Origin: a virus
Reading direction: 5' to 3' (one strand)
Virus record (IMG/VR): IMGVR_UViG_3300036985_002432
Coordinates: 1 to 64,000 of that record
Length of the DNA: 64,000 nucleotides
Part shown: piece after piece, positions 1 to 64,000 of the stretch
How positions within the stretch are numbered: position 1 is the first letter of the stretch
Layout of the letters: each line of letters opens with the position of its first letter
Translations under genes and position numbers: made by a program
Notes under the pieces: generated by a model
Databases searched by the model: none
Seen by the model: the letters and a program-made list of their open reading frames with translations, nothing else
Told to the model about the DNA's origin: nothing

Positions 1-26
1 AGCTAAGAACATAAAAAAAAATCTAA

Positions 27-239
27 ATGAGCTTAACTAATAATTCTTCAAGTATAATGGATACATTCTTATCTAAAGTAAAAGAACAATCTTTTATTAT
101 TATACTAATGCTTGGAGGATTATATTATCAGAACAAACTATTTGAAGAGCAAATAGAAATAATGCGTAATAGAGAAGCATACTTAATTCAGCAAAGAGAT
201 AAGTATGTAGAAGACATAATAAACAATAAAAATAAATGA
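27..239 (+). CDS. Small single-TM protein, possible holin or lysis accessory
   Basis: One hydrophobic stretch (FIIILMLGGLYY) followed by a charged coiled coil; ATGA overlap with the downstream peptidoglycan hydrolase. Confidence 0.45.
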   Translation: MSLTNNSSSIMDTFLSKVKEQSFIIILMLGGLYYQNKLFEEQIEIMRNREAYLIQQRDKYVEDIINNKNK

Positions 240-754
240 GTTATAGTTTTTTAAATACAGAAAAATCTCCTAAGTTACTTGTAGAAGCAGTTAAACTTAT
301 GGGAACAAAAGAGGTTGTAGGAAAAGTTCATAATCCAATTATTATGGCTTGGGCTAAAGACCTTGACTTACAAAAGATTTATACAGCAGATGAGATTCCT
401 TGGTGCGGATTATTTATTGCATATGCTTGTCATAAAGCAGGTATAGATGTAGTAGATAAACCTTTGTGGGCTTTATCATGGGCTAAATGGGGAACGGAAG
501 TTAAAGAGCCTATGCTAGGTGATATACTAACTTTTAAAAGAGATGGTGGTGGACACGTTGGAATCTATGTAGGTGAAGATAAAGATTGTTACCATGTACT
601 TGGGGGAAACCAGGGAAATGCAGTATCAGTAACAAGAATAATTAAATCAAGATTATATCAAGCTAGAAGAACAGCATGGAAAGTTGCACAACCAGCAAAT
701 GTCCGTAAAGTATATTTAGATGCTAAAGGTATTGTCAGTAAAAATGAAGCATAA
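236..754 (+). CDS. TIGR02594-family NlpC/P60-like cysteine peptidase (putative endolysin)
   Basis: DEIPWCGLF (catalytic Cys), GGGHVGIY (His) and VLGGNQ motifs typical of TIGR02594 proteins. Confidence 0.85.
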   Translation: MSYSFLNTEKSPKLLVEAVKLMGTKEVVGKVHNPIIMAWAKDLDLQKIYTADEIPWCGLFIAYACHKAGIDVVDKPLWALSWAKWGTEVKEPMLGDILTFKRDGGGHVGIYVGEDKDCYHVLGGNQGNAVSVTRIIKSRLYQARRTAWKVAQPANVRKVYLDAKGIVSKNEA

Positions 755-912
755 TGAAAATAAGAAACTCTTGGAAATCACGGAATAAGCAATGGGATAA
801 GTTTGCCATTAGATGTAGATTAGGAGCTATAGATTTATTTACTTTAGAAGCAGATATATCTAGAGATTTTTACATGATAACAATATTAAATTTTACACTT
901 AAAAACAGATAA
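754..912 (+). CDS. Hypothetical 52-aa protein (not in ORF track)
   Basis: TAATG coupling with the upstream stop; reads MKIRNSWKSRNKQWDKFAIRCRLGAIDLFTLEADISRDFYMITILNFTLKNR, TAA at 910-912; fills the gap exactly. Confidence 0.7.
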   Translation: MKIRNSWKSRNKQWDKFAIRCRLGAIDLFTLEADISRDFYMITILNFTLKNR

Positions 913-914
913 CA

Positions 915-1139
915 ATGAAAAATTTTAAAGGACTTCACACATATGCTGTAGGAGGAATAAATACAGAAGACTTTGCACCAGGTAACAAAGCACTTACTAA
1001 TATGATAAATTCTAATCCATCTAGAGTACCTGAAGCTATGCCAAATTTTGGTGGTGATAAAAAACCTAAACAAAGTAAAGCAGCTAGAAGAAACACTCCA
1101 AATAAAAACTTTAAAGATAAATGTTTTAAAAGAAACTAA
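915..1139 (+). CDS. Hypothetical protein
   Basis: ORF tightly packed in the operon and followed by a terminator. Confidence 0.65.
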   Translation: MKNFKGLHTYAVGGINTEDFAPGNKALTNMINSNPSRVPEAMPNFGGDKKPKQSKAARRNTPNKNFKDKCFKRN

Positions 1140-1158
1140 TATTGTAAAGTATTACATT

Positions 1159-1189
1159 AACCCAGGTATTCTAAGTATCTGGGTTTTTT
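1159..1189 (+). terminator. Intrinsic terminator
   Basis: AACCCAGGTA...TATCTGGGTT stem followed by a T run, after the lysis operon. Confidence 0.8.
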
Positions 1190-1200
1190 GCATTTAAATG

Positions 1201-1231
1201 TTTGAAGTTTAAACTTATTTAGTTACATTTG
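1201..1231 (+). promoter_or_regulatory. Bacteroidota primary-sigma promoter (-33 TTTG, -7 TAnnTTTG)
   Basis: TTTG at 1201-1204, 19-nt spacer, TACATTTG at 1224-1231: exact match to the Bacteroidota consensus, just after a terminator. Confidence 0.75.
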
Positions 1232-1253
1232 TTTAAACTTTAAAAGTATAACA

Positions 1254-1532
1254 ATGGAAAACCAACAAGAAACTGAATTAACTGTAGAAGAGTTAATGCA
1301 AAAAAAAGAAGAGATGTTACAGTTTTATACTGAATCTCTACCTTATTTAGAAGCACAAGCTAAGTATGAGAAACTACTTGCTGAGATTGATGAGTCTAGA
1401 TTTAAAAGAACTAGTATTCAAATGCAGTATGCTATGATGGCTCAACAAGATCAAGAGCATCAAGAAACTGGAGAAAGATACAAGATGGAGGAAGAAGAAG
1501 TTTCTACAGAAAGAAAATTAAAAAAATCATAA
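1254..1532 (+). CDS. Hypothetical acidic coiled-coil protein
   Basis: First ORF after the promoter; E/Q-rich helical sequence. Confidence 0.75.
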   Translation: MENQQETELTVEELMQKKEEMLQFYTESLPYLEAQAKYEKLLAEIDESRFKRTSIQMQYAMMAQQDQEHQETGERYKMEEEEVSTERKLKKS

Positions 1533-1538
1533 CACACA

Positions 1539-1901
1539 ATGGCATTAGTTAATCAAGTACAGAAACGTGCTGTAATGACTAAGTGGGATGTAATTAAATT
1601 TCAGATAGTCACTCATTGCTATATAAACAATATAACAGTGAGTGATTCTGATCTTAATTGTTTGACTTTACTTAGTACTACAGGACCAATTGAATTAACT
1701 CATTTTTGTTATGATGCTTCTTCAGAAGAAGACCAGATATTTAAATCTGCACAGACTGTAAGAAATGCAGTAAATAAAGCTGAAAAAAATAACTTAGTTG
1801 TAAAAGATACAGACAACAAAAAAGTTATTATGATAAACCCAGATTTAAAGATTCAAGTAGATGGTGATATATTATTAGATTATAAGTTTTTAGGTAGATG
1901 A
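1539..1901 (+). CDS. Putative winged-helix DNA-binding protein (RepL-like)
   Basis: KSAQTVRNAVNKAEKNNLVVK...IMINP pattern resembles a wHTH recognition helix plus wing; RepL-like genes occur near terL in crAss-like phages. Confidence 0.5.
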   Translation: MALVNQVQKRAVMTKWDVIKFQIVTHCYINNITVSDSDLNCLTLLSTTGPIELTHFCYDASSEEDQIFKSAQTVRNAVNKAEKNNLVVKDTDNKKVIMINPDLKIQVDGDILLDYKFLGR

Positions 1902-2287
1902 TTCCCAAGAAACCCAAACTATTATATAAACAACTAGCTGAAGAGACTAACTTAAATGAGACTTTAATAGACAACCTTATAACTTTTTATTACAAAGAAG
2001 TAAGAAGTGAGATGTCAGCATTAAATCACACTAAGATTTATATTGATGGATTAGGACAATTTATTGTTAAATCAAGAACAGTAGATAACTTAATACTAAA
2101 ATATGAAAGAATAATTGCAAAAGCAGATAACTATTCATTCTCTAGTTATCATAATAAAATAAGATTAACTACAAGATTAGAAGAACTTAATGCAGTTAAA
2201 CTTAAATTACAAGAGGATAAAAGTAAAAAACAAAACTTTTTAATTGAAAAAAATGGAAGGAAAACTAACAGCAATCTGGAAGAATAG
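1898..2287 (+). CDS. HU/IHF-like DNA-binding protein
   Basis: LYKQLAEETNL...KIYIDGLGQFIVK resembles the HU/IHF helix-helix plus GxGxF strand. Confidence 0.65.
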   Translation: MIPKKPKLLYKQLAEETNLNETLIDNLITFYYKEVRSEMSALNHTKIYIDGLGQFIVKSRTVDNLILKYERIIAKADNYSFSSYHNKIRLTTRLEELNAVKLKLQEDKSKKQNFLIEKNGRKTNSNLEE

Positions 2288-2561
2288 AAAGCAAATTCTT
2301 GAAGGAGTTAAGAATAGTATTATCCGGGATAAGTTTGTAGAAGAAATTGCAGAACAAAGAATGGTAATATGTCATGCATGTCCTAAAAAAGATATAGAAG
2401 GTACATCATGTGTAATGCCAGGTACTCAACCTTGTTGTTCATTATGTGGATGTTCACTTAGTTTTAAAGTAAGAGCTTTATCTTCAGATTGTCCGGCACA
2501 TAAATGGAAAGCAGTTATTACAGAAAAAGATGAAGACAAATTAAATAACCTTATAGACTAA
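2253..2561 (+). CDS. Cys-rich putative zinc-binding protein
   Basis: CHAC, CSLCGC and CP motifs; ATG at 2253 preferred over TTG at 2244. Confidence 0.7.
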   Translation: MEGKLTAIWKNRKQILEGVKNSIIRDKFVEEIAEQRMVICHACPKKDIEGTSCVMPGTQPCCSLCGCSLSFKVRALSSDCPAHKWKAVITEKDEDKLNNLID

Positions 2562-2562
2562 A

Positions 2563-3396
2563 ATGAGTATAGTATTTAAAGCATCAGATCATAGTTATAC
2601 AAGTATAGATGATTCTGAAGATATATCTTGGGTAAGTGTTACTAGTTTAGTATCACATTTTAAAGAACCCTTTGATTCAGCAGGTGTGGCTAAAAAATGT
2701 GCAAAGAATTCAAAGTCTAAATGGTTTGGATTAACACCTGAAGTAATACAGGATTTATGGAAATCTGAGTCTGAACGGGCTATGAATCTTGGTACTTTTT
2801 ACCACAACCAAAGGGAAACTGATTTATGTAATCTTGCATCTATAGAAAAAGAAGGAATACCTCTTCCAGTATATGTGCCTCAAGAAGTTGAAGGTATTAA
2901 ACATGCACCTGATCAAAAGTTAACTGATGGTATATATCCAGAACATATGGTGTATTTAAAATCAGCTAATATATGTGGTCAATCAGATTTAGTTGAAGTA
3001 GTAAATAATAGAGTACACATAATAGATTATAAAACTAATAAAGAAATTAAGTCAGAAGGATTTAAAAATTGGGAAGGTATTACTAAGAAAATGTTATTCC
3101 CTGTTAATCATTTAGATGATTGCAACTTCTCACACTATGCTTTACAGTTAAGTATTTATATGTATATTATATTAAAGCATAATCCTAAACTATCTGTGGG
3201 TACAATGTATCTACATCATATAGTATTTGAATCATCTGATATTGATCAATGGGGTTATCCAGTTACTAAGTATAATGACATTGGAGATCCAATTGTATTA
3301 GAAGTTATTCCAATTGAAGTACCATATTTAAAAGATGAAGTAATTAGTATTGTTAACTGGTTACATGATAATAAACACAAACTTAAAAAGAAATAA
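2563..3396 (+). CDS. PD-(D/E)XK (RecB/Cas4-like) nuclease
   Basis: SVT...G..H, E...CGQSDL, IIDYKT and YALQLSIY motifs. Confidence 0.85.
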   Translation: MSIVFKASDHSYTSIDDSEDISWVSVTSLVSHFKEPFDSAGVAKKCAKNSKSKWFGLTPEVIQDLWKSESERAMNLGTFYHNQRETDLCNLASIEKEGIPLPVYVPQEVEGIKHAPDQKLTDGIYPEHMVYLKSANICGQSDLVEVVNNRVHIIDYKTNKEIKSEGFKNWEGITKKMLFPVNHLDDCNFSHYALQLSIYMYIILKHNPKLSVGTMYLHHIVFESSDIDQWGYPVTKYNDIGDPIVLEVIPIEVPYLKDEVISIVNWLHDNKHKLKKK

Positions 3397-3398
3397 TT

Positions 3399-3695
3399 AT
3401 GAAGTTATATCAAGTAAGGCACTATGACAAGAATTATCCAGGAAGAACAATCATATTAGGTTATTCAGGCTTAGTATTATTTAGATATAAAGGTAAGATA
3501 CTTGTAAAGATTAAACCAAATAAAAAACTAACCAGAAACTATTCAGAAAGTGAACAAGAATATTTAAAAGGTTATGTTGTAATTAATAATGAAAATTTAT
3601 TTTTTAATCCATATATAGCAACTGGATTTATTGATGGTTTTAAAAAACTATTTAATATAAAGTCTAAACCAAAACCTGTAAATCCTTTTGTATGA
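3399..3695 (+). CDS. Hypothetical protein
   Basis: In operon; ATGA overlap with the next gene. Confidence 0.65.
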   Translation: MKLYQVRHYDKNYPGRTIILGYSGLVLFRYKGKILVKIKPNKKLTRNYSESEQEYLKGYVVINNENLFFNPYIATGFIDGFKKLFNIKSKPKPVNPFV

Positions 3696-3949
3696 TAGTA
3701 GATTGTAAAATTATAATGACAAATTTAAAAGTAAGAGAATTAACTGGACAAGATTCAATTATACTTATGCCTTTTTCTTTTGATATAAGTATGGTTACTG
3801 CATATAGACAATCAGTTGATGATGATAGTATTCCTGAAGAATATAGTGTAATCTATACAGAATACGGAGATACTTACTGTATTGACATATCATATGGTGA
3901 ATTTAATTATATCTACAAAAAATATATAGATGATAATAAAACTATTTGA
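3692..3949 (+). CDS. Hypothetical protein
   Basis: In operon; overlaps both neighbours. Confidence 0.65.
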   Translation: MIVDCKIIMTNLKVRELTGQDSIILMPFSFDISMVTAYRQSVDDDSIPEEYSVIYTEYGDTYCIDISYGEFNYIYKKYIDDNKTI

Positions 3950-4445
3950 CATACAAAATAATGTTATTGTTCCTACAGAACATTGTTATACATTGAAATC
4001 TCTTAAAGATATAATGGATGAGTATCCGGAAGATCATCTTAAGATATATCAATACTTGTTCTACATGACATGTCCTAATCCGGATTTAAATCCATTCTTC
4101 TATACACCGGAGAATGATAAAGAGGATTTAATATTAAAAGAAATACAAGCAGCTTTTTCTCCAGAAGATAAAAGTATATGGACAGCACTACAGTTTTGTA
4201 GAAGAATGTATGAGACACCTACATCAAGAGCATATGCAGGTATTGCAGCTATGTTAGATAGATTAGGTATTTATATGAAGATAACACCTATCACAGATGG
4301 TAGAGATGGTAATATAACTGCTCTTGTATCAGCTGCTAAAAACTATGAAGGTATTAGAACATCATTTAAAGGTGCATATAAAGATCTTCAAGATGAACAA
4401 AAAAGTACAGTACGCGGAGGCCAGGGGCTTGCGTACGATTCTTAA
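3930..4445 (+). CDS. Protein upstream of terL, possible terminase small subunit
   Basis: Position directly before terL and 171-aa helical sequence; function inferred from position only. Confidence 0.45.
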   Translation: MIIKLFDIQNNVIVPTEHCYTLKSLKDIMDEYPEDHLKIYQYLFYMTCPNPDLNPFFYTPENDKEDLILKEIQAAFSPEDKSIWTALQFCRRMYETPTSRAYAGIAAMLDRLGIYMKITPITDGRDGNITALVSAAKNYEGIRTSFKGAYKDLQDEQKSTVRGGQGLAYDS

Positions 4446-4466
4446 CTTACTATTAATCAGATACTT

Positions 4467-6671
4467 ATGGATAATATATACACAGATATACCAACCTGGG
4501 ATAATGGTACTTGGACTACTACATCATTTGAATCAAGAGATGCTTGGAGAGACTATGTATTAACTCTATTTAAGGAACCGGGTCAATATGAATTTGATGA
4601 AGTTACTAATGAAATATTTATTATTGAATCAGCTAAGTTTAGAAAAGATAAAGTATATTGTGTAGCTCCTTTTAAATCTAAAGATTTTATAAACTATTGG
4701 GAAGACCAAAAGACTAAGTGTAGATTAGGAGTATTAATTAAGTCTAAAGATAAAACTTGGTATTTATCAAGAGACTACTACATGTGGTTAAACTTCTTAC
4801 CTATCTTTGATAAAGAACAACAAAAGTTTGACTTTGCTCAAATAAGAGATGCTCAATATCATATGGCTTTATATGAGATACTAGCAGAGTTATTCTATAA
4901 GCATGTTGCTATTTTAAAGAAAAGACAGATAGCTTCCTCATATTTTCATGCGGGTAAACTTATAAATCAATTATGGTTTGAAGCCGGGGTTACTCTAAAG
5001 ATGGGTGCTTCACTTAAAGATTACATTAATGAGAAAGGTACTTGGAAGTTTTTATCAGAATATGCTGCATTCTTAAATGAACATACTGCATGGTATAGAC
5101 CTATGTCTCCAGACAAAGTAATGATGTGGCAACAAAAGATTGAGATTAGAAAAGGAGATAGAAAAGCTGAAGTAGGTTTAAAAGGTACTATACAAGGTAT
5201 GTCTTTTGAAAAAGATCCTACTAATGGTGTAGGGGGACCAGTTAAGTTTTTCTTCCATGAGGAAGCAGGGATTGCTCCTAAAATGAATACAACCTTTGGA
5301 TATATTAAACCTGCACTAAAATCAGGTATGATTACTACAGGATTATTTATTGCTGCAGGATCTGTGGGTGACTTAGATCAATGTGAGCCTCTTAAGAAAA
5401 TGATATTAGATCCTGAAGCAAATGAGATATATGCTGTAGAAACAAATCTAATAGATGATGAAGGTACTATAGGTATGTCAGGATTGTTTATACCAGAACA
5501 ATGGTCAATGCCTCCCTATATAGATGATTATGGTAATAGTTTAGTAGAAGAATCTCTTGTAGCATTAGATGAGTATTTTGAGAAGATAAAGAAAACAATG
5601 GATCCTGAAGATTATCAGTTAGAGATATCTCAGCACCCAAGAAATATAGCAGAAGCATTTAGACATAGAAAAGTATCTAAGTTTCCGTCTCACTTAGTAA
5701 CTGCACAGATAAGAAGAATAGAAGATAAAGAATACGGATATGAGTATCTAGATATCTTTAGAGATGAAACTGGTAAAGTAAAAACAAAGGATAGTAATAA
5801 ACTGCCTATTAGAGAATTTCCAATGACTAAGAAGACTGAAGATAAAACAGGAGTCTTAGTAGTATGGGAAAGACCACAAGGTACTCCTGGGTTTGGACAG
5901 TATTATGCATCAATTGACCCCGTGGCAGAAGGAAAGACAACTACCTCAGACTCACTATGTTCCATATATGTAATGAAAGCTCCTGTAGAAGTAACTAAGG
6001 TTACTGGTGTTGATACTGAAACATATATAGAAGAAGATAAAATAGTAGCAGCATGGTGTGGTAGATTTGATGATATCAAGCAAACACATGAAAGATTAGA
6101 AATGATTATTGAATGGTATAATGCTTGGACAGTAGTAGAGAATAACATCTCTCACTTTATTAATTACATGATATCAAAAAAGAAGCAAAGATACCTAGTA
6201 CAGAAAGATCAAATAATGTTCCTTAAAGATCTTGGTGCTAATAAAAGTGTATTCCAAGATTATGGTTGGAGAAATACTGGAGTACTATTTAAGCATCATT
6301 TACTAAGTTATGTAATAGAATATACTAAAGAAGAATTAGATATTGTAACAAAAGAAGATGGTACTATAGTTAAAACTAAATATGGTATTGAAAGAATTCC
6401 AGATATCATGTTACTCAAAGAAATGCATGCATATGTAGACGGACTCAACGTGGATAGGTTAGTAGCCTTCTCTGCACTAGTTGCTTTTATGAGAATACAA
6501 CAAGCAAATAGAGGATACACTAAGAAAGTAATCATGGATGATGCAGGTAAAAATTTGGAAAAGTCAAAAAATTTGTATAAATTAACTAGTAATCCTTTCC
6601 GTAATTTAGGGAAAGGAATGCGTGTTAATGGAGAGTTATTCAGGAAAAGCGCATTTAAAAATTTTAAATAA
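4467..6671 (+). CDS. terL: Terminase large subunit
   Basis: Walker A-like LKKRQIASS, Walker B FFHEEAG, nuclease motifs SIDPV and DRLVA; precedes the portal. Confidence 0.93.
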   Translation: MDNIYTDIPTWDNGTWTTTSFESRDAWRDYVLTLFKEPGQYEFDEVTNEIFIIESAKFRKDKVYCVAPFKSKDFINYWEDQKTKCRLGVLIKSKDKTWYLSRDYYMWLNFLPIFDKEQQKFDFAQIRDAQYHMALYEILAELFYKHVAILKKRQIASSYFHAGKLINQLWFEAGVTLKMGASLKDYINEKGTWKFLSEYAAFLNEHTAWYRPMSPDKVMMWQQKIEIRKGDRKAEVGLKGTIQGMSFEKDPTNGVGGPVKFFFHEEAGIAPKMNTTFGYIKPALKSGMITTGLFIAAGSVGDLDQCEPLKKMILDPEANEIYAVETNLIDDEGTIGMSGLFIPEQWSMPPYIDDYGNSLVEESLVALDEYFEKIKKTMDPEDYQLEISQHPRNIAEAFRHRKVSKFPSHLVTAQIRRIEDKEYGYEYLDIFRDETGKVKTKDSNKLPIREFPMTKKTEDKTGVLVVWERPQGTPGFGQYYASIDPVAEGKTTTSDSLCSIYVMKAPVEVTKVTGVDTETYIEEDKIVAAWCGRFDDIKQTHERLEMIIEWYNAWTVVENNISHFINYMISKKKQRYLVQKDQIMFLKDLGANKSVFQDYGWRNTGVLFKHHLLSYVIEYTKEELDIVTKEDGTIVKTKYGIERIPDIMLLKEMHAYVDGLNVDRLVAFSALVAFMRIQQANRGYTKKVIMDDAGKNLEKSKNLYKLTSNPFRNLGKGMRVNGELFRKSAFKNFK

Positions 6672-6676
6672 AAGAT

Positions 6677-9427
6677 ATGCAGGTTATCAACGCGTTGCAA
6701 GCTAAGGCTGGTGCAAAAGTAAAACAAAATAGACTGGGTAGTGTTACTCAACCATTACAGTTTATCCCTAAGTCAGAAAAGGATGATCATTGGGCTGCAT
6801 GGAATTTAGATTGGTTAGAGTGGCAAGGACTCAAACAGATCCGTAGAAATGCCCGGAGACTAATGAAAAACTATAAACTTGCTAAAGGTATTATAGATAA
6901 GACAGATTATATCATAGAAGATGATAATGAATATAGAGATATTATAGATACACTTACTAAGGAAGATGCAACAGCATTAGAACTTAAGTTTTATCCTATT
7001 ATACCTAATGTAATTAATGTTCTTGTAGCAGAGTTTGCTAAGAGATCCACTAAACTTACATATAGAGCTGTTGATGAGTTCTCATATAATGAGATGATTG
7101 AACAAAAAAGATCTATGGTAGAAGAGACTTTGATGTCTGAAGCACAAGTTAAAATTAAAAGTGCATTAATGGAACAGGGTTTAGATCCTGAATCAGAAGA
7201 AGCACAACAAGAATTAAGTCCAGAAAAATTAAAGTCATTACCAGAAATTGAAGGTTTCTTTAAGAAAGACTATAGATCAATGGTAGAAGAATGGGCTACA
7301 CATCAACATAAAGTGGATGTTGGCAGATTCAGAATAGAAGAACTAGAGGAAAGAGCATTTAGAGATATGCTTATTACAGATAGAGAGTTCTGGCATATGC
7401 GCATGATGGAGGATGACTATGAAGTTGAATTATGGAATCCAGTATTATGTTTCTATCACAAATCCCCGGATGCAAGATATATATCACAATCTAACTTTGT
7501 AGGTAAAACTGATATGATGACTGTAGCAGATGTTATAGATAGATATGGATATCTTATGACTATGGAGCAAATGGAGTCCTTAGAAGCTATCTATCCTATA
7601 AGATCAGCAGGTTATAACATTGGTGGATACCAGAATGATGGTACTTTCTATGATGGTACTAAGAGTCATGAGTGGAATACTAACATGCCTTCACTAGGAA
7701 TGCGTCAATTAACTACTGCTATGGCTAACTCAGCACATAATGGTGGAGATGTTATCAACTATATTTTATCAGAAGGAGAAGACTACTATGAACAAGGTAC
7801 AGCATACTTATTAAGAGTATCTACTGCATATTGGAAATCTCAACGTAAAGTAGGACATCTTACTAAAGTAGCAGATAACGGACAAGTTACTGTAGAGATA
7901 GTATCAGAAGAATATAAAGTTATAGATAAACCTATATATGATACTAGGTTATTTAAGAATAAAACTAAAGACAATGTAATTCATGGTGATCATATTGATT
8001 GGATATGGATTAATGAAGTATGGGGTGGTGTAAAAATTGGTCCTAATATCCCATCTTTCTGGGGTATGAACAACCCTGGAGGATTTACTCCTATATATGT
8101 AGGTATAGATAAACAAATGATTGCACCACTTAAGTTTCAATTTAAAGGTGATAGCAGTATCTATGGATGTAAATTACCAGTAGAAGGTGCTGTATTCTCA
8201 GATAGAAATACTAAGTCAACTGCATTACTAGATTTAATGAAACCATATCAAATTGGTTATAACATTGTAAACAATCAGATAGCAGATATATTAGTAGATG
8301 AACTAGGTACAGTTATCTTATTGGATCAGAATGCATTACCAAGACACTCAATGGGTGAAGATTGGGGTAAGAATAATCTTGCTAAAGCTTATGTAGCAAT
8401 GAAGAATTTTCAGATGCTTCCATTAGATACATCTATAACTAATACAGAGAATGCATTAAACTTCCAACATTTCCAAAAATTAGATTTAGAACAGACTAGT
8501 AGACTTATGTCTAGGATACAATTAGCTAATTACTTTAAGCAACAAGCTTATGAAGTAATTGGTGTTAATCCTCAACGTATGGGACAACAGTTATCTCAAA
8601 CTACAGCAACTGGAGTTGAGCAAGCAGTATCTGCATCATATGCACAAACGGAAGTATACTTTATACAACACTGTGATTATTTAATGCCAAGAGTACATCA
8701 GATGCGTACAGACTTAGCACAGTATTATCATTCTACTAAACCATCTCAAAGACTTACTTATATGACAAGTGCAGATGAGAAAGTAAATTTTGAAGTACAT
8801 GGTACTGACTTAATGCTTAGAGACTTAAATATATTTTGTACTACTACTGCTAATCATAGAGCAATACTAGAACAGTTAAAATCTATGGCTTTGCAAAATA
8901 ACACTACAGGAGCTTCTATATATGACTTAGGTAAAGTAGTACAATCAGAATCTATTGCAGAACTTAATCATGTACTTAAAGCTTCAGAAGAGAAGACTAA
9001 TCAAATTAAACAACAAGAACAACAACAACAACAACAAATGCAACAAGAAATGCTTGCATCTCAAGAGAAACAAAAACAAATGGATATCCAAGCTAGAGCA
9101 GAAGAACAAGGTAAACAACTTGAAAATAATGTGGTTGTTGCTGAAATTAGAGCTTCTGGATATGGTGCATCTGCTGATGTTAATGAAAATCAAATGTCTG
9201 ACTATCAAGATGCTATGAAAGACTTACGTCAAACTGAACAGTATCAAGATCAAGTACAACTAGATAGACAAAAAGAAAGTAATAAAACTTTTAATCAGAA
9301 TTCCAAGAATGAGATTGAAAGAGAAAAAATTCAGGCACAAAGAGAGATAGCAGATAAGCAATTACAAGTAGCACAAACAAATAAAAATAGATTTGACAAG
9401 GGTGGTAGTAAAGATAAAAAATCTTAG
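6677..9427 (+). CDS. Portal protein (crAss-like)
   Basis: 916 aa directly after terL; YPIIPNVINVL and LMKPYQIGYN segments; Q-rich C-terminal coiled coil. Confidence 0.85.
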   Translation: MQVINALQAKAGAKVKQNRLGSVTQPLQFIPKSEKDDHWAAWNLDWLEWQGLKQIRRNARRLMKNYKLAKGIIDKTDYIIEDDNEYRDIIDTLTKEDATALELKFYPIIPNVINVLVAEFAKRSTKLTYRAVDEFSYNEMIEQKRSMVEETLMSEAQVKIKSALMEQGLDPESEEAQQELSPEKLKSLPEIEGFFKKDYRSMVEEWATHQHKVDVGRFRIEELEERAFRDMLITDREFWHMRMMEDDYEVELWNPVLCFYHKSPDARYISQSNFVGKTDMMTVADVIDRYGYLMTMEQMESLEAIYPIRSAGYNIGGYQNDGTFYDGTKSHEWNTNMPSLGMRQLTTAMANSAHNGGDVINYILSEGEDYYEQGTAYLLRVSTAYWKSQRKVGHLTKVADNGQVTVEIVSEEYKVIDKPIYDTRLFKNKTKDNVIHGDHIDWIWINEVWGGVKIGPNIPSFWGMNNPGGFTPIYVGIDKQMIAPLKFQFKGDSSIYGCKLPVEGAVFSDRNTKSTALLDLMKPYQIGYNIVNNQIADILVDELGTVILLDQNALPRHSMGEDWGKNNLAKAYVAMKNFQMLPLDTSITNTENALNFQHFQKLDLEQTSRLMSRIQLANYFKQQAYEVIGVNPQRMGQQLSQTTATGVEQAVSASYAQTEVYFIQHCDYLMPRVHQMRTDLAQYYHSTKPSQRLTYMTSADEKVNFEVHGTDLMLRDLNIFCTTTANHRAILEQLKSMALQNNTTGASIYDLGKVVQSESIAELNHVLKASEEKTNQIKQQEQQQQQQMQQEMLASQEKQKQMDIQARAEEQGKQLENNVVVAEIRASGYGASADVNENQMSDYQDAMKDLRQTEQYQDQVQLDRQKESNKTFNQNSKNEIEREKIQAQREIADKQLQVAQTNKNRFDKGGSKDKKS
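9011..9046 (+). repeat. (CAA)n low-complexity tract encoding poly-Gln in the portal tail
   Basis: caacaagaacaacaacaacaacaacaaatgcaacaa. Confidence 0.7.
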
Positions 9428-9542
9428 TTAGCTATATAGTGCCAAAAATAATTTTTAAAATAATGAATATTTTAAATTTTAGAAGTTTATTTGTATAGAA
9501 TTATGTATATTAAATTAATAACCAATAATAATAACCAACAAT

Positions 9543-10784
9543 ATGAGTGAAGATAATAATGCACAGAATCTTACAACGGTAAGTGAAGTAGATGTAGACT
9601 TAGATGCAATGTTTGGAATGCCAGGTGCAGAAAATGTAATGTTACCAGATGATGGTAAAGAACCTGAAAAACCAAAAACAATGTTTACTAAAGAGATAGT
9701 AGACACCACGTTCCTTGACACACCTGGTAAAGAAGCCCCAAAGGTAACGGCACAGGAAAAAGTAGAAATTAATGAGACTATAGATGAACTTAATGGTTTA
9801 ATCTCTCAAGAAGAAGATGCTGGTAATAAAGGTAGACCAAAGGTTGATAAATCTGGACTATATGAATTAGCACAAAAAATGATTGAGGAGGGTAGTTTAG
9901 TAGGATTTGATGATGATAAAGATCTAGAAGATTATACTACTAAAGATTTTAGAGAGTTGTTTGAAGCTAATTTTCAAGAAAGAGAAAATAAAGTTAGAGA
10001 GAATACTCCAAAAGAATTCTTTAATGCATTACCAGAAGAGTTACAAGTAGCAGCTAAATATGTTGCAGATGGTGGACAAGACCTTAAAGGGTTATTTAGA
10101 TCACTTGCACATGTTGAAGAAATATTTGAATTAGATGCAACAAATGAAGATCACCAAGCAGAAATAGCAAGACAGTATCTTTATGCAACTAACTTTGGTG
10201 ATTCAGATGAAATAGAAGCTGAAATTGAAGATTGGGCAGATATGAATAAGCTTGAACAAAAAGCTAAACAGTTTAAGCCTAAGTTGGATAGAATGCAAGA
10301 AGAGATTATTGCTAGACAACTTGCAGATCAAGAAAATAAAAAACAACAACAAGCTCATCAAGCAAAACAATACATGGATAATGTATATGATGTATTATCA
10401 GTAGGAGAATTAGGTGGTGTAAAACTTGATAAAAAATTACAAAGCATGTTATATACTGGATTAGTACAACCTAACTATCCTTCTATATCAGGAAGACCTA
10501 CTAATATGTTAGGACACCTTTTAGAAAAGTATCAGTTTGTTGAACCAAGACATGATTTAATTGCTGAGGCATTATGGTTACTTGCAGATCCAGTTGGATA
10601 TAAAGCAAAGTTACAAGAACAAGGCGGTAAAGCAGCTACAGAAAAAACTGTAAGAATGCTTAAGACAGAAGAAGCAAGAAAAATATCTTCAACTTCAAAT
10701 GAAGAAGAAGAAAACAAGACTAGAAAAACAGGACAAAGAACCATACCTAGACAACAAGGTGGTAGTATGTTCAGAAGATTTTAA
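9543..10784 (+). CDS. Acidic scaffold-like head assembly protein
   Basis: Very acidic helical protein between portal and major capsid protein, as in the crAss-like capsid module. Confidence 0.6.
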   Translation: MSEDNNAQNLTTVSEVDVDLDAMFGMPGAENVMLPDDGKEPEKPKTMFTKEIVDTTFLDTPGKEAPKVTAQEKVEINETIDELNGLISQEEDAGNKGRPKVDKSGLYELAQKMIEEGSLVGFDDDKDLEDYTTKDFRELFEANFQERENKVRENTPKEFFNALPEELQVAAKYVADGGQDLKGLFRSLAHVEEIFELDATNEDHQAEIARQYLYATNFGDSDEIEAEIEDWADMNKLEQKAKQFKPKLDRMQEEIIARQLADQENKKQQQAHQAKQYMDNVYDVLSVGELGGVKLDKKLQSMLYTGLVQPNYPSISGRPTNMLGHLLEKYQFVEPRHDLIAEALWLLADPVGYKAKLQEQGGKAATEKTVRMLKTEEARKISSTSNEEEENKTRKTGQRTIPRQQGGSMFRRF

Positions 10785-10812
10785 TATAATAATAAACAAA
10801 TAAACAATAAAA

Positions 10813-12429
10813 ATGGCAACTCCAGTTTTAAACAATGGTATATTCCTGCGTGATACAGCTTATGCAGCTTCATCACACGTGGATTCATACCACCTTGTGA
10901 ACATGCTGAAAGATGCTGAGCCGATGGACCTTGGCCCAGTAGACTTATGGGCAATGGCACAGAAAGTAGAAATGCCTCTTTATCAGCTATCTAGCTTTGG
11001 AGGTAAAAACGTTATCAATGTAGATAATGCACGTGGTGAGTACAAATGGCAAACTCCAGTATCAATTGATCTTCCTTACATTATTGAAGACATTGAACCA
11101 GAGAATGACTTTAAAGGTGTTGAAGGTACTACTTTCAAGATCAAACTTAACAAACGTGAGTTTGGACATGGTGATATCATCACTTATGACAAATATAATG
11201 GTGTTGAGATGTACATCACTGCTGATGATATTCTTCCTATTGGAGATGGTTTCATCTATACAGTGCAATTAGTTAACAATGATAACTATAAGTATATTGA
11301 TAACAAGTATTTGGCTAATGGTACTAAAGTATTCCGTAAAGGTTCTGCACGTGGTGAATATGGTGAAAGATTCTCTGACATCATTACTAACACAGGTTTC
11401 CGTGAATTCTACAACTTTGTAGGAGGTGCTGAAGCTCACGTACATTATTCTATCTCATCACGTGCTGACTTGATGATCAAAGGTGGAATGAATGCAGATG
11501 GAACAGTTCCTGTAACTGAAATCTGGAGAACATTTGATAAGAACATTGATCCAGCTATTTCTTCTTTAGAGGACATGGTTAAAACTATGGGTAAAGACAC
11601 AGTTAAAAAAGCATTTGACAATGGTGATTTGTCACGTACTTTCTTGACTAACATGGAAGCAGCTCACTTAACTAAAATTGCTACGGATATTGAGACTTAC
11701 CTTATGTGGGGTCATGGTGGACGTGTACGTCAAGATGGACCAGATGATGTTAGATTGTCTGTAGGTCTTTGGAAGCAATTGGATAACTCTTACAAAAGAG
11801 TATACAATAAGAATAACTTTACATTGGATTTATTCCGTGGAGAGATTTATAACTTCTTTAATGGTAAAGTTGAATTCCAAGGTCCAGATCCTAAACGTTC
11901 TCTAGTAGTTCAAACAGGTATGGGTGGAATGAGAATGGTAAATGAAGCTATTAAACGTGAGGCAATGTCTTCAGGTTTATTAATTCAAGCTGCTGATATT
12001 GGTGCAATCACTGGTAAAGGAATGGACTTGAATTTTGGATTTGCTTACACTTCTTATGTTATTCCTTTCTTGGCTAATGTTAAGTTTGTATTGAATCCAG
12101 CATTTGATAACATTCACACAAATGATATTGAAAACCCAATCATTGATGGTTTCCCATTATCATCTTATTCATTCATTATCTTTGATATCACTGATAATAC
12201 AAATGATAATATCTATATGTTGAAATTATCTTGGGATAACCAATTGAAGTGGTGGTATCAAAATGGTACTATGGACTACATGGGACGTACTCAAGGATTC
12301 CAATCATCTGGACAATTCAACGGATACCGTGTAATGATGTCTCAAACAATGCCTGCTATTTGGGTTAAAGATCCAACTAAAGTATTGAAAATTGTTATGA
12401 GAAATCCAGTTACAGGTGGATCATTCTAA
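10813..12429 (+). CDS. Major capsid protein
   Basis: 538 aa; high-expression codon bias (CGT, TTC, AAC); follows the scaffold-like gene; followed by a strong terminator. Confidence 0.85.
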   Translation: MATPVLNNGIFLRDTAYAASSHVDSYHLVNMLKDAEPMDLGPVDLWAMAQKVEMPLYQLSSFGGKNVINVDNARGEYKWQTPVSIDLPYIIEDIEPENDFKGVEGTTFKIKLNKREFGHGDIITYDKYNGVEMYITADDILPIGDGFIYTVQLVNNDNYKYIDNKYLANGTKVFRKGSARGEYGERFSDIITNTGFREFYNFVGGAEAHVHYSISSRADLMIKGGMNADGTVPVTEIWRTFDKNIDPAISSLEDMVKTMGKDTVKKAFDNGDLSRTFLTNMEAAHLTKIATDIETYLMWGHGGRVRQDGPDDVRLSVGLWKQLDNSYKRVYNKNNFTLDLFRGEIYNFFNGKVEFQGPDPKRSLVVQTGMGGMRMVNEAIKREAMSSGLLIQAADIGAITGKGMDLNFGFAYTSYVIPFLANVKFVLNPAFDNIHTNDIENPIIDGFPLSSYSFIIFDITDNTNDNIYMLKLSWDNQLKWWYQNGTMDYMGRTQGFQSSGQFNGYRVMMSQTMPAIWVKDPTKVLKIVMRNPVTGGSF

Positions 12430-12442
12430 TATGTCAAACTAA

Positions 12443-12476
12443 GTGAGGGGGGTAGCAATACCCTTCTCATTTTTTT
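12443..12476 (+). terminator. Intrinsic terminator after the major capsid gene
   Basis: GTGAGGGGGGTA-GCAA-TACCCTTCTCAT stem with a GNRA loop, then a T run. Confidence 0.9.
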
Positions 12477-12509
12477 ATTTTTTAAAAACCAATAATTAAA
12501 ACCAACAAA

Positions 12510-13523
12510 ATGAGTTACACACACATTGAAATGACAAAAACAAATAAGTCAAGTGCAATTAGCATTAAACCTTATTTTGATAATTCAGCATCTAACATGG
12601 GACTAGAATCATATGGTCTATGTTTATTTGACGGAGTTAAACACCATGAACAACTAGGATGTACTGAAAGAAACGGAGTAGTACAATACCTAACAGGATT
12701 AAATGAATTTGCACCTGAGATTAAATTGTTAAAAGATCCAGAAGTAAAGGCAGCAAAGATTAAAGAAATTAGAGTAGCAGTTGCTGAGTTAGAAACAGAA
12801 TTAGCAGCTAATGTTTTAGATATTGAAGACCCATTGTTTTGGAATAATGTAGTTTTACTTAAACCGGATAATGCAGAATTTTGGAATAAGATACATATAT
12901 CATGTGGTAATGATCCAGTATTCTTAGACCCTACTGATCCATTTGACAGAATTAAACTTTATGCAATTGAAAATGGAGGCTTCTCTATAGTTGCTAGAAG
13001 TTATGATGATGCAAGATCAAAAGCTGTACCACCTAAATTTTATTTAGATAAAGTTGAGGAAACAGTTACTATTAAAACTGAATACAAAAAACTTAGAAAT
13101 AAGGCACTTGCCGAATTACAAAAATTGTATGACAAGAATAGTGTTAAACTATTTTATATTGCAAAAGCAGTGGATACAACAAGTGTACAATATAAAAAAA
13201 CAACACCTAATGATGTTATCTATGACAACATGGATAGACATATTAATGGTGAAGGTACTGAAGGAAATAAGGAAAGAGCTGCAAAAGGTTTCTTAGAAGC
13301 TGCACAATTGGATATGGAAACATTAAAAATTAAAGCAATTGTAAAAGATTCCGTATTTTTTAAGTATATTATTAATAAGGCAGATGGACATATTTATCAT
13401 GCTGCAACAAGTACGTTGTTAGGTAGAAATGTTTCTGATGTTATTGAGTTTCTCAAGAACCCAATGAATGAGGATATATTAAAAGATATGAATCAGAAAA
13501 TTGAGAAGCTGTGGAATATGTAA
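12510..13523 (+). CDS. Capsid-module protein of unknown function
   Basis: 337-aa ORF directly after the major capsid gene, matching crAss-like synteny. Confidence 0.65.
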   Translation: MSYTHIEMTKTNKSSAISIKPYFDNSASNMGLESYGLCLFDGVKHHEQLGCTERNGVVQYLTGLNEFAPEIKLLKDPEVKAAKIKEIRVAVAELETELAANVLDIEDPLFWNNVVLLKPDNAEFWNKIHISCGNDPVFLDPTDPFDRIKLYAIENGGFSIVARSYDDARSKAVPPKFYLDKVEETVTIKTEYKKLRNKALAELQKLYDKNSVKLFYIAKAVDTTSVQYKKTTPNDVIYDNMDRHINGEGTEGNKERAAKGFLEAAQLDMETLKIKAIVKDSVFFKYIINKADGHIYHAATSTLLGRNVSDVIEFLKNPMNEDILKDMNQKIEKLWNM

Positions 13524-13544
13524 CTATATATAAAATAAAATAAA

Positions 13545-14411
13545 ATGGCAACACCAAGTATTAAACGCAAAACTGTAGTAACTGATCCTGAAGGAAATAA
13601 GATAACTACTAAAACTAGAAAAACTAATTTATTTGGACAAAAAGGTTCATCTAAAACAATTATAAAATATACTGATCCTGTATCTTCTGGTAAAAAAAGA
13701 GATGTTAAGTATACAGATGCACCAGTACCAAGTGATGAAGAATTAGGTATAAAGAAAAAAGGTGGTGTTACTAAAATGAAAACAAAAAAGTATGCAAATG
13801 GTGGACCTAAATTATCTAAATATCAAAAAAAGGGTGAAGTAACTCCTTTTCAAAATTATATGAACGTTCCAGGAGCTATGGCTAGTGATACATCAGATGT
13901 ATTTGCTGGATCACGTGATGGTTCAAATCCCCCTCTTGACAAAGCTTATTATGAAACATATTATGCTGGTCAAAAAGATAAAAGAAGAGTTGGAAATGAC
14001 AAAATAAAGTATGATGCTAATGGTAAACGTATTTATAAAACTGGTGGTATGGTAAATGCTAATGCTAAGATTGCTGCTGCTAAAAAAGCAACTGGTAGAT
14101 CAGGTGGCACTACTAAAGCAATTTCTAAAGTTGTTGTTAAATCTACTTCTCCTAAAGGAAGAGTAGGTGGTACATCAACTGCTCCTAAAAAAGCTTTACC
14201 AAAAGCACAAATGGGTGCAATTGTTAATGGACCTAAATCACCAGGTGGTAAGCCAAAAGCAGGAGGAGCAATTTTAAAAAAAACAGATCCTACATTAGGA
14301 GGTAGAATACCTAAGTCTTTTATAGGAAAAGGTACACCAAAAGCTGGGGGTTTAATTTTAAAAAATATGTCAAAATCTAAGATGGGTGGAATGAAAGGTA
14401 AATCTTGCTAA
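13545..14411 (+). CDS. Lys/Gly-rich basic protein, putative internal head protein
   Basis: Very basic, low complexity; several xxGG motifs and LPKAQMG. Confidence 0.65.
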   Translation: MATPSIKRKTVVTDPEGNKITTKTRKTNLFGQKGSSKTIIKYTDPVSSGKKRDVKYTDAPVPSDEELGIKKKGGVTKMKTKKYANGGPKLSKYQKKGEVTPFQNYMNVPGAMASDTSDVFAGSRDGSNPPLDKAYYETYYAGQKDKRRVGNDKIKYDANGKRIYKTGGMVNANAKIAAAKKATGRSGGTTKAISKVVVKSTSPKGRVGGTSTAPKKALPKAQMGAIVNGPKSPGGKPKAGGAILKKTDPTLGGRIPKSFIGKGTPKAGGLILKNMSKSKMGGMKGKSC

Positions 14412-14842
14412 TGGCAAAGACTGGCTTATATAGTAATATACATGCTAAAAGAAAAAGGATAGCATCATGTTCCGGAGAGAGAATGAAAACTCCCGGAACT
14501 AAAGGTGCTCCTACTAATAAAGATTTTATAAAGTCTGCAAAGACTGCTAAAATGAAATCAGGAGGATCAACTCCAGCTTGGACAAGATCAGAAGGAAAAA
14601 ATCCTACAGGAGGATTAAATGCTAAAGGTGTTGCATCTTATAGAGCAGCTAACCCCGGTAGTAAATTAAAAACTGCTGTAACAACTAAACCTTCAAAACT
14701 TAAAGCAGGTAGCACTGCTGCTAATAGAAGAAAATCTTTTTGTGCCAGAATGTCTGGCATGAAGAAAGTAAATACAAGTGCAAAGACTGCTAATGATCCT
14801 AACTCAAGGATTAATAAGTCTTTGAGAAAATGGAACTGTTAA
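14411..14842 (+). CDS. Basic two-module protein with a DUF6321-like C-terminal module
   Basis: TAATG coupling gives start 14411; AWTRSEGKNPTGGLNAKG...RRKSFCARM...SLRKWNC module joined through MKSGG to a GLYSNIHAKRKR module. Confidence 0.7.
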   Translation: MAKTGLYSNIHAKRKRIASCSGERMKTPGTKGAPTNKDFIKSAKTAKMKSGGSTPAWTRSEGKNPTGGLNAKGVASYRAANPGSKLKTAVTTKPSKLKAGSTAANRRKSFCARMSGMKKVNTSAKTANDPNSRINKSLRKWNC

Positions 14843-14853
14843 AATAATATATA

Positions 14854-15243
14854 ATGGCAAAGAAACTAGGATGTGCTTCTTGTGGAGGTACAAAAAAAAT
14901 GGCTAATGGTGGACCTATAAATAAACCAATGACATATGCACCACGTCAAAAAGGTGATACAAACCAACATATGGGAATATTTGGTGCACCTCAAATTGGT
15001 CAAGGAGCAATGGATGGTAAGACAGGTCAAATGAAAAAAGGTGGAGTTACTGTCAGTAGAGCAGTACAAGCATCTTGTAAAAATGGTTATGTTAGATCTG
15101 CTGATGGAGGTTGTGTAAAAGCAAGACCTATTCAATTTCAAACAGGTGGAATATTTTCTCCTGCAAAAAGAGTAGAAAGAAAAGTTAATAGAGCTATTAA
15201 AAAAAGTGTTAAAAACTCAGGTAAAATTATTAAGAATGCATAA
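14854..15243 (+). CDS. Small basic protein with xxGG motifs
   Basis: MANGG, MKKGG, FQTGG; Lys-rich. Confidence 0.65.
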   Translation: MAKKLGCASCGGTKKMANGGPINKPMTYAPRQKGDTNQHMGIFGAPQIGQGAMDGKTGQMKKGGVTVSRAVQASCKNGYVRSADGGCVKARPIQFQTGGIFSPAKRVERKVNRAIKKSVKNSGKIIKNA

Positions 15244-15388
15244 GCCAAAAAAAGGTATGATTAAAGCTGTAATTAAAGGTGCATTTAAATCACTTAAACC
15301 AAAAAGTAAAGATGCTCGTGAAGCATATAGAGAAACAAAGGCTTATGAAAAGTCTATAAGAAAAGAGTTTAAACAAAAAAAAATATAG
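15236..15388 (+). CDS. Small Lys-rich protein
   Basis: ATG at 15236 overlaps the upstream gene end; fills the gap to the next gene. Confidence 0.55.
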   Translation: MHKPKKGMIKAVIKGAFKSLKPKSKDAREAYRETKAYEKSIRKEFKQKKI

Positions 15389-15390
15389 TC

Positions 15391-16245
15391 ATGGCAAATC
15401 CAATTACAATAATAAAAAATTTATCAGCTGGTTATGATGCCGGTAAAAAACTTAATGCTGCAGCTAAAATTAAAAAAGCTAAAGATGCAACTGAAGCTGC
15501 ACTTAAGGCTAAACAAAAAGCTGAAGAAGTTATAAGACTTGCTAAAATTGCAAAAGAAGCTAAAAGAGTTGCTGGTTTAGAAAAGAAAGCAGCAACATTA
15601 AAAACTCTTAAAGTTGCTGCAGGTACAGGTATAGCAGGTGTTGCAGCCGGAGCTTATATGAATAGTAAATATAATGCTAGTAGCGCAGCTAAAAAAATTG
15701 CAGAAGGTAAGAGACTTAAAGCTGCTGGAGCTGCAATGAAAATTAAAGGTACTACACAAAAAAATAAAGGTATTGCAATGAAACTTGCGGGGCGTGAAAT
15801 GAAAATGGGTGGTGCAACTAAAACATTACCTAAAGCACAAGTTGGTAACTTTGTTGATTCACCAAAAAAACCTGCAACTAAAACATATAAGATTGGTGAT
15901 CCTACACCATCTGGAAGATTTGTAAAAACTCCACAAGATGTTGAAAGACTTAACAAAATGGAAAGATTAAATTCATATAGAAGGCCTGTTGATAAATATA
16001 ATAAACCTGTAGTTAAACCAATACCAATACAAAAAGTTGGTGGAGTAACTAAAGCATTACCTAAAGCACAACTTGGTACAATTATAAACGGTATATCACG
16101 GTTAAAAAAAATATACAATGTGTATACTACAGGTATACAATCTTCAAAATTAGGTAAATTACCTGCTGCTAAAAAAGTTAAAAAAAGTGGTGTAACAAAA
16201 GTAATGTCAAAATCATTTAATGCCATTAAAAACAAAAAGAAATAA
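15391..16245 (+). CDS. Lys/Ala-rich basic protein with two LPKAQxG linkers
   Basis: Histone-like composition; short hydrophobic AAGTGIAGVAAG segment. Confidence 0.7.
   Translation: MANPITIIKNLSAGYDAGKKLNAAAKIKKAKDATEAALKAKQKAEEVIRLAKIAKEAKRVAGLEKKAATLKTLKVAAGTGIAGVAAGAYMNSKYNASSAAKKIAEGKRLKAAGAAMKIKGTTQKNKGIAMKLAGREMKMGGATKTLPKAQVGNFVDSPKKPATKTYKIGDPTPSGRFVKTPQDVERLNKMERLNSYRRPVDKYNKPVVKPIPIQKVGGVTKALPKAQLGTIINGISRLKKIYNVYTTGIQSSKLGKLPAAKKVKKSGVTKVMSKSFNAIKNKKK
15808..16078 (+). repeat. Imperfect ~40-bp direct repeat (15808-15847 and 16039-16078)
   Basis: ggtggtgcaactaaaacattacctaaagcacaagttggta versus ggtggagtaactaaagcattacctaaagcacaacttggta. Confidence 0.85.
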
Positions 16246-16248
16246 AAC

Positions 16249-16953
16249 ATGCAAAACAGTGTACTTACTATAAAGATTAAACAACGTCTAAATAAATTAG
16301 ATAGTCAAGACTATGACAACATTGAATGTTGGCAAGTTGTGGAGTCTTTTAACAAAGCTCAAGTTGAGTGGACTAGAAGACAACTTCATGGTATTAATAT
16401 TGTTAAAGAAGGTGATGAGCAATCTACTAGAAGAATAGATGACTTACAAGTCTTATTAAATAAAGCTCTATTAGGTTTAGATAAATATGATAATATGTTT
16501 ACTGCTGCTGAATTACCAGGAGATTACCTACAATGGAAAAGAGTAGATGCCTTTGCTAACTCTGATTGCTGTGATATTAATAGAAGAATGGTTGTATACT
16601 TAGCAGAAGAAGCTAATGTAAATAACTTACTTAGAGATGTAGCTAAAAGACCAAGTTTTGAATGGGGTGAAACTTTTGCTACTCTTATAAATAATAAACT
16701 TAATGTATATACAGATAATACATTTACTATAAATAATGCTAACTTAGTTTACTATAGACAACCAGTTAAAATTCAAATTCAAAACTGTGTAGATCCATAT
16801 ACAGGAGTTGCATCAACTGTTAATGTTCAATGTGAGTTTAAAGATGACATCATTGAAGTTATAATAGATGAAGCAGCAAGTATACTAGCAGGTGATATTG
16901 AATCAGGTAACCAGTTCTCTAGAGGTACAGAAACAGCAGAACGTAATAATTAA
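16249..16953 (+). CDS. Putative head-tail ring/adaptor protein
   Basis: FNKAQ near the N-terminus and YYRQP...EVIIDEAASI C-terminus resemble crAss-like ring proteins; synteny. Confidence 0.6.
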   Translation: MQNSVLTIKIKQRLNKLDSQDYDNIECWQVVESFNKAQVEWTRRQLHGINIVKEGDEQSTRRIDDLQVLLNKALLGLDKYDNMFTAAELPGDYLQWKRVDAFANSDCCDINRRMVVYLAEEANVNNLLRDVAKRPSFEWGETFATLINNKLNVYTDNTFTINNANLVYYRQPVKIQIQNCVDPYTGVASTVNVQCEFKDDIIEVIIDEAASILAGDIESGNQFSRGTETAERNN

Positions 16954-16958
16954 AAATA

Positions 16959-17411
16959 ATGGAAAAAGCAAGAATGTTAAAAAGAACAGCAACTCCAAGT
17001 GCATCATATTCAAGTGCACCAGCAGGTGCAAATTGTGATACAATGACAGCAGCATGTGCAACAGAATTAATGAATGCTGCATCTAGTTTTCATAAACTTC
17101 ACTTAAAGGTTAAAGGATCAGGATCATTTGCTGCACACAAAGCACTTAATGAATTGTATGATGCTTTACCAGATCACGCAGATACTTTAATAGAAGGGTA
17201 TCAAGGAGCTGCTGAAAAGATTTTAGATTACTCTGAAGTATCTCCAAAAGTATTAAATACAGTTGAAGAAGCAATTGGATACTTAAGAGAAATGTATCAA
17301 ATGGTTAATAATCTTCAATCAAAAATGCCATATTCTGAAATTATAAATTCTTTAGATACTTTAAAGGATTCTATTAATTCAGCTAAATACAAACTTTTGT
17401 TCTTAAAATAA
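16959..17411 (+). CDS. Ferritin/Dps-like four-helix bundle protein (DUF5856-like)
   Basis: HKLHL...FAAHKALNELYD...DTLIEGYQG resembles Dps ferroxidase-centre residues. Confidence 0.75.
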   Translation: MEKARMLKRTATPSASYSSAPAGANCDTMTAACATELMNAASSFHKLHLKVKGSGSFAAHKALNELYDALPDHADTLIEGYQGAAEKILDYSEVSPKVLNTVEEAIGYLREMYQMVNNLQSKMPYSEIINSLDTLKDSINSAKYKLLFLK

Positions 17412-17472
17412 TTTGATTAGTCAGATTATTTTATTATATTAATTATATATTTATAAATTAAAACTTAAAAAA

Positions 17473-19005
17473 ATGAGTTATTTTAATCATGCCTTCCAGA
17501 AGACCTTTGTTGGTACTAATGGATTTACAGGATTGGCAGAAGGAAAATTAGGTACTCCAGGAAATATTCTTGGTGGTGGTCAATTTGCTTTTGTTGATGC
17601 TAAAACTTGGACTGTTCTTGCAACTGATGCAGACCCAGGATGTTGTAACCTTGTACTAGCTGCAGGTTCTATTTATGCTAATGACAAGATTGGTCCTTTC
17701 CATGGTGGTTATTTAGAGTCTAACAAATCTAAGGAAATCAATCCTAAGTATGTTAACCGTTTCTACCGTGTTGATCCATGTGCTCCTTCAGCTAATGTTA
17801 TCCATGTTGGTAAAACTCCATACACAGATGACCGTGCTTTATCTTTAGCTATTACTAATGCTGGTGCAAATATTGAAGATGGTGTTTATACTGATATTCC
17901 ATTAACTGATACTACAGCTCCAACAGGATCTGGACTTATTGCTACTATTACAGTAGTAGGTGGTGTTGTTACTTTTGTAGAAATTACAAATGGTGGTACA
18001 GGATGGGTAACAGGTGATGTTGTTACTACAGTAGATGAATTACTTCCAAGTGATGGTGGTGTAGTTACAAATCCTACATTTACAGTTACTGCAGGTGTTG
18101 GTGCTGATTGCTGTATTCCTTTTTATTGTGGTGAGACTTACTCTTTACGTTTAGATGTTAAAGGTTCTCCAGCTCTACGTTATTTAAATCACAATGCATA
18201 CTTAATTGCTGATGCTTACACAGGATGTTGCCCAACTGGGTCAATCACTCCAACAGAAGTTGATTCAACTTTAGTATATATTAACTGGGCTAATGCAATT
18301 GTTAGATCCCCATTAATTAATCCATTCATCTTACCAGTTGTTATTGATGAGTCAGGTGTTGCTTGGTATGCTCCAGGAACAGATGCTGCTTTCTTAGCTA
18401 ACTTTGGTGTTGATACTTGGGATCATTATGTATCCGCAGGACACGTAGATGGTGATTGTGGTGGTATGGTACTTAACGGTGCTTATGTAGATACTAAATT
18501 TGGTGATTGTACATTCCAAATTTCTGATTTCTATGAAAAAGAACCAGTTAGACTTTATGCATCTTTAGTTGACTTAAATGGTGATCCATGTGAGTTTGAA
18601 AGTTTATGTGTAATTACAGAGTGTGCTGGTCAACAAGCAATGGGTCTTGGTGAATCAGTAGCACGTGATGTAATTTTATCAGAAGCTTACCGTCAAAACT
18701 TCTTTGCAACAGACTTAAGAATACGTGAGATTACTCAAGGTACTTCAGTTTGGAATTATATTAACCGTTCTGCATTGTATACAAGATATTATATCCAACA
18801 CAATGTACCACGTTTTAATAATCCTTCATCTACATTTGATAATGACCAATACTTGTTAGAAGTTATTACTAATGGACAAGTTGCTGTTTTTGAAACTTTT
18901 GTAACAAGATGGTTAGCTGATTGTTCTCAATGTTCAGGATTGGATATTGTTAAATGTACAGGACCATGTGTATCAATTGTTCCTAATGTTAATACTTGGG
19001 ATTAA
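17473..19005 (+). CDS. Abundant virion structural protein (auxiliary capsid-like)
   Basis: High-expression codon usage; own promoter-like motif and terminator; internal beta-rich ITNGGTGW module. Confidence 0.6.
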   Translation: MSYFNHAFQKTFVGTNGFTGLAEGKLGTPGNILGGGQFAFVDAKTWTVLATDADPGCCNLVLAAGSIYANDKIGPFHGGYLESNKSKEINPKYVNRFYRVDPCAPSANVIHVGKTPYTDDRALSLAITNAGANIEDGVYTDIPLTDTTAPTGSGLIATITVVGGVVTFVEITNGGTGWVTGDVVTTVDELLPSDGGVVTNPTFTVTAGVGADCCIPFYCGETYSLRLDVKGSPALRYLNHNAYLIADAYTGCCPTGSITPTEVDSTLVYINWANAIVRSPLINPFILPVVIDESGVAWYAPGTDAAFLANFGVDTWDHYVSAGHVDGDCGGMVLNGAYVDTKFGDCTFQISDFYEKEPVRLYASLVDLNGDPCEFESLCVITECAGQQAMGLGESVARDVILSEAYRQNFFATDLRIREITQGTSVWNYINRSALYTRYYIQHNVPRFNNPSSTFDNDQYLLEVITNGQVAVFETFVTRWLADCSQCSGLDIVKCTGPCVSIVPNVNTWD

Positions 19006-19025
19006 TATTCAATAATTATTAAACT

Positions 19026-19064
19026 AAAAAGGGGAGAGAGTTTCATACTCCTTCCCTTTTTTTT
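19026..19064 (+). terminator. Intrinsic terminator
   Basis: AAAAAGGGGAGAGAG...CTCCTTCCCTTTTTTTT. Confidence 0.85.
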
Positions 19065-19076
19065 ATTAAACTCACC

Positions 19077-19619
19077 ATGGCAAATCACGTATTAAGTTTA
19101 GAAGTACCTACAGTAATGAATGCATGTATCTTAAGGATTGTAGATACAAGTATATACTCATCTATTGTACCATTAACATGTGCTACATTAAATGTTACTG
19201 TTCCTGGTTTTTCATATTCAACTCAAATTGATGTGACTTCAGGATTTACTGAAACATTAACTGCATGTGATTTACAGTTACAAACAACAAATTGTGGTAC
19301 ACAGTATTCAGATATTCCGGATGGAGTTTATATCATTAAATATAGTGTGTCTCCAAATGATTTAGTATATGTAGAATATAATCATTTAAGAATTACTAAA
19401 GCATTGATTAAGTATAATCAATTACTATGCAATGTTGATATTGCAGCTTGTGATCCACCAGCTAAAATCAAACAAAGATTACAGGAGCTTAGATTGATAC
19501 GTATGTATCTTGAAGCTGCTAAAGCTAAAGTAGAATTTTGTCTTGAACCAGATAAAGGTATGACATTATATAACTATGCTTTAAAATTAATGAATAAATT
19601 AGATTGTAGAAATTGTTAA
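19077..19619 (+). CDS. Putative tail/fibre-associated structural protein
   Basis: IPDGVYIIKYSV strand pattern followed by a helical Cys-containing C-terminus; structural module. Confidence 0.55.
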   Translation: MANHVLSLEVPTVMNACILRIVDTSIYSSIVPLTCATLNVTVPGFSYSTQIDVTSGFTETLTACDLQLQTTNCGTQYSDIPDGVYIIKYSVSPNDLVYVEYNHLRITKALIKYNQLLCNVDIAACDPPAKIKQRLQELRLIRMYLEAAKAKVEFCLEPDKGMTLYNYALKLMNKLDCRNC

Positions 19620-19638
19620 CCATAAAAAACCAACAGAT

Positions 19639-19824
19639 ATGGCAACTTGCTTAAATTGTAAAAAAAATCTTTCATGTGGATGTCAAAAGAAAACTGCATC
19701 AGATGGAAAATCAACATGTGCTACATGTATAACACAATATGAAATTAGTTTAAATAAAAAAGTTTTAAACCCAACAAAACCTACACCAAGTCAAGTTTGG
19801 GCAAATAATAATAGTAAAAAATAA
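19639..19824 (+). CDS. Small Cys-rich protein
   Basis: CLNC-x4-SCGC...CATC. Confidence 0.65.
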   Translation: MATCLNCKKNLSCGCQKKTASDGKSTCATCITQYEISLNKKVLNPTKPTPSQVWANNNSKK

Positions 19825-19829
19825 AAGTT

Positions 19830-21989
19830 ATGGCTCCTGGATATTTACAGTTTATACCTTGTTGCAAGCTTCCTGGATATTTTCCATTGTCTTTTGCATT
19901 TGACCCGTTAATACCTCTAGGAACTTATACTTATGCAGGTGCTCCCTTTGCTGATAGTTTTGGTAATGAAATAATTATAGGTACTTGTTATACAGTTATT
20001 TTACAAAATCAAGCACCATTAGGTTTAATACCACCTCCAAATATAAGTACACTTACTTTAGTTCCTGGAGGATGTGCTGATTTAGATCTTTGTGGATGTG
20101 TATCAGTGATATGTCAATGCAGTAGGGCAACTAATTTAGTAACTCAACCCACATCACTTAGATATATTGATTGTTTTGGTGTACAACAATCAACTCCAGT
20201 ACTTGCTCCAGGTGAAACATCTGAGAAATATTGTGTAAAAACATGGGTAACAGGGAGTAATATAGAAAATTTTGGAACTTGCTTAGGAAATGAATGTCCT
20301 ACTCCTCCTTGTTATACCTTATATTCATGTGATGGAAGTAAAGTTCCTTTTAATACTTTAACTGACTTAAGTTTATATTCAGATACTGGTGTATCAATTA
20401 CACTTACAGAATATCCTGATGTATGTTTTTTAGTATATGAAAATACATCTGCAGATTGTCTTGATCCTATTGTTGTTACATTTGATGCAATGGGAGTGGA
20501 CTGTTGTGCATCAACTTGTTATTATGTAAACACAGGAAGTATAACTTATGTAGATGCAGATGGTTTAATAGTAGATGCTATTGGTCCATTAAAGTTTTGT
20601 TCAGATATATATCCAGTTGTAGATGCATTAAATGGATCTATAGTTACAGAGTTTGGTGCATGTACAGATGATATATGTCCACAATCATGTTATGTATTAA
20701 CTGACTGTGATGGTTTAGCTGATCCAATTTATACTACATCAGAATCAGTATTACCATTTTTAGGTACAGGAGCTGCATTTCATATCAATGGTTATACTAA
20801 TTGTTGGACAGTAGATCTTTCAATAGAAGATTGTGAGTGTGCAATTAGTATTGTTATTACAACTACTTATGTAGATTGTGAAACATGTGCAGGATACACA
20901 AGTTATAAATTAACAGATTGTGCTAACTCAGCAAATGTAATGTATACATCTACTGATTTATCATTATATGTTGGTCAAGTAATAGAACAAGATTGTCCAG
21001 GATGTTGGTTTGTAGAAGAATTCTTTTTACAACCTCCAAGTAATACTGCAATTGTAGTTAATAATACATTTGTTAATTGTGCTACTTGTGAACAAACTTA
21101 TTATCTTCTTACTGATTGTGCTGAAATAGAATCTAATATTATAACTACTACAGATTTATCTATAAATGTGGGAGGGGTTATAACATTAGATTGGTGTCCA
21201 GAAACATGTTGGGAAGTTTCAGAAACAAGAGAACATACAAATTCTACTGTAGTATTTTTAAAAGATAAATATGTAACTTGTGAAGAATGTTTAATAGATG
21301 TATTACCCTGTACATGTCAAACGGCTACTTTAATTAATCCATGTGTATTTTATAATATTACAGTACCTATAACATTTGTAGGTACTGTAACTTATATTGA
21401 TTGTATTGGTGAAATACAGGATGTTGAAATTCCAGTTCATAAACATCCAATAAACATATCTTTTTGTGGACCTCAAAATCAACAATTTGGTATTCCATAT
21501 ACAGTTACTGATAATGCAAATTGTAATAGATTAAGTTGGATAGACTGTAATGGTGACGAGCAAATTTCAAGAAGTGGAATGTTGCTTAATGAGATATCAC
21601 CAAAAACTTGTGTAAAAAAATGGTTAATGCCAGAAGGTCAATATGAATATATTATATATGGAGATTGTACAAATGTTGATAATATTTTTAACTGTCCAAT
21701 AGTACCAGAAATAGTTAGAACTGTAAGACCAGGATATAATACACCTACATGTACTATTGATCATTATGAAAGAATTGCATGTAGTTTTGCTGATGCAATG
21801 TATAGTAATGCATTAGAAAAAAGATATGGGATAACTTCATGTTGTCCTGAAGATAGAGAAAAGTGGGAATTAAAATATGAAATAATTGAATTTGCTGCAT
21901 TAGTAGATCCAAATTATATATGTACTCCGGTATCTACATGTTGTGATCCTTTACCTTCACCTTCACCCGGAAGTTGCAATAATCAATAA
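19830..21989 (+). CDS. Cys-rich repeat protein, putative fibre or spike
   Basis: About 57 Cys in 719 aa by hand count; repeated Y-x-L-T-D-C...C-W-x-V modules. Confidence 0.7.
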   Translation: MAPGYLQFIPCCKLPGYFPLSFAFDPLIPLGTYTYAGAPFADSFGNEIIIGTCYTVILQNQAPLGLIPPPNISTLTLVPGGCADLDLCGCVSVICQCSRATNLVTQPTSLRYIDCFGVQQSTPVLAPGETSEKYCVKTWVTGSNIENFGTCLGNECPTPPCYTLYSCDGSKVPFNTLTDLSLYSDTGVSITLTEYPDVCFLVYENTSADCLDPIVVTFDAMGVDCCASTCYYVNTGSITYVDADGLIVDAIGPLKFCSDIYPVVDALNGSIVTEFGACTDDICPQSCYVLTDCDGLADPIYTTSESVLPFLGTGAAFHINGYTNCWTVDLSIEDCECAISIVITTTYVDCETCAGYTSYKLTDCANSANVMYTSTDLSLYVGQVIEQDCPGCWFVEEFFLQPPSNTAIVVNNTFVNCATCEQTYYLLTDCAEIESNIITTTDLSINVGGVITLDWCPETCWEVSETREHTNSTVVFLKDKYVTCEECLIDVLPCTCQTATLINPCVFYNITVPITFVGTVTYIDCIGEIQDVEIPVHKHPINISFCGPQNQQFGIPYTVTDNANCNRLSWIDCNGDEQISRSGMLLNEISPKTCVKKWLMPEGQYEYIIYGDCTNVDNIFNCPIVPEIVRTVRPGYNTPTCTIDHYERIACSFADAMYSNALEKRYGITSCCPEDREKWELKYEIIEFAALVDPNYICTPVSTCCDPLPSPSPGSCNNQ

Positions 21990-22019
21990 TTTTTAGTATA
22001 TTAATAATATATATAACAT

Positions 22020-23660
22020 ATGAAACCTGTTAATTTAAATACAGCCCCATGTTCACCAGTTTCAAGTAACTGTGTAATATGGCAAGGACCAAATATTCCG
22101 TGTATCAATCTATGTAATGGAGATACAGTATCTGATGTAGTGTTTGCATTAGCAACAGAACTATGTGGAATATTAGATACATTAAATGTAGCTAATTATG
22201 ATCTTTCATGTTTTGGTATTACAGCATGTGGACCAAATGATTTTCAAGCATTAATTCAATTCTTGATTGCTCAAATATGTGCACTTCAAGGTGTTGTACC
22301 AGGTGAAATTAAAAATACTACAGACTGTCCAGATTGTTTAGTAACTGTAGCAGATTGTTTTGTTGAAGGTAATCAAACTACAATGAATCTTACTGATTAT
22401 GTAAACATGATTGCTGCAAAGATTTGTAGTATCATTGATCAGTTAGCAATTATTAATGCTACACTATTAAGCTTAGATATTAGAGTAACTACTTTAGAAA
22501 ATGAACCAGATCCTACATTTACAATTCCTTCATATGAAATTGGTTGTATAATTGGAACATTACCTTCTGGTGGTACATTTGGAATTGATGAAATACTTGA
22601 AGCATTTACAAATGATGTATGGTGTGATTTTTATACAGCTACAGGAACTACTACTGAAATACTTGCTGCAATAGCTGCTGAATGTATTTTAGGAACAGAT
22701 CCTTCAAGAGCAAATCCTGGTGTAGATATGGAAATTGCTTATCCATCATGGAATCCAACATCTAATACTTTAGCTAGTACTATTAATCATATATGGATTG
22801 CTTTATGTGATTTATATAATGCATCTATTACAGTTGCAGATACTAGTACAATTGATTTAACTTATACAGGTGGTTTATTAACAGCAAGAATAATTGATAC
22901 AGGTTGGATAAATTTAGAAGGCTTTACATTCTATGATATGGCAAAAACAGGTTCAGCTGCTTTTAGACCACAATGTAGACGTATTGGTAATGTTGTACAT
23001 TTTAGAGGATTACTAACCGTTCCTTTAGCTTCAACATTAGGAGGAGCTGCACTAACTTATGGTTATCAATCATCACCTGGTTATGATAGTTATTTTGCAG
23101 CACCTTATGCATACACAGCAGCTACAGGAGTTGGTAGTTGTGTTATTGGAACCGGTGGTTTTATTACATTTAATCAAGGAAATAGTGTAATACCTGCAGG
23201 AATATTATCTGTAGGAGAAACGCTTGATAAAACATATGGTTTAGGTTGGAAAATTGCTGTTAGACCTATTGATGTAGGAGCTACAAGTACTATGTTAACA
23301 AGTCTTGCAAGTGTTGGTATTAATTCAAATGGAGATTTAGAATGGGGGGTTACAACTAATACTGAAGAAAGTGTAGTATCCGGAGGAACAGGTTCATGGA
23401 ATACATCACCAGTAAATTATATTCAATCCATTGTAACAAATGGAGATCATGTTCCAAAATTTTCTAATGGTTTAAGTGTATATGATGCAGCAGCTGCAGG
23501 TGTACAACCTACAGAATTATTTTATGATGCCTCAATATATCCTTTTAGTGTTAATTCAACTCTTGCAGAACAACTAGGAGGTTTAGGTGTAAGAATAGAT
23601 GGATTAACTTCATTTATTAATCCATGTACTGTATCTACTATTACTGGTATAATCTGTTAA
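22020..23660 (+). CDS. Putative tail fibre protein
   Basis: Cys-rich N-terminal domain, coiled coil (LDIRVTTLE), DTGWINL...RRIGNVVHFRG fibre-tip-like motif. Confidence 0.65.
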   Translation: MKPVNLNTAPCSPVSSNCVIWQGPNIPCINLCNGDTVSDVVFALATELCGILDTLNVANYDLSCFGITACGPNDFQALIQFLIAQICALQGVVPGEIKNTTDCPDCLVTVADCFVEGNQTTMNLTDYVNMIAAKICSIIDQLAIINATLLSLDIRVTTLENEPDPTFTIPSYEIGCIIGTLPSGGTFGIDEILEAFTNDVWCDFYTATGTTTEILAAIAAECILGTDPSRANPGVDMEIAYPSWNPTSNTLASTINHIWIALCDLYNASITVADTSTIDLTYTGGLLTARIIDTGWINLEGFTFYDMAKTGSAAFRPQCRRIGNVVHFRGLLTVPLASTLGGAALTYGYQSSPGYDSYFAAPYAYTAATGVGSCVIGTGGFITFNQGNSVIPAGILSVGETLDKTYGLGWKIAVRPIDVGATSTMLTSLASVGINSNGDLEWGVTTNTEESVVSGGTGSWNTSPVNYIQSIVTNGDHVPKFSNGLSVYDAAAAGVQPTELFYDASIYPFSVNSTLAEQLGGLGVRIDGLTSFINPCTVSTITGIIC

Positions 23661-23671
23661 AATATAAAAAT

Positions 23672-24337
23672 ATGTCTTGTTCAACTTGTAATAATAAAAA
23701 TTGTAATAACAGCACTAAGTGCGGATGTACTGATAGTTATTTAACATCACCATTACCTTGTCCTACTCCTGTAGACTGTCCTGAAGCACAGCCATGTTCA
23801 GAAACATTTGATTCACAATGTATTATATATACAGGAGATAATATTATATGTGATACTACTGTTGTAGTAAATACAGATACTAATATAGAACAATCTTTAA
23901 ATAGTATAGTAGATTATTTTTGCACTGAGATAGCAAATATCCCAGTAGTAATTGTAGAAGCTGGAGAGGGTATTGAAGTTGTACCAACTGTAGTTGGCAC
24001 TACTACAACTTATACTGTTTCAACTACAGGTGTAAGGAAGTATGTTCAAAGTTTTGATAATGTTGTATTTGAAAATGTAACATTAACTGTTTTGGGTCTT
24101 GATCTTGCAGCATGTGGTTTAATAACTTTAGGTTGTAGTAATGTCACATCTATAATTGAATCAGCAGATTTTGTGTATAATATTATGTTTTTTAATTCTG
24201 GTTTAAATAAATGGATAAGTCTTATGAATGAACCAACTTTATTAATTTCATCAGATGTCATAACAGGAAATATTACTTTTTATATAGATACGGCTACTGC
24301 AGAACCATTTACAGTACGTATAACAATCATTGGATAA
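23672..24337 (+). CDS. Putative fibre-associated Cys-rich protein
   Basis: ATG at 23672 (MSCSTC...) preferred; N-terminal CIIYTGDNI domain resembles the upstream fibre; VEAGEGIEV motif. Confidence 0.65.
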   Translation: MSCSTCNNKNCNNSTKCGCTDSYLTSPLPCPTPVDCPEAQPCSETFDSQCIIYTGDNIICDTTVVVNTDTNIEQSLNSIVDYFCTEIANIPVVIVEAGEGIEVVPTVVGTTTTYTVSTTGVRKYVQSFDNVVFENVTLTVLGLDLAACGLITLGCSNVTSIIESADFVYNIMFFNSGLNKWISLMNEPTLLISSDVITGNITFYIDTATAEPFTVRITIIG

Positions 24338-24342
24338 AAGAA

Positions 24343-24409
24343 GTTACAGTTTGTTGGTTTCTGTGACAAACACAAGGATATCCCCAAGGCGTAAATCTTG
24401 GGGATTTTC
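24343..24409 (+). ncRNA. Candidate structured RNA: stem-loop (loop UUUGUUGGUUU) plus terminator hairpin
   Basis: GTTACAG/CTGTGAC 7-bp stem with one G-U pair; loop complementary to leader motifs elsewhere in the window. Confidence 0.4.
24380..24409 (+). terminator. Probable intrinsic terminator
   Basis: ATCCCCAAGG-CGTAAA-TCTTGGGGAT followed by a short TTTC tail. Confidence 0.65.
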
Positions 24410-24434
24410 TATATTACTAATCTAAATAAGAAGT

Positions 24435-25220
24435 ATGTTAACAAGAAAAAGATTATTTTATGACATTGAAACTTCATTTTGTCAAGGCACTTTTTGGAGA
24501 CCTGGTTATGATCAAACAATACATCCTAATCAAATTTTAAAATACGCACAAATTATTTGTATATCATGGAGTTGGGAGGGAGATGACAAAGTACATCATT
24601 TAGATTGGGGATTAAAAAAACAATGTGATAAAGAATTATTAAAAGTTTTTATAAAAGTATTAAATGATGCAGATGAGATAGTTGCACATAATGGAGACAG
24701 ATTTGATATAAAGTGGATAAGAACAAGAGCACTATATCATGGATTAGAAATGCGTCCACATTATAATAGTATTGATACTTTAAAATTATGTAAAACTTAT
24801 TTAAGTTTACCAAGTAATAAATTATCTGAAGTTGCAAGATATTATAATCTTACTGCTAAGTTAGATCCCGGAGGTTTACAAACATGGATTGATATTGTAA
24901 TTAATAAAGATAAAGAAGCAATGAAAATAATGTTGCATTACTGTGATGGTGATATTGTAACATTAAAAAAAGTATATGAGAAGATAAGAGTATATACTAA
25001 ACCTAAACTTAACTATGCTGTATTAACCGGTGGTGATAAATATGAATGTCCAGAGTGTGGCCATACTACAATTTATATAAATAAAACTTATACAACAGCT
25101 ATGGGAACTATTAAACATCATGTAAGATGTAAGAGTAAAATATGTAGAACAAGTTTTACTATTAATAACAAAGCTTACATGGATTATTTAAGCTTTAAAA
25201 GAATAAATAATATAAAGTAG
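24435..25220 (+). CDS. RNase H-like DEDD 3'-5' exonuclease with C-terminal Zn ribbon
   Basis: ExoI FYDIETS, ExoII AHNGDRFD, ExoIII YCDGD; CPECG...C-x4-C. Confidence 0.85.
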   Translation: MLTRKRLFYDIETSFCQGTFWRPGYDQTIHPNQILKYAQIICISWSWEGDDKVHHLDWGLKKQCDKELLKVFIKVLNDADEIVAHNGDRFDIKWIRTRALYHGLEMRPHYNSIDTLKLCKTYLSLPSNKLSEVARYYNLTAKLDPGGLQTWIDIVINKDKEAMKIMLHYCDGDIVTLKKVYEKIRVYTKPKLNYAVLTGGDKYECPECGHTTIYINKTYTTAMGTIKHHVRCKSKICRTSFTINNKAYMDYLSFKRINNIK

Positions 25221-25230
25221 TATATTTGCT

Positions 25231-25251
25231 AGACTAGGAATTTCCTAGTCT
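25231..25251. repeat. Perfect inverted repeat (10-bp arms, 1-nt spacer)
   Basis: AGACTAGGAA-T-TTCCTAGTCT; terminator or operator. Confidence 0.7.
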
Positions 25252-25281
25252 TGATTTTTTTTAGTATATTAACTATATGAT

Positions 25282-25869
25282 ATGAGTAATAAAGTATTTA
25301 ACAAACCTGATGTTACAGCACCAAGATATAGAGAGACTGTACATCAAGTTACAACTGATAAATTTTTTAAAGCTTTTAAAGAAAAGTATCCAAAGTATGA
25401 AGATGTCAAGGATAGTGAATTAAAAAAAGTAATAAAAGCATTTAACATATTATTCTGGGAAACTGTAGTAGACACAAGAGACGGTGTACAACTACCAGAA
25501 GAATTAGGTTATGTATTTGTAGGCACATGTCAAACTAGTAAGAAGACTAATATTGATTTTGGTAAATCAAATAAGTATGGATTTTTAGTTACTAATAACA
25601 ACTGGGATACAGATGGTAAGTTAGCTAAGATATTTTATACTAATGATGCAAATAAATATAAGTTTGTAAATAGAGAGTGTTGGGCCTTTCAAGGTTGTAG
25701 AAACTTTAAAAGAACACTAGCAAAAACTTATCCGGAGAATTGGATGAACTATGTGCATGTTGACCCAATGAAAAAGATACGTAAAATATTTCAAGGCAAT
25801 GTTCTTAGAGAAATACGTAAAAATATAGAGACTAAGAAACTTGAAGATTATAATGAGTTTGACATATGA
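25282..25869 (+). CDS. IHF/HU-like protein of the tail module
   Basis: KVIKAFN...GVQLPEELGYVFV pattern; crAss-like phages carry IHF-like genes before the tail ring genes. Confidence 0.5.
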   Translation: MSNKVFNKPDVTAPRYRETVHQVTTDKFFKAFKEKYPKYEDVKDSELKKVIKAFNILFWETVVDTRDGVQLPEELGYVFVGTCQTSKKTNIDFGKSNKYGFLVTNNNWDTDGKLAKIFYTNDANKYKFVNRECWAFQGCRNFKRTLAKTYPENWMNYVHVDPMKKIRKIFQGNVLREIRKNIETKKLEDYNEFDI

Positions 25870-26537
25870 CAACAATAGCAGAAGCAATATCAAGAGTAAG
25901 AAATACTTTGAAGGCTGTTAAGGAAGATGCTTTCTTAACTGATAGAACAATTTATTTTTCTTTACTTAAATATGGTAAGACTCTTTTAAAAAGAGAGGAC
26001 AATCAGAATAGACTTATGAAAATGAGTTCACTATTCCATGCCTTACCTTATATAGAATTAATTGATATAGATAGAATTGAAGCTGGGTGCACAGGTATTG
26101 CATCTGGTTGTATTATAAAAAGAACTGCTACTAAACTACCTACTATCTTTGATGGTATGTTTGGCCCTATTATCCGTACAGTATCTTCTATAGATGGTAC
26201 AATAGAATTATTCAGAACAGAACCAGGTACTTATGTATCTATGGTTAAAACAACTACATACAAATATAATAAAAGAATATACTTCTGGTACTTAGATGGT
26301 TATCTATATATACCTAATGTAGATTGGGATGCAATTAAAGTTGAAGCAATCTATGAAGGTGATACTGGTGAATTTATGTGTGAACCTAATGATGCATGTA
26401 CACTTAAACAGGATCAACAATTTGCTTTACCAGAATATTTATTCTCTGAGATGGAACAATTTGTTGTAAAAGAATTTAGTCTAACTATGAGTATTCCTAC
26501 AAATGGTCCAGATGATAATCAAAATGCTATAAGATAA
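25866..26537 (+). CDS. Putative tail ring protein
   Basis: Synteny; YFWYLDGYLYI and FALPEYL...V motifs. Confidence 0.55.
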   Translation: MTTIAEAISRVRNTLKAVKEDAFLTDRTIYFSLLKYGKTLLKREDNQNRLMKMSSLFHALPYIELIDIDRIEAGCTGIASGCIIKRTATKLPTIFDGMFGPIIRTVSSIDGTIELFRTEPGTYVSMVKTTTYKYNKRIYFWYLDGYLYIPNVDWDAIKVEAIYEGDTGEFMCEPNDACTLKQDQQFALPEYLFSEMEQFVVKEFSLTMSIPTNGPDDNQNAIR

Positions 26538-27574
26538 TGGATTTTAACTACACACTACGTTACAGAACCTTTGATCAATTGTTTGAAGATGTTACTGTAG
26601 ACTTTGCTTCATATGCTTTAGAGAATATGATTGAACCACAACAACTTATTAAAGTTGCTAAACGTGTTACATATGATCTTGGCCTTAGAGTTAATATGAC
26701 TAAAGAAGTTTTATTAGAAGTATGTAATGGTAAAGTAAAATTACCAGATGACTTCTTTACATTTAACTTTGCATTTGTATGTGGAGATTATACAGTAAAT
26801 ACTGGATATGATATTGGTGGTACTAATATTCAAGAAGTACCTTATAGAGAAGTTCCTGCAACTGTAAATCAATGTGCAGCACCTACAGTAAATTGTTCTA
26901 CATGTAATCACAATCCATGTAATAATACTGCAGCATGTTTAGGTTCAGATAGACCACCATCATATTTACCTGGAGAGTTTGATCCAAATAGTCCATATGG
27001 TGATACATGTATTAGACCAAGAGTATTTTTAAATTGTAAGGGTCAAGCATATGAATTAGTGCAAATTGTAAACTCATCTCAAACTAGAACTTACAGTAGA
27101 CTAGTATCATTAAGAATGAAACCTAGTCAAGAAATAGAATGTGATTGTCCTAATCTATATTATGATTCACCTAATGAAGGTTGGATTAAAAATGGATTTT
27201 TATATACTACATTTCAACATGGTAAAGTATATTTAAACTATCAAGGTGCATTAGAAGATGATGATGGAAACTTATTAGTACCAGATCATGATTTACTAAA
27301 TGAATATTATGAGTATGCACTTAAACAAAGATTGCTTGAAAACTTATATATGAATGGTGAAGATGTATCACAAAAGTTAGGGTTAGTTGAACAAAGACTT
27401 AAGGCTGCTAGAAACAATGCTTTAAGCATGGTTAACACACCTAACTTTGCTGAGATGAAGAAACTATGGTGGACTAATAGAAAAGCTATGTACGGTAAGT
27501 ATTATGATATGTTTAAGTCATATCCAATAAATAGTATTTATACAAGAAACTACGGACCAACAACAATTTTGTAA
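26537..27574 (+). CDS. Putative tail tubular/ring protein with a Cys-rich insert
   Basis: VKLPDDF, GKVYLNY and DDDGNLLVPD motifs; TAATG coupling. Confidence 0.6.
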   Translation: MDFNYTLRYRTFDQLFEDVTVDFASYALENMIEPQQLIKVAKRVTYDLGLRVNMTKEVLLEVCNGKVKLPDDFFTFNFAFVCGDYTVNTGYDIGGTNIQEVPYREVPATVNQCAAPTVNCSTCNHNPCNNTAACLGSDRPPSYLPGEFDPNSPYGDTCIRPRVFLNCKGQAYELVQIVNSSQTRTYSRLVSLRMKPSQEIECDCPNLYYDSPNEGWIKNGFLYTTFQHGKVYLNYQGALEDDDGNLLVPDHDLLNEYYEYALKQRLLENLYMNGEDVSQKLGLVEQRLKAARNNALSMVNTPNFAEMKKLWWTNRKAMYGKYYDMFKSYPINSIYTRNYGPTTIL

Positions 27575-27575
27575 A

Positions 27576-30500
27576 ATGGCTAAAGATAATTTTCAAGATA
27601 CTTCAAAGACTAATACCAATACTTTTATAAAAGGTCTTAACAAGGATTCTGATCCATCATTTGTTGCAGAAGGAATGTGGACACATGCCCGTAATGCATC
27701 TAACAATACTCTTGAAGGAGATTTAGGTGCACTATCAAATGAGTCAGCAACTATACAATGTGCAATAGCAGGAGCAACATTAGGACCTGCAGGATCTAAA
27801 AGATATGTAATAGGAACTATATATTTATACAGTGACAAGTGGGTTATCTTTACAGTAGCTTATGCACCTACAGGATTAGGTGCAGCAATAGGATCTGAGA
27901 TTGGATTGTATGAAGAAGACACTTGTAATTATAGACCTATTGTACAAGACACATGTTTAAACTTTAGTAAGTATTTTTTAATATCTGGAGCATCAAGAGA
28001 AACACAAGATTGTTCTTGGGCAGTATTTTTTGCTGATGGAAAGAATCCGGATAGACATTTAAATATTGGAGATCCACAAACTTGGCCAACAAGTAGTTAT
28101 ATATGGATAGGTAATAATACTTATTCAATGGGAACTAATACAATGCAATGGCCAGGTGTAGATTGGGTTCAAACATGTACAACTGGAGCAACATGTATTA
28201 TTTGTACTGATACTACTGAACTAGATTGTAATGCAATTAGATTAGCTAGACTAATGACAACACCATGTATTAAAGTTAGTAATGCTGTTGGTGCAGGAAC
28301 TTTATTAAATGGATCTTACTCAGCAACTATTGCTTATACAATCAATGGACAAAAAGTAACTGACTATTTTTCAGCAAGTAATATACAACCAATATTTCAT
28401 CCAGATAATTCATTAGGTTCAATTAGTATTCAAATAGATGCTGACACAGTTAACTTTGATGAATTTGTATTAGTAATAATTCAAACAGTCAATCAGGGGA
28501 CAATTGCTAAAGAAATTGGATACTATTCTACTAGAACAACTAATATAGAATTAGATCAAATTAAATTAGATTTAATTAATATACCTATTAAACAAATACC
28601 AATACAAACTCCAATCTTTGAGAAATCAGATCAAATGATTGAGATAAATAATTATTTATTAAGAGTTGGTCCTACAGCAAAATTTGATTTTAACTATCAA
28701 CCTTTAGCTAATTTAATTCAAGCAGAATGGGTATCAGTAGAATATCCTGCCAACTATTATGTTAATGGTGGTTCTAATACAAGTTACTTAAGAGATGAAG
28801 TATATGCTTTCTTTATTAGATGGGTATATAATACAGGAGATAAATCATCTTCATATCATATTCCTGGTAGAGCTCCAATAAATTATAATGGTGACTTTGA
28901 AACAGATCCTTATTTTGATATAAATACTTTACAAGGTGACACTGATTTATTTCAAACAGTTAATACTGCAATACAAACAAGTAGTGTTCAATCAACTTTG
29001 CCTGATGGAGGATTAGTAGTGGCTAGAGGGAAAATGGGATACTGGCAGTCTACGGAAATTTATCCTGATAATAGACCAGACATATGGAATTCTTCATCTC
29101 AATGTTGGACAGCTGTTTCTGTTCCACTTCCTGGTCAACCTGCACCTTTTGATTTATGTGGTAAACCAATTAGACATCACAAGTTTCCTGATAACCGTAC
29201 AAACAATCATTTTAGTAATGGTGGTCAGAATATAAGATTAATGGGTGTTGATTTTAAAAACATTATATACCCTAAAGACAATGATGGTAATGATATAAGA
29301 GGTATTGTAGGATATGAAATATTAAGAGGATCTAGAGAAGGTAATAAAACTATTATTGCTAAAGGTATGATTAATAATCTTAGAGACTATAATATTAAAA
29401 ATGGAACTAATAGTTCAGTAGGTCAACCAACAGGATTATATCCTAACTATCCGTTTAATACTATTAGACCAGTAACTAACTCTAATAATCCAAATGATAA
29501 TAATTATAATCTTAATGACCCTTATATAAAGTTAACAGATGAAAATGGTAATATAGTAGATCAAAATGTTCCTATTAACATGACTACCTTTCATTCACCG
29601 GATACTAATTTTAGAACACCTTTTCTTTCTAATTCAGAATTAAAGTTATATGGTAACTTAAAAGGAATAAGTACTCAACAATTTATAGTACCTGCACAAC
29701 ATCCTCAGTTTAAGTTATTAGGAAATTTAGTTATCTTTCCAATGTTTGTAGCTGGTATTATTGAAGCTCTTATATCTATGGGTGGTGAATTTACTATAAA
29801 TAAACAACCAACTACAGCAGGTTATAATCCTATTGCTTCTGGAACTAGTACTACAGCCGCAACAGGAGAAGCTGTTATGGGAGCAGCTGTTACGGCTTAC
29901 AATACTGCTATTGCTACATATTTTTCATCAGGTGCATCAGTTGCTGATGCTTTTGTAGGATATACGGCTTTAGATGCAATCAATAGTACTTTTCAAGGAT
30001 TTATAAATACAGCAGCAGCTTCTGGTACAGTTCAACATGGATATCTAACTTATCAACGTTCATTTGGAAAAACTGAATATCTTGGTCCAATATTAGGTAC
30101 TATAGCTAACATACAACAATCTGTATATTATTTTTGTGAAGGAGCTGAATTAGCATTAAGATTAATGTATGCTTTAGCACCTTATGATGACTATGCCTTA
30201 CAATCAATTGCGCATGGTTTTTATGATACTTATTTTACACCACTAAACACAAGTAGAGTAAGATTTAATCTAGCAGATAGTTTTTATTTAAAAGATGCTT
30301 TACAACAAGTATCACAATTTCCAAATCCTGGTAATAAAAGATATCTTGTTAATAATCTTAAAAGATCAAATACAGTTGTATTAAGAACAACTAATAATCT
30401 TGGTGTTAATGATGGACCTAGATTTATTAATAGTCCAAGTGATATTGCTAATAGTTCTGTAGATAATTCATTAGTTACATTAGGTACTGCTAATTTAGCA

Positions 30501-32816
30501 GGTATGGGTGTTAATACAGATGACAATCCATTTGATTCTTTTAATACAACTATTGCAAGTCATTATGCTGGAGTTAAAGTAAGAATAGATAATCAATATG
30601 GTCAACTAAATTCTATTAAACAAATTATAGTTACACCATGTGAACAAAAAATATCTGATTCAGGAATACAGACAATTACAACAAGTACATTTTGTCAAGG
30701 TATTGGTCAGTTACTTCAACAAGTAATTTCATCTACTCCAGTATTTTTTGGAGGAGATACATATATAAATAGATATACAGAAAAAAATACTATGTTCTTT
30801 TTCTATGATTGGTTATATGGTCAACCAGATGGATTTGAATATAATTACTATTTAAGAAATATGATTGGTGCTCCAAGATTTTGGGCTAACAGTCAAAGAT
30901 ATGATGTAAATAATTTAGGTGAATTATTTGATATTGGAAATCTTGAAAATTTACTTGAAGATATTGATGACGGTATAGGACCTTTTCCAACAAATTTTTA
31001 TAATTTAGATCAAAGGAATTATAATTATAATGATGACTCACATGGTGATTATCCTGGATTGTTTAGAGTTAAAAAATCTTATTTTTATTTAAATAATTCT
31101 TCAGTAAGAGATTTCTTTGTAGAGAGTGATGTAATAGTAGATTTTAGAGAAACAGGTATTCCTATATATGAAAAGGTTTATAACCCAAATACATATACGG
31201 ATCTATTAACTATGTTTACTAATAATCCGGAAACTATTACAAGAGGAAACTATTATGCATATGACTATTCACTAAGTGTATCTAAAATATTTACACAGTA
31301 TTTTTCACAAGCAAGTTTGCAAAGTAGATATTATGATCCTAATGTATCTAAGTTATGTTTTACTTATTATCCTGATAGAATAATATATTCATTACCTCAA
31401 CAACAACAATCATTTAAAGATAGTTGGTATGTGTATTTAGCTAATAACTATAAAGAGTTTAAGAATCAAATTAGTGGAGTTAAAAACTTTGCTAAGACTG
31501 GTATCTTTATTACATTTAAAAATGCAAGTCCTTTAGTTATACAAGGTGTTGACCAATTAGAAACTGAATCAGGTACTAAGATCACAATTGGTGATGGTGG
31601 ATTATTTGCACAAACTCCTCAAAGTGTTATAATTGCAGATGATGCATATGAGTATGGTTCTTCTCAAAATAGAAGAAGTGTTATATCCACTCCTGCAGGA
31701 ATGTTTTACATGTCACAGAATCAAGGTAAAATATTTCAATATACTCAAGGTATAACTGAAATATCTTCTGAAGGATTAAAGTGGTGGTATACTCTTTTCA
31801 TGCCATATAAACTTACTGAAGATTTTCCAGACTATCCGCATCAAGATAATCCAGTAGCAGGTATTGGATGTCAATCAGTATTTGATAATCAAAATAGTGT
31901 ATTGTATTTCTGTAAAAAAGATTATAAGTTAAAACCACAATATAAAGATTTAGTAACTTATAATACTAATACTGATGCATTTATGTTAGGTCAAACACCA
32001 TTTGCATTAGGTAATCCAATTTTATTTGAAGATGCTTCATGGACAACTAGTTATGATCCTAAAACTAAATTCTGGATTTCATTTCATGACTGGCATCCTG
32101 ATTTAGTAATGCCTTCTAAGCATACATTTATGACTACAAAAGAAAATGGAATCTGGAGACATAATGATTCATGTAATTCTTATTGTAATTACTATGGAGC
32201 AGACTACCCATTTGAAATAGAGATACCAATGGTAACAGGGCAAACTGTTACTACTGTAAAATCTATGGAGTATTTATTAGAATGTTATAAGAGATCAGAG
32301 TTTAATTGTGTGGATCAATTCCAAGTGTTAGACTTTAACTTTGATAGAGCTGTAGTATTTAATGCAGAACAAGTATCAGGATATCTTAACTTAAATATAT
32401 TTCCTAAAAATAATATTACATTAAGTTTAGACTACCCAAAATATAATCCGGGTAATCCTTCTTATGATATATTATTTAGTAAAGAAGAAAACAAATATAG
32501 ATTTAATCAGTTTTGGGATATAACAAAAGATAGAGGAGAGTTTCCTATTGGTTCAGTATATCCAAATACTACACCAGTAATTGCAGGTACTACAATTCTA
32601 CCGGGTGCACATACACAAGAAAATCTTTGGGTAACTCAATCTAATGGATATATTAAAACACTTAATCCTGTTAATCTTGATTACGCTAAAGATCCATTAC
32701 AAAGAAAAAAGATGAGACATTATTTAAATTTATTACATTTGAGAAAAGATGTTTCAGGAGATATCAATATGATATTAAAAATAAGTAATAGTAAAAATCA
32801 AATATCACTTAGGTAA
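27576..32816 (+). CDS. Large tail hub/muzzle (stabilisation-like) protein
   Basis: 1746 aa; N-terminal NTFIKGLNKD, YLRDEVYAF and WISFHDW motifs; follows the ring genes. Confidence 0.65.
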   Translation: MAKDNFQDTSKTNTNTFIKGLNKDSDPSFVAEGMWTHARNASNNTLEGDLGALSNESATIQCAIAGATLGPAGSKRYVIGTIYLYSDKWVIFTVAYAPTGLGAAIGSEIGLYEEDTCNYRPIVQDTCLNFSKYFLISGASRETQDCSWAVFFADGKNPDRHLNIGDPQTWPTSSYIWIGNNTYSMGTNTMQWPGVDWVQTCTTGATCIICTDTTELDCNAIRLARLMTTPCIKVSNAVGAGTLLNGSYSATIAYTINGQKVTDYFSASNIQPIFHPDNSLGSISIQIDADTVNFDEFVLVIIQTVNQGTIAKEIGYYSTRTTNIELDQIKLDLINIPIKQIPIQTPIFEKSDQMIEINNYLLRVGPTAKFDFNYQPLANLIQAEWVSVEYPANYYVNGGSNTSYLRDEVYAFFIRWVYNTGDKSSSYHIPGRAPINYNGDFETDPYFDINTLQGDTDLFQTVNTAIQTSSVQSTLPDGGLVVARGKMGYWQSTEIYPDNRPDIWNSSSQCWTAVSVPLPGQPAPFDLCGKPIRHHKFPDNRTNNHFSNGGQNIRLMGVDFKNIIYPKDNDGNDIRGIVGYEILRGSREGNKTIIAKGMINNLRDYNIKNGTNSSVGQPTGLYPNYPFNTIRPVTNSNNPNDNNYNLNDPYIKLTDENGNIVDQNVPINMTTFHSPDTNFRTPFLSNSELKLYGNLKGISTQQFIVPAQHPQFKLLGNLVIFPMFVAGIIEALISMGGEFTINKQPTTAGYNPIASGTSTTAATGEAVMGAAVTAYNTAIATYFSSGASVADAFVGYTALDAINSTFQGFINTAAASGTVQHGYLTYQRSFGKTEYLGPILGTIANIQQSVYYFCEGAELALRLMYALAPYDDYALQSIAHGFYDTYFTPLNTSRVRFNLADSFYLKDALQQVSQFPNPGNKRYLVNNLKRSNTVVLRTTNNLGVNDGPRFINSPSDIANSSVDNSLVTLGTANLAGMGVNTDDNPFDSFNTTIASHYAGVKVRIDNQYGQLNSIKQIIVTPCEQKISDSGIQTITTSTFCQGIGQLLQQVISSTPVFFGGDTYINRYTEKNTMFFFYDWLYGQPDGFEYNYYLRNMIGAPRFWANSQRYDVNNLGELFDIGNLENLLEDIDDGIGPFPTNFYNLDQRNYNYNDDSHGDYPGLFRVKKSYFYLNNSSVRDFFVESDVIVDFRETGIPIYEKVYNPNTYTDLLTMFTNNPETITRGNYYAYDYSLSVSKIFTQYFSQASLQSRYYDPNVSKLCFTYYPDRIIYSLPQQQQSFKDSWYVYLANNYKEFKNQISGVKNFAKTGIFITFKNASPLVIQGVDQLETESGTKITIGDGGLFAQTPQSVIIADDAYEYGSSQNRRSVISTPAGMFYMSQNQGKIFQYTQGITEISSEGLKWWYTLFMPYKLTEDFPDYPHQDNPVAGIGCQSVFDNQNSVLYFCKKDYKLKPQYKDLVTYNTNTDAFMLGQTPFALGNPILFEDASWTTSYDPKTKFWISFHDWHPDLVMPSKHTFMTTKENGIWRHNDSCNSYCNYYGADYPFEIEIPMVTGQTVTTVKSMEYLLECYKRSEFNCVDQFQVLDFNFDRAVVFNAEQVSGYLNLNIFPKNNITLSLDYPKYNPGNPSYDILFSKEENKYRFNQFWDITKDRGEFPIGSVYPNTTPVIAGTTILPGAHTQENLWVTQSNGYIKTLNPVNLDYAKDPLQRKKMRHYLNLLHLRKDVSGDINMILKISNSKNQISLR

Positions 32817-35800
32817 TGAGTTATAATAGAAAAGTACTTAAGACAGCTACTAAAGAATTAGGAAAAGCTAAAGCACCAGCTAAACCAAAAGATATTATTA
32901 TTGATCCAATGGGTCAATGGAAATATCCTGGACAAAATACTAGAATACCTGGTAGTAATATTACTATGCAAAATGTTTCTTATCCTGTATGGGCACAACC
33001 TAATGTAGGACCTGGTGCAATGATGTATCCTGAACAAGAATATCAATTTCCAGGAGCAGATTATGTAGATGAATTTCCTCAAGGTAGTAATGAAGATTAT
33101 TATGAAGATGAACTTGATGAAGAACAAATAGCAGAGTTAAGAGCAGGAGGATATACAGTAGAAGATATATCTGTACCTTCTGTAGGTAATTACAAACAAG
33201 GTGGTTCTTTACTTACTAAGAAAGTAGCATGTAAAAAATGTGGTTGGAAATGGGATGCTGCAGATGGTGGTGATGATGTTACTACATGTCATAAGTGTGG
33301 TGGTGAAGGATTAATACATGCTCAAACTGGTTTCTCAAGTCCTTATTATTCATATGGTGACAAAAAGTATATGAAAAAAAGTAATGATTGGTTAGTAGAT
33401 TATAATGGTAAATATGTTCCTCTATCTAAAAATGTTGCTGCAAGAAGTACTGAATTAAATAAAAATGCTAAATACGTTCCTGCCAAAACATTAGAAAAAT
33501 CTCCATATCAATTACAACAAGAAGCTAAATTAAAGTCAGGTCAATCTAATTATGATATGATGGCTAGTAATAAACCTCAAGTAGCTGATAATACAAAAGT
33601 TGTTAAAAATAAAATTGCAAGCTTAAGTGAACTTGCTGCAGCAGAAGCTATAAAAAAAGAATTTGTAGAAACTGAAAAAAAAATAAAAAATGATTTTAAT
33701 AATACTACTCAGTATTATGAAGATTATCATAAATCGCCAATGTATAAAAGTATGCTTAACAATAGTATGCGAGATTGGGGATGGGCAAAAGAAGATCCTT
33801 CTAATATTAGTGAAGGCAGATCTCAAAATTTAAAAAGTTTAGAATCACCTACTGTTTTAAAGGTTCAACCAACAGGAGAAGATGAAAATACAGGTGGATG
33901 GTCTTCTGGTAGTACAGGTAATATAACTGTTACACCACTAGGGTATAAAGTACAAGGAATACTTCCTCATGAAATATCACACAGTATAGATAGGCCTCTA
34001 CATAGGTGGAGTGATAGATTGATACCTACTAAAGATATAGCCGCTATTAATAAATTTAAACCTAAAAATTTTATAACTTCTTTAGAATTTCAAAATTTAT
34101 CTTCTTCTGACCAAAAAATGATATTAAATAATCCAGAAGACGAATATGTAAAAGAATATGTAAAAAATAAAGAAGAATGGAATGATTATGTTGGCACACC
34201 TACAGAAACAAGAGCTAGATTAAATGATATTAGAATGCAATCAAAATTTAAAGGTGTATATGATCCTTTTACTCAAAAAGTATCTCCTGATATTTATAAA
34301 AAACTTTTAAATACACCTTTTGAAAAAGATAAAAATGAAGGGTTTGATGCTTTAAAACAACTTAAAGGTATTTATACGGATAAACAAATTCAATGGATGT
34401 TAAATAATATCTCAAAAAATCAAGAACAAAATCAAGAAAATATTGAGCAAGGTGTTGCAAGAAAAGGTGGTAGTCTTAAAAAGTATTCTAGAAGTTTAGA
34501 AGCTACTAATAAATTATTTCATGTATCACCTTTATTAAAAAAAGCAAAGTCTAAAAAGAAAAAAATATTTGATCCTAGTTCTAGTTATTTTCAAGATGGT
34601 GGTTTTCTTCCTCAAGCACAATTTGGACTAAATGTAGATGAGAATGGTAAGCCTATCTATTATACTGAAGAAGAATACAGACATATGTCTGAAGCTAATC
34701 AAAGAGGAGATGTAGGTACAGAAAGTAATCCTACTGTAACAGATGAAGTTACAGTAAAAGCTCAAGGTCCTGATTGGGCTAAGTATGAAAAAGAATATTT
34801 AAGTAAACAAAGTAGAGATCAATTTATTGCAGATAAAAAAAGAGAGTATATTAAAAGACAAAAAAATCTTAATAGACTTGCTGGAGTTACAATGGATAAT
34901 TTTCCAGAAGAAGTAGAAAGAAACTTTGGTAACCGCTTTGATTATAATAAAAATAGTTATATAACTAGAAGACTTGGTAAACAAGATCATTTTAATCCAA
35001 AACGTAGAGGAGAATGGATTGATGAATTAACTCCAACAGAAAGAAAAATAGTTGCAGACTCAAAGTATGGTAGTAAACTACAACCAAATCTTTGGAAAAC
35101 ATCACTTGCAGGATTACAAGAACTTGGTAATGCTGCTATTAAAGCAAGTACATTTGGTATTGTAAATAAAGATGTATTAAAAAATAGAATATCAGGATTA
35201 ACAAAAAAAGAACAAGCAGAAATTGCTAATTCAAATACTGGTGCATTAAGCACAATGGATTTTATAGATCTTGCTGGAGCTGGTATATCTAATTTTGGAT
35301 TTAATAGAGGACTAAGTACTGGTTCTGACTATAAAGAGTTACCTTCATGGAGTTCAGGAGAATTAATGCCTAATGTAACTAGAACACATGCAACGTTAAT
35401 GAATCCACTTAATCTTATTGCACTGGGAGAACTAACGGCAGGTAAATCTTTATTAGGTTTAGGAGCAAATCAACTTAAGCAATTTGGAAAAACTGCTCCT
35501 GGTCTTATGAAAGAAGTACCTACAATAGTTAAATCTGTTGCAGATGCAAGTTATATGGGTATGAGACCAAGAAAACTTTATAGTCCTTTAAATTTAATTT
35601 CTAGATATGGAAAAAAAGTAGAGGGTAACATAACACCACTTGGTAATGTATTAAAAAGAACAATTCATAATGATGCTATTGGAGAACCTATTTCATGGGG
35701 AAACCGTACATGGAAATCAGTAACTGGAAAACCAATAGCACAAAATTTACTTAAGGAAAGACCAGGAGCTACAAATAATATTTTTTCAATGCAAGTAGAT

Positions 35801-36388
35801 CCTACAATTGCAGGATCAAATATATCAAAAGGTGCAACTGAACTACCAAATAAATTAAAAAATCTTAATTGGAAGCCAACAACTGAACTTAATTATATGG
35901 GTAAACCAACAACTTCAATACCTTTAAATGATGCAGGTCTTTCAATAAATAGAAGACTTCCTTTTTCTAATAGATATGTCTCTGTAGATCCACAAAAATT
36001 AATGAATAATAAATTTCAATGGTCAACTGCAGGTTCAGGTGTTCAAAATTTAGCAGAAAAATATGCAAGTACAAACGGAATCTTTGGTGGTATTGGATTA
36101 GGAGCAGTGGGTTATGGAGCTCTTAAAGAAGGTCAAAATCCAATTAGTGTTTATAATACAGTAAATCCACTTACAGGTAATAAAAAAGGATATGATGCCT
36201 ATACATTAATGGGAGAAAATACTTTTAAAAAATATATATCTAAACCAAATCCTTATTTTATTAGAGATATTGGTCAAGGAACAGGTTTAATTGAAAAAGC
36301 TGATGGAGGTTCAATTGAAATGGATGTAGATGATGATATGATACAATATCTATTATCACAAGGATATGATGTAGAAGACATTTACTAA
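32816..36388 (+). CDS. Modular virion cargo protein with Zn ribbon and zincin (HExxH) domain
   Basis: CKKC...CHKC; LPHEISH...ETRARL; modules separated by xxGG linkers. Confidence 0.7.
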   Translation: MSYNRKVLKTATKELGKAKAPAKPKDIIIDPMGQWKYPGQNTRIPGSNITMQNVSYPVWAQPNVGPGAMMYPEQEYQFPGADYVDEFPQGSNEDYYEDELDEEQIAELRAGGYTVEDISVPSVGNYKQGGSLLTKKVACKKCGWKWDAADGGDDVTTCHKCGGEGLIHAQTGFSSPYYSYGDKKYMKKSNDWLVDYNGKYVPLSKNVAARSTELNKNAKYVPAKTLEKSPYQLQQEAKLKSGQSNYDMMASNKPQVADNTKVVKNKIASLSELAAAEAIKKEFVETEKKIKNDFNNTTQYYEDYHKSPMYKSMLNNSMRDWGWAKEDPSNISEGRSQNLKSLESPTVLKVQPTGEDENTGGWSSGSTGNITVTPLGYKVQGILPHEISHSIDRPLHRWSDRLIPTKDIAAINKFKPKNFITSLEFQNLSSSDQKMILNNPEDEYVKEYVKNKEEWNDYVGTPTETRARLNDIRMQSKFKGVYDPFTQKVSPDIYKKLLNTPFEKDKNEGFDALKQLKGIYTDKQIQWMLNNISKNQEQNQENIEQGVARKGGSLKKYSRSLEATNKLFHVSPLLKKAKSKKKKIFDPSSSYFQDGGFLPQAQFGLNVDENGKPIYYTEEEYRHMSEANQRGDVGTESNPTVTDEVTVKAQGPDWAKYEKEYLSKQSRDQFIADKKREYIKRQKNLNRLAGVTMDNFPEEVERNFGNRFDYNKNSYITRRLGKQDHFNPKRRGEWIDELTPTERKIVADSKYGSKLQPNLWKTSLAGLQELGNAAIKASTFGIVNKDVLKNRISGLTKKEQAEIANSNTGALSTMDFIDLAGAGISNFGFNRGLSTGSDYKELPSWSSGELMPNVTRTHATLMNPLNLIALGELTAGKSLLGLGANQLKQFGKTAPGLMKEVPTIVKSVADASYMGMRPRKLYSPLNLISRYGKKVEGNITPLGNVLKRTIHNDAIGEPISWGNRTWKSVTGKPIAQNLLKERPGATNNIFSMQVDPTIAGSNISKGATELPNKLKNLNWKPTTELNYMGKPTTSIPLNDAGLSINRRLPFSNRYVSVDPQKLMNNKFQWSTAGSGVQNLAEKYASTNGIFGGIGLGAVGYGALKEGQNPISVYNTVNPLTGNKKGYDAYTLMGENTFKKYISKPNPYFIRDIGQGTGLIEKADGGSIEMDVDDDMIQYLLSQGYDVEDIY

Positions 36389-36447
36389 ACATTTAAAGTT
36401 TATAGTTTAAACTAAAATTTATTATATTTATAATATAAAGTATACTT

Positions 36448-39400
36448 ATGAAAAGACGTGTAAGAATATATAAAGCTGGAGGACAACATGGTTCTTATAT
36501 AAATAAGACAGCTCAATATTTCCAAGAAGGTGGTATGCAGATGCAAGAAGAAGTTGCACCTGAAGAACAACCTGCTCAAGAACCAAGTGATGAACAAGTT
36601 ATTACATTCATTATGCAAACTCTATCACAACCTAATGGTAGTATAGAACAAGCTAAGCAACAACTTGTACAAGCAAATATAAATCCTGCACGTATTACAC
36701 AATTATCAGAAGCTGCATTAGAGTATATTAATCAACAACAAGATATAGCATTAGCTGAAGCAACTGGTAATGAAGAAGATGCTGCAGCAATGCAATTAGA
36801 ACAAGATGCTAATGATAGAGCAGTTGCTGAAGAAGAACAAGCTGCTCAACAAGCTGCACAGAATCAAGAGATGTATGCACAATCAGAAGAAAGTGCTGTA
36901 GATCCAAATGAAAATGATGACAGTAGTGCTGCTTATATGCGTAGTGGAGGTATGCCTAATAAAAGAGCATACATAAGTAACTTTATAAAACTTGCCAAAA
37001 AACAAGAAGGTGGAGATACAGAAGAATCTAAATCAGATATTAAAACAGATATCCCAGTAGGAGGTAGAGTAGAGAAAGTAAGTAAATTTCATAATGCATT
37101 AAAAAGTACTGCAAATAATGTTGCACTTAAAGAACAAGCAGAGAAACAATATGAGCAACAGATGCAACAAATGCAGCAGATGCCACCACAAGGTTATGCA
37201 CAAGATGGTGGAGACACTGAATCTGGTGTATCAGATTTTGACCCATATCATAATTTAGAACATTATAGTGGAGCTTTTGAACATTCAATGCCTTTTAATG
37301 CATTAACTGAAGCACAGTTTGGTGGATGGGGTCATGGTAGAGAAAGACGTGCAGCAAGAAGAATGAATAGAATGATGCCACAAGGATTTAATCAAATGGC
37401 TAATATAATGGGTAATATGGGTAATCAAATGATTAATCCCTTTATGCAACAACAAATGAATTCTCTTGCACAGTTTATGCCTAATCAAGGTAACTTAGGT
37501 TTAGCTAATATTGATGTACGTAGAACCGGTATATTTGGTAGACCAAAAGAATATACTATTAATTTTAATACAGCATCTCCTGTAACTATTAAAGATGTTG
37601 CAGATACAAAAAAGCAAGAAATTAATAATGCAGAAACAACTAAAAAAGAAGTTGAAGAAACAGTTAAAGAAGAAGAAACTAATACAGCAACTACTAAGAA
37701 TGCTGAAGTAGAAAAAACAGCAGATGAATTACCAGAAGAATCAGATATAACAGTTACTACAAATGAAGTAAAAAGAAACAGTGGTAAAAATTTATCAGGT
37801 GGAAATGAAAATGTAAATGTTATTGGAAATGGTACTGGAATTATGCCAATACCGGAACAACAACCAATACAAAGTAAAGGTGTAATTCAAAATGCAATTA
37901 ATAAAGCAAACCAATACCCTAGTATAGGAACTAATCAAAATATTACTCCAATTACCGGTGCAAAAGTTGGACCATTTGATTTTACAAAAATAGCAAATGT
38001 AGGACAAGGTATGGGTAATGTCCTTGCACAAACTGTTCAAGATAAAGCTAAAGCTGAAAAAATAGCTAAGTGGAAAGAACATTTAAGACAAGAAAAAATT
38101 AATGCATTACCATTTTTAGAAAAACAAATGTGGTATGCACAACATCCAGAAGATAAACCAAAAATTAAACCAGGTAAAAAACCAATATCTACAAGTAATA
38201 ATGGAGTTATTAAATGGCAACAAGGTGGATTTACAGATCCTAATTCTGGCTTATATAAATTCATGGGTGGTGGAGAAGACATGGATCAAGCTAACTTAGA
38301 TTATTCTGATTCTAAAAATATATCAACTCCATATTTTTCAAATGGTGGTTTATATAGATTTCAAAAAGAAGGTGAAGTTACTGATGAGAATACATGTCTT
38401 CCAGGTATGACTGGTTGTTTCCCACAAGGATCTGCAGGAAATAAAGAAGTAGTAGAATTAACTGAAGATGAAAAAGCAGCTAAGGTTATTGCAGATAAAG
38501 AAGCTGCTGATAAGCTTGTAGCATCTAAAATAGCTTCTGATAAACTTGCTGCAGAAACAGCAAGAAATGCTTACATTGATGAGCAAATGAAAAAAGGAAA
38601 TAATACAAATGGTAATATAGACTATGAAAACTTTAATTATGCACAACAGTATTTGCAAAATCTAGGTTTAGGAGCAAATAATCCTTTTTCATTTATATCC
38701 CGTGGAAACAACTGGAATAAAGCAATAGGAAGTCCTTATGGTACAGGAACACTTAATCCTATTAGTGGAATGATTGGACCTAATGCACAAGTAAGTAGTA
38801 TTAATGTAGATAAAACTAGAATGTTTGGCCCTAATAAAGGAGCTCCAAAAAAGTTTACAGTAAATTATAATGTACCAGGACAACCAGGTATTAATGCATC
38901 AGGTACACCACAAAGTTATGTAGGATCAGATGGACAAACACATTGGATGAATAATGGTAATCAATCTTCTAAAGGTAATCAAGAAACAGGTAGAAAAAGA
39001 CCAGTAGCAGATATGTTACTAAGATCTAGAGTTCCTGGTTTACAACAATTAGGTGCAAAAATGTATCCATGGGAAAATAATAATACATCAGAATCTATGT
39101 CAGGATTACATGATAAAGGTGATGAAGCTTATAAAGAACATTTTGGACATTATCCAGGTGAAGAAAAAATTAGTACAAAATTTATACATCCTACTCAAGA
39201 TCAATTAGAAAATGAAACATATGGACCAATTCCTGGATCAACTCCAGAAACTGATTCAGGATATCAACTTGATGCTGAAGGTATGAGAGCAATACCACAA
39301 TATGAATCTCCTTATAGTAAATTACAAACTAGACCACTTGAAAGATTTACCAATACTCCAGAACTTGTACCAATGAATTTCCCAGGTGTTGGTTCTAATT

Positions 39401-40917
39401 ATAGAGAAAGACAAGAAGAACCTAATACAGAAGAAATGCCACCAATGGTAAATACTGCTGGACCAATGATTGGTGCTGAAGATATGGTACAAGAATATGA
39501 ACAACCTTTTTCAGAAAAAGTTGATTTAATGAATTCTCAATTACAAGTTCCTGATTATTATCCTAATTCAATGGGTGATAGATTAACTCAAGAACAAGTA
39601 AGTCAAAATTTAAATGAAAATTTACAAGGTGTAGGATATATGCCGGAAAATGAATTATTAAATTATGATCATTATGATTCATCAAATGATTTTAAATTAG
39701 ATCCAATTACTAATAAACCAGTAATTAGACAAAGAATTAATAGACGTAATACAAATCCATCTAGTAATAATAGAGTAACTACTAATAATAATAATAATAA
39801 TAATAGAGCAGTTAATAATAAATCTGATGATGCACCTATTGAAAAAGTAAATTCAAATGTATCAAAAACAACTTTAACACCAAAACAACAAAAAGCAGAT
39901 CAAGAATATAAAAGAAAACAAGTAGAACAAGAAGCAAGATCATATATAGTTCCTGAAGGTTCTAATCCTATTTATAATAATTCTGATGAAGTAATTTCAG
40001 ATGTAGCTAAACGACAAGAACAAGCTCAAAAAAGTTTTAGACAAGCTCAAGAAAAGTTTAAAAAAACATATGGTATTGATCAATCTACATTAGAAATGTA
40101 TTTAAATGTAGAAAATACAGATCAAGCTAGATCAATGGAAAAAGCTTACCCACAATTAAAACAAGCAGCTATTAAATATAAACCAGTATATACTAGACAA
40201 GCTCAAGAAAAAGCTGTACAAGATATTTTTAATAGAGCAACAACAATGTTCCAACGTCAATATGGTGGTAATGCACTTCCTAAAGCTCAATTTGGCCCTC
40301 CTGAAGATATACCATTTGGATATTTTAAAGATCCTAATGGAACAGGAGTTTATAGAAATTTAGCCGGTGAAATTTATAAACCTAAAACTAATCTTGAAGG
40401 TAATACAGATAAGTTAATGGGTAATGAATTTACTCAAGAAGGTAATGGATTAACTACAGACAAATCTATGGGTTTTGATTCATCTGGTACTGGTTATAGA
40501 AATGAAGGTTTATTATCTGATGAAGAAAAACAAGCAGGTGCTATGAATAAAGTATCTCAAAAGTTTAAGAATAAACAAGAGTGGAATATAGATGCTAAAG
40601 GTGCATTAGATTTTGGTAATATGGCTGGTAATAAACTAGCTGGATTTTTAGAAAGATCTCAACAAGCTAAACAAAATAGAAACATGGGTAGTAAATATGA
40701 TGCTTCTAATTTGTATGCACAAACAGATGAAAGAGATAGAGGTACCTATGGTCAAGAAGGTGATTTTAAACCAAATGAAACTGGATTTAAAGGTGTAGTT
40801 AAGTATGGTGGCTACATGGAAGAAGGTGGTAGTTATGAAGAAGGTGGTGACACTTGGATGTCTGAAGAACAAATACAACAGTTCTTGGCTGAAGGTGGTG
40901 AATTAGAATTTGTTTAA
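36448..40917 (+). CDS. Large low-complexity putative cargo/ejection protein
   Basis: 1489 aa, Q/E/N-rich, many Phi-x-x-GG motifs. Confidence 0.7.
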   Translation: MKRRVRIYKAGGQHGSYINKTAQYFQEGGMQMQEEVAPEEQPAQEPSDEQVITFIMQTLSQPNGSIEQAKQQLVQANINPARITQLSEAALEYINQQQDIALAEATGNEEDAAAMQLEQDANDRAVAEEEQAAQQAAQNQEMYAQSEESAVDPNENDDSSAAYMRSGGMPNKRAYISNFIKLAKKQEGGDTEESKSDIKTDIPVGGRVEKVSKFHNALKSTANNVALKEQAEKQYEQQMQQMQQMPPQGYAQDGGDTESGVSDFDPYHNLEHYSGAFEHSMPFNALTEAQFGGWGHGRERRAARRMNRMMPQGFNQMANIMGNMGNQMINPFMQQQMNSLAQFMPNQGNLGLANIDVRRTGIFGRPKEYTINFNTASPVTIKDVADTKKQEINNAETTKKEVEETVKEEETNTATTKNAEVEKTADELPEESDITVTTNEVKRNSGKNLSGGNENVNVIGNGTGIMPIPEQQPIQSKGVIQNAINKANQYPSIGTNQNITPITGAKVGPFDFTKIANVGQGMGNVLAQTVQDKAKAEKIAKWKEHLRQEKINALPFLEKQMWYAQHPEDKPKIKPGKKPISTSNNGVIKWQQGGFTDPNSGLYKFMGGGEDMDQANLDYSDSKNISTPYFSNGGLYRFQKEGEVTDENTCLPGMTGCFPQGSAGNKEVVELTEDEKAAKVIADKEAADKLVASKIASDKLAAETARNAYIDEQMKKGNNTNGNIDYENFNYAQQYLQNLGLGANNPFSFISRGNNWNKAIGSPYGTGTLNPISGMIGPNAQVSSINVDKTRMFGPNKGAPKKFTVNYNVPGQPGINASGTPQSYVGSDGQTHWMNNGNQSSKGNQETGRKRPVADMLLRSRVPGLQQLGAKMYPWENNNTSESMSGLHDKGDEAYKEHFGHYPGEEKISTKFIHPTQDQLENETYGPIPGSTPETDSGYQLDAEGMRAIPQYESPYSKLQTRPLERFTNTPELVPMNFPGVGSNYRERQEEPNTEEMPPMVNTAGPMIGAEDMVQEYEQPFSEKVDLMNSQLQVPDYYPNSMGDRLTQEQVSQNLNENLQGVGYMPENELLNYDHYDSSNDFKLDPITNKPVIRQRINRRNTNPSSNNRVTTNNNNNNNRAVNNKSDDAPIEKVNSNVSKTTLTPKQQKADQEYKRKQVEQEARSYIVPEGSNPIYNNSDEVISDVAKRQEQAQKSFRQAQEKFKKTYGIDQSTLEMYLNVENTDQARSMEKAYPQLKQAAIKYKPVYTRQAQEKAVQDIFNRATTMFQRQYGGNALPKAQFGPPEDIPFGYFKDPNGTGVYRNLAGEIYKPKTNLEGNTDKLMGNEFTQEGNGLTTDKSMGFDSSGTGYRNEGLLSDEEKQAGAMNKVSQKFKNKQEWNIDAKGALDFGNMAGNKLAGFLERSQQAKQNRNMGSKYDASNLYAQTDERDRGTYGQEGDFKPNETGFKGVVKYGGYMEEGGSYEEGGDTWMSEEQIQQFLAEGGELEFV
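39784..39804 (+). repeat. (AAT)7 microsatellite encoding poly-Asn
   Basis: aataataataataataataat, in frame. Confidence 0.8.
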
Positions 40918-40927
40918 AAATATAGTT

Positions 40928-43231
40928 ATGTATCATAAAGTAAGAATAACCAAATTACCAGGTAAAGCTAGAGGTGGTAAAATTAATGGTAATAGAATAG
41001 TACCAAATCAATCACTTAGTTTTGGTGGAGCAGATATGAAGTCTGGTCCTAAAAATATTAGTGTAGCTAATACTATCTCAGCAGTACCACGGAATCAAGC
41101 TAATTTAGAGGCTGAAGGAGGGGAAACTGTTTATGGTGACATTAATGGGGATGGTATGGCAGAACACCTTGTGATTAAAGGGCCAAGACATTCATCCGGT
41201 GGTGTTCCATTAAATCTTCCTGATGATACTTTTATCTTTAGTGATACTAGAAGTATGCGTCTTAAAGATCCTAATATGTTAGCACAATTTGGTAAGAGTG
41301 TAAAAAAAGGTCAGTCATATACTCCAGCAGAATTAGCTAAACAATATGATTTAAGTAAGTATAGAAAAATGTTACAAGATCCTGAGTCAGGTGATCTTGA
41401 AAGAAAAACTGCAGAGATAATGATCCGTAACTATACTATGAAGTTAGGAGCATTAGCATTAGCACAAGAAAGTAAAAAAGGCTTTCCTCAAGGTATACCA
41501 GAAGTGGCTAGACCATACATGGATGCTAATGATATTAAAGATGAAGACTTAATACCAAAGTTAGCTCAAGAACAAGAACAACAATCTGCTGAAGAAGAAG
41601 GTGCTGAGCAAGGTGAAGAACAGAATCCAGAAGAAGAAATGATGGAAGCTCCAGAGCAAATGCCTAATGGAGAACAAGTTGCTATGCCTCAAGAAATGCA
41701 ACAACCAATGGCTCAATATGGATATCAAATGACTGAAGATACAATGCCTTTTAATCCAGGTTATATGTATCCAGAATATGAAACATATGAGCAAACACCA
41801 ACTCAATATGCTAGAGGAGGTTCTTTGCCTAAAGCACAGGATGGTGCAGCAACTCCTCCATATGGAATGGATGAAGCATATACTCCTAAAGGTGTAGTAA
41901 GATTAAATCAATATAGAGTTAAATACGGTCTTCCTCCAATTGGTGGTAAAGGTAAACCACTTACTAAAGCAGATATTAAAAAAGCTGCAGGTGAAATGCA
42001 ACAAGTTATTATTGAAAAAAATCCTGAGTTAGTATTACACTATATTCAAAATAAAAGTCATGCACCAAGTAATGCTATTAAGCAAAAATTAGGTGTAAAA
42101 ACAAATGCTGATATTGCTAAAAAATTAAAAGAAGGAAAAATAAAAGCTTCTGATATTACCAGTGCATATAAAGATGACCAATGGTGGTACCGTGCTATTG
42201 ATACTCAATCTAAAGTTTTATCAAAGGCTGACTATGAAGCAAAAATGAAACAAGAAAATGCAATTTTACAAGGTGATAAAAAATATTTTAATGAAGATCC
42301 TAGTAATCCAGAAATGTATACTGAATATACAATGGCTGAAGATGCACCTATTGTAACTGAAGAAGAAAAAGATATTGAAGTTATTGATAGAGGAGATGAT
42401 GCTGAAGAACTTGATATAGAAGACGCACCAAGAAACGTTGATGCTCAATGGATGACACCAGATAAAATAAATTTTTATGGTGCTATGAAAGATAAGTCAA
42501 GAATTAAAAAGTTTATGCCTTGGGCTCCAAGAACAGAGTTAGAAGTACCAACTATGACTTACTTAGATCCTACTAGAGAGTTAGGTCAACAAAGTGAATA
42601 TGCAAACTTAATGGCACAGCAATTAGGTCAGTTTACAGGACCTCAAGCTTTTGCATCTAATATGTCTAGTATTCAAGGAACTGGTGCTGAACAAGCAGCA
42701 AATACTTTATCAAGAATTAATAATGCTAATGTATCTGCATCTAATTCATTTGCACAAAATGCTGCCAATATTAGAAACCAAGAACAAGGTATTAATCAAA
42801 CTTCAGCACAAACATTATATGATCAGAATACAATGGCTGATCAACAATTCTTAAATGCTAAAATTGCAGCAGATCAAAATGTAAGACAAGCATTTGGAAC
42901 TGGTTGGAAAAATGCATCTAACTTAGCTTTAACTAATGGATTGTATTCACAATATGATATAGATCCTAGAACTGGTAACTTATGGTTTGAAGGTGGTAAA
43001 GATATTGTACCTACTCATTCACAAGCAATTTCAGAAAGAGCAATGGAAATACATGATGGTGGAGTAGATGATTGGAAAATTGCATATCAAATGGCTAAAG
43101 ATGAATATAATCAAAATGATGTAGCTGCAGTTGATATGGAAGAAATCATGAATAACACATTAAAAAAAGGTGGTCAAGCAAACATGGGTTATGTTATGGG
43201 GTCAAATGTATTTCCCTTTATGTTTTACTAA
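40928..43231 (+). CDS. Putative cargo/ejection protein
   Basis: ATG at 40928 preferred (MYHKVRI parallels MKRRVRI upstream); EAEGGE and GPRHSSGG motifs; N/Q/A-rich helical C-terminus. Confidence 0.7.
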   Translation: MYHKVRITKLPGKARGGKINGNRIVPNQSLSFGGADMKSGPKNISVANTISAVPRNQANLEAEGGETVYGDINGDGMAEHLVIKGPRHSSGGVPLNLPDDTFIFSDTRSMRLKDPNMLAQFGKSVKKGQSYTPAELAKQYDLSKYRKMLQDPESGDLERKTAEIMIRNYTMKLGALALAQESKKGFPQGIPEVARPYMDANDIKDEDLIPKLAQEQEQQSAEEEGAEQGEEQNPEEEMMEAPEQMPNGEQVAMPQEMQQPMAQYGYQMTEDTMPFNPGYMYPEYETYEQTPTQYARGGSLPKAQDGAATPPYGMDEAYTPKGVVRLNQYRVKYGLPPIGGKGKPLTKADIKKAAGEMQQVIIEKNPELVLHYIQNKSHAPSNAIKQKLGVKTNADIAKKLKEGKIKASDITSAYKDDQWWYRAIDTQSKVLSKADYEAKMKQENAILQGDKKYFNEDPSNPEMYTEYTMAEDAPIVTEEEKDIEVIDRGDDAEELDIEDAPRNVDAQWMTPDKINFYGAMKDKSRIKKFMPWAPRTELEVPTMTYLDPTRELGQQSEYANLMAQQLGQFTGPQAFASNMSSIQGTGAEQAANTLSRINNANVSASNSFAQNAANIRNQEQGINQTSAQTLYDQNTMADQQFLNAKIAADQNVRQAFGTGWKNASNLALTNGLYSQYDIDPRTGNLWFEGGKDIVPTHSQAISERAMEIHDGGVDDWKIAYQMAKDEYNQNDVAAVDMEEIMNNTLKKGGQANMGYVMGSNVFPFMFY

Positions 43232-43234
43232 ACC

Positions 43235-43257
43235 TTATAAGTTTAGTAAACTTATAA
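43235..43257. repeat. Perfect inverted repeat (11-bp arms, 1-nt spacer)
   Basis: TTATAAGTTTA-G-TAAACTTATAA. Confidence 0.75.
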
Positions 43258-43294
43258 AATTTTAATATATTTACAATATAGATAAAGATTAATT

Positions 43295-43930
43295 ATGGCA
43301 ACGTATTTACAGTCAAGTCCCGGAATATATAAAATCACTAGTATGACTAATGGTAAGATATATGTTGGTTGTGCTTCTAATGTAAGAACTAGAATAAATG
43401 GACATCTTTATGATTTAAGAAGAGAAAAACATAAAAACAGTTATTTACAAAAAGCATGGCTTAAGTATGGTGAAGAGAGTTTTGTTTTTGAAATAATTGA
43501 AAAATGTGATATAACTGATTTACATGTTAGAGAACACTATTGGGTTAATAAATTTAATTGTCTAGATAGATCTATTGGTTATAATCTAAAACCAACAGAT
43601 CCTAATGGGTGTTCTATTCATTCTGAAGAAACAAAAGAAAAATTAAGACAAGCTAATAAAGGTAAAAAACCTTCAGCACTATGTATTCAAAAACTTAAAG
43701 AAAGAACTCTTTCTTCAGAACATAAAGAAATAATGAGAAAGTCAAGAGAAGGTATAGATTATACAAAATTACATAGAGAAAAAAGAGGAAAAAAGGTTAT
43801 AGACCAATCAACAGGAATTATATATACTTCATTAGCTGAAGTTTGTGAATTACTTGGAATAACTAAAGGTTCTTTTTCAAGAATACTATTAGGAAAAAGA
43901 AAAAATAAAACAACTTTTAAATACTTATAA
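43295..43930 (+). mobile_element. Free-standing GIY-YIG homing endonuclease (NUMOD3 and NUMOD1/HTH-like domains)
   Basis: GIYKI...IYVG, R..H, RE...GYN; HSEETKEKL; YTSLAEVCELLG. Confidence 0.9.
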
Positions 43931-43932
43931 CC

Positions 43933-46900
43933 ATGGCGACCTATTTAAGTGGTGTGACAGATTATATACCACAGTTTCAACCCTTTCAACCGGATTTGAA
44001 TTTCTATAATAATGTGTTACAAACAAAGCAAACACAATATGATAGTAACTATAAACAATTAAATAAAATTTATGGTAACTATTTTTATGCTGATTTGACA
44101 CATGGAGATAATATTCAAAGAAAAGAAGAACTGTTAAAAAATATTGATGTCAGCCTTAAAAAAGTATCTGGCCTTGATTTATCATTGGAACAAAATGTAA
44201 CTCAAGCAACTCAAGTTTTTAAACCATTTTATGAAGATCAATATCTTATGAAAGATATGGCCTTTACAAAAAACTATACAGCACAAAGAAATAGAGCTGA
44301 AGGTTTAAAGAATTCAACAGATGAAGAAAAACGTGGGATGTATTGGGCTGATGGTGTTGCTGCATTAGATTTTCAAAGAGAAGAATTTAAAGAATCTAAT
44401 ATAGGAGATACACTTAATATGGCAAATGCTAGTTACACTAACTATATTAATGTTCAAGAAAAAGCAATGAAGTTAACTAAAGAAGCTGGTTTATCAATTG
44501 AATCAGTAGACTTTAGTACAGATGGTAAATATATTGTTACAACTAAAAATGGTGAACAGTTAATGGAACCATTAAGTAAATTACTTGAATCTCAATTAGG
44601 ATCAGATCCTGCTATTCAAGAAGTTTATAGAACACAAGCCTATGTAAATAGAAAAACATATGCTGCAGGTAATGCTGCTCAATTTGGTGGTGATAAGAAT
44701 GCTGCTGAAATGAAATATCTTGAGACTAACTTTAACATGCTTAAAGCTCAACAACAAAAAAGATATGAGTCATTACAAGATGATTCAAAATCATATGAAT
44801 CTAGAATTAAAGATATACAAAAACAAATTGATGCTGGTAGTAAAAATCCAGACTTACCTAAATCTTTAGCAAGTTTACAACAGGGTAAACAAATAAATGA
44901 TGATGTACTTGCAAGAATACAAAAAGATAATGACTCTTTAAAGACAGATGAAAAAACTGCTACTACAACTACTGGATTTGTAAATCCTTATGGTGATATT
45001 AAATCATTAAGATGGAAAGTAGATAATGCTATGGCATCAATTTTAATGGAAAAAGATCTTGATGAGTCAGCTCAAATATTTGCTTTTAGAGATGCTAAAC
45101 AAAGTATGGTAGCAGATCCATTTGCAGTAAGTGCACAGAATCATTCATATAGAATGCAAGAAGTTGCTTCTGCTAATGCAAGTAGAGAAAGAGTTGCTGC
45201 TATTAATAATGCAGCTGCTGATAAAAGAGCAAAGAATACATGGGATTTAAGTACAGGTGCATATCATTATGATACAGAAAAATATATTAAAGATGCTAAT
45301 GGTGATGATATATTAAATCCTAATTATAATCAAGTTGTACCAAATGAATCTTATAGTAATACATTTAGTGAGTTTGAAGATAAAGATATTGCAACTGGAG
45401 AGATAAATGTTAAAAATTTAAGTAGAACAATTTCTCAAAGACAAACAGATCAATATGCTGTACCTTATATGCAACAGTCATTAGCTTTATTAGATAAGTT
45501 AGTAACAGAAGGTGTAATGACTAAAGATCAAGCTAACAAAATATTACATACTGAAAAAGATAAAACTATGACAATTGAGAAGTTCAATAAAGGACTTCAA
45601 GGTAATTCAGAATATTTTTTAAGAAATACAGTAGGTACAAATAGTTTAACTTGGATTAATAAAAAATTAAATTGGTGGGTAAAAAATAATAAAAGTGTAA
45701 GTGCTATTACTAAAGATGGTATTCCTGGTTATTCAAAAGCAAATGCTGACTTTAATAATTACATAGGTTATCTTGATGAAGATAAGAAATGGAGAAAAGA
45801 CAGTTCAAAATTAGTTGAAGATAAACTTAAGTCTCAAGGATTAAAAAATGCACAATATTTATATAAACCTGATGGAACATTAAGAAGTGAAGCTGAATTT
45901 ATGAAAGTTCTGCCTAAAGAAAGTAGAGAAGCTATAAATAACAAAGCAAACAAAGCTGCCGTAGATTATCTTACAGGTTTTTCTTTTGATAAAACTTGGA
46001 CAGGTATTAAAGAAATATCTAAAATAGCACTAGCTACAACTACTATGAATACAGCTCCAGCAGAACTTGCTAAGGCACTTGCTAATTTACCGGTTGCTCA
46101 GCGTGAAGCATATAAAAGAAAAATTGAAGAAGCTAAAAAAGAAGCAGGAGGTTATGAAGCTTTACTAAGTGCAGCTGGTAAATCATATTCATCAGCAACT
46201 ATGAAAAAAGTTCCACCAGGTATAAGTAGTATTGGTGAAATGAGTGGAGCTGGAGTATTTACTCCAAGTAGACAATCTATTAATGTAGCTCCATTAGCAT
46301 TTGGTACTAAAGGAAATGGTTACTTTCATGAATTTGCAAGAGACTTTAGAAAAATAGATTTTGCAACATCTGGTATTAGCTTCCATGGAACAAGTAGTAC
46401 TAAAGATACTGATGCAGGTAAAGCAATGATAAATGCTATGATTTCAGCAATGAATGATACTAAAAGTAAATTTAAACCCTTTAAAATGAGTAGTCAAGCA
46501 ATTGCTGGAGGATCAAGTAATAAAGGTGCAATGATATTACATCCTGATGCCGAATGGTTACAAAATTATATGAAAAGTGAAAAAGGTACAGCTGGACTTA
46601 TAACTGCAGATGATTATAATGCCATATTAACAAATGGTATTAGTGTTGTAAGTGATTCAAAAAACTGGACAAATGGTTTATATACTTCATCTTATTTAGA
46701 TCCACTTCAATCTGTTGTAGAATCTAATCCTAATGGTTATGAATGGAATGATCCTTATGGTAACTATAATATGAAGATTAAAAAGAATACAATGGGCACT
46801 GGTGATTATAATATTCAAAGAACTTATAGATTATTAAATCAAGAAACAGGACAATATGAAGAAGTTTCAACTTTAAATAATACTAGTGTAATTGGTAATA

Positions 46901-46971
46901 ATTTATCTAATGTTCAAAGAGGTATGTTTAATGAATCAGAAGAAGTAAGAACATATAATCAAGGATACTAA
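43933..46971 (+). CDS. Large putative ejection/cargo protein
   Basis: 1012 aa helical; first of three giant genes ending with the virion RNA polymerase, as in crAss-like phages. Confidence 0.65.
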   Translation: MATYLSGVTDYIPQFQPFQPDLNFYNNVLQTKQTQYDSNYKQLNKIYGNYFYADLTHGDNIQRKEELLKNIDVSLKKVSGLDLSLEQNVTQATQVFKPFYEDQYLMKDMAFTKNYTAQRNRAEGLKNSTDEEKRGMYWADGVAALDFQREEFKESNIGDTLNMANASYTNYINVQEKAMKLTKEAGLSIESVDFSTDGKYIVTTKNGEQLMEPLSKLLESQLGSDPAIQEVYRTQAYVNRKTYAAGNAAQFGGDKNAAEMKYLETNFNMLKAQQQKRYESLQDDSKSYESRIKDIQKQIDAGSKNPDLPKSLASLQQGKQINDDVLARIQKDNDSLKTDEKTATTTTGFVNPYGDIKSLRWKVDNAMASILMEKDLDESAQIFAFRDAKQSMVADPFAVSAQNHSYRMQEVASANASRERVAAINNAAADKRAKNTWDLSTGAYHYDTEKYIKDANGDDILNPNYNQVVPNESYSNTFSEFEDKDIATGEINVKNLSRTISQRQTDQYAVPYMQQSLALLDKLVTEGVMTKDQANKILHTEKDKTMTIEKFNKGLQGNSEYFLRNTVGTNSLTWINKKLNWWVKNNKSVSAITKDGIPGYSKANADFNNYIGYLDEDKKWRKDSSKLVEDKLKSQGLKNAQYLYKPDGTLRSEAEFMKVLPKESREAINNKANKAAVDYLTGFSFDKTWTGIKEISKIALATTTMNTAPAELAKALANLPVAQREAYKRKIEEAKKEAGGYEALLSAAGKSYSSATMKKVPPGISSIGEMSGAGVFTPSRQSINVAPLAFGTKGNGYFHEFARDFRKIDFATSGISFHGTSSTKDTDAGKAMINAMISAMNDTKSKFKPFKMSSQAIAGGSSNKGAMILHPDAEWLQNYMKSEKGTAGLITADDYNAILTNGISVVSDSKNWTNGLYTSSYLDPLQSVVESNPNGYEWNDPYGNYNMKIKKNTMGTGDYNIQRTYRLLNQETGQYEEVSTLNNTSVIGNNLSNVQRGMFNESEEVRTYNQGY

Positions 46972-49900
46972 TGGCAGAATCAAATACTCCTTTTAGTTCA
47001 CTAGATGCATTAGGTTCTGGCTATGGTGGAATTGAAGCACCAAATTTAGATGAAAAAAGTTTATCTCCTTTTGAAGGTGAAAGACTATCTATGCCTACAC
47101 CTGATTTTTCTAAGAGTCAACACTTTGTTCCAGTAGTACCTGGTTCAGATAATCTTGATAACAAACAACAACCTATTCATCAAGTTGTTGGAAATCCAGC
47201 ACAAAAGCCAGCTACAAGTAAAAGATTATCTCCAAAAGAATTTGGTAAAGCTCTTGCAGCTAAAGGTGATGCTGTAATTCAAGCAAATCAAGATAAAAAT
47301 GAATACTCAAGAATTTATTCTTATGATGCAGGTCCTGGTGGAAATGCATTCTATGATAGATATAAAGCATATGGTCAAGAGACTTTTGATAAAATAGGGT
47401 TTCATCCTTTCAGAGATAATGAGGCTATATTTAATGCTGGTACATCTGGATGGCAAGATACTAAAAGAATGATGAGTCATGCTTTTTGGCCTTTATTTTC
47501 AAGAGGTTTTGTATCAGGACCTAAGAGTTTAGCTAAAATGTTTCAAGGAGATTTTTCAGCTGATACAGAAGATGCTGAATTTTATTCTAGAGCAGCTGCA
47601 ATTGGTAACTCTACTAAAGGTGGTGTTGGTGGATTCTTAAATAATACAGCAATGAGTTTTGGATATACAGCAGGTATTATAACAGAAGCTGTACTTGAAG
47701 AAGCTTTAGCAATTGGAGTAACTGCTGTAACCGGTGGTGGTGCTGCCCCAGCAGCATTTGTAGCAACAGCTAATGTTGGAAAAAATTTAGCAAGAGGTCT
47801 TAGAGGACTTGAATATGCAGCTGATGGTATGAAAGCTGTTAATGCTACTATTAAAGGAGTAGAAAGTGTTGGTGCTGCTAGAAGATTTTGGAATGCAGCA
47901 AGAGAAAGTACTGCTATTACTAAAACTGCAAGATTTTTAAATCCATTAGAACATCTTACTGATGCTGCAGTTAAGATTGCTAAAAATGAAAATAACTTAA
48001 CAGGTTTAGCAAGATTAACAGATGCTGGTAGAAAAACTGTTGGAGGATTCTATGGTGAAGTAAGAGGAATTAACATGGCTTTATCTGAAGCTAGGTTAGA
48101 AGGTGGAATGAAACAAAATGATGTTTATAATAAGTTATATGATACTTATTATGCTAAACATAAAGAAGCACCATCTGATGCTTTACAACAAGACATGATG
48201 AATACTGCTAAAGAAGCAGGTATAAGTACACTACAATGGAATACTGCATTAATATTTATGTCTAATAAAATTGTATTAGATAATATTGTTGGTGTTAAAG
48301 GTAGAGGAGCAAGTTTTTTAGCTGCTAAAACAAAAGATGTATTAAACTTAGAAGGTGGTAAAATTGCAAGAACAACTGTAAAACAAACTTTAAAAAGTGG
48401 TAAAAAAATATTAGCACCTGTATTAAATTGGAGAAAACAAACATTAGTAAATACACTTAAATCATTTGCTAAAGATCCAATTAGAAAAAGTGTTACAGGA
48501 GGTATATCATATTTTAAAAAAAATATAACTGAGGCTTTACAAGAAAATGCACAAGATGTTATAGCACAAGCTACAGAAAGTTATTATATTGATTCTTTTT
48601 CAAATGATAAACTAGCTACATATGACTATGCAATGGGTCTTACAAAATCTGCTATCAAAGGTCAATTTACTGGTCAAGGTTTTGAAACATTTGCATCAGG
48701 TTTTGTAATGGGTATGTTTGCTGCACCATTAAACGGTGTACCACATTTATTAAATATTGGATATAATAAAGTTAAAAATCCTAAAGAATATGCTAAGTAT
48801 GCAGCTATAAGAGATACCTATGGAAAAAACTTAGTTAATGAATTAAGTAATGTAGATATGGCAGATTTCTGGAATGCAAATGCTATTGGATTAGGTATGC
48901 AAGCTGGAGCAGAAACTGTAAGATTAACAGGTACTGAAAAACAATCAAGAGATGCAGCTGATGCTTCATTTAATAAAGCAATGATTAGAGCTGCAGATAA
49001 TGATATGTTATTTCATTATAAAGAGACTTTAGAATCATATAAAGATTTAACAGCAGAAGAATTTGAAGAAGCTGTACCAAGTATACCAGCTGGAGAAGGT
49101 GCTAAGTATTTAGAAAAATTAGATACAGTTATTAGTAAGATTGATAGGATAGAACAAAAGCATGAGTATTATAAAAAGAATTTTCCTAATCCAATTAACT
49201 TAAGTCAATTAAATAAAAATAGTGCAGATTATAATGATGCCGTAACAACCCATCATGCATGGAATGTTGCAGTAGGTAATGCTGTATTTTTAAATGGGTC
49301 TTTTGATAATACAATGGAAAGGATGTCTAGTATTGTTAAAGATATTACATCTAATGGCCCACTTAAGAAAGCTACATTTAATGATATTAATGTTTTATTT
49401 GATAATAAAAAATTAATCAATGAAGTTGATATGCTTGAGACTAATATAGAAAGCTTAAAGACATTACCAAAAACTGCAGAAAATACAAGTAAAATAGCAA
49501 TACAAACTAAAAAATTAGAAACACTTAAAAACTATAGAGATGAATTAAATGTATATCTTCAACTTGATAGAAATAAAAAGAATATAATTGATAAGTTTAA
49601 AAAAGAAAATCCAGATGCTTCAATTGAAGAACTGGAAGAAGAATATGATGAAGTACATAGTGAACAAAAAGATAAACTAGAAGCTGTTTATAAAGATTAC
49701 TTAAAAGTATTAGCTAAAGAATCTAATGATCATATTTTTAATAAAGATATTGATGAATCTTTTGTAAAGTTAATTGACTTCCATTCATTAGAAAATGAGT
49801 CACAAGCACTTGTTGAAAATATAAATCTATTACATAATCCAAAAGAATTTGTAGAACATGTACAAAGAAATAAAGTTTGGATGAAAGATTTATATGATAA

Positions 49901-52772
49901 CCGTAGAGAATACTATGAAGCATTAAAAGATCAAGAGTTTGATAAAAAAGAAGATAATGATTTACTTAATGGTCTAGCTAGTAGAGGTTTATATATTAGT
50001 GTAGATGATTTTCAAATGTGGCAACAGTTTGGTATCACACCAGAAGAGATTTATAATGATGTAAATAAAACTGTTATTAAAAGATCACATCCAGATTATA
50101 ATGAGATTATAGCACCATTTGTAAATATTGCACAAATGAGATCTAAAAAATCTAATACAACTGTTAATAGTGAAGGAGTACAAGCTGAGTTAGATAGACT
50201 TGAGCAAATGGAAGCTGCACGGATTAATGAACTAGAAACTTTTGAAGTAAAAACAGAAACAGGTACTTTAACAGATGTAACTATTAAAGAACTTAATGAT
50301 AATTTAGAAGCAGGAGAATATGCTGATACAGAATATACATCAGAAGAAGATGTACCAGGTAATCTAACTTTATATAAAGACATAGATATACTTAAAGTAG
50401 AAAACATTGATGGTGCTCCAATTGATATTAAAAGCTTTAGAGCACTATATGGTATTAATAAATTTGATAAAGTAACAACTTATACATTATCAAATCAACC
50501 AAATGCTGATGAAGTTGAAATTATTAAAAATGAATTTAATAAGTTAAGACAAGATGTAATTAATAAAAGTATTCAAAAAGGTACTCAAGACATGGAACCA
50601 ATACTTGAAAAACCTATTGAACTTATTACTAATGAAACTCCATTGTCATCAATGCCTGTAGAGTTAAATAATAGTTTAGTAGCAGCTTTTGAAGATTTTG
50701 CTACATACAATGATATTGATATTACAAATCAAGATGACTATGATGCAGCAATTGAATCTTATATAAGATCAAATTTTGAAGCAGCTTCCATTATTGAAGA
50801 GTATAATAAGAATCAACAATTAGAAAAAGCTACTAAGTCTACAGATGAAGGTTATGAAATACCAAGATTAAATATTGGTAATGAACTTGTAAGTGCAGAA
50901 GACTTATCTGAATCTGTTTTAAGAGGATACTTAAAAAATCATGAAGTAGGGTTAGCAGAACTTGAAGCTAAGCCAGATAAAACATCTGAGGATGATTTAC
51001 AAATTAGTCAGTATAAATTATTTATATCTAGATTAACTGATTACTTAGATAGAAGAGCTCAAGAAGGTTTTTCACCTGAACAAAAAGTTACTGTAGATGC
51101 AATACAAAAAATAATTACAGAAAATGCTAAAATAAAACGTACTCCACTAGGATATGAATTAGATGGTGTTGTAATGGAAAGAGTTACTAATGTAATTAAT
51201 CAATTTAAAGAAAAGTATCAGCATGTAAATACAGATGAGATAACTATAAGTTTTAAAACTACATTACAAAAAGAAGGACTTACAGCAGAATCAATAAAAG
51301 CTTTTATTGACAATCTACGTGTACAAAAAGGATTAAGTGGATTTAGTGAATTTACATATACTGAAGTAGAAAAAGAATTAACAAGTATATTAAACAAAGG
51401 AGAAGAAATAAGTAATGAAGAATTACTAACTACAGTATTAGGACTTGTTGCTGAAAAAACTAATGAAGCCTCAAGAATTGCAGGTAACTATTTAGATGAC
51501 CAGATAAGAAATTTATTTGATAATAAAGCTACAGTATTTAATGAAGATAACATAAGTAAAGAAGCTTATGATAATCTATTTAATACAGATCCTGATAATC
51601 AAGGTTACTTAGTTGATATAAAAGAATTAATAGATAGTAAAGGATTACATATTATATCTAGAGGTTATGGTAATAATGGTGTTATCTTATATGATAAAGA
51701 AGCTAAAGTGGCAGGTGAGGTAGATTTACTTGCTGTAGATAGATCTGGTAAAGTATTTATTATTGATGTTAAAACCGGTAAAGCTAGTAAGTGGAATAAC
51801 TTTAATAATGAAAATGCTAAGTTCCCACAAAAGCCTGGGTACACTTTACAGCAATTAGCATACTCTAACTTGTTATTTAATTTAAGTGGCCTTAAAGCTA
51901 ACATAAGTATCTTACCTGTTGAGATTGATTACAACAAAGAAACTGGTAAAGTTACTGATGCAAATAAACCAAAGTCAAAAACTTTATTAGAACCAGGTTC
52001 ATATAGAATTCCTTTATTCCCAACTCAAGAACAAATAGATCAAATTGATTCTGTTATACCTAAGAAAGCTGAAGCAAAAACTGAAGATGATGTACAAAGA
52101 GAAACTTCTGAAGAAGGAACATCTCCTGCAGTAACTGCTCAACAAGAAGGTGCTCCAAAAGAAACTGAAACTGGTGTTGAACCAGAATTAGCAAAAGCAA
52201 TTAGTGTAGCTAGTGTAGAACAGTTAGCTGTATTTAAACTAGCCATTGCAAAAGCAATTGCAAAGAATGCATTTACTAGTGAAGCTGTTAAAGAACTTCA
52301 AGATTTACTTGATATAAGAGAACAAGAATTAGCAGAAGGTGCTGTTACTAAATTAACTGAAAATAATATTGAAGTTGATACAAGACTTATTTCAAAAGAA
52401 GTTATCTTTACTGGTAAAACAAATACAAATTTATTTGCTAGTCAAGGTTCTGAAGTAAGAGTTGTCTCAATTAATCAAGATAAAGAAACAGTATTATTAA
52501 AAAGTATTGGAGCAGTAGTAAGACAGAAGACAATAAGTTTTGCAGAGTTAGATAAATTGTTTATATTAAAACAAACAGTTATGGAAGGTACAGAAACACC
52601 TATAGTTAAAACTACAGAGAAAGAAAAAGAATTTATTGAAGAGTCTTCAGATAATGTTAAAAATCTTTTAGTAGATTCTGCAAGAAAAACTGAATTAAAG
52701 AATGAAATAAAAGGTATGTCAATAGAACAATTAGACACTGCCTTATTTGAAGATATAACATCAGACTGTTAA
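46971..52772 (+). CDS. Giant putative ejection protein with hydrophobic N-terminal region and C-terminal PD-(D/E)XK nuclease domain
   Basis: Gly/Ala hydrophobic segment near 47650-47780; AGEVDLL...IIDVKT...YTLQQLAY near 51710-51865. Confidence 0.75.
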   Translation: MAESNTPFSSLDALGSGYGGIEAPNLDEKSLSPFEGERLSMPTPDFSKSQHFVPVVPGSDNLDNKQQPIHQVVGNPAQKPATSKRLSPKEFGKALAAKGDAVIQANQDKNEYSRIYSYDAGPGGNAFYDRYKAYGQETFDKIGFHPFRDNEAIFNAGTSGWQDTKRMMSHAFWPLFSRGFVSGPKSLAKMFQGDFSADTEDAEFYSRAAAIGNSTKGGVGGFLNNTAMSFGYTAGIITEAVLEEALAIGVTAVTGGGAAPAAFVATANVGKNLARGLRGLEYAADGMKAVNATIKGVESVGAARRFWNAARESTAITKTARFLNPLEHLTDAAVKIAKNENNLTGLARLTDAGRKTVGGFYGEVRGINMALSEARLEGGMKQNDVYNKLYDTYYAKHKEAPSDALQQDMMNTAKEAGISTLQWNTALIFMSNKIVLDNIVGVKGRGASFLAAKTKDVLNLEGGKIARTTVKQTLKSGKKILAPVLNWRKQTLVNTLKSFAKDPIRKSVTGGISYFKKNITEALQENAQDVIAQATESYYIDSFSNDKLATYDYAMGLTKSAIKGQFTGQGFETFASGFVMGMFAAPLNGVPHLLNIGYNKVKNPKEYAKYAAIRDTYGKNLVNELSNVDMADFWNANAIGLGMQAGAETVRLTGTEKQSRDAADASFNKAMIRAADNDMLFHYKETLESYKDLTAEEFEEAVPSIPAGEGAKYLEKLDTVISKIDRIEQKHEYYKKNFPNPINLSQLNKNSADYNDAVTTHHAWNVAVGNAVFLNGSFDNTMERMSSIVKDITSNGPLKKATFNDINVLFDNKKLINEVDMLETNIESLKTLPKTAENTSKIAIQTKKLETLKNYRDELNVYLQLDRNKKNIIDKFKKENPDASIEELEEEYDEVHSEQKDKLEAVYKDYLKVLAKESNDHIFNKDIDESFVKLIDFHSLENESQALVENINLLHNPKEFVEHVQRNKVWMKDLYDNRREYYEALKDQEFDKKEDNDLLNGLASRGLYISVDDFQMWQQFGITPEEIYNDVNKTVIKRSHPDYNEIIAPFVNIAQMRSKKSNTTVNSEGVQAELDRLEQMEAARINELETFEVKTETGTLTDVTIKELNDNLEAGEYADTEYTSEEDVPGNLTLYKDIDILKVENIDGAPIDIKSFRALYGINKFDKVTTYTLSNQPNADEVEIIKNEFNKLRQDVINKSIQKGTQDMEPILEKPIELITNETPLSSMPVELNNSLVAAFEDFATYNDIDITNQDDYDAAIESYIRSNFEAASIIEEYNKNQQLEKATKSTDEGYEIPRLNIGNELVSAEDLSESVLRGYLKNHEVGLAELEAKPDKTSEDDLQISQYKLFISRLTDYLDRRAQEGFSPEQKVTVDAIQKIITENAKIKRTPLGYELDGVVMERVTNVINQFKEKYQHVNTDEITISFKTTLQKEGLTAESIKAFIDNLRVQKGLSGFSEFTYTEVEKELTSILNKGEEISNEELLTTVLGLVAEKTNEASRIAGNYLDDQIRNLFDNKATVFNEDNISKEAYDNLFNTDPDNQGYLVDIKELIDSKGLHIISRGYGNNGVILYDKEAKVAGEVDLLAVDRSGKVFIIDVKTGKASKWNNFNNENAKFPQKPGYTLQQLAYSNLLFNLSGLKANISILPVEIDYNKETGKVTDANKPKSKTLLEPGSYRIPLFPTQEQIDQIDSVIPKKAEAKTEDDVQRETSEEGTSPAVTAQQEGAPKETETGVEPELAKAISVASVEQLAVFKLAIAKAIAKNAFTSEAVKELQDLLDIREQELAEGAVTKLTENNIEVDTRLISKEVIFTGKTNTNLFASQGSEVRVVSINQDKETVLLKSIGAVVRQKTISFAELDKLFILKQTVMEGTETPIVKTTEKEKEFIEESSDNVKNLLVDSARKTELKNEIKGMSIEQLDTALFEDITSDC

Positions 52773-52782
52773 TAAAAGAATT

Positions 52783-55700
52783 ATGATAAATTGTGCTCTT
52801 TCCACAGAAACTGTAGAGAAATTATATAAAAATATTTTTGGCCATATGCAAGATGCTGCATCAAAGGGTAATGCATTTGATGTAAATAAATATATTAAAC
52901 ATATTTTTAATGGTAAAGCTGATAAGTCTAGACCAGAAATAGCAGCAAAAATTGTTCAGCATATACCAAGAATGGTTATTGATATTACTAATACTGATTT
53001 CTTTGAAGTAGAAGACTTTGTTGACTTAAAAGTATTGCATAAATTAGGACAAGCATTTATGAATCCTAATAAAGGAATACAAAAAATTATATCTGATTAT
53101 ACTCCAACAACTGATAACAAAATACTTAAAAGTGTAGCTGAAACTAAACTAGAAGAAGCATTTAATATTGAAGAATTTGATGCTGAAGAAGGTGAGTTTA
53201 GTGAAAGATTTAAACCATATAGTTCTCTTACTAGTACATTTCAAGAATTTTTAGCAGTTGATCCTACTTCAAAAAATATTACAGATGTTGAGCAAATTGA
53301 TGAATCTAAAAAAATAATATACACTACTCTTAGTGCTATTAAAGAAACAATGAATCCACAGCAAACTGTTGCTGATGATTTAATATATGAAGGAGTAAGT
53401 ATTAAAGTTAAGGCTATTCCTTTATCTTCTATACCACAAGCAGAACTAGATGACTATACTAGAAATTTAGTTGTAAAATCAAAATCAATAAAAAAACAAG
53501 GTACCAATCTTGAGGGTGTAACTCCAACAGATAACATGGTTGCTTTAGTTATTTCAAATGCAAATGGAGAATCTTTATATTTTGATTCTGAAGGGCACAT
53601 AAGTTCAAAAGAAGAAGGTGGAAAACTAGTGTATCAGTTTTTAAGAGATGCTAGAAAAAAAGGAAATGCATATACAGTAACAGATATATATGGTAAAGAA
53701 GATCAAATTCTTGATCCATATGAGATTGCTGTTAATACATATGACAAAGCTATAGATGGTACTTTTACTAACTATTATAACTCAATAAAAGTATCACAAC
53801 AAGAAGACTTTAAAAAAATATATGAATTTAAAGAGTCTGTATTAAAAGATAAGAAAGGTGTACTAATACCACTTTTAGGAATCAGTGATGGTTTACCTGA
53901 ATCAATAACTGGTAGTAAGTTGATGTTAAATAAAATTACTTCACTATCCGGAGTTAACCGTAGTACATTTAAATCTATAAAAACTATTCAACAGAGTAGA
54001 GGTATTTTTAAGAAAGGTTATGCAAGCATAATATTAAATGGTAATGAATTTATTGTTGATAGAGCTGATGTACCTAGTGAAATTGCATTACAAGTATCAC
54101 AAGTATTGACTAGTAAAGATTTTACTTTCTCAGAAAGAATGGATTTTTACAAACAATTTTTTAGCAATGACTTACAGGCAACTACAAGAAGACATGAGAC
54201 TGCAGGTAAAATAGAGAATAAAGAATTTTGGTTTAACTATTCTGATGAAACATCACAAGAACAAAAGCAAAGAAACTTTCTTGAAAACTCAATTAACTTA
54301 TCACAAGAATCTGTAAACAATAAAACTGTAGATGAGTTAGCAGCAGATGCCGCAGCAATCTATGATGTATTAATGTCAGGTAAAGGTGCTAAAAAAAGAT
54401 ACCCGGCTAAGATGAATTTTAATTCAGACTTACTTAAGGATGAGCGTTATATGACATATAATGTTGATACTAATAGTATTGAGTTTAAAGATTACATTGA
54501 TTTTATTAAAGATTTAAAAACAGAAATAAGTATTAATAGTGGAGATCCTGGTGTATTTAATACATATATGGAGTTTGCTTTACCTTCTAAATTTCTTAGT
54601 ACAGTTGATAAAGTTAAAGAAGAATTAAAAGAAGATACAAGTTCTGATACAAAAAAAGTAAAAGATAGTATAGTAGAAGTATTAAAAGAATCTGGAGGAG
54701 TAATTGATGCTGATGTAGCTTCTGTTAAAAAAGGTTTTTATAAAGTACACTATGCAAACTTTAAAGTTAATGTACCGGGTGTTACTGAAGAAGCTAAAGT
54801 TTATTTTCATAATAAAACTGCATTGATTTCAGTTGGTGGTAAAACTTATCAAGATCCTACATGGCCAAAAGAAGGTAACTTAGTAAGATTAGTATTAAAG
54901 CCAGAGTTAACTATACCGTCCGGAGAAATAATTACAAATGTAATTGAAGTATTTGCAGTTAATGAAGACGGGACACAAGGAGCTTATCTTGGTTCTGTTG
55001 CAGAAACTGAATACAATACAAAGAATGAAACTCCAAAGTTAGAAGATGAAGTTGAAGAACAAGAAGTTATTGCATCAGAGGAAAAAGAAACAATACCTGA
55101 ACTTGAAGATGCAGTTATCTTAACTAGTCCAATTAAACCTACTAGTAAAACATCAAGAGCTGCTTCATTACTTAATCAAAATATTGCTGGATTAGATAGA
55201 TCAACAAAATTAAGTGGAGATGTAACTGTTGAAGATGTAGAAAACGCTAATAACTGGTGGAATAGTTCACCTTTAAATAAATATATTACACTTGATCATG
55301 CAGCTAATTTAGTTAACTCAGATGCATTTGCAAGATTTACAGTAGCTGGAGCAACTCTAATAGATTCAAATATACTAGGTAATATATCTATTTATCAAAA
55401 AGGTAGTATGGTTGATGTATACCATGAGGCATGGCATGGATTTTCTCAATTATATCTTACTCAAAAAGAAAAGCTTAAATTATATAATGATATAAGAGAA
55501 TATAAAGATAAGTCAGGTAATACACCTTATGCAAATAAATCATTCTTTGAAGTTGAAGAAATGATTGCTGAAGACTTTAGAACTTATGCAAAAGATCCAA
55601 AAACATTTAAAGCAAAAGTACCTGTTCAAAAAACTATATTTCAAAAGATACTAGATTTTTTATATAAACTATTTGGAGGTAAGATTAATACAAAAGATGT

Positions 55701-58700
55701 TGTAGTAGGTAATTACCCAGTATCAGTAACTGAAATGTTTGATGCATTATATCTTGCAAGTAAAGACCCAAGTCTATTAAATAAGTATAGTCCTTCTATA
55801 GACAATGTAATGTGGGATTTACTTAATAGAGGTGTAGAAAAAGTAAATGATAGAGATATAGATGTATTAACTAAACAAGAAGCCAACCTTATATCTAATA
55901 GTATTGATTCTATTCTATCTGATTATGTAGATGCAAATCATGATGCTAGAGTTAGTAATGGTAAAGAAGTTACTAAGTCAGGTACATTAGTTTTATTATC
56001 AGAAGAAAAAGATGCGGATGGTATTACTAATAGAAGCAAAGCCTATGGTTATGTTAAAGCTGTATTAGAAGATAAATTAGATGAGCTTAATGATGAGTTA
56101 GGTACAATAACAGATAAATCATTTAGTGAAATTAAAACTATAGAAGATCTAGAAGGTGAATCTATTGCTGTTATCCGTAGTAAATCAGGAGAAGATAAAT
56201 ATATATTCTTAAATAGTCAAGTTGAAAACTTTAACAATTTAACTCCAGATATAAAACAAGGAGAAAGAGTTAAAGGAGAAAAGTATAAAGGATCAATTGA
56301 AATTATATCAGATTTTTATAAGCATAATAATATCATAATAAATGATAAAAATGTAAGTATAATAGTTGTTAATGATGTTAGAGATGCTAAAGCTCAATTT
56401 GATAACTATGTAAAAGGTGGAGCTAAAGATTTTGTATCAATTGAAATAAAAGAAGATGGTCCTGTATATACAGACTTAACTTCTGACCAAGAAGATTTAC
56501 TTGACAACATTAGAATCTTACAAAATACAATTAATAACTGGGGAGATGAGAAATCCGGAGTTATGAAATACCATGCTGATAATAGTAGATTTGACTTAAT
56601 CCGTGAAAAGTATATTGATGTAAACTATGGTGATGAAGAGTTAGATGAAGATGGTAATATTATAGATGAGACAGATGTTACAGATGGTAAAGATAGTGCT
56701 GGTATAGTTGATAAAGCTGTAGGTAAAAAATCTGCTGAACAGTTTGCAGGTAAAGAAACATTATATATTGTTAAGAGTTTATTTAAAATTACAAATGGTA
56801 AAACAGTAGATAATAAATTAGGCTTTAAAGAACTTGTAGATTTTAATAAAATTTGGGGAATACTATTAAGAGAAGTTGGTGGTGTTAAAAATAGAGAAGT
56901 TGCCTTTAATAAATTAAAAGAAGCTTCAGTAACATATGCACCAGAATTAAAACAATTAGTAGAAAAGAAATTACCGGATCCAACTAAAATTAAACATACA
57001 TCAGAATTTAATGTAAGTGCTGCTTTCTGGCAAGATTTAAGTTTATCAGATATACCTTATACTCAATTAACTGCATTCCCTGTAAAAGAAATGCTTATAA
57101 ATGAAGATACAGGATATCCAGAATCTACAATAACTGGGTTTACTATGGAAGTAACAGATGCTTCTATTGAACCAAGTAATGTTATAAGGGGTTTTCAAGC
57201 TACATTTAAAACTATACAACCTGAAGATAATCCATACATCACTAAAGTAGATAACATAACTATGTTAACTAAACTAAATGCTTTAGTAAAAAACTATGAA
57301 GACAAACACAATCCAGGTTCATTAAATATTAAAGGTTCTCTTGGATTTGCAAGATCAATTGGTGTATATTTAGATAACTTAGATGAAATAAAAAATGAAT
57401 TAGAAACTAATTCTGAGTATTATGGTCTTCAATATATCTATCAAATTGTTAAAGATTTAGCTGATATACAAGCAAAACCATTTGGTGCTAGTGCAGATGC
57501 ACAAAAAGTATTAAGAGACTTTGTAATTGATCCACTTGCTGTACTTAAAAGTAAAATACCAAAAGGTGTTATTAAAAGTCTAAAAGGTGTTGAAGTATAT
57601 CAAAAAAATATACTTGACAGACTAGCTGGATTACAAGCACAATTTGGATTAGAAACTAAAGGTAAAGGAGTATTTAATGCTGCTGGAGATATGGTCTTTC
57701 CTTTTGTACAAGACTTTTCAGTATCAAGAAAAATTGATGCTTTAAACAGTGTTGAAAATCTTACTGATTGTTGGATTAAAGATGAGTTTAAATATATGAG
57801 ATATTTAAATCCAACAATATCTAGCTTTACTAACTATTCTCAAATATTAAAAAGTGTATTTAACTATGAGACTGGTAAGATAGATGAAGGCCAAAAAGAT
57901 AGAAGAAATGAAAGGTCATTAGATTTAAGCATGGTGTCAGGAACACAGGTTGCTGAATTTAATGAAGGTACAAATACATCTGACTTAGATAAATCAAGTA
58001 AGTTTTTACAAGAAATGCACACTATGTTAAAGGGTGGACTTCAAGAATTTATTAGAGCTGCAGGTAAGAAGACATCTATTGGTGTAAGAGTAAAAGGTGG
58101 TCTTATTAAAGATAAAGGAAAAGACAGTAACTTGTATGTTGATGTTGACATGTTTGACAGTGAACAAACTGGAGACATCTATGCTGCAAATAAAATCCTT
58201 ATGCCTTATATTGCTTCTGAGTTTGAAAGAATTCAAAAGTTTAAAAACAATAGAGAAGAATTTAAAAAGTATACAGGATACAATAGAAAAGTTGGAGGAA
58301 CAAAAGAAAATCCTATATATGCAGGAGAAGTATTTACAGCATTTGATAAAGTATTAAAAGAAAAAACTAAAGAATTATTACTTAGTGAAGCTACTGTAAA
58401 AGGAGTAAATGAAACTCCAGGAGGATTAACAATTTATTTAAGAAAAAATACTGAACTAAGACAAAAAATTGAGAGTGATATCTTAGAATACTTTAATGAG
58501 CAAACATCAAGTAACTTAACTAATTTAGTAAACAATAAATACATTGATAAATCTTTAATTGAAAAAACTAATTCTCCAAATTTAACAGAACAAGAACAAG
58601 AGTACATGTTAGTTAAAGCATTTACTTATAATTCTTGGATACATAACTTTGAAACTGTAAATCTATTTATAGGTGAGATGTCACAGTTTAATCATGATAA

Positions 58701-61700
58701 AGAAAATCTACACAAAAGAAATACTGGAGCACAATCTGGTGGTAGAAAAATCTTAACTGATGAATGGGCTCAAAATTTTGTTAATGATGTTTTAAATAAA
58801 AAAAGTTATGGTGTAAAATTAGCTAAAACTCTTGGAGAAGATTATAATCAATTCTTTTATGATGGTACATTTAATACAGCTATACTTAAGGATGTAGAGA
58901 GACCTTCTATTTATTTAGATGATATAGAAGCTGGATTAAGAAAAGACTATGCATTAAGTTTAAAGGGTTCAGGTAAATCTAAAGAAGAGATACAAGAAAT
59001 TATAGATAACAATATTAAAAAAGACCGTAAAGCTTATGAAGAAATGAATGAGGCTGACGGTGCAGGATATATTACTATTGATGCTTATAGAACTCTTAAA
59101 ACATTAGAAAATAATTGGTCTCATAAACAAGAAGCTTTATATCAAGATGAAATAAATGGAAGAGAGATAACTTCATCACAAATAGAAGAATTTTTCCCGG
59201 TGTATAAACTACAGAATTATGGAGAATTAGCAAATAAAACACTTGCTCCTGTAACAGCAATGCATAAATTTGCACTTTCACCACTTATCCCATCTGAAGT
59301 TAAAGGTTCTGAATTAGAACATTTGCATAAAGAGATGATGAGAAACAATATTCAGTATGCAACATTTGAATCTGGATCTAAAGTAGGAAATATTACATCT
59401 AATGGTGAACCTGATCAAATATTTACTGATGATACTCAAACTAAACTAAAAGATAAATTAACTCTTACAAAGAATACTATATATTTAGAATATCTTAAAA
59501 ATGTTACAGAAGTAAATAATAAATTTAAAGGTAAAATTACTTTCCCAACTCAATTAAGAGGTTTAATACTTGATGGTTTATATGAACAAGGAGCACTTGC
59601 TTATGATAAACATGCTGCATTAGCTAAAACATATCATGATGACGTTGCTAATTACACTGAATTATTAAAGATTGAATTACTTGATGAGATTCAATGGGAA
59701 GAAAAGAATGGAAAATATACAGGAGAATTTACTAAGTTATTATCTCTAGTACAAAAAGAATTATCAAAAAGAGATATGCCAGAACATCTAGTTAAGATGA
59801 TTGGTGTTAATGATGATGGTAGTCTTAAAACAGATTTATCTTTACATCTTGAAGCTGATACAATTGAAAAAATATTATTATCAGTAATTAATAAAAGATT
59901 AATTAAACAAAAAGTTAAAGGTGAAGCTTTTGTACAAGTTCCATCAAGTATGTATAATGGCTTATGGGATACTAAAGCAAATCTTAAAACTGCTACAGAA
60001 GCAGAAAAAAAGAAATATTTAGGTTCAAACAACTTACCATTTTATAGACCCGGAGAAAATGGAAATACAGATGCAATGAAAATTGCTATTGCTTTCCAAG
60101 GAGACTTCATTAATTTATTAAATGTTAAATTTAATGAAGAACAAATTGGTACTCTAGAAAGATTAAATGAAGCTATTAAAGATGATAACTGGTTAAACAC
60201 TGGAGACAATAGAAAATTAATTACATTATCAGGAGCACGTATTCCAATTCAAAACTTAAACTCATTAGAATTTGCTGAGGTATATCATTTCATGAATCCT
60301 TCAGCAGGTAATAAGATTGTTGTACCATCAGAAATTGTTGCTAAATCAGGATCTGACTTTGACGTTGATAAGCTTTATTTCATGATGCCGCACATTGATG
60401 GTAGAGGAAATTATGTTAAATCAAGTAAGACTAATACAGAATTATCAAAGGAACTTGCTTCTTTAAAAGGGAAACTGGTTACTGATAAGACTGCGCCAAA
60501 TGCAAAGGGACTTATAGGTAAGCAAAAAGCTGCATTAGAAAACAAAATTATTGAGACAACTGCAGAGTTACTTGCAATACCAGAAAACTATGCATCATTA
60601 GTAAGACCAAATGATACATATTTATTAAAACTTATTGCTGATGACATTCAAAAATATGTTACAGAATATAATAGATACAATGTAGCACATGGTGAAACAG
60701 AAAGAGTTAATGCAAAAGATGATACTAAAAGAGCAATATCTCCTAGTACAACATTAGAGATTGGATATAATCTTGATAAGCATGATAAAAATATGACAGC
60801 AAAAGCTGCATTAGGTATTGATGCTCAGGATAATAAACAACACCCAATATGGAACTCTGTTGGTGCTAAAATGCCAGCTACATATAAAGAATCAGACTTT
60901 GATGATGTAACTAATACAGCAGTAGAAGGTGAAGATGATTATGATGTACGTTTACTTGTAAGACATAACACATTGATAAACAAGAAAGGCCAAAAGGTTA
61001 TTTCTTTATCACATAGATATGACCAGGATAATGTACGTATTGCTGATACAAGATCACATAAAATGAATGGTCAACTTGATGCTGAGGCAGACCCATGGGT
61101 AGCTGATGTTCAAGCAGATCTTGAGACTACACCTGTATTAAATTATTTAATGAACGCAGGAGTACCATCAAAAGATGCTATATATTTTGTTGCTAATCCA
61201 CTAGTAAGAGAGTATGGCCTTCAACAAAAATTATTAAAAAGTACATTCTCTACTATTATTAATAAAGCAGTTACAGAAGAAAATTTTGTTCAGTATAAAG
61301 CTGCAGATGCAGTAGTTACTAAGTTTATACCTTTTGGGATACAAGCACAAATACTTTCACAAATAGCAAATATTAAAATTGATAAGTTTTTAAATAAACT
61401 TAAAAACAATGATACAGTATATGTAAATACAAGTTTTAAACAACCAAATTGGAAAGAAATAAGTGTTAAAGAATTAAAAGCATTACTTAATACAGATAGT
61501 AAACTATATGATAAAATTGCTGGATTAATTAACAAGTCAACTCATTCAGTTTATAAAGCTTCAAGATCATTAATAACTAATGGTAACTACTATTATGCAG
61601 CTAAAATTGCATCTGAAATGGCTGGTATTAAACCAGGTCAATCATTTAGTACAGAAGACATGATATCTATTGTTGAGAAAGGTGCTATTAAAGAAAATCA

Positions 61701-64000
61701 AATGAAATCAATTGCAATGTTCTTGCATTTTATTGAGATTCAAAAATACATTAAAGGTATTGGTGCAGTTATGCGTCAAGCAAATCCGGATACTAAAATA
61801 TCTAAGACTGTACAACAAATAAAAAAGAGAGATGCAAACTATGAGATTGCATTAGCATCATCAAAGTCTGATGAAGATCTATTAAAAGATTTAAAAGAAA
61901 AATCTATCTTAAGTTCATTCTATCTTAATGATTTATCAATTGATATTATTGAACCATTATTTCCATTAAGATTAAATAAAGATATCTCACAATACATTAG
62001 TGATAGATTAACTTTAAGCAAATCTACAATAGCAAAGAAATTTGGTAAAGGTGCAGATGGACAAGAAAAGTTTAGTAGTCAGTTTAATAATGGAGTTATA
62101 CAGTATATTTTTCAAAATTACATGTCAAACTTTATTAATGCTAATGGAGATGTAGTTACTATACCTGATACCTACAGAAGTATGAAAGTTGTTAAAAGTA
62201 AAAATTTAACAAGAGGTATTGAAATAGTTAATGGTCAGATACTTATAGATGAAAAAACATTAGAAAAAGACTTTAAAGATAAACTATATATAAAAGAAGT
62301 AGAGGATACAAATAATTATGCAGCAAGAGGTTTACAACCTTTTACAATAGCAGATGATCCATTTCCATCACAGTCTTCTTATAATAGATATGTATTTGAA
62401 AGAGAGTTTTTAAGAACTAAATATCCAGAAGTAACAGAATTTTACTTAAATCAAAGAGCATTAACAAATGTATTTAATGCTAAAGCAATTATGGGTACAA
62501 ATGAGTACTCATATACTGATCAAGTAATGAGTATTATTAATTCATTTCCTAAATTAAAAGATAAATTTCCTGTGCTAGCTCAAATAGCACCTGCACCATA
62601 TAAAAATAAAGTTGGAGAAAATATTAAAGTACTTCAACTTAATGATAAGAAGATGGCAGTTGGTGAATTGGCAGAAATATATAATCAAAATCTTAAACAA
62701 CTTGCTGATGTAAATATTAGAAAAGTAAAAGATATAGTTGAGAATCAAAAAATTAGTGATGTATTTAAAGTATTCTCATTAATGATGATACATCAACATG
62801 GTGTTGGATTTAGTAAGTATGGTTTCCCTAAAATATTAGATGAAGCTATATATGTAGATGTAATGAGAAATGCTTCAACTAATTTTATGGCAAATCACAT
62901 TAATGCACCTACTCTAAATACTATATTTAATAAAGTTGTTAGTACTGATCAATTTCAAAACTATGTTGCTGCTCCTGCAGATTATAATAATCCAACAGCC
63001 GGAGTATATAGTAATGACATTACTACAGAAGTAAGAAATGAATTAAATAAATATAAAGATAATAATGAAGTTGGAAAAGTAACTGAATTATTTGCATCAT
63101 TAGAAGATATACATATATTACGTATACCAAAAGATGCAACTAATGGGTTGTATTTAGACAATGCTTATAATGTATATGCACCATTGAGTCCAGGTAACTT
63201 TAAAGAAGCAATTACTATGCTTGAAAGTATGGGAACTGATATAGATGCAATGCCAGATCTATTCTATGATTTTGCAAATGATATAGAAGTTAGTATATCT
63301 GATTTTTATGATATGATTAAACCTCAATTAGAAGGTGATCCTATTATTGAAGAAGTAGAAATAGGTATGACTACTGGTGTACCATTAGGTCTTAAACTTT
63401 CAATAGATAAGAAAGGTAAAGATCAAGGTAAAGCTGATTTAGTTAATGCTGTAATTTCATATCCAAATCCAAACACATCTAGTTATCAATATCTAGTAGA
63501 TGCTATGAACCAAAAAGTTCCGGTAAATGAACAAATTGTAAATGGTCCAGATGTAATAGCTATGGTATCTGTAAATGGTAATGGTAAAGCAACAGAAGAT
63601 CAAATTGAATATACTATATCACATGCACAAGAAATCTTGGATGCAGGTGGTACTATTATAATGGATTCAACTTTTGATGCTACTAGACCATGGAATAAAA
63701 CAGGTGAAGCATTAGTACAAGAAGGTATTGGAAACCCAACAGGTCAAACATCTTTAGGATATAACTATTGGGGACCTAATCCAGAACCTACTACTCAACC
63801 ATCTGCTAGTGTTAAACCTACTGTTAAGGATCTTTCCAGATGGGCTGATATAAAAGATGCTACAACACCTTATACAGATAAAGGTATTGTTGTAACAAGA
63901 GTCGGTACTACAGATAACCAATTTGGAAATCCTTTTATAGGTTCAAAACGTAGAGATAAGCAAGGTAATCTTGTAGAGTCTAAAGTAGATAACATTACTG
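52783..64000 (+). CDS. Giant virion RNA polymerase polyprotein (>3700 aa, truncated by window end) with zincin domain
   Basis: ATG at 52783; no stop seen in the sampled frame and no long + ORF listed here in the track, which implies it runs off the window. In-frame motifs: HEAWH (55423), EADG (59050), ESGSKVG (59368), RIP-x-Q (60238), catalytic DFDVD (60355-60369), as in the phi14:2 gp66 family. Confidence 0.9.
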   Translation, partial: MINCALSTETVEKLYKNIFGHMQDAASKGNAFDVNKYIKHIFNGKADKSRPEIAAKIVQHIPRMVIDITNTDFFEVEDFVDLKVLHKLGQAFMNPNKGIQKIISDYTPTTDNKILKSVAETKLEEAFNIEEFDAEEGEFSERFKPYSSLTSTFQEFLAVDPTSKNITDVEQIDESKKIIYTTLSAIKETMNPQQTVADDLIYEGVSIKVKAIPLSSIPQAELDDYTRNLVVKSKSIKKQGTNLEGVTPTDNMVALVISNANGESLYFDSEGHISSKEEGGKLVYQFLRDARKKGNAYTVTDIYGKEDQILDPYEIAVNTYDKAIDGTFTNYYNSIKVSQQEDFKKIYEFKESVLKDKKGVLIPLLGISDGLPESITGSKLMLNKITSLSGVNRSTFKSIKTIQQSRGIFKKGYASIILNGNEFIVDRADVPSEIALQVSQVLTSKDFTFSERMDFYKQFFSNDLQATTRRHETAGKIENKEFWFNYSDETSQEQKQRNFLENSINLSQESVNNKTVDELAADAAAIYDVLMSGKGAKKRYPAKMNFNSDLLKDERYMTYNVDTNSIEFKDYIDFIKDLKTEISINSGDPGVFNTYMEFALPSKFLSTVDKVKEELKEDTSSDTKKVKDSIVEVLKESGGVIDADVASVKKGFYKVHYANFKVNVPGVTEEAKVYFHNKTALISVGGKTYQDPTWPKEGNLVRLVLKPELTIPSGEIITNVIEVFAVNEDGTQGAYLGSVAETEYNTKNETPKLEDEVEEQEVIASEEKETIPELEDAVILTSPIKPTSKTSRAASLLNQNIAGLDRSTKLSGDVTVEDVENANNWWNSSPLNKYITLDHAANLVNSDAFARFTVAGATLIDSNILGNISIYQKGSMVDVYHEAWHGFSQLYLTQKEKLKLYNDIREYKDKSGNTPYANKSFFEVEEMIAEDFRTYAKDPKTFKAKVPVQKTIFQKILDFLYKLFGGKINTKDVVVGNYPVSVTEMFDALYLASKDPSLLNKYSPSIDNVMWDLLNRGVEKVNDRDIDVLTKQEANLISNSIDSILSDYVDANHDARVSNGKEVTKSGTLVLLSEEKDADGITNRSKAYGYVKAVLEDKLDELNDELGTITDKSFSEIKTIEDLEGESIAVIRSKSGEDKYIFLNSQVENFNNLTPDIKQGERVKGEKYKGSIEIISDFYKHNNIIINDKNVSIIVVNDVRDAKAQFDNYVKGGAKDFVSIEIKEDGPVYTDLTSDQEDLLDNIRILQNTINNWGDEKSGVMKYHADNSRFDLIREKYIDVNYGDEELDEDGNIIDETDVTDGKDSAGIVDKAVGKKSAEQFAGKETLYIVKSLFKITNGKTVDNKLGFKELVDFNKIWGILLREVGGVKNREVAFNKLKEASVTYAPELKQLVEKKLPDPTKIKHTSEFNVSAAFWQDLSLSDIPYTQLTAFPVKEMLINEDTGYPESTITGFTMEVTDASIEPSNVIRGFQATFKTIQPEDNPYITKVDNITMLTKLNALVKNYEDKHNPGSLNIKGSLGFARSIGVYLDNLDEIKNELETNSEYYGLQYIYQIVKDLADIQAKPFGASADAQKVLRDFVIDPLAVLKSKIPKGVIKSLKGVEVYQKNILDRLAGLQAQFGLETKGKGVFNAAGDMVFPFVQDFSVSRKIDALNSVENLTDCWIKDEFKYMRYLNPTISSFTNYSQILKSVFNYETGKIDEGQKDRRNERSLDLSMVSGTQVAEFNEGTNTSDLDKSSKFLQEMHTMLKGGLQEFIRAAGKKTSIGVRVKGGLIKDKGKDSNLYVDVDMFDSEQTGDIYAANKILMPYIASEFERIQKFKNNREEFKKYTGYNRKVGGTKENPIYAGEVFTAFDKVLKEKTKELLLSEATVKGVNETPGGLTIYLRKNTELRQKIESDILEYFNEQTSSNLTNLVNNKYIDKSLIEKTNSPNLTEQEQEYMLVKAFTYNSWIHNFETVNLFIGEMSQFNHDKENLHKRNTGAQSGGRKILTDEWAQNFVNDVLNKKSYGVKLAKTLGEDYNQFFYDGTFNTAILKDVERPSIYLDDIEAGLRKDYALSLKGSGKSKEEIQEIIDNNIKKDRKAYEEMNEADGAGYITIDAYRTLKTLENNWSHKQEALYQDEINGREITSSQIEEFFPVYKLQNYGELANKTLAPVTAMHKFALSPLIPSEVKGSELEHLHKEMMRNNIQYATFESGSKVGNITSNGEPDQIFTDDTQTKLKDKLTLTKNTIYLEYLKNVTEVNNKFKGKITFPTQLRGLILDGLYEQGALAYDKHAALAKTYHDDVANYTELLKIELLDEIQWEEKNGKYTGEFTKLLSLVQKELSKRDMPEHLVKMIGVNDDGSLKTDLSLHLEADTIEKILLSVINKRLIKQKVKGEAFVQVPSSMYNGLWDTKANLKTATEAEKKKYLGSNNLPFYRPGENGNTDAMKIAIAFQGDFINLLNVKFNEEQIGTLERLNEAIKDDNWLNTGDNRKLITLSGARIPIQNLNSLEFAEVYHFMNPSAGNKIVVPSEIVAKSGSDFDVDKLYFMMPHIDGRGNYVKSSKTNTELSKELASLKGKLVTDKTAPNAKGLIGKQKAALENKIIETTAELLAIPENYASLVRPNDTYLLKLIADDIQKYVTEYNRYNVAHGETERVNAKDDTKRAISPSTTLEIGYNLDKHDKNMTAKAALGIDAQDNKQHPIWNSVGAKMPATYKESDFDDVTNTAVEGEDDYDVRLLVRHNTLINKKGQKVISLSHRYDQDNVRIADTRSHKMNGQLDAEADPWVADVQADLETTPVLNYLMNAGVPSKDAIYFVANPLVREYGLQQKLLKSTFSTIINKAVTEENFVQYKAADAVVTKFIPFGIQAQILSQIANIKIDKFLNKLKNNDTVYVNTSFKQPNWKEISVKELKALLNTDSKLYDKIAGLINKSTHSVYKASRSLITNGNYYYAAKIASEMAGIKPGQSFSTEDMISIVEKGAIKENQMKSIAMFLHFIEIQKYIKGIGAVMRQANPDTKISKTVQQIKKRDANYEIALASSKSDEDLLKDLKEKSILSSFYLNDLSIDIIEPLFPLRLNKDISQYISDRLTLSKSTIAKKFGKGADGQEKFSSQFNNGVIQYIFQNYMSNFINANGDVVTIPDTYRSMKVVKSKNLTRGIEIVNGQILIDEKTLEKDFKDKLYIKEVEDTNNYAARGLQPFTIADDPFPSQSSYNRYVFEREFLRTKYPEVTEFYLNQRALTNVFNAKAIMGTNEYSYTDQVMSIINSFPKLKDKFPVLAQIAPAPYKNKVGENIKVLQLNDKKMAVGELAEIYNQNLKQLADVNIRKVKDIVENQKISDVFKVFSLMMIHQHGVGFSKYGFPKILDEAIYVDVMRNASTNFMANHINAPTLNTIFNKVVSTDQFQNYVAAPADYNNPTAGVYSNDITTEVRNELNKYKDNNEVGKVTELFASLEDIHILRIPKDATNGLYLDNAYNVYAPLSPGNFKEAITMLESMGTDIDAMPDLFYDFANDIEVSISDFYDMIKPQLEGDPIIEEVEIGMTTGVPLGLKLSIDKKGKDQGKADLVNAVISYPNPNTSSYQYLVDAMNQKVPVNEQIVNGPDVIAMVSVNGNGKATEDQIEYTISHAQEILDAGGTIIMDSTFDATRPWNKTGEALVQEGIGNPTGQTSLGYNYWGPNPEPTTQPSASVKPTVKDLSRWADIKDATTPYTDKGIVVTRVGTTDNQFGNPFIGSKRRDKQGNLVESKVDNIT

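Follow-up and report, generated by a model that had tools for sequence, protein, structure and literature searches.

Organization of the locus

The window, i.e., the whole 64,000-nt stretch of DNA that was analysed, comes from an environmental, crassvirus-like phage whose genome is 77% complete; the record holds another 28 kb. All genes of the head, tail and motif regions described below, with the features within them, lie on the + strand. A head-gene block (4467..13523) encodes the large terminase, the portal, a 413-aa protein, the major capsid protein and a 337-aa protein without assigned function. The 413-aa protein (9543-10784) is acidic (pI 4.7) and helical; its likeness to a scaffold lies in position and composition only. 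Tail ring protein 2 (25866-26537) and tail ring protein 1 (26537-27574) were recognized jointly by PF25702 at 2e-21 and PF24228 at 4e-10, and the muzzle protein (27576-32816) by PF25731 crAss_MUZ at 7e-24. Three genes for large motif-bearing proteins (32816..36388, 36448..40917 and 40928..43231) come next, followed by giant ORFs from 46971 on. Two of the motif genes, at 14411 and 40928, are internal ATG starts of ORFs listed from 14405 and 40910.

The order ring 2, ring 1, muzzle at 25866..32816 fixes the cargo position of 32816, 36448 and 40928, which lie downstream of the muzzle and upstream of the giant RNA-polymerase-like genes. In the Bacteroides phage crAss001, gp45 (cargo C1) and gp46 (cargo C2) are encoded in the same place, directly past the muzzle gene and ahead of giant RNA-polymerase-like proteins (Bayfield et al. 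2023, PMC10172136). The large carriers thus occupy the place of genes whose products travel in the crAss001 particle, and their modules include a zincin protease. A preliminary description had proposed that all seven motif proteins are head cargo. Gene order backs this inferred role for the three large proteins, and it gives no such backing to four small basic ones.

Occurrence of the motif in the window

LP[KQ]AQxG occurred at six sites (14196, 15826, 16057, 34607, 40276 and 41825) in five dissimilar proteins, against 0.0015 occurrences expected from composition (20,726 ORF residues), and at each of the six it trailed a GG by 1-9 residues. It was absent from every other ORF of the window and of the remaining 28 kb. 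The preliminary description, which had listed these sites and confined them to the motif proteins, was correct on both points, and all 17 of its Phi-x-x-GG strings were present. The enrichment that it suggested checking was found: [FYWM]-x-x-GG was about three-fold enriched in the seven named proteins, where F, Y, W or M stood at -3 of the first G in 18 of 53 GG, vs. 13 of 95 elsewhere (Fisher p=0.006; background rate 11-13%). GG density in these proteins was 1.23 per 100 aa, vs. 0.80 expected from Gly content. The Phi-x-x-GG half of the motif is weaker than the LPKAQxG half. Several GG of the large proteins sit within folded domains and do not represent junctions.

Small basic proteins and their hypervariable locus

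Four small proteins, all low-complexity and rich in G and K, are encoded near the capsid gene. The first (13545..14411; 288 aa, pI 10.3, 14% Gly, ten GG) has no Pfam or PHROG family and contains YANGG (13791-13805), YKTGG (14034-14048) and, nine residues past a GG, LPKAQMG (14196-14216). The second (14411..14842; pI 11.2) has MKSGG (14552-14566) followed by a C-terminal DUF6321 domain (PF19846, E 4e-19). This domain is the sole nearly constant piece of the hypervariable locus, and Pfam and PHROGs searches with the motif proteins revealed nothing besides it. MANGG (14899-14913), MKKGG (15031-15045) and FQTGG (15136-15150) occur in the third protein (14854..15243; 129 aa, pI 10.6). The fourth (15391..16245; 284 aa) consists of three mini-modules with two full junctions, MKMGGATKTLPKAQVG (15799-15846) and QKVGGVTKALPKAQLG (16030-16077); its homologues have the same three pieces in other combinations, with recombination at the junctions. 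The motif also connects mini-modules of the four small proteins, a feature new here.

In 46 relatives with capsid protein at least 91% identical, the locus varied in content and in length (1.4-4.9 kb). Proteins P0123-P0129 of the relatives share a leader, MKNTFTNPLKTFNDNNALAIKKMGG...KKSL[PR]KAQxG, and differ in their bodies. The LPKAQxG half was missing from about half of the small-protein loci in close relatives and is therefore not indispensable for those proteins.

Large proteins at the cargo position

The first large protein (32816..36388; 1190 aa) has an N-terminal module in common with Cellulophaga phage phi17:2 gp041, an annotated virion structural protein that contains four [FY]QxGG. 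Next come an acidic mini-module within the chain (33110-33175), the string YKQGG (33191-33205) and a zinc ribbon (33233-33310). They are followed by a zincin module (at about 33653-34450), with its HEISH at 33968-33982, by VARKGG (34454-34471) and by a junction, FQDGGFLPQAQFG (34589-34627); the acidic C-tail spans 36305-36385. The second protein (36448..40917; 1489 aa) starts with a basic N-tag, MKRRVRIYKAGG (36448-36483), and contains FQEGG (36520-36534) and more Phi-x-x-GG sites. Its junction, QYGGNALPKAQFG, lies at 40258-40296 and its acidic C-tail, GGDTWMSEEQIQQFLAEGGELEFV, at 40843-40914. The third (40928..43231; 767 aa from the ATG) again has a basic N-tag, MYHKVRITKLPGKARGG (40928-40978); its junction, YARGGSLPKAQDG (41807-41845), lies in a predicted disordered linker and LKKGG (43160-43174) in the disordered C-terminus.

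Pfam (E<=0.01) assigned no family to 32816, 36448 or 40910. The nearest named Atlas cluster was LPD23 at a score of 0.83, which serves as a lead only. PDB sequence searches with 40910 and 36448 gave no match, and tblastn of 40910 against cultured phages gave none. An acidic C-tail in one gene was paired with a basic N-tag in the next in 24 of 177 unique gene pairs, with 7 discordant (p=2e-22), and both consecutive pairs in the window obeyed this rule. Such end-tag pairing of consecutive cargo genes is new here.

The peptide across viral contigs

The 13-residue peptide, with the consensus [F/Y/M]-[K/Q]-x-G-G-x(1-3)-L-P-[K/Q]-A-Q-x-G, was found on viral contigs, in at least 119 stretches. In the listed loci, each of the 103 pattern matches fell in frame within an ORF; these ORFs span 40 to about 2,700 codons, and nearly all are longer than 150. 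Information content showed conservation restricted to the 13 residues, with random flanks. Over 140 copies, the G, P, A and Q codons of the motif matched the background of the same ORFs, and Leu and Lys codons leaned slightly towards the commonest codon. The six window copies varied synonymously (TTA/CTT/TTG, CCA/CCT, GCA/GCT, CAA/CAG, GGT/GGA/GGC). Unrelated flanks together with free synonymous codons show that the motif is selected as a peptide. No phage paper containing 'LPKAQ' was found in the literature; the junction peptide is real and widespread and has apparently not been described before.

The preliminary description was right that the motif marks module boundaries and is confined to dissimilar proteins of the structural block. 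Homologues of 40910 at 40-50% identity kept the motif position, with insertions and swaps exactly there. In predicted structures, pLDDT was <50 for residues 218-319 of 40910 and for 32816 after its zincin domain. The junction peptide thus lies at the sites of module exchange, in linkers that are predicted to be disordered. Among zincin-module homologues, the module closed with Phi-A-[KQR]-x-GG in 51 of 75, against 21% expected (p=3e-18), and the sequence beyond was unrelated. Where the module was terminal with nothing after it, the protein stopped just before [KR]xGG (9 cases; Fisher p=0.009), and phi17:2 gp042 likewise ends just ahead of [KR]xGG. These patterns show that the GG half caps an upstream module only if sequence follows; it is a connector and does not belong to the fold. 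The halves also occurred separately: LPKAQxG lay 6-20 residues from N-termini with no GG upstream, and GG motifs lay 5-10 residues from C-termini. Only 1 of 76 complete motif-bearing ORFs ended in GG.

The zincin module and the search for proteases

In the zincin module of 32816, the H, E and H of HEISH were near-invariant among homologues. Block-mean pLDDT of the domain model was mostly 72-96, and in exhaustive structural alignment the top-50 matches were almost all zincins (PepO, Z 8.7; neprilysin, 8.3; lethal factor, 7.0; Pro-Pro endopeptidase, 6.8). Foldseek of the model against the PDB gave nothing significant, the Pfam polyvalent zincin model had no sequence match, and Pfam (E<=0.001) gave no family for 25 homologues. 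The zincin metallopeptidase module of 32816 is intact. The module model also matched proteins of Cellulophaga phages phi14:2 and phi4:1 that are annotated as structural (E 1e-6 and 5e-6), which bears indirectly on the putative cargo status. Its position varied among 75 homologues, and its neighbours included M23, Amidase_2, GH19, LysM, SET and ADP-ribosyltransferase domains. HExxH was present in 31 of 120 motif ORFs (0.31 per 1000 aa) vs. 3 of 358 others (0.022 per 1000 aa), a 14-fold difference.

A Ulp1/C48- or C39-like protease, which the preliminary description had proposed looking for, was not found: C48/Ulp1 (PF02902) had no match in this 77%-complete genome, and C39 (PF03412) had none in this genome and four complete relatives. 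The same five genomes gave no match to C5 adenain (PF00770) or to S77, S78 and ClpP (PF03420, PF04586, PF00574). A divergent or novel protease may have escaped these searches. ORF 236-754, a CHAP/NlpC-P60 cell-wall hydrolase, was set aside as a maturation protease because its closest families are tail lysozyme and endolysin. Complex prediction for the 32816 zincin domain with zinc and residues 286-330 of 40910 scored 0.15 (mark 0.32), which is uninformative either way.

Comparison with known systems

The crAss001 cargo protein gp45 resembles the large proteins in several respects. Phi-A-Phi-GG strings (SAYGG, KAFGG, NAFGG, FAYGG) lie beside its ordered segments, its N-terminus is basic (MAKKKIKRRG...), and an acidic stretch inside the protein, MSVEELEALMVQSGETGEI, is similar to the C-tails described here. 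A similarity of 40910 to gp45 that was apparent by eye was not borne out by BLASTP (E 0.69), hhalign (probability 0.3), a profile search against the PDB (no gp45 hit) or Foldseek against the PDB (nothing at E<=0.001); the two share only short strings. In crAss001, gp45 threads through the portal in a partly unfolded state; its portal-bound modelled domain, residues 425-552, begins A-F-G-G, and the authors place a single chain from tail to capsid (PMC10172136). Because this joint is modelled in a continuous chain, it speaks for an uncut state in a relative whose structure has been solved. Virion gels of crAss001 show bands at ~58, 85-100, 150, 270 and >300 kDa (PMC6235969), which are near full-length cargo sizes in a match made by size, not by band-protein assignment. 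Unlike the phage studied here, crAss001 has no LPKAQxG, and no conserved junction peptide is described for it (PMC10172136).

Polyvalent proteins are large mosaics delivered with the DNA; zincin is their commonest module, and processing by it has been proposed (Iyer et al. 2017, PMC5512222). The 32816 protein is likewise a mosaic with a zincin HExxH, although its sequence does not match the Pfam polyvalent zincin model. No linker or site is named for polyvalent proteins (PMC5512222), whereas a single 13-residue peptide marks the joints here. In C39 double-glycine leader systems, a C39 peptidase is present; none was found in the five genomes.

Among the substrates of adenovirus adenain and ASFV pS273R, basic core proteins and virion polyproteins carry hydrophobic-x-G-G sites. 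Adenovirus pVII and pX are superficially like the small basic Gly-rich proteins here. However, the adenain consensus has its hydrophobic residue at P4, whereas here it is at P5, one position further from the GG; these substrates have no counterpart of the LPKAQxG half, and the clan CE protease of those systems was not found (C48 in this genome, C5 in five genomes). T4 internal proteins are small and basic, are encoded in a hypervariable locus by the head genes, and have unrelated bodies with a short shared leader, a tag that is cut. A shared leader and a varying locus were seen here too (P0123-P0129; 46 relatives). In contrast to T4, no S77 prohead protease was found in the five genomes, and the tag, which in T4 is a leader (the capsid targeting sequence), is here also internal and repeated.

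Interpretation of the junction peptide

We tentatively favour the junction as an uncut recognition or hinge handle (probability about 0.4). The peptide would be an inter-module connector in proteins that are most likely packed into the particle and ejected: the three large 'polyvalent' cargo proteins after the muzzle, plus the four small, very basic proteins near the capsid gene. It would stay uncut in the particle and act as both recognition handle and flexible hinge. One conserved putative partner (portal, tail barrel, capsid interior, scaffold or another cargo protein) would read the handle, which would load, park and order unfolded, beads-on-a-string cargo for tail passage; acidic C-tails and basic N-tags might do the same ordering job between separate chains. 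Motif halves that stand alone near N- or C-termini fit a handle better than a cut site. The 'capsid-loading tag' that the preliminary description offered as an alternative is compatible with the data and would need a receptor. On the other side, the conservation, the disorder and the restriction to places between modules would be accounted for just as well by a protease site, and the zincin enrichment is strong. The evidence from crAss001, which has no LPKAQxG, bears on the GG half only, and in relatives' small proteins the LPKAQxG half is not indispensable.

A possible, though doubtful, alternative is that the junction is a processing site, at which modules are released as effectors by a cargo zincin module or a host protease. 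A protease would read just such a specific 13-residue sequence, lying in predicted disordered linkers and only between modules; 32816 has the near-invariant H, E and H, a confident model and zincin structural matches; and the small basic proteins, with their shared leader and hypervariable locus, resemble T4 internal proteins. Zincin processing of polyvalent and crAss-like virion proteins has been proposed (PMC5512222; bioRxiv 10.1101/2020.03.07.982082). However, HExxH enrichment in motif ORFs may only mark a class of proteins, since zincin is the commonest polyvalent domain anyway, and the virion RNA polymerase of N4 has a zincin domain but enters the particle without being processed (PMC5512222). 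A cut at the GG that lie 5-10 residues from C-termini would free only a tiny peptide, and ORFs that end in GG are nearly lacking. Polyproteins cut at di-Gly sites, as in the preliminary description, are not supported: C39, C5, S77, S78 and ClpP were not found in the five genomes, nor C48 in this incomplete one, motif halves occur alone at extreme protein ends, and in crAss001 the GG joint is modelled uncut and the gel bands are near full-length sizes. No account of crAss-like cargo-protein proteolysis was found, and titles and abstracts of related literature gave no pointer to cargo cleavage in crassviruses. We rank cutting after ejection into the cell, itself unlikely, above cutting during head maturation, which is very unlikely.

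Two further readings are both rather improbable. In one, handle and cut site would be combined in an assembly-and-release code: end tags would couple cargo chains for ordered ejection, and junctions would be cut after injection by co-travelling zincins. If so, an effector cocktail that includes the small basic proteins would be freed after injection, and the system would be a phage counterpart of adenovirus/ASFV Gly-Gly maturation with a different protease class. In the other, the junction would be a passive connector, a flexible Gly-Gly hinge that favours a particular local conformation and allows modules to unfold and thread the tail singly, with no partner. The predicted disorder, the exchange breakpoints exactly at the GG and the fact that no binding partner was found are consistent with this reading. 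However, hinges are normally degenerate, whereas seven positions are essentially fixed here in >100 unrelated contexts while synonymous sites drift, and the LPKAQxG half is found again at N-termini, with nothing there for it to hinge. On the passive-connector reading, the peptide is retained because a cassette takes its linker along when it is exchanged.

T-even tail-fibre genes contain conserved motifs known to promote swapping, and modules are exchanged at the site here as well, as would be expected of a recombination or regulatory sequence in the DNA with the peptide as by-product. This reading is largely refuted by codon use over the 140 copies, in which only Leu and Lys are slightly biased, and by the varied synonymous codons of the six window copies, and is very improbable. 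A chance or low-complexity artefact, suggested by the Gly/Lys-rich composition of the four small proteins, is refuted by the count of 6 vs. 0.0015, by the acidic, non-repetitive contexts of the motif in large proteins, by its recurrence in >100 unrelated ORFs and by its 13-residue information content.

It is an open issue in what way crassviruses select their several megadaltons of protein cargo, load it, put it in order and eject it, and the literature explicitly asks whether their giant mosaic proteins are processed (PMC10172136; PMC5512222; bioRxiv 10.1101/2020.03.07.982082). The peptide and the paired end tags are concrete, mutable targets for this question, usable in mass spectrometry, pull-downs, peptide substrates and cryo-EM density searches. 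With the peptide, cargo proteins and their module boundaries can also be located in uncultured phages by a simple sequence rule. This lineage is very abundant: relatives of its capsid protein were found in at least 598 stretches of viral contigs, the best 80 of them all at least 91% identical.

Gene order and putative cargo proteins

The record is 92 kb and ~77% complete; the window has a G+C content of ~30%, and all its long ORFs are on the + strand. The head genes encode the large terminase, portal, and major capsid protein, together with two further products: an acidic helical protein of 413 aa and one of 337 aa without assigned function. Among cultured phages, even the closest kin of the capsid protein are remote, namely those of Leptolyngbya phage Lbo-JY46, a crAss-like phage, and Cellulophaga phi17:2/phi4:1. 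Relatives of this protein are encoded on at least 598 viral-contig stretches (the best 80 at ≥91% identity); judged by this number, the lineage is abundant. By Pfam matches, 25866-26537 encodes tail ring protein 2, 26537-27574 tail ring protein 1, and 27576-32816 the crassvirus muzzle protein (all + strand). Three large cargo-position genes, named by their starts (32816, 36448, and 40928), lie downstream of the muzzle gene. Then come an inserted gene for a GIY-YIG homing endonuclease (43295-43930, NUMOD motifs), which separates cargo genes, a gene whose product has 1012 aa, and three giant ORFs (1933, 4066, and 2022 aa). This order is that of crAss001, whose post-muzzle genes specify the cargo proteins C1 and C2 along with virion RNA polymerase proteins (PMC10172136). 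A ferritin/Dps-like protein (DUF5856, E 3e-15) is encoded within the structural block at 16959-17411, and one DNA-polymerase-exonuclease-like gene, at 24435-25220, is situated amid the tail genes (phrog_403, E 3e-54).

The motif is a 13-residue peptide in which aromatic-K/Q-x-Gly-Gly (GG half) is followed by LPKAQ-x-Gly (LPKAQxG half). In this phage it extends to four small proteins encoded next to the capsid gene (13545, 14411, 14854, and 15391), which are Gly-rich and very basic (pI 10.3-11.2, K+R 19-23%). In 46 relatives whose capsid proteins are ≥91% identical, this locus (13545-16245) is hypervariable between conserved genes, with a length of 1.4-4.9 kb, changing gene content, and a DUF6321 domain as its sole constant piece. 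It resembles the T4 internal-protein locus; its products are putative cargo.

The motif connects modules of putative cargo proteins

The preliminary description placed the motif at apparent module boundaries, and this was borne out by swaps and insertions at the junction in homologues and by its position in predicted disordered linkers. In the AlphaFold model of the 40928 protein (ORF start 40910), residues 218-319 are disordered and finish with the junction, which the next folded domain follows directly; junctions after the zincin metallopeptidase domain of 32816 are likewise in predicted disorder. Homologues of 40910 have 75-250-residue insertions or a replaced middle part, located exactly at the junction. 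Small protein 15391 consists of three mini-modules. Its few homologues carry these in other combinations, with recombination always at GG-x-TK-x-(LPKAQxG).

Seventy-five other proteins contain the zincin module of 32816, placed N-terminally, centrally, or C-terminally. In 51 cases, Phi-A-[KQR]-x-GG (Phi, hydrophobic or aromatic) closes the module within 15 residues of its projected place (21% expected, p=3e-18), and unrelated sequence follows. When the module is protein-terminal, the chain ends "...EGMA", right before the expected start of [KR]xGG (p=0.009). Similarly, the first zincin of Cellulophaga phi17:2 gp042 is followed by YAQAGG, and the second, terminal zincin has no GG. Because terminal zincin modules stop before the GG, the GG half is a connector present only if something follows. 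The LPKAQxG half can occur alone, 6-20 residues from the N-terminus with no GG upstream. We conclude that the motif genuinely links modules within putative cargo proteins of the crassvirus type.

A CxxC...CxxC zinc ribbon mini-module in 32816 (33233-33310) has GG motifs on both sides; this ribbon also occurs after the zincin junction in some homologues (e.g. ...KKGGSLLTKKVTCKKCG).

The zincin of 32816 is intact by sequence: its H, E, and H are near-invariant across homologues, and the predicted structure is confident. Exhaustive structural search with this model matched almost only zincins, the best being PepO (Z 8.7), neprilysin (8.3), lethal factor (7.0), and Pro-Pro endopeptidases (6.1-6.8). 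Among predicted viral structures, it matched proteins of Cellulophaga phi14:2 and phi4:1 annotated as structural (E 1e-6 and 5e-6). Homologues of the module co-occur in one protein with M23, Amidase_2, GH19, LysM, SET, or ADP-ribosyltransferase domains, the same domain company as in polyvalent proteins (Iyer et al., PMC5512222). A second zincin-type motif, YHEAWHGF, is present at 55423-55437 in the 4066-aa protein (ORF start 52783) and resembles YHEAFHVVF of crAss001 gp47, an RNA-polymerase-associated protein. Cellulophaga phi17:2 gp041, annotated as a virion structural protein, combines four [FY]QxGG strings with the N-terminal module of 32816; the two-zincin protein gp042 adjoins it. The [FY]QxGG half and a two-zincin protein are present in phi4:1 as well. 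Being cultured, phi17:2 could serve for experiments on the GG half.

The junction may be an uncut handle and hinge

We tentatively favor a junction that stays uncut and would act as a recognition handle plus hinge (probability roughly 0.4). Cutting at the junction, mostly after injection, is somewhat less probable. It would be in keeping with the 14-fold enrichment of HExxH in motif-bearing ORFs (31/120 vs 3/358 other ORFs, among matches listed) and with the zincin modules in cargo (motif HEISH for 32816, HEAWH for the 4066-aa protein), which are the only protease candidates. Such zincins were proposed to process these proteins, the matter being left open (Iyer et al., PMC5512222; Drobysheva et al., bioRxiv 10.1101/2020.03.07.982082). 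The Ulp1/C48- or C39-like protease that polyprotein cleavage had brought to mind was not found: C48 was absent from this ~77%-complete genome, and C39, adenain, S78, S77, and ClpP were absent both from it and from four complete relatives. The product of 236-754, considered as a maturation protease, is a CHAP/NlpC-P60 cell-wall hydrolase nearest to tail-lysozyme/endolysin families and is probably a lysin.

However, some GG motifs lie only 5-10 residues before a C-terminus, and LPKAQxG also occurs at N-termini; in these places they make poor sense as cut sites. crAss001 gp45 carries four or five Phi-A-Phi-GG strings; its modelled portal-bound domain starts A-F-G-G, and the authors place one chain from tail to capsid (PMC10172136). 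In a comparison by size, crAss001 virion gel bands (~58, 85-100, 150, 270, and >300 kDa) are near full-length cargo sizes (PMC6235969). Because crAss001, unlike this phage, lacks LPKAQxG, what it shows concerns the GG half alone. The virion polymerase of N4 is packaged unprocessed (PMC5512222). These crAss001, N4, and terminal-motif observations speak against cleavage ahead of particle completion. A junction serving merely as a passive hinge is unlikely.

The end tags of consecutive cargo genes form another regular pattern. The 32816 and 36448 proteins each carry an acidic C-tail, GG..(D/E)..I..(F/L)L..G(G/Y)(E/D)(L/V)E(F/D)(V/I), and the next genes, 36448 and 40928, begin with a basic N-tag, M.K(K/R)VRI.K(LP..). 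By sequence, C-tail 36305-36385 pairs with N-tag 36448-36483, and C-tail 40843-40914 with N-tag 40928-40978; an internal copy of the acidic element is at 33110-33175 (all + strand). When both tags were called by small profiles in 177 unique consecutive gene pairs from diverse motif-bearing contigs, 24 pairs had both and 7 were discordant (p=2e-22), most of the latter resembling weak forms of the same pairing. In many phages the N-tag holds an LPKAQxG-like core (KKLPKAQQG, KLPQAKTG); crAss001 gp45 has the basic N-terminus MAKKKIKRRG. Because acidic C-tails pair with basic N-tags of the next genes, the sequences suggest that separate cargo chains may be coupled head to tail.

The motif is selected as a peptide

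GG-x-LPKAQ-x-G was present in at least 119 stretches of viral contigs. In the listed loci, every one of the 103 pattern matches was in frame within an ORF; these ORFs range from 40 to ~2,700 codons, almost all exceed 150, and the sequences flanking the motif are unrelated. Information was limited to [F/Y/K]-[K/Q]-x-G-G-[S]-L-P-K-A-Q-x-G, both flanks being random (122 unique contexts). Homologues of 40910 at 40-50% identity keep the motif in place as Y-A-x-G-G-x-[LIM]-[PVYIF]-[KQER]-A-Q-x-G. Variants of the LPKAQ core include LVKAQ and LYRAQ. The motif is selected as a peptide. A signal read in the DNA is very improbable: the six window copies vary at synonymous sites, and G, P, A, and Q codon use in 140 copies matches the background of the same ORFs, which rules it out. 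No published description of this peptide was found in the literature.

Chance has negligible probability, since LP[KQ]AQxG occurs at 6 sites in five proteins vs 0.0015 expected from composition. All coordinates in the preliminary description proved correct on re-check, and its confinement of LP[KQ]AQxG to five carriers extends to the whole record, no other ORF having a copy. Each site is 1-9 residues downstream of a GG. The recurrence of Phi-x-x-GG in the four small and three large proteins also reflects a real enrichment, but a weaker one than that of the LPKAQxG half: F, Y, W, or M is at -3 of GG in 18/53 cases in these seven proteins vs 13/95 elsewhere (p=0.006). At -2, the seven proteins mostly have K, Q, A, or R.

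Follow-up and report, generated by a model that had tools for sequence, protein, structure and literature searches.

A covarying 3′-UTR hairpin and complementary start-codon boxes: a candidate antisense regulator of assembly genes in an uncultured crAss-like phage

RESULTS AND DISCUSSION

At the end of the fiber operon of an uncultured, crAss-like phage, a short hairpin followed by an intrinsic terminator displays a loop that is exactly complementary to a box at the start codons of a few of the phage's own genes. Both partners are conserved among relatives, the box is specific to those genes and lies close to their starts, and the hairpin is a structure of the gene strand. The explanation we favor, with somewhat better than even confidence, is that the element is a 3′-UTR antisense regulator that would occlude the start regions of tagged assembly genes, which lack Shine-Dalgarno (SD) sequences. 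How translation is tuned gene by gene without SD pairing is poorly understood. If the proposal is true, it would describe a compact and testable circuit of one 8-nt seed and four tagged genes in more than 100 uncultured phages, add a new family to the RNAs that can be annotated and open a way into how head assembly is timed. It might also account for the start-associated sequences of mycobacteriophages, which have long lacked an explanation.

Source phage and probable host

The window (the whole stretch of DNA analyzed) is the first 64 kb of a 92-kb IMG/VR virus contig; genes are cited here by the position of their start codon. Every long open reading frame of the window lies on the + strand, and the gene order runs from terminase and portal through an acidic scaffold-like gene (9543) and the major capsid protein (10813; PHROG 11589, E 1.5e-32) to tail and fiber genes, with giant virion proteins encoded past 27.5 kb. 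A search of the window for tRNA and tmRNA genes returned none. The earlier note on this DNA had placed the phage in a host lineage that largely lacks SD pairing, and the start regions are indeed largely SD-less, with an SD-like 4-mer at 1 of 53 starts. Asparagine codon use in the genome is skewed to AAT (1398) over AAC (299).

A TAnnTTTG box of the Bacteroidota type (TACATTTG, 1224-1231) lies 30 nt 5′ of the ATG of gene 1254, and it is kept as TATATTTG in about 35 ortholog loci of that gene. Taken together, the SD-poor starts, this box and an exonuclease gene that is 71% identical in DNA to Flavobacterium phages make it likely that the host is a member of the Bacteroidota, with Flavobacteriia the probable class. 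A tblastn search of a phage collection with a mid-operon anchor protein gave no cultured match, and the best cultured match of the capsid protein was Leptolyngbya phage Lbo-JY46, at 28.6% identity. Because neither protein pointed to a close cultured relative, we rejected a transfer of the published transcript data of phage phi14:2 to this genome; the abundant noncoding RNAs of phi14:2 map elsewhere, to g004-g006. Although phage Lbo-JY46 (PP438436.1) carries the annotation of a cyanophage, its GC content of 31% and its A-rich, SD-less leaders resemble those of the source phage. As an outgroup, it carried neither box nor hairpin in the 36 kb examined.

A hairpin-terminator module at the end of the operon

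Two hairpins form in the 97-nt spacer that separates the stop of the last fiber gene (24337) from the ATG of an exonuclease gene (24435), with -26 kcal/mol and a z score of -2.95 on the + strand (Table 1). The first hairpin presents the 11-nt loop UUUGUUGGUUU. The second has the features of an intrinsic terminator, with five GC pairs in its stem and TTTT directly 3′, at the end of the transcription unit. The G-U pairs had been read in the earlier note as favoring the + strand, and this was borne out: on the - strand the spacer folds with a z score of -2.03 and the first hairpin is lost, and the G.U-rich stem covaries in relatives. None of the covariance models of Rfam 15, c4 antisense RNA included, reached its gathering score anywhere in the window.

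Table 1. Positions of the hairpin-terminator module and of the boxes at start codons in the window
Feature	Position	Strand	Description
Seed hairpin	24343-24367	+	7-bp stem GUUACAG/CUGUGAC with one U.G pair, 11-nt loop
5′ arm of stem	24343-24349	+	GTTACAG
Loop	24350-24360	+	TTTGTTGGTTT
3′ arm of stem	24361-24367	+	CTGTGAC
Spacer	24368-24379	+	Single-stranded, A/C-rich, AAACACAAGGAU; (U)RACAA-type in relatives
Intrinsic terminator	24380-24409	+	10-bp GC-rich stem at 24380-24405 and U tract
Box, gene 12510	12499-12509	+	AAACCAACAAA; 11/11 complement of the loop; abuts the ATG of the post-capsid gene (12510-13523)
Second copy, gene 12510	12486-12493	+	AAACCAAU; wobble-compatible; in the leader
Box, gene 9543	9533-9541	+	AACCAACAA; separated by 1 nt from the ATG of the acidic scaffold-like gene (9543-10784)
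Second copy, gene 9543	9520-9527	+	AACCAAUA; in the leader
Promoter-like sequence, gene 9543	9505-9512	+	GTATATTA; upstream of the gene
Box, gene 19639	19627-19635	+	AAACCAACA; in the 19-nt intercistronic spacer before a 61-aa Cys-rich gene (19639-19824)
Box, gene 1254	1259-1268	+	AAACCAACAA; inside codons 2-5 (E-N-Q-Q) of a 92-aa gene (1254-1532)

Related IMG/VR loci (about 150) were retrieved with the flanking proteins and the anchor protein (17473-19002) at 41-99% identity to the queries, and a covariance model was built from 30 hairpins. This model (R1) scored the window hairpin at 51.3 bits and found one strong copy per genome in five long contigs (G000-G004; 36-51 bits). Among the related loci, 54 of one set of 80 and 23 of another set of 46 (77 in total) have exactly one match, always on the gene strand; the other 26 and 23 loci apparently end before the expected site or have the site just past the 10-kb flank. 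Among the related loci, no complete genome that clearly lacked the hairpin was found, and distant members of the clade, with 35-55% protein identity, keep both box and hairpin.

Where the window has GUUACAG/CUGUGAC, relatives have stems such as GUCGCAG/CUGUGGC, GUUGCAG/CUGUAAC, GUCGUGG/CUACGGC and AUUGCAAG/CUUGUAAU, and single stem pairs vary among CG (12), UA (10) and UG (3) or among GU (14), AU (6) and GC (6). Covariation was computed on two sets of 30 and 54 relatives, 29 and 34 of them distinct. In these, 90.5% and 93.6% of stem cells are paired, and the covariation scores of 0.40 and 0.37 (versus 0.29 and 0.27 shuffled) were reached by none of 500 shuffles; with slid partners the score is at most 0.10. 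The frequent G.U pairs, which leave A.C mismatches on the other strand, place the structure in the + strand RNA. Covariation in these alignments marks the hairpin as a genuine RNA structure of the + strand. Its loop behaves differently from its stem, which covaries: the core GUUGGUU(U) is invariant in the 77 relatives found by the model, so that the loop conservation on which the earlier note had made its proposal depend is present. The loop is the same 11-mer as in the window in most relatives, and variants only alter the 5′ flank (GUUG, UUAG, UUAAG, UUGG, GAAGG or UUUAG) or lengthen the loop.

A 17-mer composed of CAG, the loop and CTG had 114 matches in IMG/VR, and 69 of the 79 that were checked are the full hairpin with terminator. 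In 596 Gb of species-representative genomes of bacteria and archaea, the same 17-mer was matched 86 times, which is close to the chance expectation, and none of these matches is the hairpin-plus-terminator element. A bacterial counterpart was rejected on these two grounds, and the hairpin is phage specific.

The hairpin starts 4-9 nt past the stop of a fiber gene whose sequence is otherwise unrelated between relatives, and the 90 nt 5′ of it contain no conserved promoter or motif in 30 relatives. This constant distance from the stop of a hypervariable gene, together with the lack of a conserved promoter block upstream, argues that the hairpin is a 3′-UTR element of whichever gene closes the operon. 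The idea that the RNA is processed from the 3′ end of the fiber operon thus held in part: the element does lie in the 3′ UTR of the last fiber gene, but no conserved processing signal or promoter accompanies it. The hairpin begins so close to the stop codon, less than one ribosome footprint away, that ribosomes translating the last gene would have to open it again and again. The terminator differs wholly in sequence between relatives, yet a GC stem and a U run are always present in the same place. On the 3′ side of the module, most relatives have a promoter-like box and then the ortholog of gene 25282; relatives carry TATATTTG and then TAGTATATTA after the hairpin terminator.

Two other readings of the module were discarded. 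As the leader of a minus-strand gene, the reverse copy would serve a frame of only 16 codons, with an unconserved upstream gene and a stem containing A.C mismatches. A pseudoknot, in which loop bases UUGUUG would pair with CAACAA in the spacer 3′ of the hairpin, could form in some relatives but not in the window or in many others.

A conserved box at the starts of four genes

The earlier note had placed an 11/11 complement of the loop directly before the ATG of gene 12510 and partial copies at genes 9543, 19639 and 1254, and all of these are present at the coordinates it gave, as is the hairpin (Table 1). Genes 9543, 12510 and 19639 belong to the same operon, and gene 1254 lies in another unit, about 23 kb from the hairpin. 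It is the position of the box, not its count in the whole window, that is significant. Allowing up to one mismatch, the 11-mer occurs 9 times in the window versus 4.4 expected, which is not significant (7 of 100 shuffles reach 9). By position, AACCAACA occurs in 4 of 53 start windows (-20 to +15) versus 0.068 expected, a count reached by none of 5000 composition-preserving shuffles; enrichment near starts relative to shuffled sequence had been proposed as a check and is thereby confirmed. The copies inside genes that had been raised as a caveat do exist, near 35903 and 43589, and have no evident function.

Orthologs of 22 window genes were mapped in 80 loci, and 40 nt around each start were taken. 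Of the distinct leaders, 44 of 46 in the 9543 family, 45 of 46 in the 12510 family and 33 of 52 in the 19639 family contain the motif AACCAAC, which ends 3-6 nt upstream of the ATG. The other 19 families, capsid protein and portal included, provide about 500 distinct leaders, and not one of these contains it. In the ortholog leaders of the three box-bearing families, the conserved box is AAACCAAC(A), 0-6 nt before the ATG; most variants of the 19639 family read AAACCAAU, and the commonest leader variant, CCAAU, still pairs via G.U wobble. The box of the 1254 family lies in codons 3-5, where ACCAAC is kept in 30 of 38 distinct ortholog starts and the asparagine codon is AAC, rare in the genome, in 33 of 38 distinct sequences. 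Some 9543 orthologs have an extra copy just past the ATG, in a reading frame that differs between orthologs. These copies in differing frames, the fixation of a rare AAC codon and the preference for a variant that keeps wobble pairing all indicate that the box is under nucleotide-level selection.

Many leaders contain a second or third copy of the box. In some relatives, the leader of the 12510 ortholog has three tandem CCAACA copies (L120:4130-4176, L137:2815-2860), and such a triple-box leader could be a high-affinity target or a sponge.

The contexts of the box are diverse: a short 5′ UTR after the promoter-like GTATATTA in gene 9543, a post-terminator stretch in gene 12510 and an intercistronic spacer in gene 19639. 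What the three have in common is a start codon, not a promoter, and this range of contexts points to a signal at the level of translation rather than to a promoter element.

The tagged genes themselves offer few clues. Searches of PHROG, Pfam and PDB sequences with the products of genes 1254, 9543, 12510 and 19639 gave no match. An AlphaFold model of the 12510 protein has a mean pLDDT of 60, with its N-terminal half unmodelled, and Foldseek found no match to it in the PDB at E <= 0.001. The 61-aa protein of gene 19639 has the pattern CxxC...CxC...CxxC; it is encoded by a real open reading frame that a 70-aa cutoff had missed, and 75 of the 80 related loci keep it. The major capsid gene is followed immediately by a strong intrinsic terminator (12441-12466; a 14-bp GC-rich stem and a U run), and because this lies upstream of gene 12510, that tagged gene must be read from read-through transcripts. 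A promoter-like box, (TTTT)nGTATATTA, precedes genes 9543, 22020 and 25282 and is conserved in relatives; a promoter-like box also lies upstream of gene 24435. The promoter-like GTATATTA before gene 9543 matches the promoter reported upstream of gp092, the equivalent of gene 9543, in phi14:2 (bioRxiv 10.1101/2020.03.07.982082).

Predicted pairing between loop and boxes

Duplexes between the loop and the four starts are predicted at -12.4 kcal/mol (12510), -12.3 kcal/mol (19639), -12.1 kcal/mol (1254) and -10.8 kcal/mol (9543). For the loop against all starts in the genome, the mean is -4.8 kcal/mol (sd 1.7), and the four targets are among the five best. The remaining strong duplex (-11.4 kcal/mol) involves GACCAACAACAA at 27553-27564, which lies 12-23 nt before the ATG of gene 27576, inside the end of the upstream gene, and is unconserved (1 of 31 ortholog leaders of 27576). 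Cofolding of a 75-nt RNA with the target starts gave a net -7 to -12 kcal/mol, versus 0 to -4.9 kcal/mol for six control starts, and the target leaders are predicted to be unstructured.

Covariation between loop and leader, which the earlier note had named as a test, is absent. Loop flanks change to UUAG, UUAAG, UUGG or GAAGG without matching changes in the leaders, apart from an isolated, suggestive flank match (e.g., L238), and the 8-nt seed is invariant on both sides. Duplexes formed within a genome are no stronger than those formed across genomes (-10.35 versus -10.33, -10.35 versus -10.44, and -10.09 versus -10.01 kcal/mol), a comparison that is uninformative since the seed never varies. 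With no covariation between the partners, the link between loop and box rests on their co-conservation and exact complementarity. An invariant seed would fit a loop that serves four to eight target sites, and would equally fit two independent external partners. Geometry also bears on the extent of pairing: with a 7-bp stem and an 11-nt loop, 11 pairs would need opening of the hairpin, and probably only some 7-8 would be sterically easy. An rRNA partner or mimic was rejected for both box and loop, because the 7-mers of neither occur in the Flavobacteriaceae rRNAs examined (two 16S and one 23S), which stand in for a host that is itself deduced.

Proposed mechanism and alternatives

In the mechanism we favor, the 3′ UTR of the late virion operon would carry a regulatory RNA module in which an A/C-rich spacer joins a hairpin to an intrinsic terminator. 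The invariant seed GUUGGUUU, displayed single-stranded within the loop, would pair over 8-11 nt with the box AAACCAAC(AAA) in the ribosome landing zone (-12 to +15) of genes 9543, 12510, 19639 and 1254. Such pairing would occlude the start and block binding of the 30S subunit, so that translation of these genes would fall as the 3′ end of the operon accumulates. Occlusion is the likeliest effect because the messages are SD-less, with open A-rich leaders, and the duplex would lie between -12 and +15. From this arrangement we infer that the partners pair in vivo, that the result is repression, and that a short RNA processed from the transcript acts in trans. More tentatively, and with distinctly less confidence than we attach to the antisense role, we suggest that hairpin and boxes could constitute a self-contained "start tag/anti-tag" translation circuit, in which a small set of phage genes would bear a tag private to the phage and independent of SD pairing, all of them being controlled through one loop at the end of an operon. 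Such circuits may be a widespread and unrecognized class of phage control.

An alternative hypothesis, which we consider rather unlikely, is that the pairing of loop and box is real but that the hairpin activates or stabilizes its targets, either within a long polycistronic mRNA or in trans. A/C-rich leaders might be shielded from endonucleases, for example, or the 3′ end might be brought to the start regions, as is done by the 3′ translation enhancers of plant RNA viruses. The hairpin shares one transcription unit with three of its four targets and has no separate promoter; its position 4-9 nt past a stop codon means that terminating ribosomes would open it and so couple it to translation of the operon; and some leaders have two or three boxes. 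All of this would suit an activator. However, the leaders are already unstructured, which leaves nothing obvious to activate, and the target in gene 1254 is in another unit, about 23 kb away. Furthermore, the duplex (-12 to -1, or +6 to +15) would sit inside the 30S footprint, where duplexes block initiation in known cases.

It is less probable still that box and loop have nothing to do with each other, the box being an autonomous start signal for a host or phage protein or the ribosome and the loop being kept because something else binds it, for instance an RNA-binding protein acting where the operon ends, so that their complementarity would have no role in pairing. Both elements are invariant and do not co-evolve, as an unchanging external partner would have it, and published start-associated sequences have likewise been proposed as protein or RNA binding sites (PMC3203893). 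On the other hand, an exact complement of 8-11 nt between what are the two most conserved noncoding motifs of the genome would be unlikely to arise by chance. The Flavobacteriaceae sequences examined contain no rRNA complement, the leader variants are mostly compatible with wobble pairing, and the loop is single-stranded on a covarying stem, as antisense seeds are.

We regard as highly improbable a third possibility, that a DNA-binding regulator of the phage recognizes the motif in double-stranded DNA, in one orientation beside the genes it controls and in a single inverted copy at the end of the operon. All sites do share the same 8-11 bp as DNA. However, it is the ATG that fixes where they lie (at -3 to -6 or in codons 3-5), not a promoter; one of them takes up an intercistronic spacer of 19 nt; and the stem around the inverted copy has compensatory and G.U changes that make sense only in + strand RNA. 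Finally, a chance likeness in an A-rich genome, with the hairpin a mere accessory stem of the terminator, fits the whole-window count of the 11-mer (up to one mismatch), which is within the range of shuffles, but has next to no credibility, being contradicted by the four start windows (0.068 expected, 0 of 5000 shuffles), by a box that about 50 distinct relatives keep at specific genes and that is missing from all of about 500 other leaders, and by an invariant loop on a covarying stem.

Comparison with known systems

Small RNAs derived from 3′ UTRs, of the CpxQ, DapZ, SroC and MicL type, are cellular, usually cut by RNase E and dependent on Hfq. Like them, the candidate regulator is the 3′ end of an mRNA that shares its intrinsic terminator, and it has a short conserved seed complementary to the initiation regions of several mRNAs. 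Two features of such RNAs are found here: the conserved seed is single-stranded, and its conserved complementary sites occur at several starts, the fourth of them in codons 3-5. The element differs from them in being viral, in targeting its own virion genes, three of which are in the same operon, and in its SD-less setting. GibS and MasB of Bacteroides thetaiotaomicron are Hfq-independent, trans-acting small RNAs that are chromosomal and have their own promoters. They resemble the phage element in directing an exposed loop or single-stranded seed against SD-less start regions; unlike them, it is an element of a phage whose Bacteroidota host is deduced, and it has no sequence relation to either RNA.

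Among phage regulators, the c4 antisense RNA of P1 and P7 and the related CI RNA of P4 are cut from a polycistronic transcript and block ribosome access (PMC12197685). The likeness to c4 lies in an exposed short sequence complementary to repeated sites in the phage's own mRNA. c4 RNA, however, has its targets downstream, acts on an antirepressor of temperate-phage immunity and is an Rfam family, whereas the element described here lies at the 3′ end of an operon, has assembly genes as putative targets and has no match in Rfam.

The closest likeness in layout is to the start-associated sequences (SAS) of Cluster K mycobacteriophages, asymmetric repeats 3-7 bp before the starts of a conserved subset of genes (Pope et al. 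2011, PMC3203893). They include a single reverse copy away from any start, and they have no known function, with an RNA or a protein proposed as partner (PMC3203893). In both systems, a repeat before ATGs is accompanied by one copy in the opposite orientation off any start. The SAS is a 13-bp sequence, GGGATAGGAGCCC, with an SD core; it precedes 10-19 nonstructural genes and is often joined by 17-bp inverted repeats (PMC3203893). Unlike the SAS, the box has 8-11 nt, lacks an SD sequence and marks three or four virion genes, and its reverse copy is in the loop of a covarying hairpin. The 13-bp SAS consensus with its SD core does not describe the box, which is AAACCAAC(AAA) in a window where 1 of 53 starts is SD-like. 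By sequence, the element belongs to none of the 3′-UTR-derived small RNAs, c4 RNA or SAS, and the literature searched describes no RNA regulator in crAss-like or other Bacteroidota phages.

Variable genes next to the module

The genes on either side of the module vary between relatives. The fiber C-terminus gene (23624-24337; equivalents in L107-L253) is unrelated from one relative to the next while the hairpin stays fixed 4-9 nt past its stop, a pattern suggestive of receptor-binding ends being swapped as cassettes in front of an unchanging 3′ module. On the other side, comparison with most relatives shows the DEDD exonuclease gene (24435-25220) to be an insertion, placed after the hairpin terminator and before the 25282 ortholog. 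Part of it (about 24443-24725; query 2424-2706) has 71% DNA identity to exonuclease genes of Flavobacterium siphophages, which suggests a recent exchange of this gene within the Flavobacterium phage pool.

Follow-up and report, generated by a model that had tools for sequence, protein, structure and literature searches.

A GIY-YIG homing endonuclease cassette that appears to have captured the start of a conserved gene in crAss-like phages

Two neighbouring open reading frames in a viral genome begin with the same residues, and this raises the question of how one N terminus came to stand in front of two proteins. The window, i.e. the whole stretch of 64,000 nt that was analysed (positions 1 to 64,000 of IMG/VR virus record IMGVR_UViG_3300036985_002432), encodes a GIY-YIG homing endonuclease (HEG) that starts with ATGGCAACGTATTTACAG (MATYLQ) and ends with TAA at 43928-43930. 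After a 2-nt spacer, CC, the next gene, hereafter the target, starts with ATGGCGACCTATTTAAGTGGTGTG (MATYLSGV; in the protein MATYLSGVTDY). A first-pass annotation had pointed to two ORFs with a shared MATYL start lying 2 nt apart, and the sequence reads so. The two copies differ at 5 of 18 nt in the window. The same annotation had described the restart codons as rare and as containing CG; both are indeed rare (GCG accounts for 0.5% of Ala codons and ACC for 2% of Thr codons), but CG is present in GCG alone, and ACG, the CG codon of the native start, is also rare (1% in the window's genome).

Four matches after the initiating Met are estimated to occur by chance in about 1e-5 of gene pairs. For the window alone, in which the match is short (five residues), a chance resemblance of neighbouring N termini or an annotation artefact might be considered; however, 17 distinct alleles, with three types of junction, carry the duplication, occupied and empty alleles have the leader in common, and the indel is exactly 638 nt. 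Because the same arrangement recurs in 17 distinct related alleles and the expectation is about 1e-5, chance resemblance of the two N termini is excluded by the sequence comparison, and we regard this account as refuted. We favour, with a probability of about 0.8, the explanation that a free-standing GIY-YIG cassette inserted after codon 6 of a conserved crAss-like phage gene, captured the start of this gene, carries a spare start for it and spread by homing. The features of the locus are listed in Table 1.

Table 1. Features of the HEG-target locus; positions are those of the window
Feature	Position	Strand	Basis
Upstream gene, 773 aa, putative cargo-type protein	40910..43231	+	ORF list; stop 43229-43231 is the left edge of the leader
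Leader of the target gene, conserved, 63 nt, now 5′ of the HEG	43232..43294	+	Comparison of empty and occupied alleles
5′ copy: native first six target codons (ATGGCAACGTATTTACAG), now HEG codons 1-6	43295..43312	+	Near-isogenic empty alleles
GIY-YIG homing endonuclease (HEG) ORF, 211 aa, intact	43295..43930	+	Pfam, PHROG, I-TevI alignment
638-nt insert relative to empty alleles: HEG codon 7 to stop, CC spacer, spare codons 1-6	43313..43950	+	X5 contig; L139/L015
Stop/start junction TAA-CC-ATG, presumed termination-reinitiation coupling site for the target	43928..43935	+	Offsets in occupied alleles
3′ copy: respelled, cassette-borne target restart (ATGGCGACCTATTTAAGTGGTGTG; Q6S and synonymous changes)	43933..43956	+	Comparison of copies and alleles
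Target gene, 1012 aa, conserved core protein of a crAss-like phage group	43933..46971	+	Homologs at the same position

The endonuclease and its N terminus

The HEG matches Pfam PF01541 (2.3e-8; 34.7 bits, cut-off 22.6) and, over residues 9-210, PHROG 314 'homing endonuclease' (1.4e-35); moreover, its residues 9-98 align with residues 3-91 of the catalytic domain of I-TevI (9e-8). Like I-TevI, which is encoded in the td intron of T4 (PDB 1mk0/1ln0), it has a GIY-YIG catalytic domain, a linker and a small, putatively DNA-binding C-terminal part; by contrast, I-TevI belongs to an intron and has only two residues ahead of the GIY strand, whereas the HEG has no intron and an apparently captured extension of 6-8 residues. 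The C-terminal NUMOD3/HTH-like part scores below threshold both for NUMOD3 (19.8 bits, cut-off 20.4) and for the NUMOD-like part of I-HmuI (18.2 bits, cut-off 27). Two exchangeable C-terminal types exist among the orthologs, and the window has type A (...TTFKYL).

In an alignment of 14 HEG orthologs, the GIY, YxG, R, H, E and N positions are invariant. The dN/dS values of these 14 orthologs are 0.16-0.46, and all HEG copies that are not cut by a contig end are intact, with 211-216 aa. As judged from these sequences, the HEG is under purifying selection and kept functional. In 42800-44500, no Rfam family was detected except for one noise match, and no group I intron; the 638-nt insert is wholly filled by the HEG ORF, the 2-nt spacer and the 18-nt restart, leaving no room for an intron or intein.

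The 5′ copy provides the sole HEG start codon upstream of the GIY motif. The proposal that the MATYL start was captured from the insertion site would have fared badly if HEGs at unrelated loci shared it; distant GIY-YIG homologs at other loci start with MKSGIY, MTCGIY, MKSNEVY and similar sequences, never with MATYL, and because of this, start capture appears specific to the target site.

Empty alleles and the borders of the insert

In 51 distinct empty alleles from related IMG/VR phages, the conserved leader is followed directly by MATYLQGVTDY, which is the start that the first-pass annotation had predicted for relatives without the HEG, and empty alleles with a different leader or start were not seen. 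The leader directly precedes an ATG in both kinds of allele, that of the target where the site is empty and that of the HEG where it is occupied, and in all relatives the homologous upstream genes end 60-66 nt 5′ of the leader ATG.

The borders of the insert are defined by near-isogenic alleles. A contig from an independent viral metagenome (X5; 33.8 kb, depth 110) joins 43311 to 43950 and lacks exactly 638 nt; it has 0 differences from the window in 43257-43311 and 7 in the 551 nt downstream. Similarly, the empty allele L139 and the occupied allele L015 are separated by a 638-nt gap, with 3 differences over the 98 nt to its left, 8 in nt 1-24 of the restart and then 1 in nt 25-120. Thus, the insertion, which had been placed about six codons into the target, lies exactly after codon 6. 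Diverged pairs of empty and occupied alleles were compared by anchored comparison; global MAFFT misplaced the gap.

The two copies of the start have different origins. In the occupied allele L125, all 18 nt of the 5′ copy agree with the start of L121, the empty sister allele, and this includes a lineage-specific GCT. On average, 5′ copies differ from empty alleles at 3.0 of 18 nt, which compares with 3.4 of 18 among the empty alleles themselves and with 5.7 of 18 between restarts and empty alleles. The 5′ copy is, by sequence comparison, the recipient's own native start. On the other side of the HEG, sequence of cassette type continues for about 24 nt of the target, up to approximately codon 8 (43956); leftwards it extends by 1 nt at most. 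The window is a mosaic: its codons 1-20 are 87% identical to those of L015, the carrier of the closest HEG, whereas from codons 11-30 on it is closest to another allele, L095 (mostly 75-97% identity vs 45-82% for L015). These near-isogenic pairs and the mosaic bear out the earlier suggestion that the duplicate restart was brought by the element: a diverged copy is carried by the cassette. In these comparisons, flanking markers are co-converted with the HEG.

We propose the following mechanism. The mobile unit consists of the HEG body (codon 7 to stop), a spacer of 0-2 nt and a respelled copy of the first 6-8 codons of the target. Upon insertion, the resident leader, ATG and six codons would become the translation start of the HEG and add a six-residue N-terminal extension before the I-TevI-like catalytic domain, while the target would restart from the cassette-borne copy, probably by ribosomes that terminate at the HEG stop and reinitiate 2 nt downstream. 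Judging from its distribution, the cassette probably spreads in mixed infections, in which alleles without the HEG would be cut by the enzyme within or close to the start region; during repair of the break, the cassette would be copied together with just about 24 nt of adjacent target sequence.

Spread of the cassette and spelling of the restart

The site is filled by orthologous HEGs (59-88% identical) in 17 distinct alleles and by an unrelated HNH-AP2 HEG in three lineages; in an unbiased scan of 80 loci, 66 had no HEG at the site and no partial remnants were found. Presence and absence of the HEG at this precise site vary among close relatives, and this polymorphism is discordant with the host phylogeny. 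The identities of HEG and flanks disagree: the window and L015 are 88% identical in the HEG, 59% in the target and 26% in the upstream gene, while the window and L095 are 64% identical in the HEG and 83% in the target. On the target tree, the GIY state requires at least 11 changes, 9 of which are forced by well-supported branches. Given these discordant identities and the number of changes on the tree, the HEG has, on the evidence of these sequences, spread horizontally.

The same tree offers some comfort to the opposite reading, in which the HEG is an old, vertically inherited resident that was lost many times and no longer moves: its state is somewhat clustered (11 changes vs 14.5 for shuffled labels), and phage clades are partly matched by HEG subtypes. 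However, HEG identity is far above flank identity in some pairs and below it in others, the likeness to the nearest HEG relative is lost after about 24 nt of target sequence, the 638-nt insert is the only difference between near-identical phages, and one cassette (L034; HEG 57-76% identical to those of the other occupied alleles) sits in a target that is only 23-31% identical to theirs. We consider vertical residence very improbable and already disfavoured.

A further reading, which is compatible with the cassette explanation, is that the nuclease is kept mainly for interference, i.e. that it cuts the start of an indispensable gene in co-infecting relatives, with homing as a side effect. The purifying selection on the HEG and the lack of decayed copies would suit such a role, as would the location of the HEG, which follows one of the two promoter-like elements that the virion block has in all, and there is a precedent in a jumbo-phage intron endonuclease (PMC11620839). 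Against this, 66 of the 80 loci in the unbiased scan manage without a HEG at the site, and we think it unlikely that interference is the main reason for its maintenance.

With regard to the cassette explanation, the spelling of the restart is informative. As the restart travels with the cassette, codon counts rest on few ancestral cassettes (types A, B and variants); with this proviso, GCA at codon 2, which makes up 50% of the Ala codons in the window's genome, is found in 0/17 restarts vs 38/51 empty alleles (Fisher 3e-8, uncorrected for phylogeny), ACG at codon 3 in 1/17 vs 26/51, CAA at codon 6 in 3/17 vs 35/51 and GGA at codon 7 in 0/17 vs 19/51, while in the HNH-AP2 restarts codon 7 is AAT in 3/3 vs 0/51 empty alleles. 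The motif CNNNG, which we take to be the I-TevI-type cleavage motif, is present at nt 5-9 in 26/51 empty alleles, 10/17 5′ copies and 1/17 restarts; since half of the empty alleles lack the motif, this distribution is suggestive, as a lead only. We suggest that the respelling probably guards the rebuilt target half-site from the element's own nuclease and that it probably also lowers HEG-deleting recombination between the two 18-nt copies.

Within the same architecture, it is conceivable that the respelling does not serve immunity, but solely prevents recombinational loss of the HEG or is donor sequence that hitch-hiked with the first cassette. Every occupied allele has 4-8 mismatches between its two 18-nt copies, the restart clearly derives from a donor and came with the cassette, and restart-like starts (S2, S6, GCG) are also present in some empty alleles, all of which would be expected in this case. 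Moreover, respelling need not give immunity, because in the gene 60 cassette of T4 the polymorphisms of the replacement piece alone did not block nicking by MobA, according to a preprint (bioRxiv 10.1101/2022.08.31.505936). On the other hand, the changes are position-specific and not scattered: nt 6 is non-A in 17/17 restarts, by way of AGT, GCT, GCG and GCC, and ACG at codon 3 is nearly always lost. The HNH cassette alters another position (G7N, 3/3), which would be expected of nucleases that recognise different bases. Finally, immunity is logically needed, since the duplication rebuilds nearly the whole target downstream of the HEG. We regard a role outside immunity as a real possibility, although the less probable one.

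Expression of the target and comparison with known systems

Homologs of the target are found at the same position in 174 IMG/VR stretches, and the N-terminal 25 residues are its most conserved part. The gene lies in the cargo/RNA-polymerase block, just upstream of the giant RNA-polymerase-associated proteins. Read from the restart, it is whole, i.e. its 1012 aa are collinear with the proteins of empty alleles without a gap or bypass. The target had no significant match in Pfam, PHROG or PDB by sequence or profile, 19 homologs had no Pfam match, the upstream 773-aa gene had no match in Pfam, PHROG or PDB, and tblastn of the target against 50,697 phage records gave no match. Its neighbour in a language-model comparison was crAss cargo protein 2 (0.90; 168 shared features). 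An assignment to Crassvirus cargo protein 2 (PF25712) was not confirmed, as no profile match was obtained in the whole genome (E<=10) or in the 19 homologs. For the most part, the published atlas does not resolve the cargo proteins of crAss001 (PMC10172136). The target may be a needed (essential) virion gene, as the first-pass annotation had supposed.

The leader contains a 10-bp palindrome at 43235-43257, which forms a hairpin in the predicted fold, and a promoter-like element, TTTA-N20-TATATTTA, at 43242-43273; a second copy of this element is located at 36399-36430, 5′ of a 1489-aa gene. A looser pattern, TTTA-N19-21-TAnnTTTA, was found 18 times vs 8.2 expected, with only two matches in plus-strand gaps of the virion block. 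Allowing up to 3 mismatches, the leader 28-mer occurs once and is not a repeated element. The leader element would act as a promoter that was taken over by the HEG. The offset between HEG stop and target start is +2, -1 (TAATG) or -4 (ATGA) in 17/17 distinct GIY-occupied alleles, and +2 in 3/3 HNH-occupied alleles. At the HEG-target junction, we detected no terminator, no sigma-70 promoter-like sites above chance and no stable RNA structure hiding the restart codon (z-scores 0.3-1.9). Two RNA runs contained reads on the flanks only, in the empty-allele form.

More tentatively, and with some doubt, we consider that the cassette may be a natural 'home-and-rescue' drive that is hard to lose, having taken the sole initiation site and forced a needed gene onto reinitiation after the HEG stop. 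If so, nonsense and frameshift mutations in the HEG would be polar on the target, only precise excision could remove the element, and the HEG would have escaped its decay phase. This fits with the intact state of all copies without a contig-end cut and the lack of partial remnants in the 80 loci; it also fits with one HEG-free clade that has cassette-like starts, which, by their sequence, could be resistant scars of precise loss.

To our knowledge, HEGs are thought to enter coding regions safely only in introns or inteins, or to sit between genes. The present locus points to a further route into a coding region in phages, namely at the extreme 5′ end, with reuse of the expression signals and a spare start carried along. 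Within the literature searched, we found no description of a phage HEG that captures a start at a 5′ end. By analogy, the closest known cases are the mORF gene hybrids of fungal mitochondria, at 3′ ends, and the MobA cassette of T4. The mORF hybrids are known in atp6 of Allomyces macrogynus and in atp6, atp9, cox2 and nad3 of Glomus (PMC3630166). As in the phage cassette, a free-standing HEG has entered a conserved gene close to one of its ends, together with a diverged duplicate of this end that keeps the gene complete; an in-frame arrangement of HEG and native gene can occur, and the carried copy comes from a foreign donor. All mORF hybrids described are located at the 3′ ends of organelle genes, where the native end is an unexpressed downstream fossil; by contrast, the phage cassette is at a 5′ end, the displaced native piece and leader are apparently reused as the HEG start, and the host gene would restart behind the HEG.

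According to the preprint on T4 MobA and gene 60 (bioRxiv 10.1101/2022.08.31.505936), that system likewise places a HEG cassette in an essential gene with a diverged, insert-encoded replacement of the target piece, 'homR'; the cassette is found repeatedly at one site in several phage clades, near-identical empty relatives exist, and in some lineages the endonuclease has been exchanged for one of another family. However, the topoisomerase gene is there split into two polypeptides with added tails and a 50-nt translational bypass, and protection comes from the bypass and not from the polymorphisms (Bonocora 2011, as cited in that text); in the phage cassette there is neither split nor bypass, six codons are duplicated, and the gene would be read again as a whole after a coupled restart. 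SegF, SegG and MobE, the intronless homing endonucleases of T4 (PMC2988022), resemble the phage cassette in being free-standing GIY-YIG or HNH enzymes with patchy distribution, co-conversion and stop/start overlaps that suggest coupling. They lie between genes, usually downstream of and coupled to the host gene, which limits HEG expression (mobE UAAUGA); the review of these systems makes no mention of gene-end duplication (PMC2988022). In the phage cassette the order would be reversed, with the HEG taking the primary initiation site and the host gene, as the coupled downstream partner, depending on the parasite's reading frame. The layout also parallels the logic of engineered rescue-type gene drives. 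HomeR drives (PMC7968924), in which a nuclease in an essential gene is combined with a recoded, cleavage-resistant rescue, are alike in design logic only: they are CRISPR systems engineered in insects without evolutionary relation to the cassette, and the cleavage resistance of the natural restart is putative.

The site is a hot spot at which nucleases of two unrelated families are found, and public metagenomes contain near-isogenic alleles in the empty, GIY and HNH states; these alleles provide a natural experiment on how targets are chosen, whether respelling confers immunity and how HEGs turn over in crAss-like phages, most of which are uncultured. For annotation, resemblance over a few N-terminal residues of adjacent genes can be the sign of a mobile element; pipelines otherwise treat such HEGs as ordinary genes and may set the target start wrongly. 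As a separate observation, a mirror-image case at a 3′ end is present elsewhere in the same phage genome.

Site of the endonuclease and its empty alleles

The 211-aa GIY-YIG homing endonuclease ORF (HEG) lies between a leader and a 1012-aa gene, the target, and both ORFs and their start codons read as described in the first-pass annotation. The HEG matched PF01541 (2.3e-8) in a Pfam profile search, in which NUMOD3 and I-HmuI-NUMOD-like were near threshold, and PHROG 314 'homing endonuclease' (1.4e-35). Moreover, HEG residues 9-98 aligned with the catalytic domain of I-TevI (its residues 3-91; 9e-8); because I-TevI begins two residues ahead of the GIY strand, HEG residues 1-8 are an N-terminal extension, of which the shared MATYLQ forms the first six residues.

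Coordinates of features in the window and in loci (L-numbers) of related IMG/VR phages
Feature	Position	Strand	Details
773-aa gene, stop	43229-43231	+	left neighbour of leader
Leader		+	63 nt, AT-rich; between 773-aa gene stop and HEG ATG
Leader palindrome	43235-43257		10 bp
TTTA-N20-TATATTTA element	43242-43273		candidate promoter
HEG ORF	43295-43930	+	ATG GCA ACG TAT TTA CAG; stop TAA
Spacer		+	CC, 2 bases; between HEG TAA and target ATG
Target ORF	43933-46971	+	ATG GCG ACC TAT TTA AGT GGT GTG
HNH_3 + AP2 endonuclease	L003/L097 5501-5998; L143 2504-2998; L149 2504-2998		164-165 aa
L034 type-B cassette	HEG 442-1083; target 1083 onward		
L105 HEG	2348-2998		A/B recombinant
HEG-free clade members	L102, L123, L138, L111, L124, L152 (target start 3001); L012 (6001)		
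Second GIY-YIG	G000:C1 about 79.6-81.6 kb (L014 1024-3007), outside window	-	248 aa, NUMOD1

Target homologs are present in many IMG/VR contigs. In an unbiased scan, 66/80 loci were empty, i.e. the upstream gene and a 60-66 nt leader were followed at once by the target ATG; 11/80 had a 211-216 aa GIY-YIG ORF and 3/80 an HNH_3 + AP2 endonuclease between leader and target. The leader was identical in kind in all three states. In empty alleles it ran straight into ATGGCAACGTAT(C/T)TACAAGG..., coding for MATYLQGVTDY, as had been predicted for relatives lacking the HEG. The HNH_3 + AP2 endonuclease is unrelated to the GIY HEG and occupies this position in three distinct lineages; its cassette takes the leader and ATG, in two of three also GCAA, and ends in TAA-NN-ATG (offset +2).

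The closest control came from X5, a public viral metagenome run from another study: in a comparison with window 42800-44500, a 33.8-kb contig (depth 110) had 0 differences to window 43257-43311 and then jumped to 43950, skipping exactly 638 nt, with 7 differences in the 551 nt past the jump. A HEG-bearing contig was present beside this empty form at a depth of 2.8. With 94% identity to the window, the HEG-bearing contig may stem from a different relative.

Native and mobile parts of the duplicated start

The direction of change was settled by near-isogenic pairs of empty and occupied alleles. L139 (empty) and L015 (occupied) were separated by a 638-nt gap with 3 differences in 98 nt on its left side; on the target side, 8 differences fell in nt 1-24 of the restart, i.e. 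the target start behind the HEG, and 1 in nt 25-120. Similarly, in L125 the 5' copy (HEG codons 1-6) agreed with the target start of L121, an empty sister, in 18/18 nt, lineage-specific GCT included; the L125 restart, ATGAGTACT..., is cassette-type. Among distinct alleles (51 empty, 17 GIY, 3 HNH), 5' copies differed from empty starts at 3.0 of 18 nt, empty starts from one another at 3.4, and restarts from empty starts at 5.7 of 18 nt. Finally, window target codons 1-20 are nearest L015 (87%), the HEG of which is closest to that of the window; from codons 11-30 on, the window target is nearest L095 (mostly 75-97%, vs 45-82% for L015). The pairs, the copy distances and this mosaic indicate that the mobile unit runs from HEG codon 7 through the stop and spacer to the respelled target codons 1-8. 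The proposal that the HEG took the gene's own start and left a recoded duplicate is borne out by both pairs, in which the 5' copy is native and the restart cassette-type.

The HEG search returned orthologs of 59-88% identity in 23 loci, each of them at this site; they begin MATY(L/I)Q except for two MSTYIQ and one MATFLQ; the restart offset from the HEG stop was +2, -1 or -4 in every locus reaching the HEG 3' end. Farther GIY-YIG homologs, with identities of 46% or less, are located elsewhere and begin MKSGIY, MTCGIY, MKSNEVY and similar, and the genome's second GIY-YIG also starts differently; thus, MATYL is not a start of homologs at unrelated loci, a pattern that the first-pass annotation had named as refuting its reading.

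HEG and flank identities were discordant both ways: the window shares 88% (HEG), 59% (target) and 26% (upstream gene) with L015, and 64%, 83% and 46% with L095. On a target tree built from residues 11-400, leaving out the duplicated codons, the GIY state required at least 11 changes, with well-supported branches forcing 9 of them, and the HNH state required 3; one tight trio shows all three states (L107 empty, L120 GIY, L149 HNH). Moreover, the L034 target is 23-31% identical to other occupied alleles and its HEG 57-76%. The L034 target resembles the others only in its first 10 codons (MSTYLQGVTD), suggesting that the cassette crossed a large phylogenetic distance.

HEG copies are intact wherever no contig end cuts them, with invariant catalytic positions and a dN/dS of 0.16-0.46. 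The family has one catalytic half and two exchangeable C-terminal DNA-binding types (residues about 125-211), type A ending in TTFKY(L/I) with the junction TAA-NN-ATG and type B in NLIYL with TAATG. Junction and restart spelling thus go with the C-terminal type; L105 combines a type-B middle with a type-A end.

Respelling of the restart

The restart had been said to use rare CG-containing codons; in the 31% G+C window both codons are rare, GCG making up 0.5% of those for Ala and ACC 2% of those for Thr, but only GCG contains CG, and native-type ACG is likewise rare (1%). GCA at codon 2 occurred in 38/51 empty alleles and 0/17 GIY restarts (AGT 8, GCT 5, GCG 3, GCC 1; Fisher 3e-8), ACG at codon 3 in 26/51 and 1/17, CAA at codon 6 in 35/51 and 3/17, and GGA at codon 7 in 19/51 and 0/17, these tests ignoring phylogeny and the counts reflecting few independent events, since restart and cassette travel together. 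The three HNH-occupied alleles are native-like in codons 1-6 and all carry G7N (AAT), a codon found there in 0/51 empty alleles.

At nt 6, one and the same base is avoided by GIY restarts with several different codons, and restarts of the unrelated HNH nuclease are altered at another position, suggesting that specific bases matter. The respelling could also be mere divergence between repeats conferring no nuclease immunity, in line with T4 MobA, for which polymorphisms alone gave no protection (bioRxiv 10.1101/2022.08.31.505936); however, the nt 6 avoidance and the different HNH position fit immunity better than divergence.

By analogy, bipartite I-TevI-like recognition is an attractive reading of the cleavage site: the 5' copy would retain the upstream part, with the downstream part replaced by HEG sequence, and the restart would retain the downstream part, with the upstream part respelled. 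CNNNG is a motif known from I-TevI work; a candidate copy at nt 5-9 was counted in 26/51 empty starts, 10/17 5' copies and 1/17 restarts.

One well-supported 11-allele clade is wholly HEG-free, yet the target starts of most members look cassette-like, with ATGAGT.., ATGTCA.. or ATGGCG.., a codon 6 for Ser, or CAGGGC. Such starts could have been left behind when a HEG was precisely lost, or could be resistant alleles that HEG pressure has favoured. Across many lineages, the first ~20 target codons (window 43933-44010) keep the genome-rare ACG, CAG, CCG, CCC and GTG; homing may have converted this stretch repeatedly, the nucleotides themselves may form a signal, or the donors may have had a higher G+C.

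Expression, target gene and related systems

Apart from G-to-A changes, the TTTA-N20-TATATTTA element is similar to the consensus of Bacteroidota promoters; its only other copy in plus-strand gaps of the virion block (36399-36430) lies ahead of a 1489-aa gene. The palindrome AAGTTT..AAACTT is common to both intergenic gaps of this block; in L010 both arms are changed in step, to ATGTTT..AAACAT. Together, these form a candidate phage promoter/operator, and a weak terminator hairpin with AAAATTTT behind it may overlap them. At the HEG-target junction, we found no terminator, no surplus of promoter-like sites, and neither stable RNA structure nor RNA family. Because all GIY-occupied alleles have offsets of +2, -1 or -4 and HNH alleles +2, with no signals between, termination-reinitiation after the HEG stop would be the most economical route to target translation. 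Free-standing T4 HEGs are the downstream, coupled partner of a host gene (PMC2988022); here the order is reversed, the host gene being the putative downstream partner.

Gene order around the target fits the crAss001 cargo and RNA-polymerase-associated block (PMC10172136), and the target lies directly ahead of genes for two large proteins, one of 1933 aa and one exceeding 3700 aa. No family was detectable for the target in Pfam, PHROG and PDB searches, nor with Pfam for 19 homologs. crAss cargo protein 2, a language-model neighbour (0.90), was not confirmed by the Pfam profile. Thus, conservation and position make an essential virion gene a reasonable guess for the target. Its first 25 residues are its most conserved part and so make a good HEG target.

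The closest match is the fungal mitochondrial mORF 'gene hybrids', in which an endonuclease ORF enters near a gene's 3' end and supplies a copy of this end from a foreign source (PMC3630166). The T4 MobA cassette similarly carries a diverged replacement ('homR') of a target piece (bioRxiv 10.1101/2022.08.31.505936), Seg and Mob enzymes share intronless homing (PMC2988022), and engineered home-and-rescue drives follow a parallel logic (PMC7968924). Unlike in mORF, MobA and Seg/Mob systems, the HEG here sits at the gene's 5' end, the displaced native piece and leader are reused as the HEG's own start, the host gene is unsplit yet probably dependent on a coupled restart, and two nuclease families converge on one site and junction geometry. 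We found no account of such a start-capturing 5'-end layout in phages in the literature searched. The observation is confirmed and its reading supported in the structural and evolutionary parts; the biochemical parts we infer. It is of interest to workers on mobile elements and crAss-like phages.

The second GIY-YIG shares 33% identity with the first in the catalytic half. It ends in ...GKVIKLEL exactly as does the 398-aa gene directly upstream, so that here a 3' end is duplicated, in mirror image of the 5' case. Its occurrence in the same genome suggests that end-duplicating HEG cassettes are a recurring strategy in this phage group.
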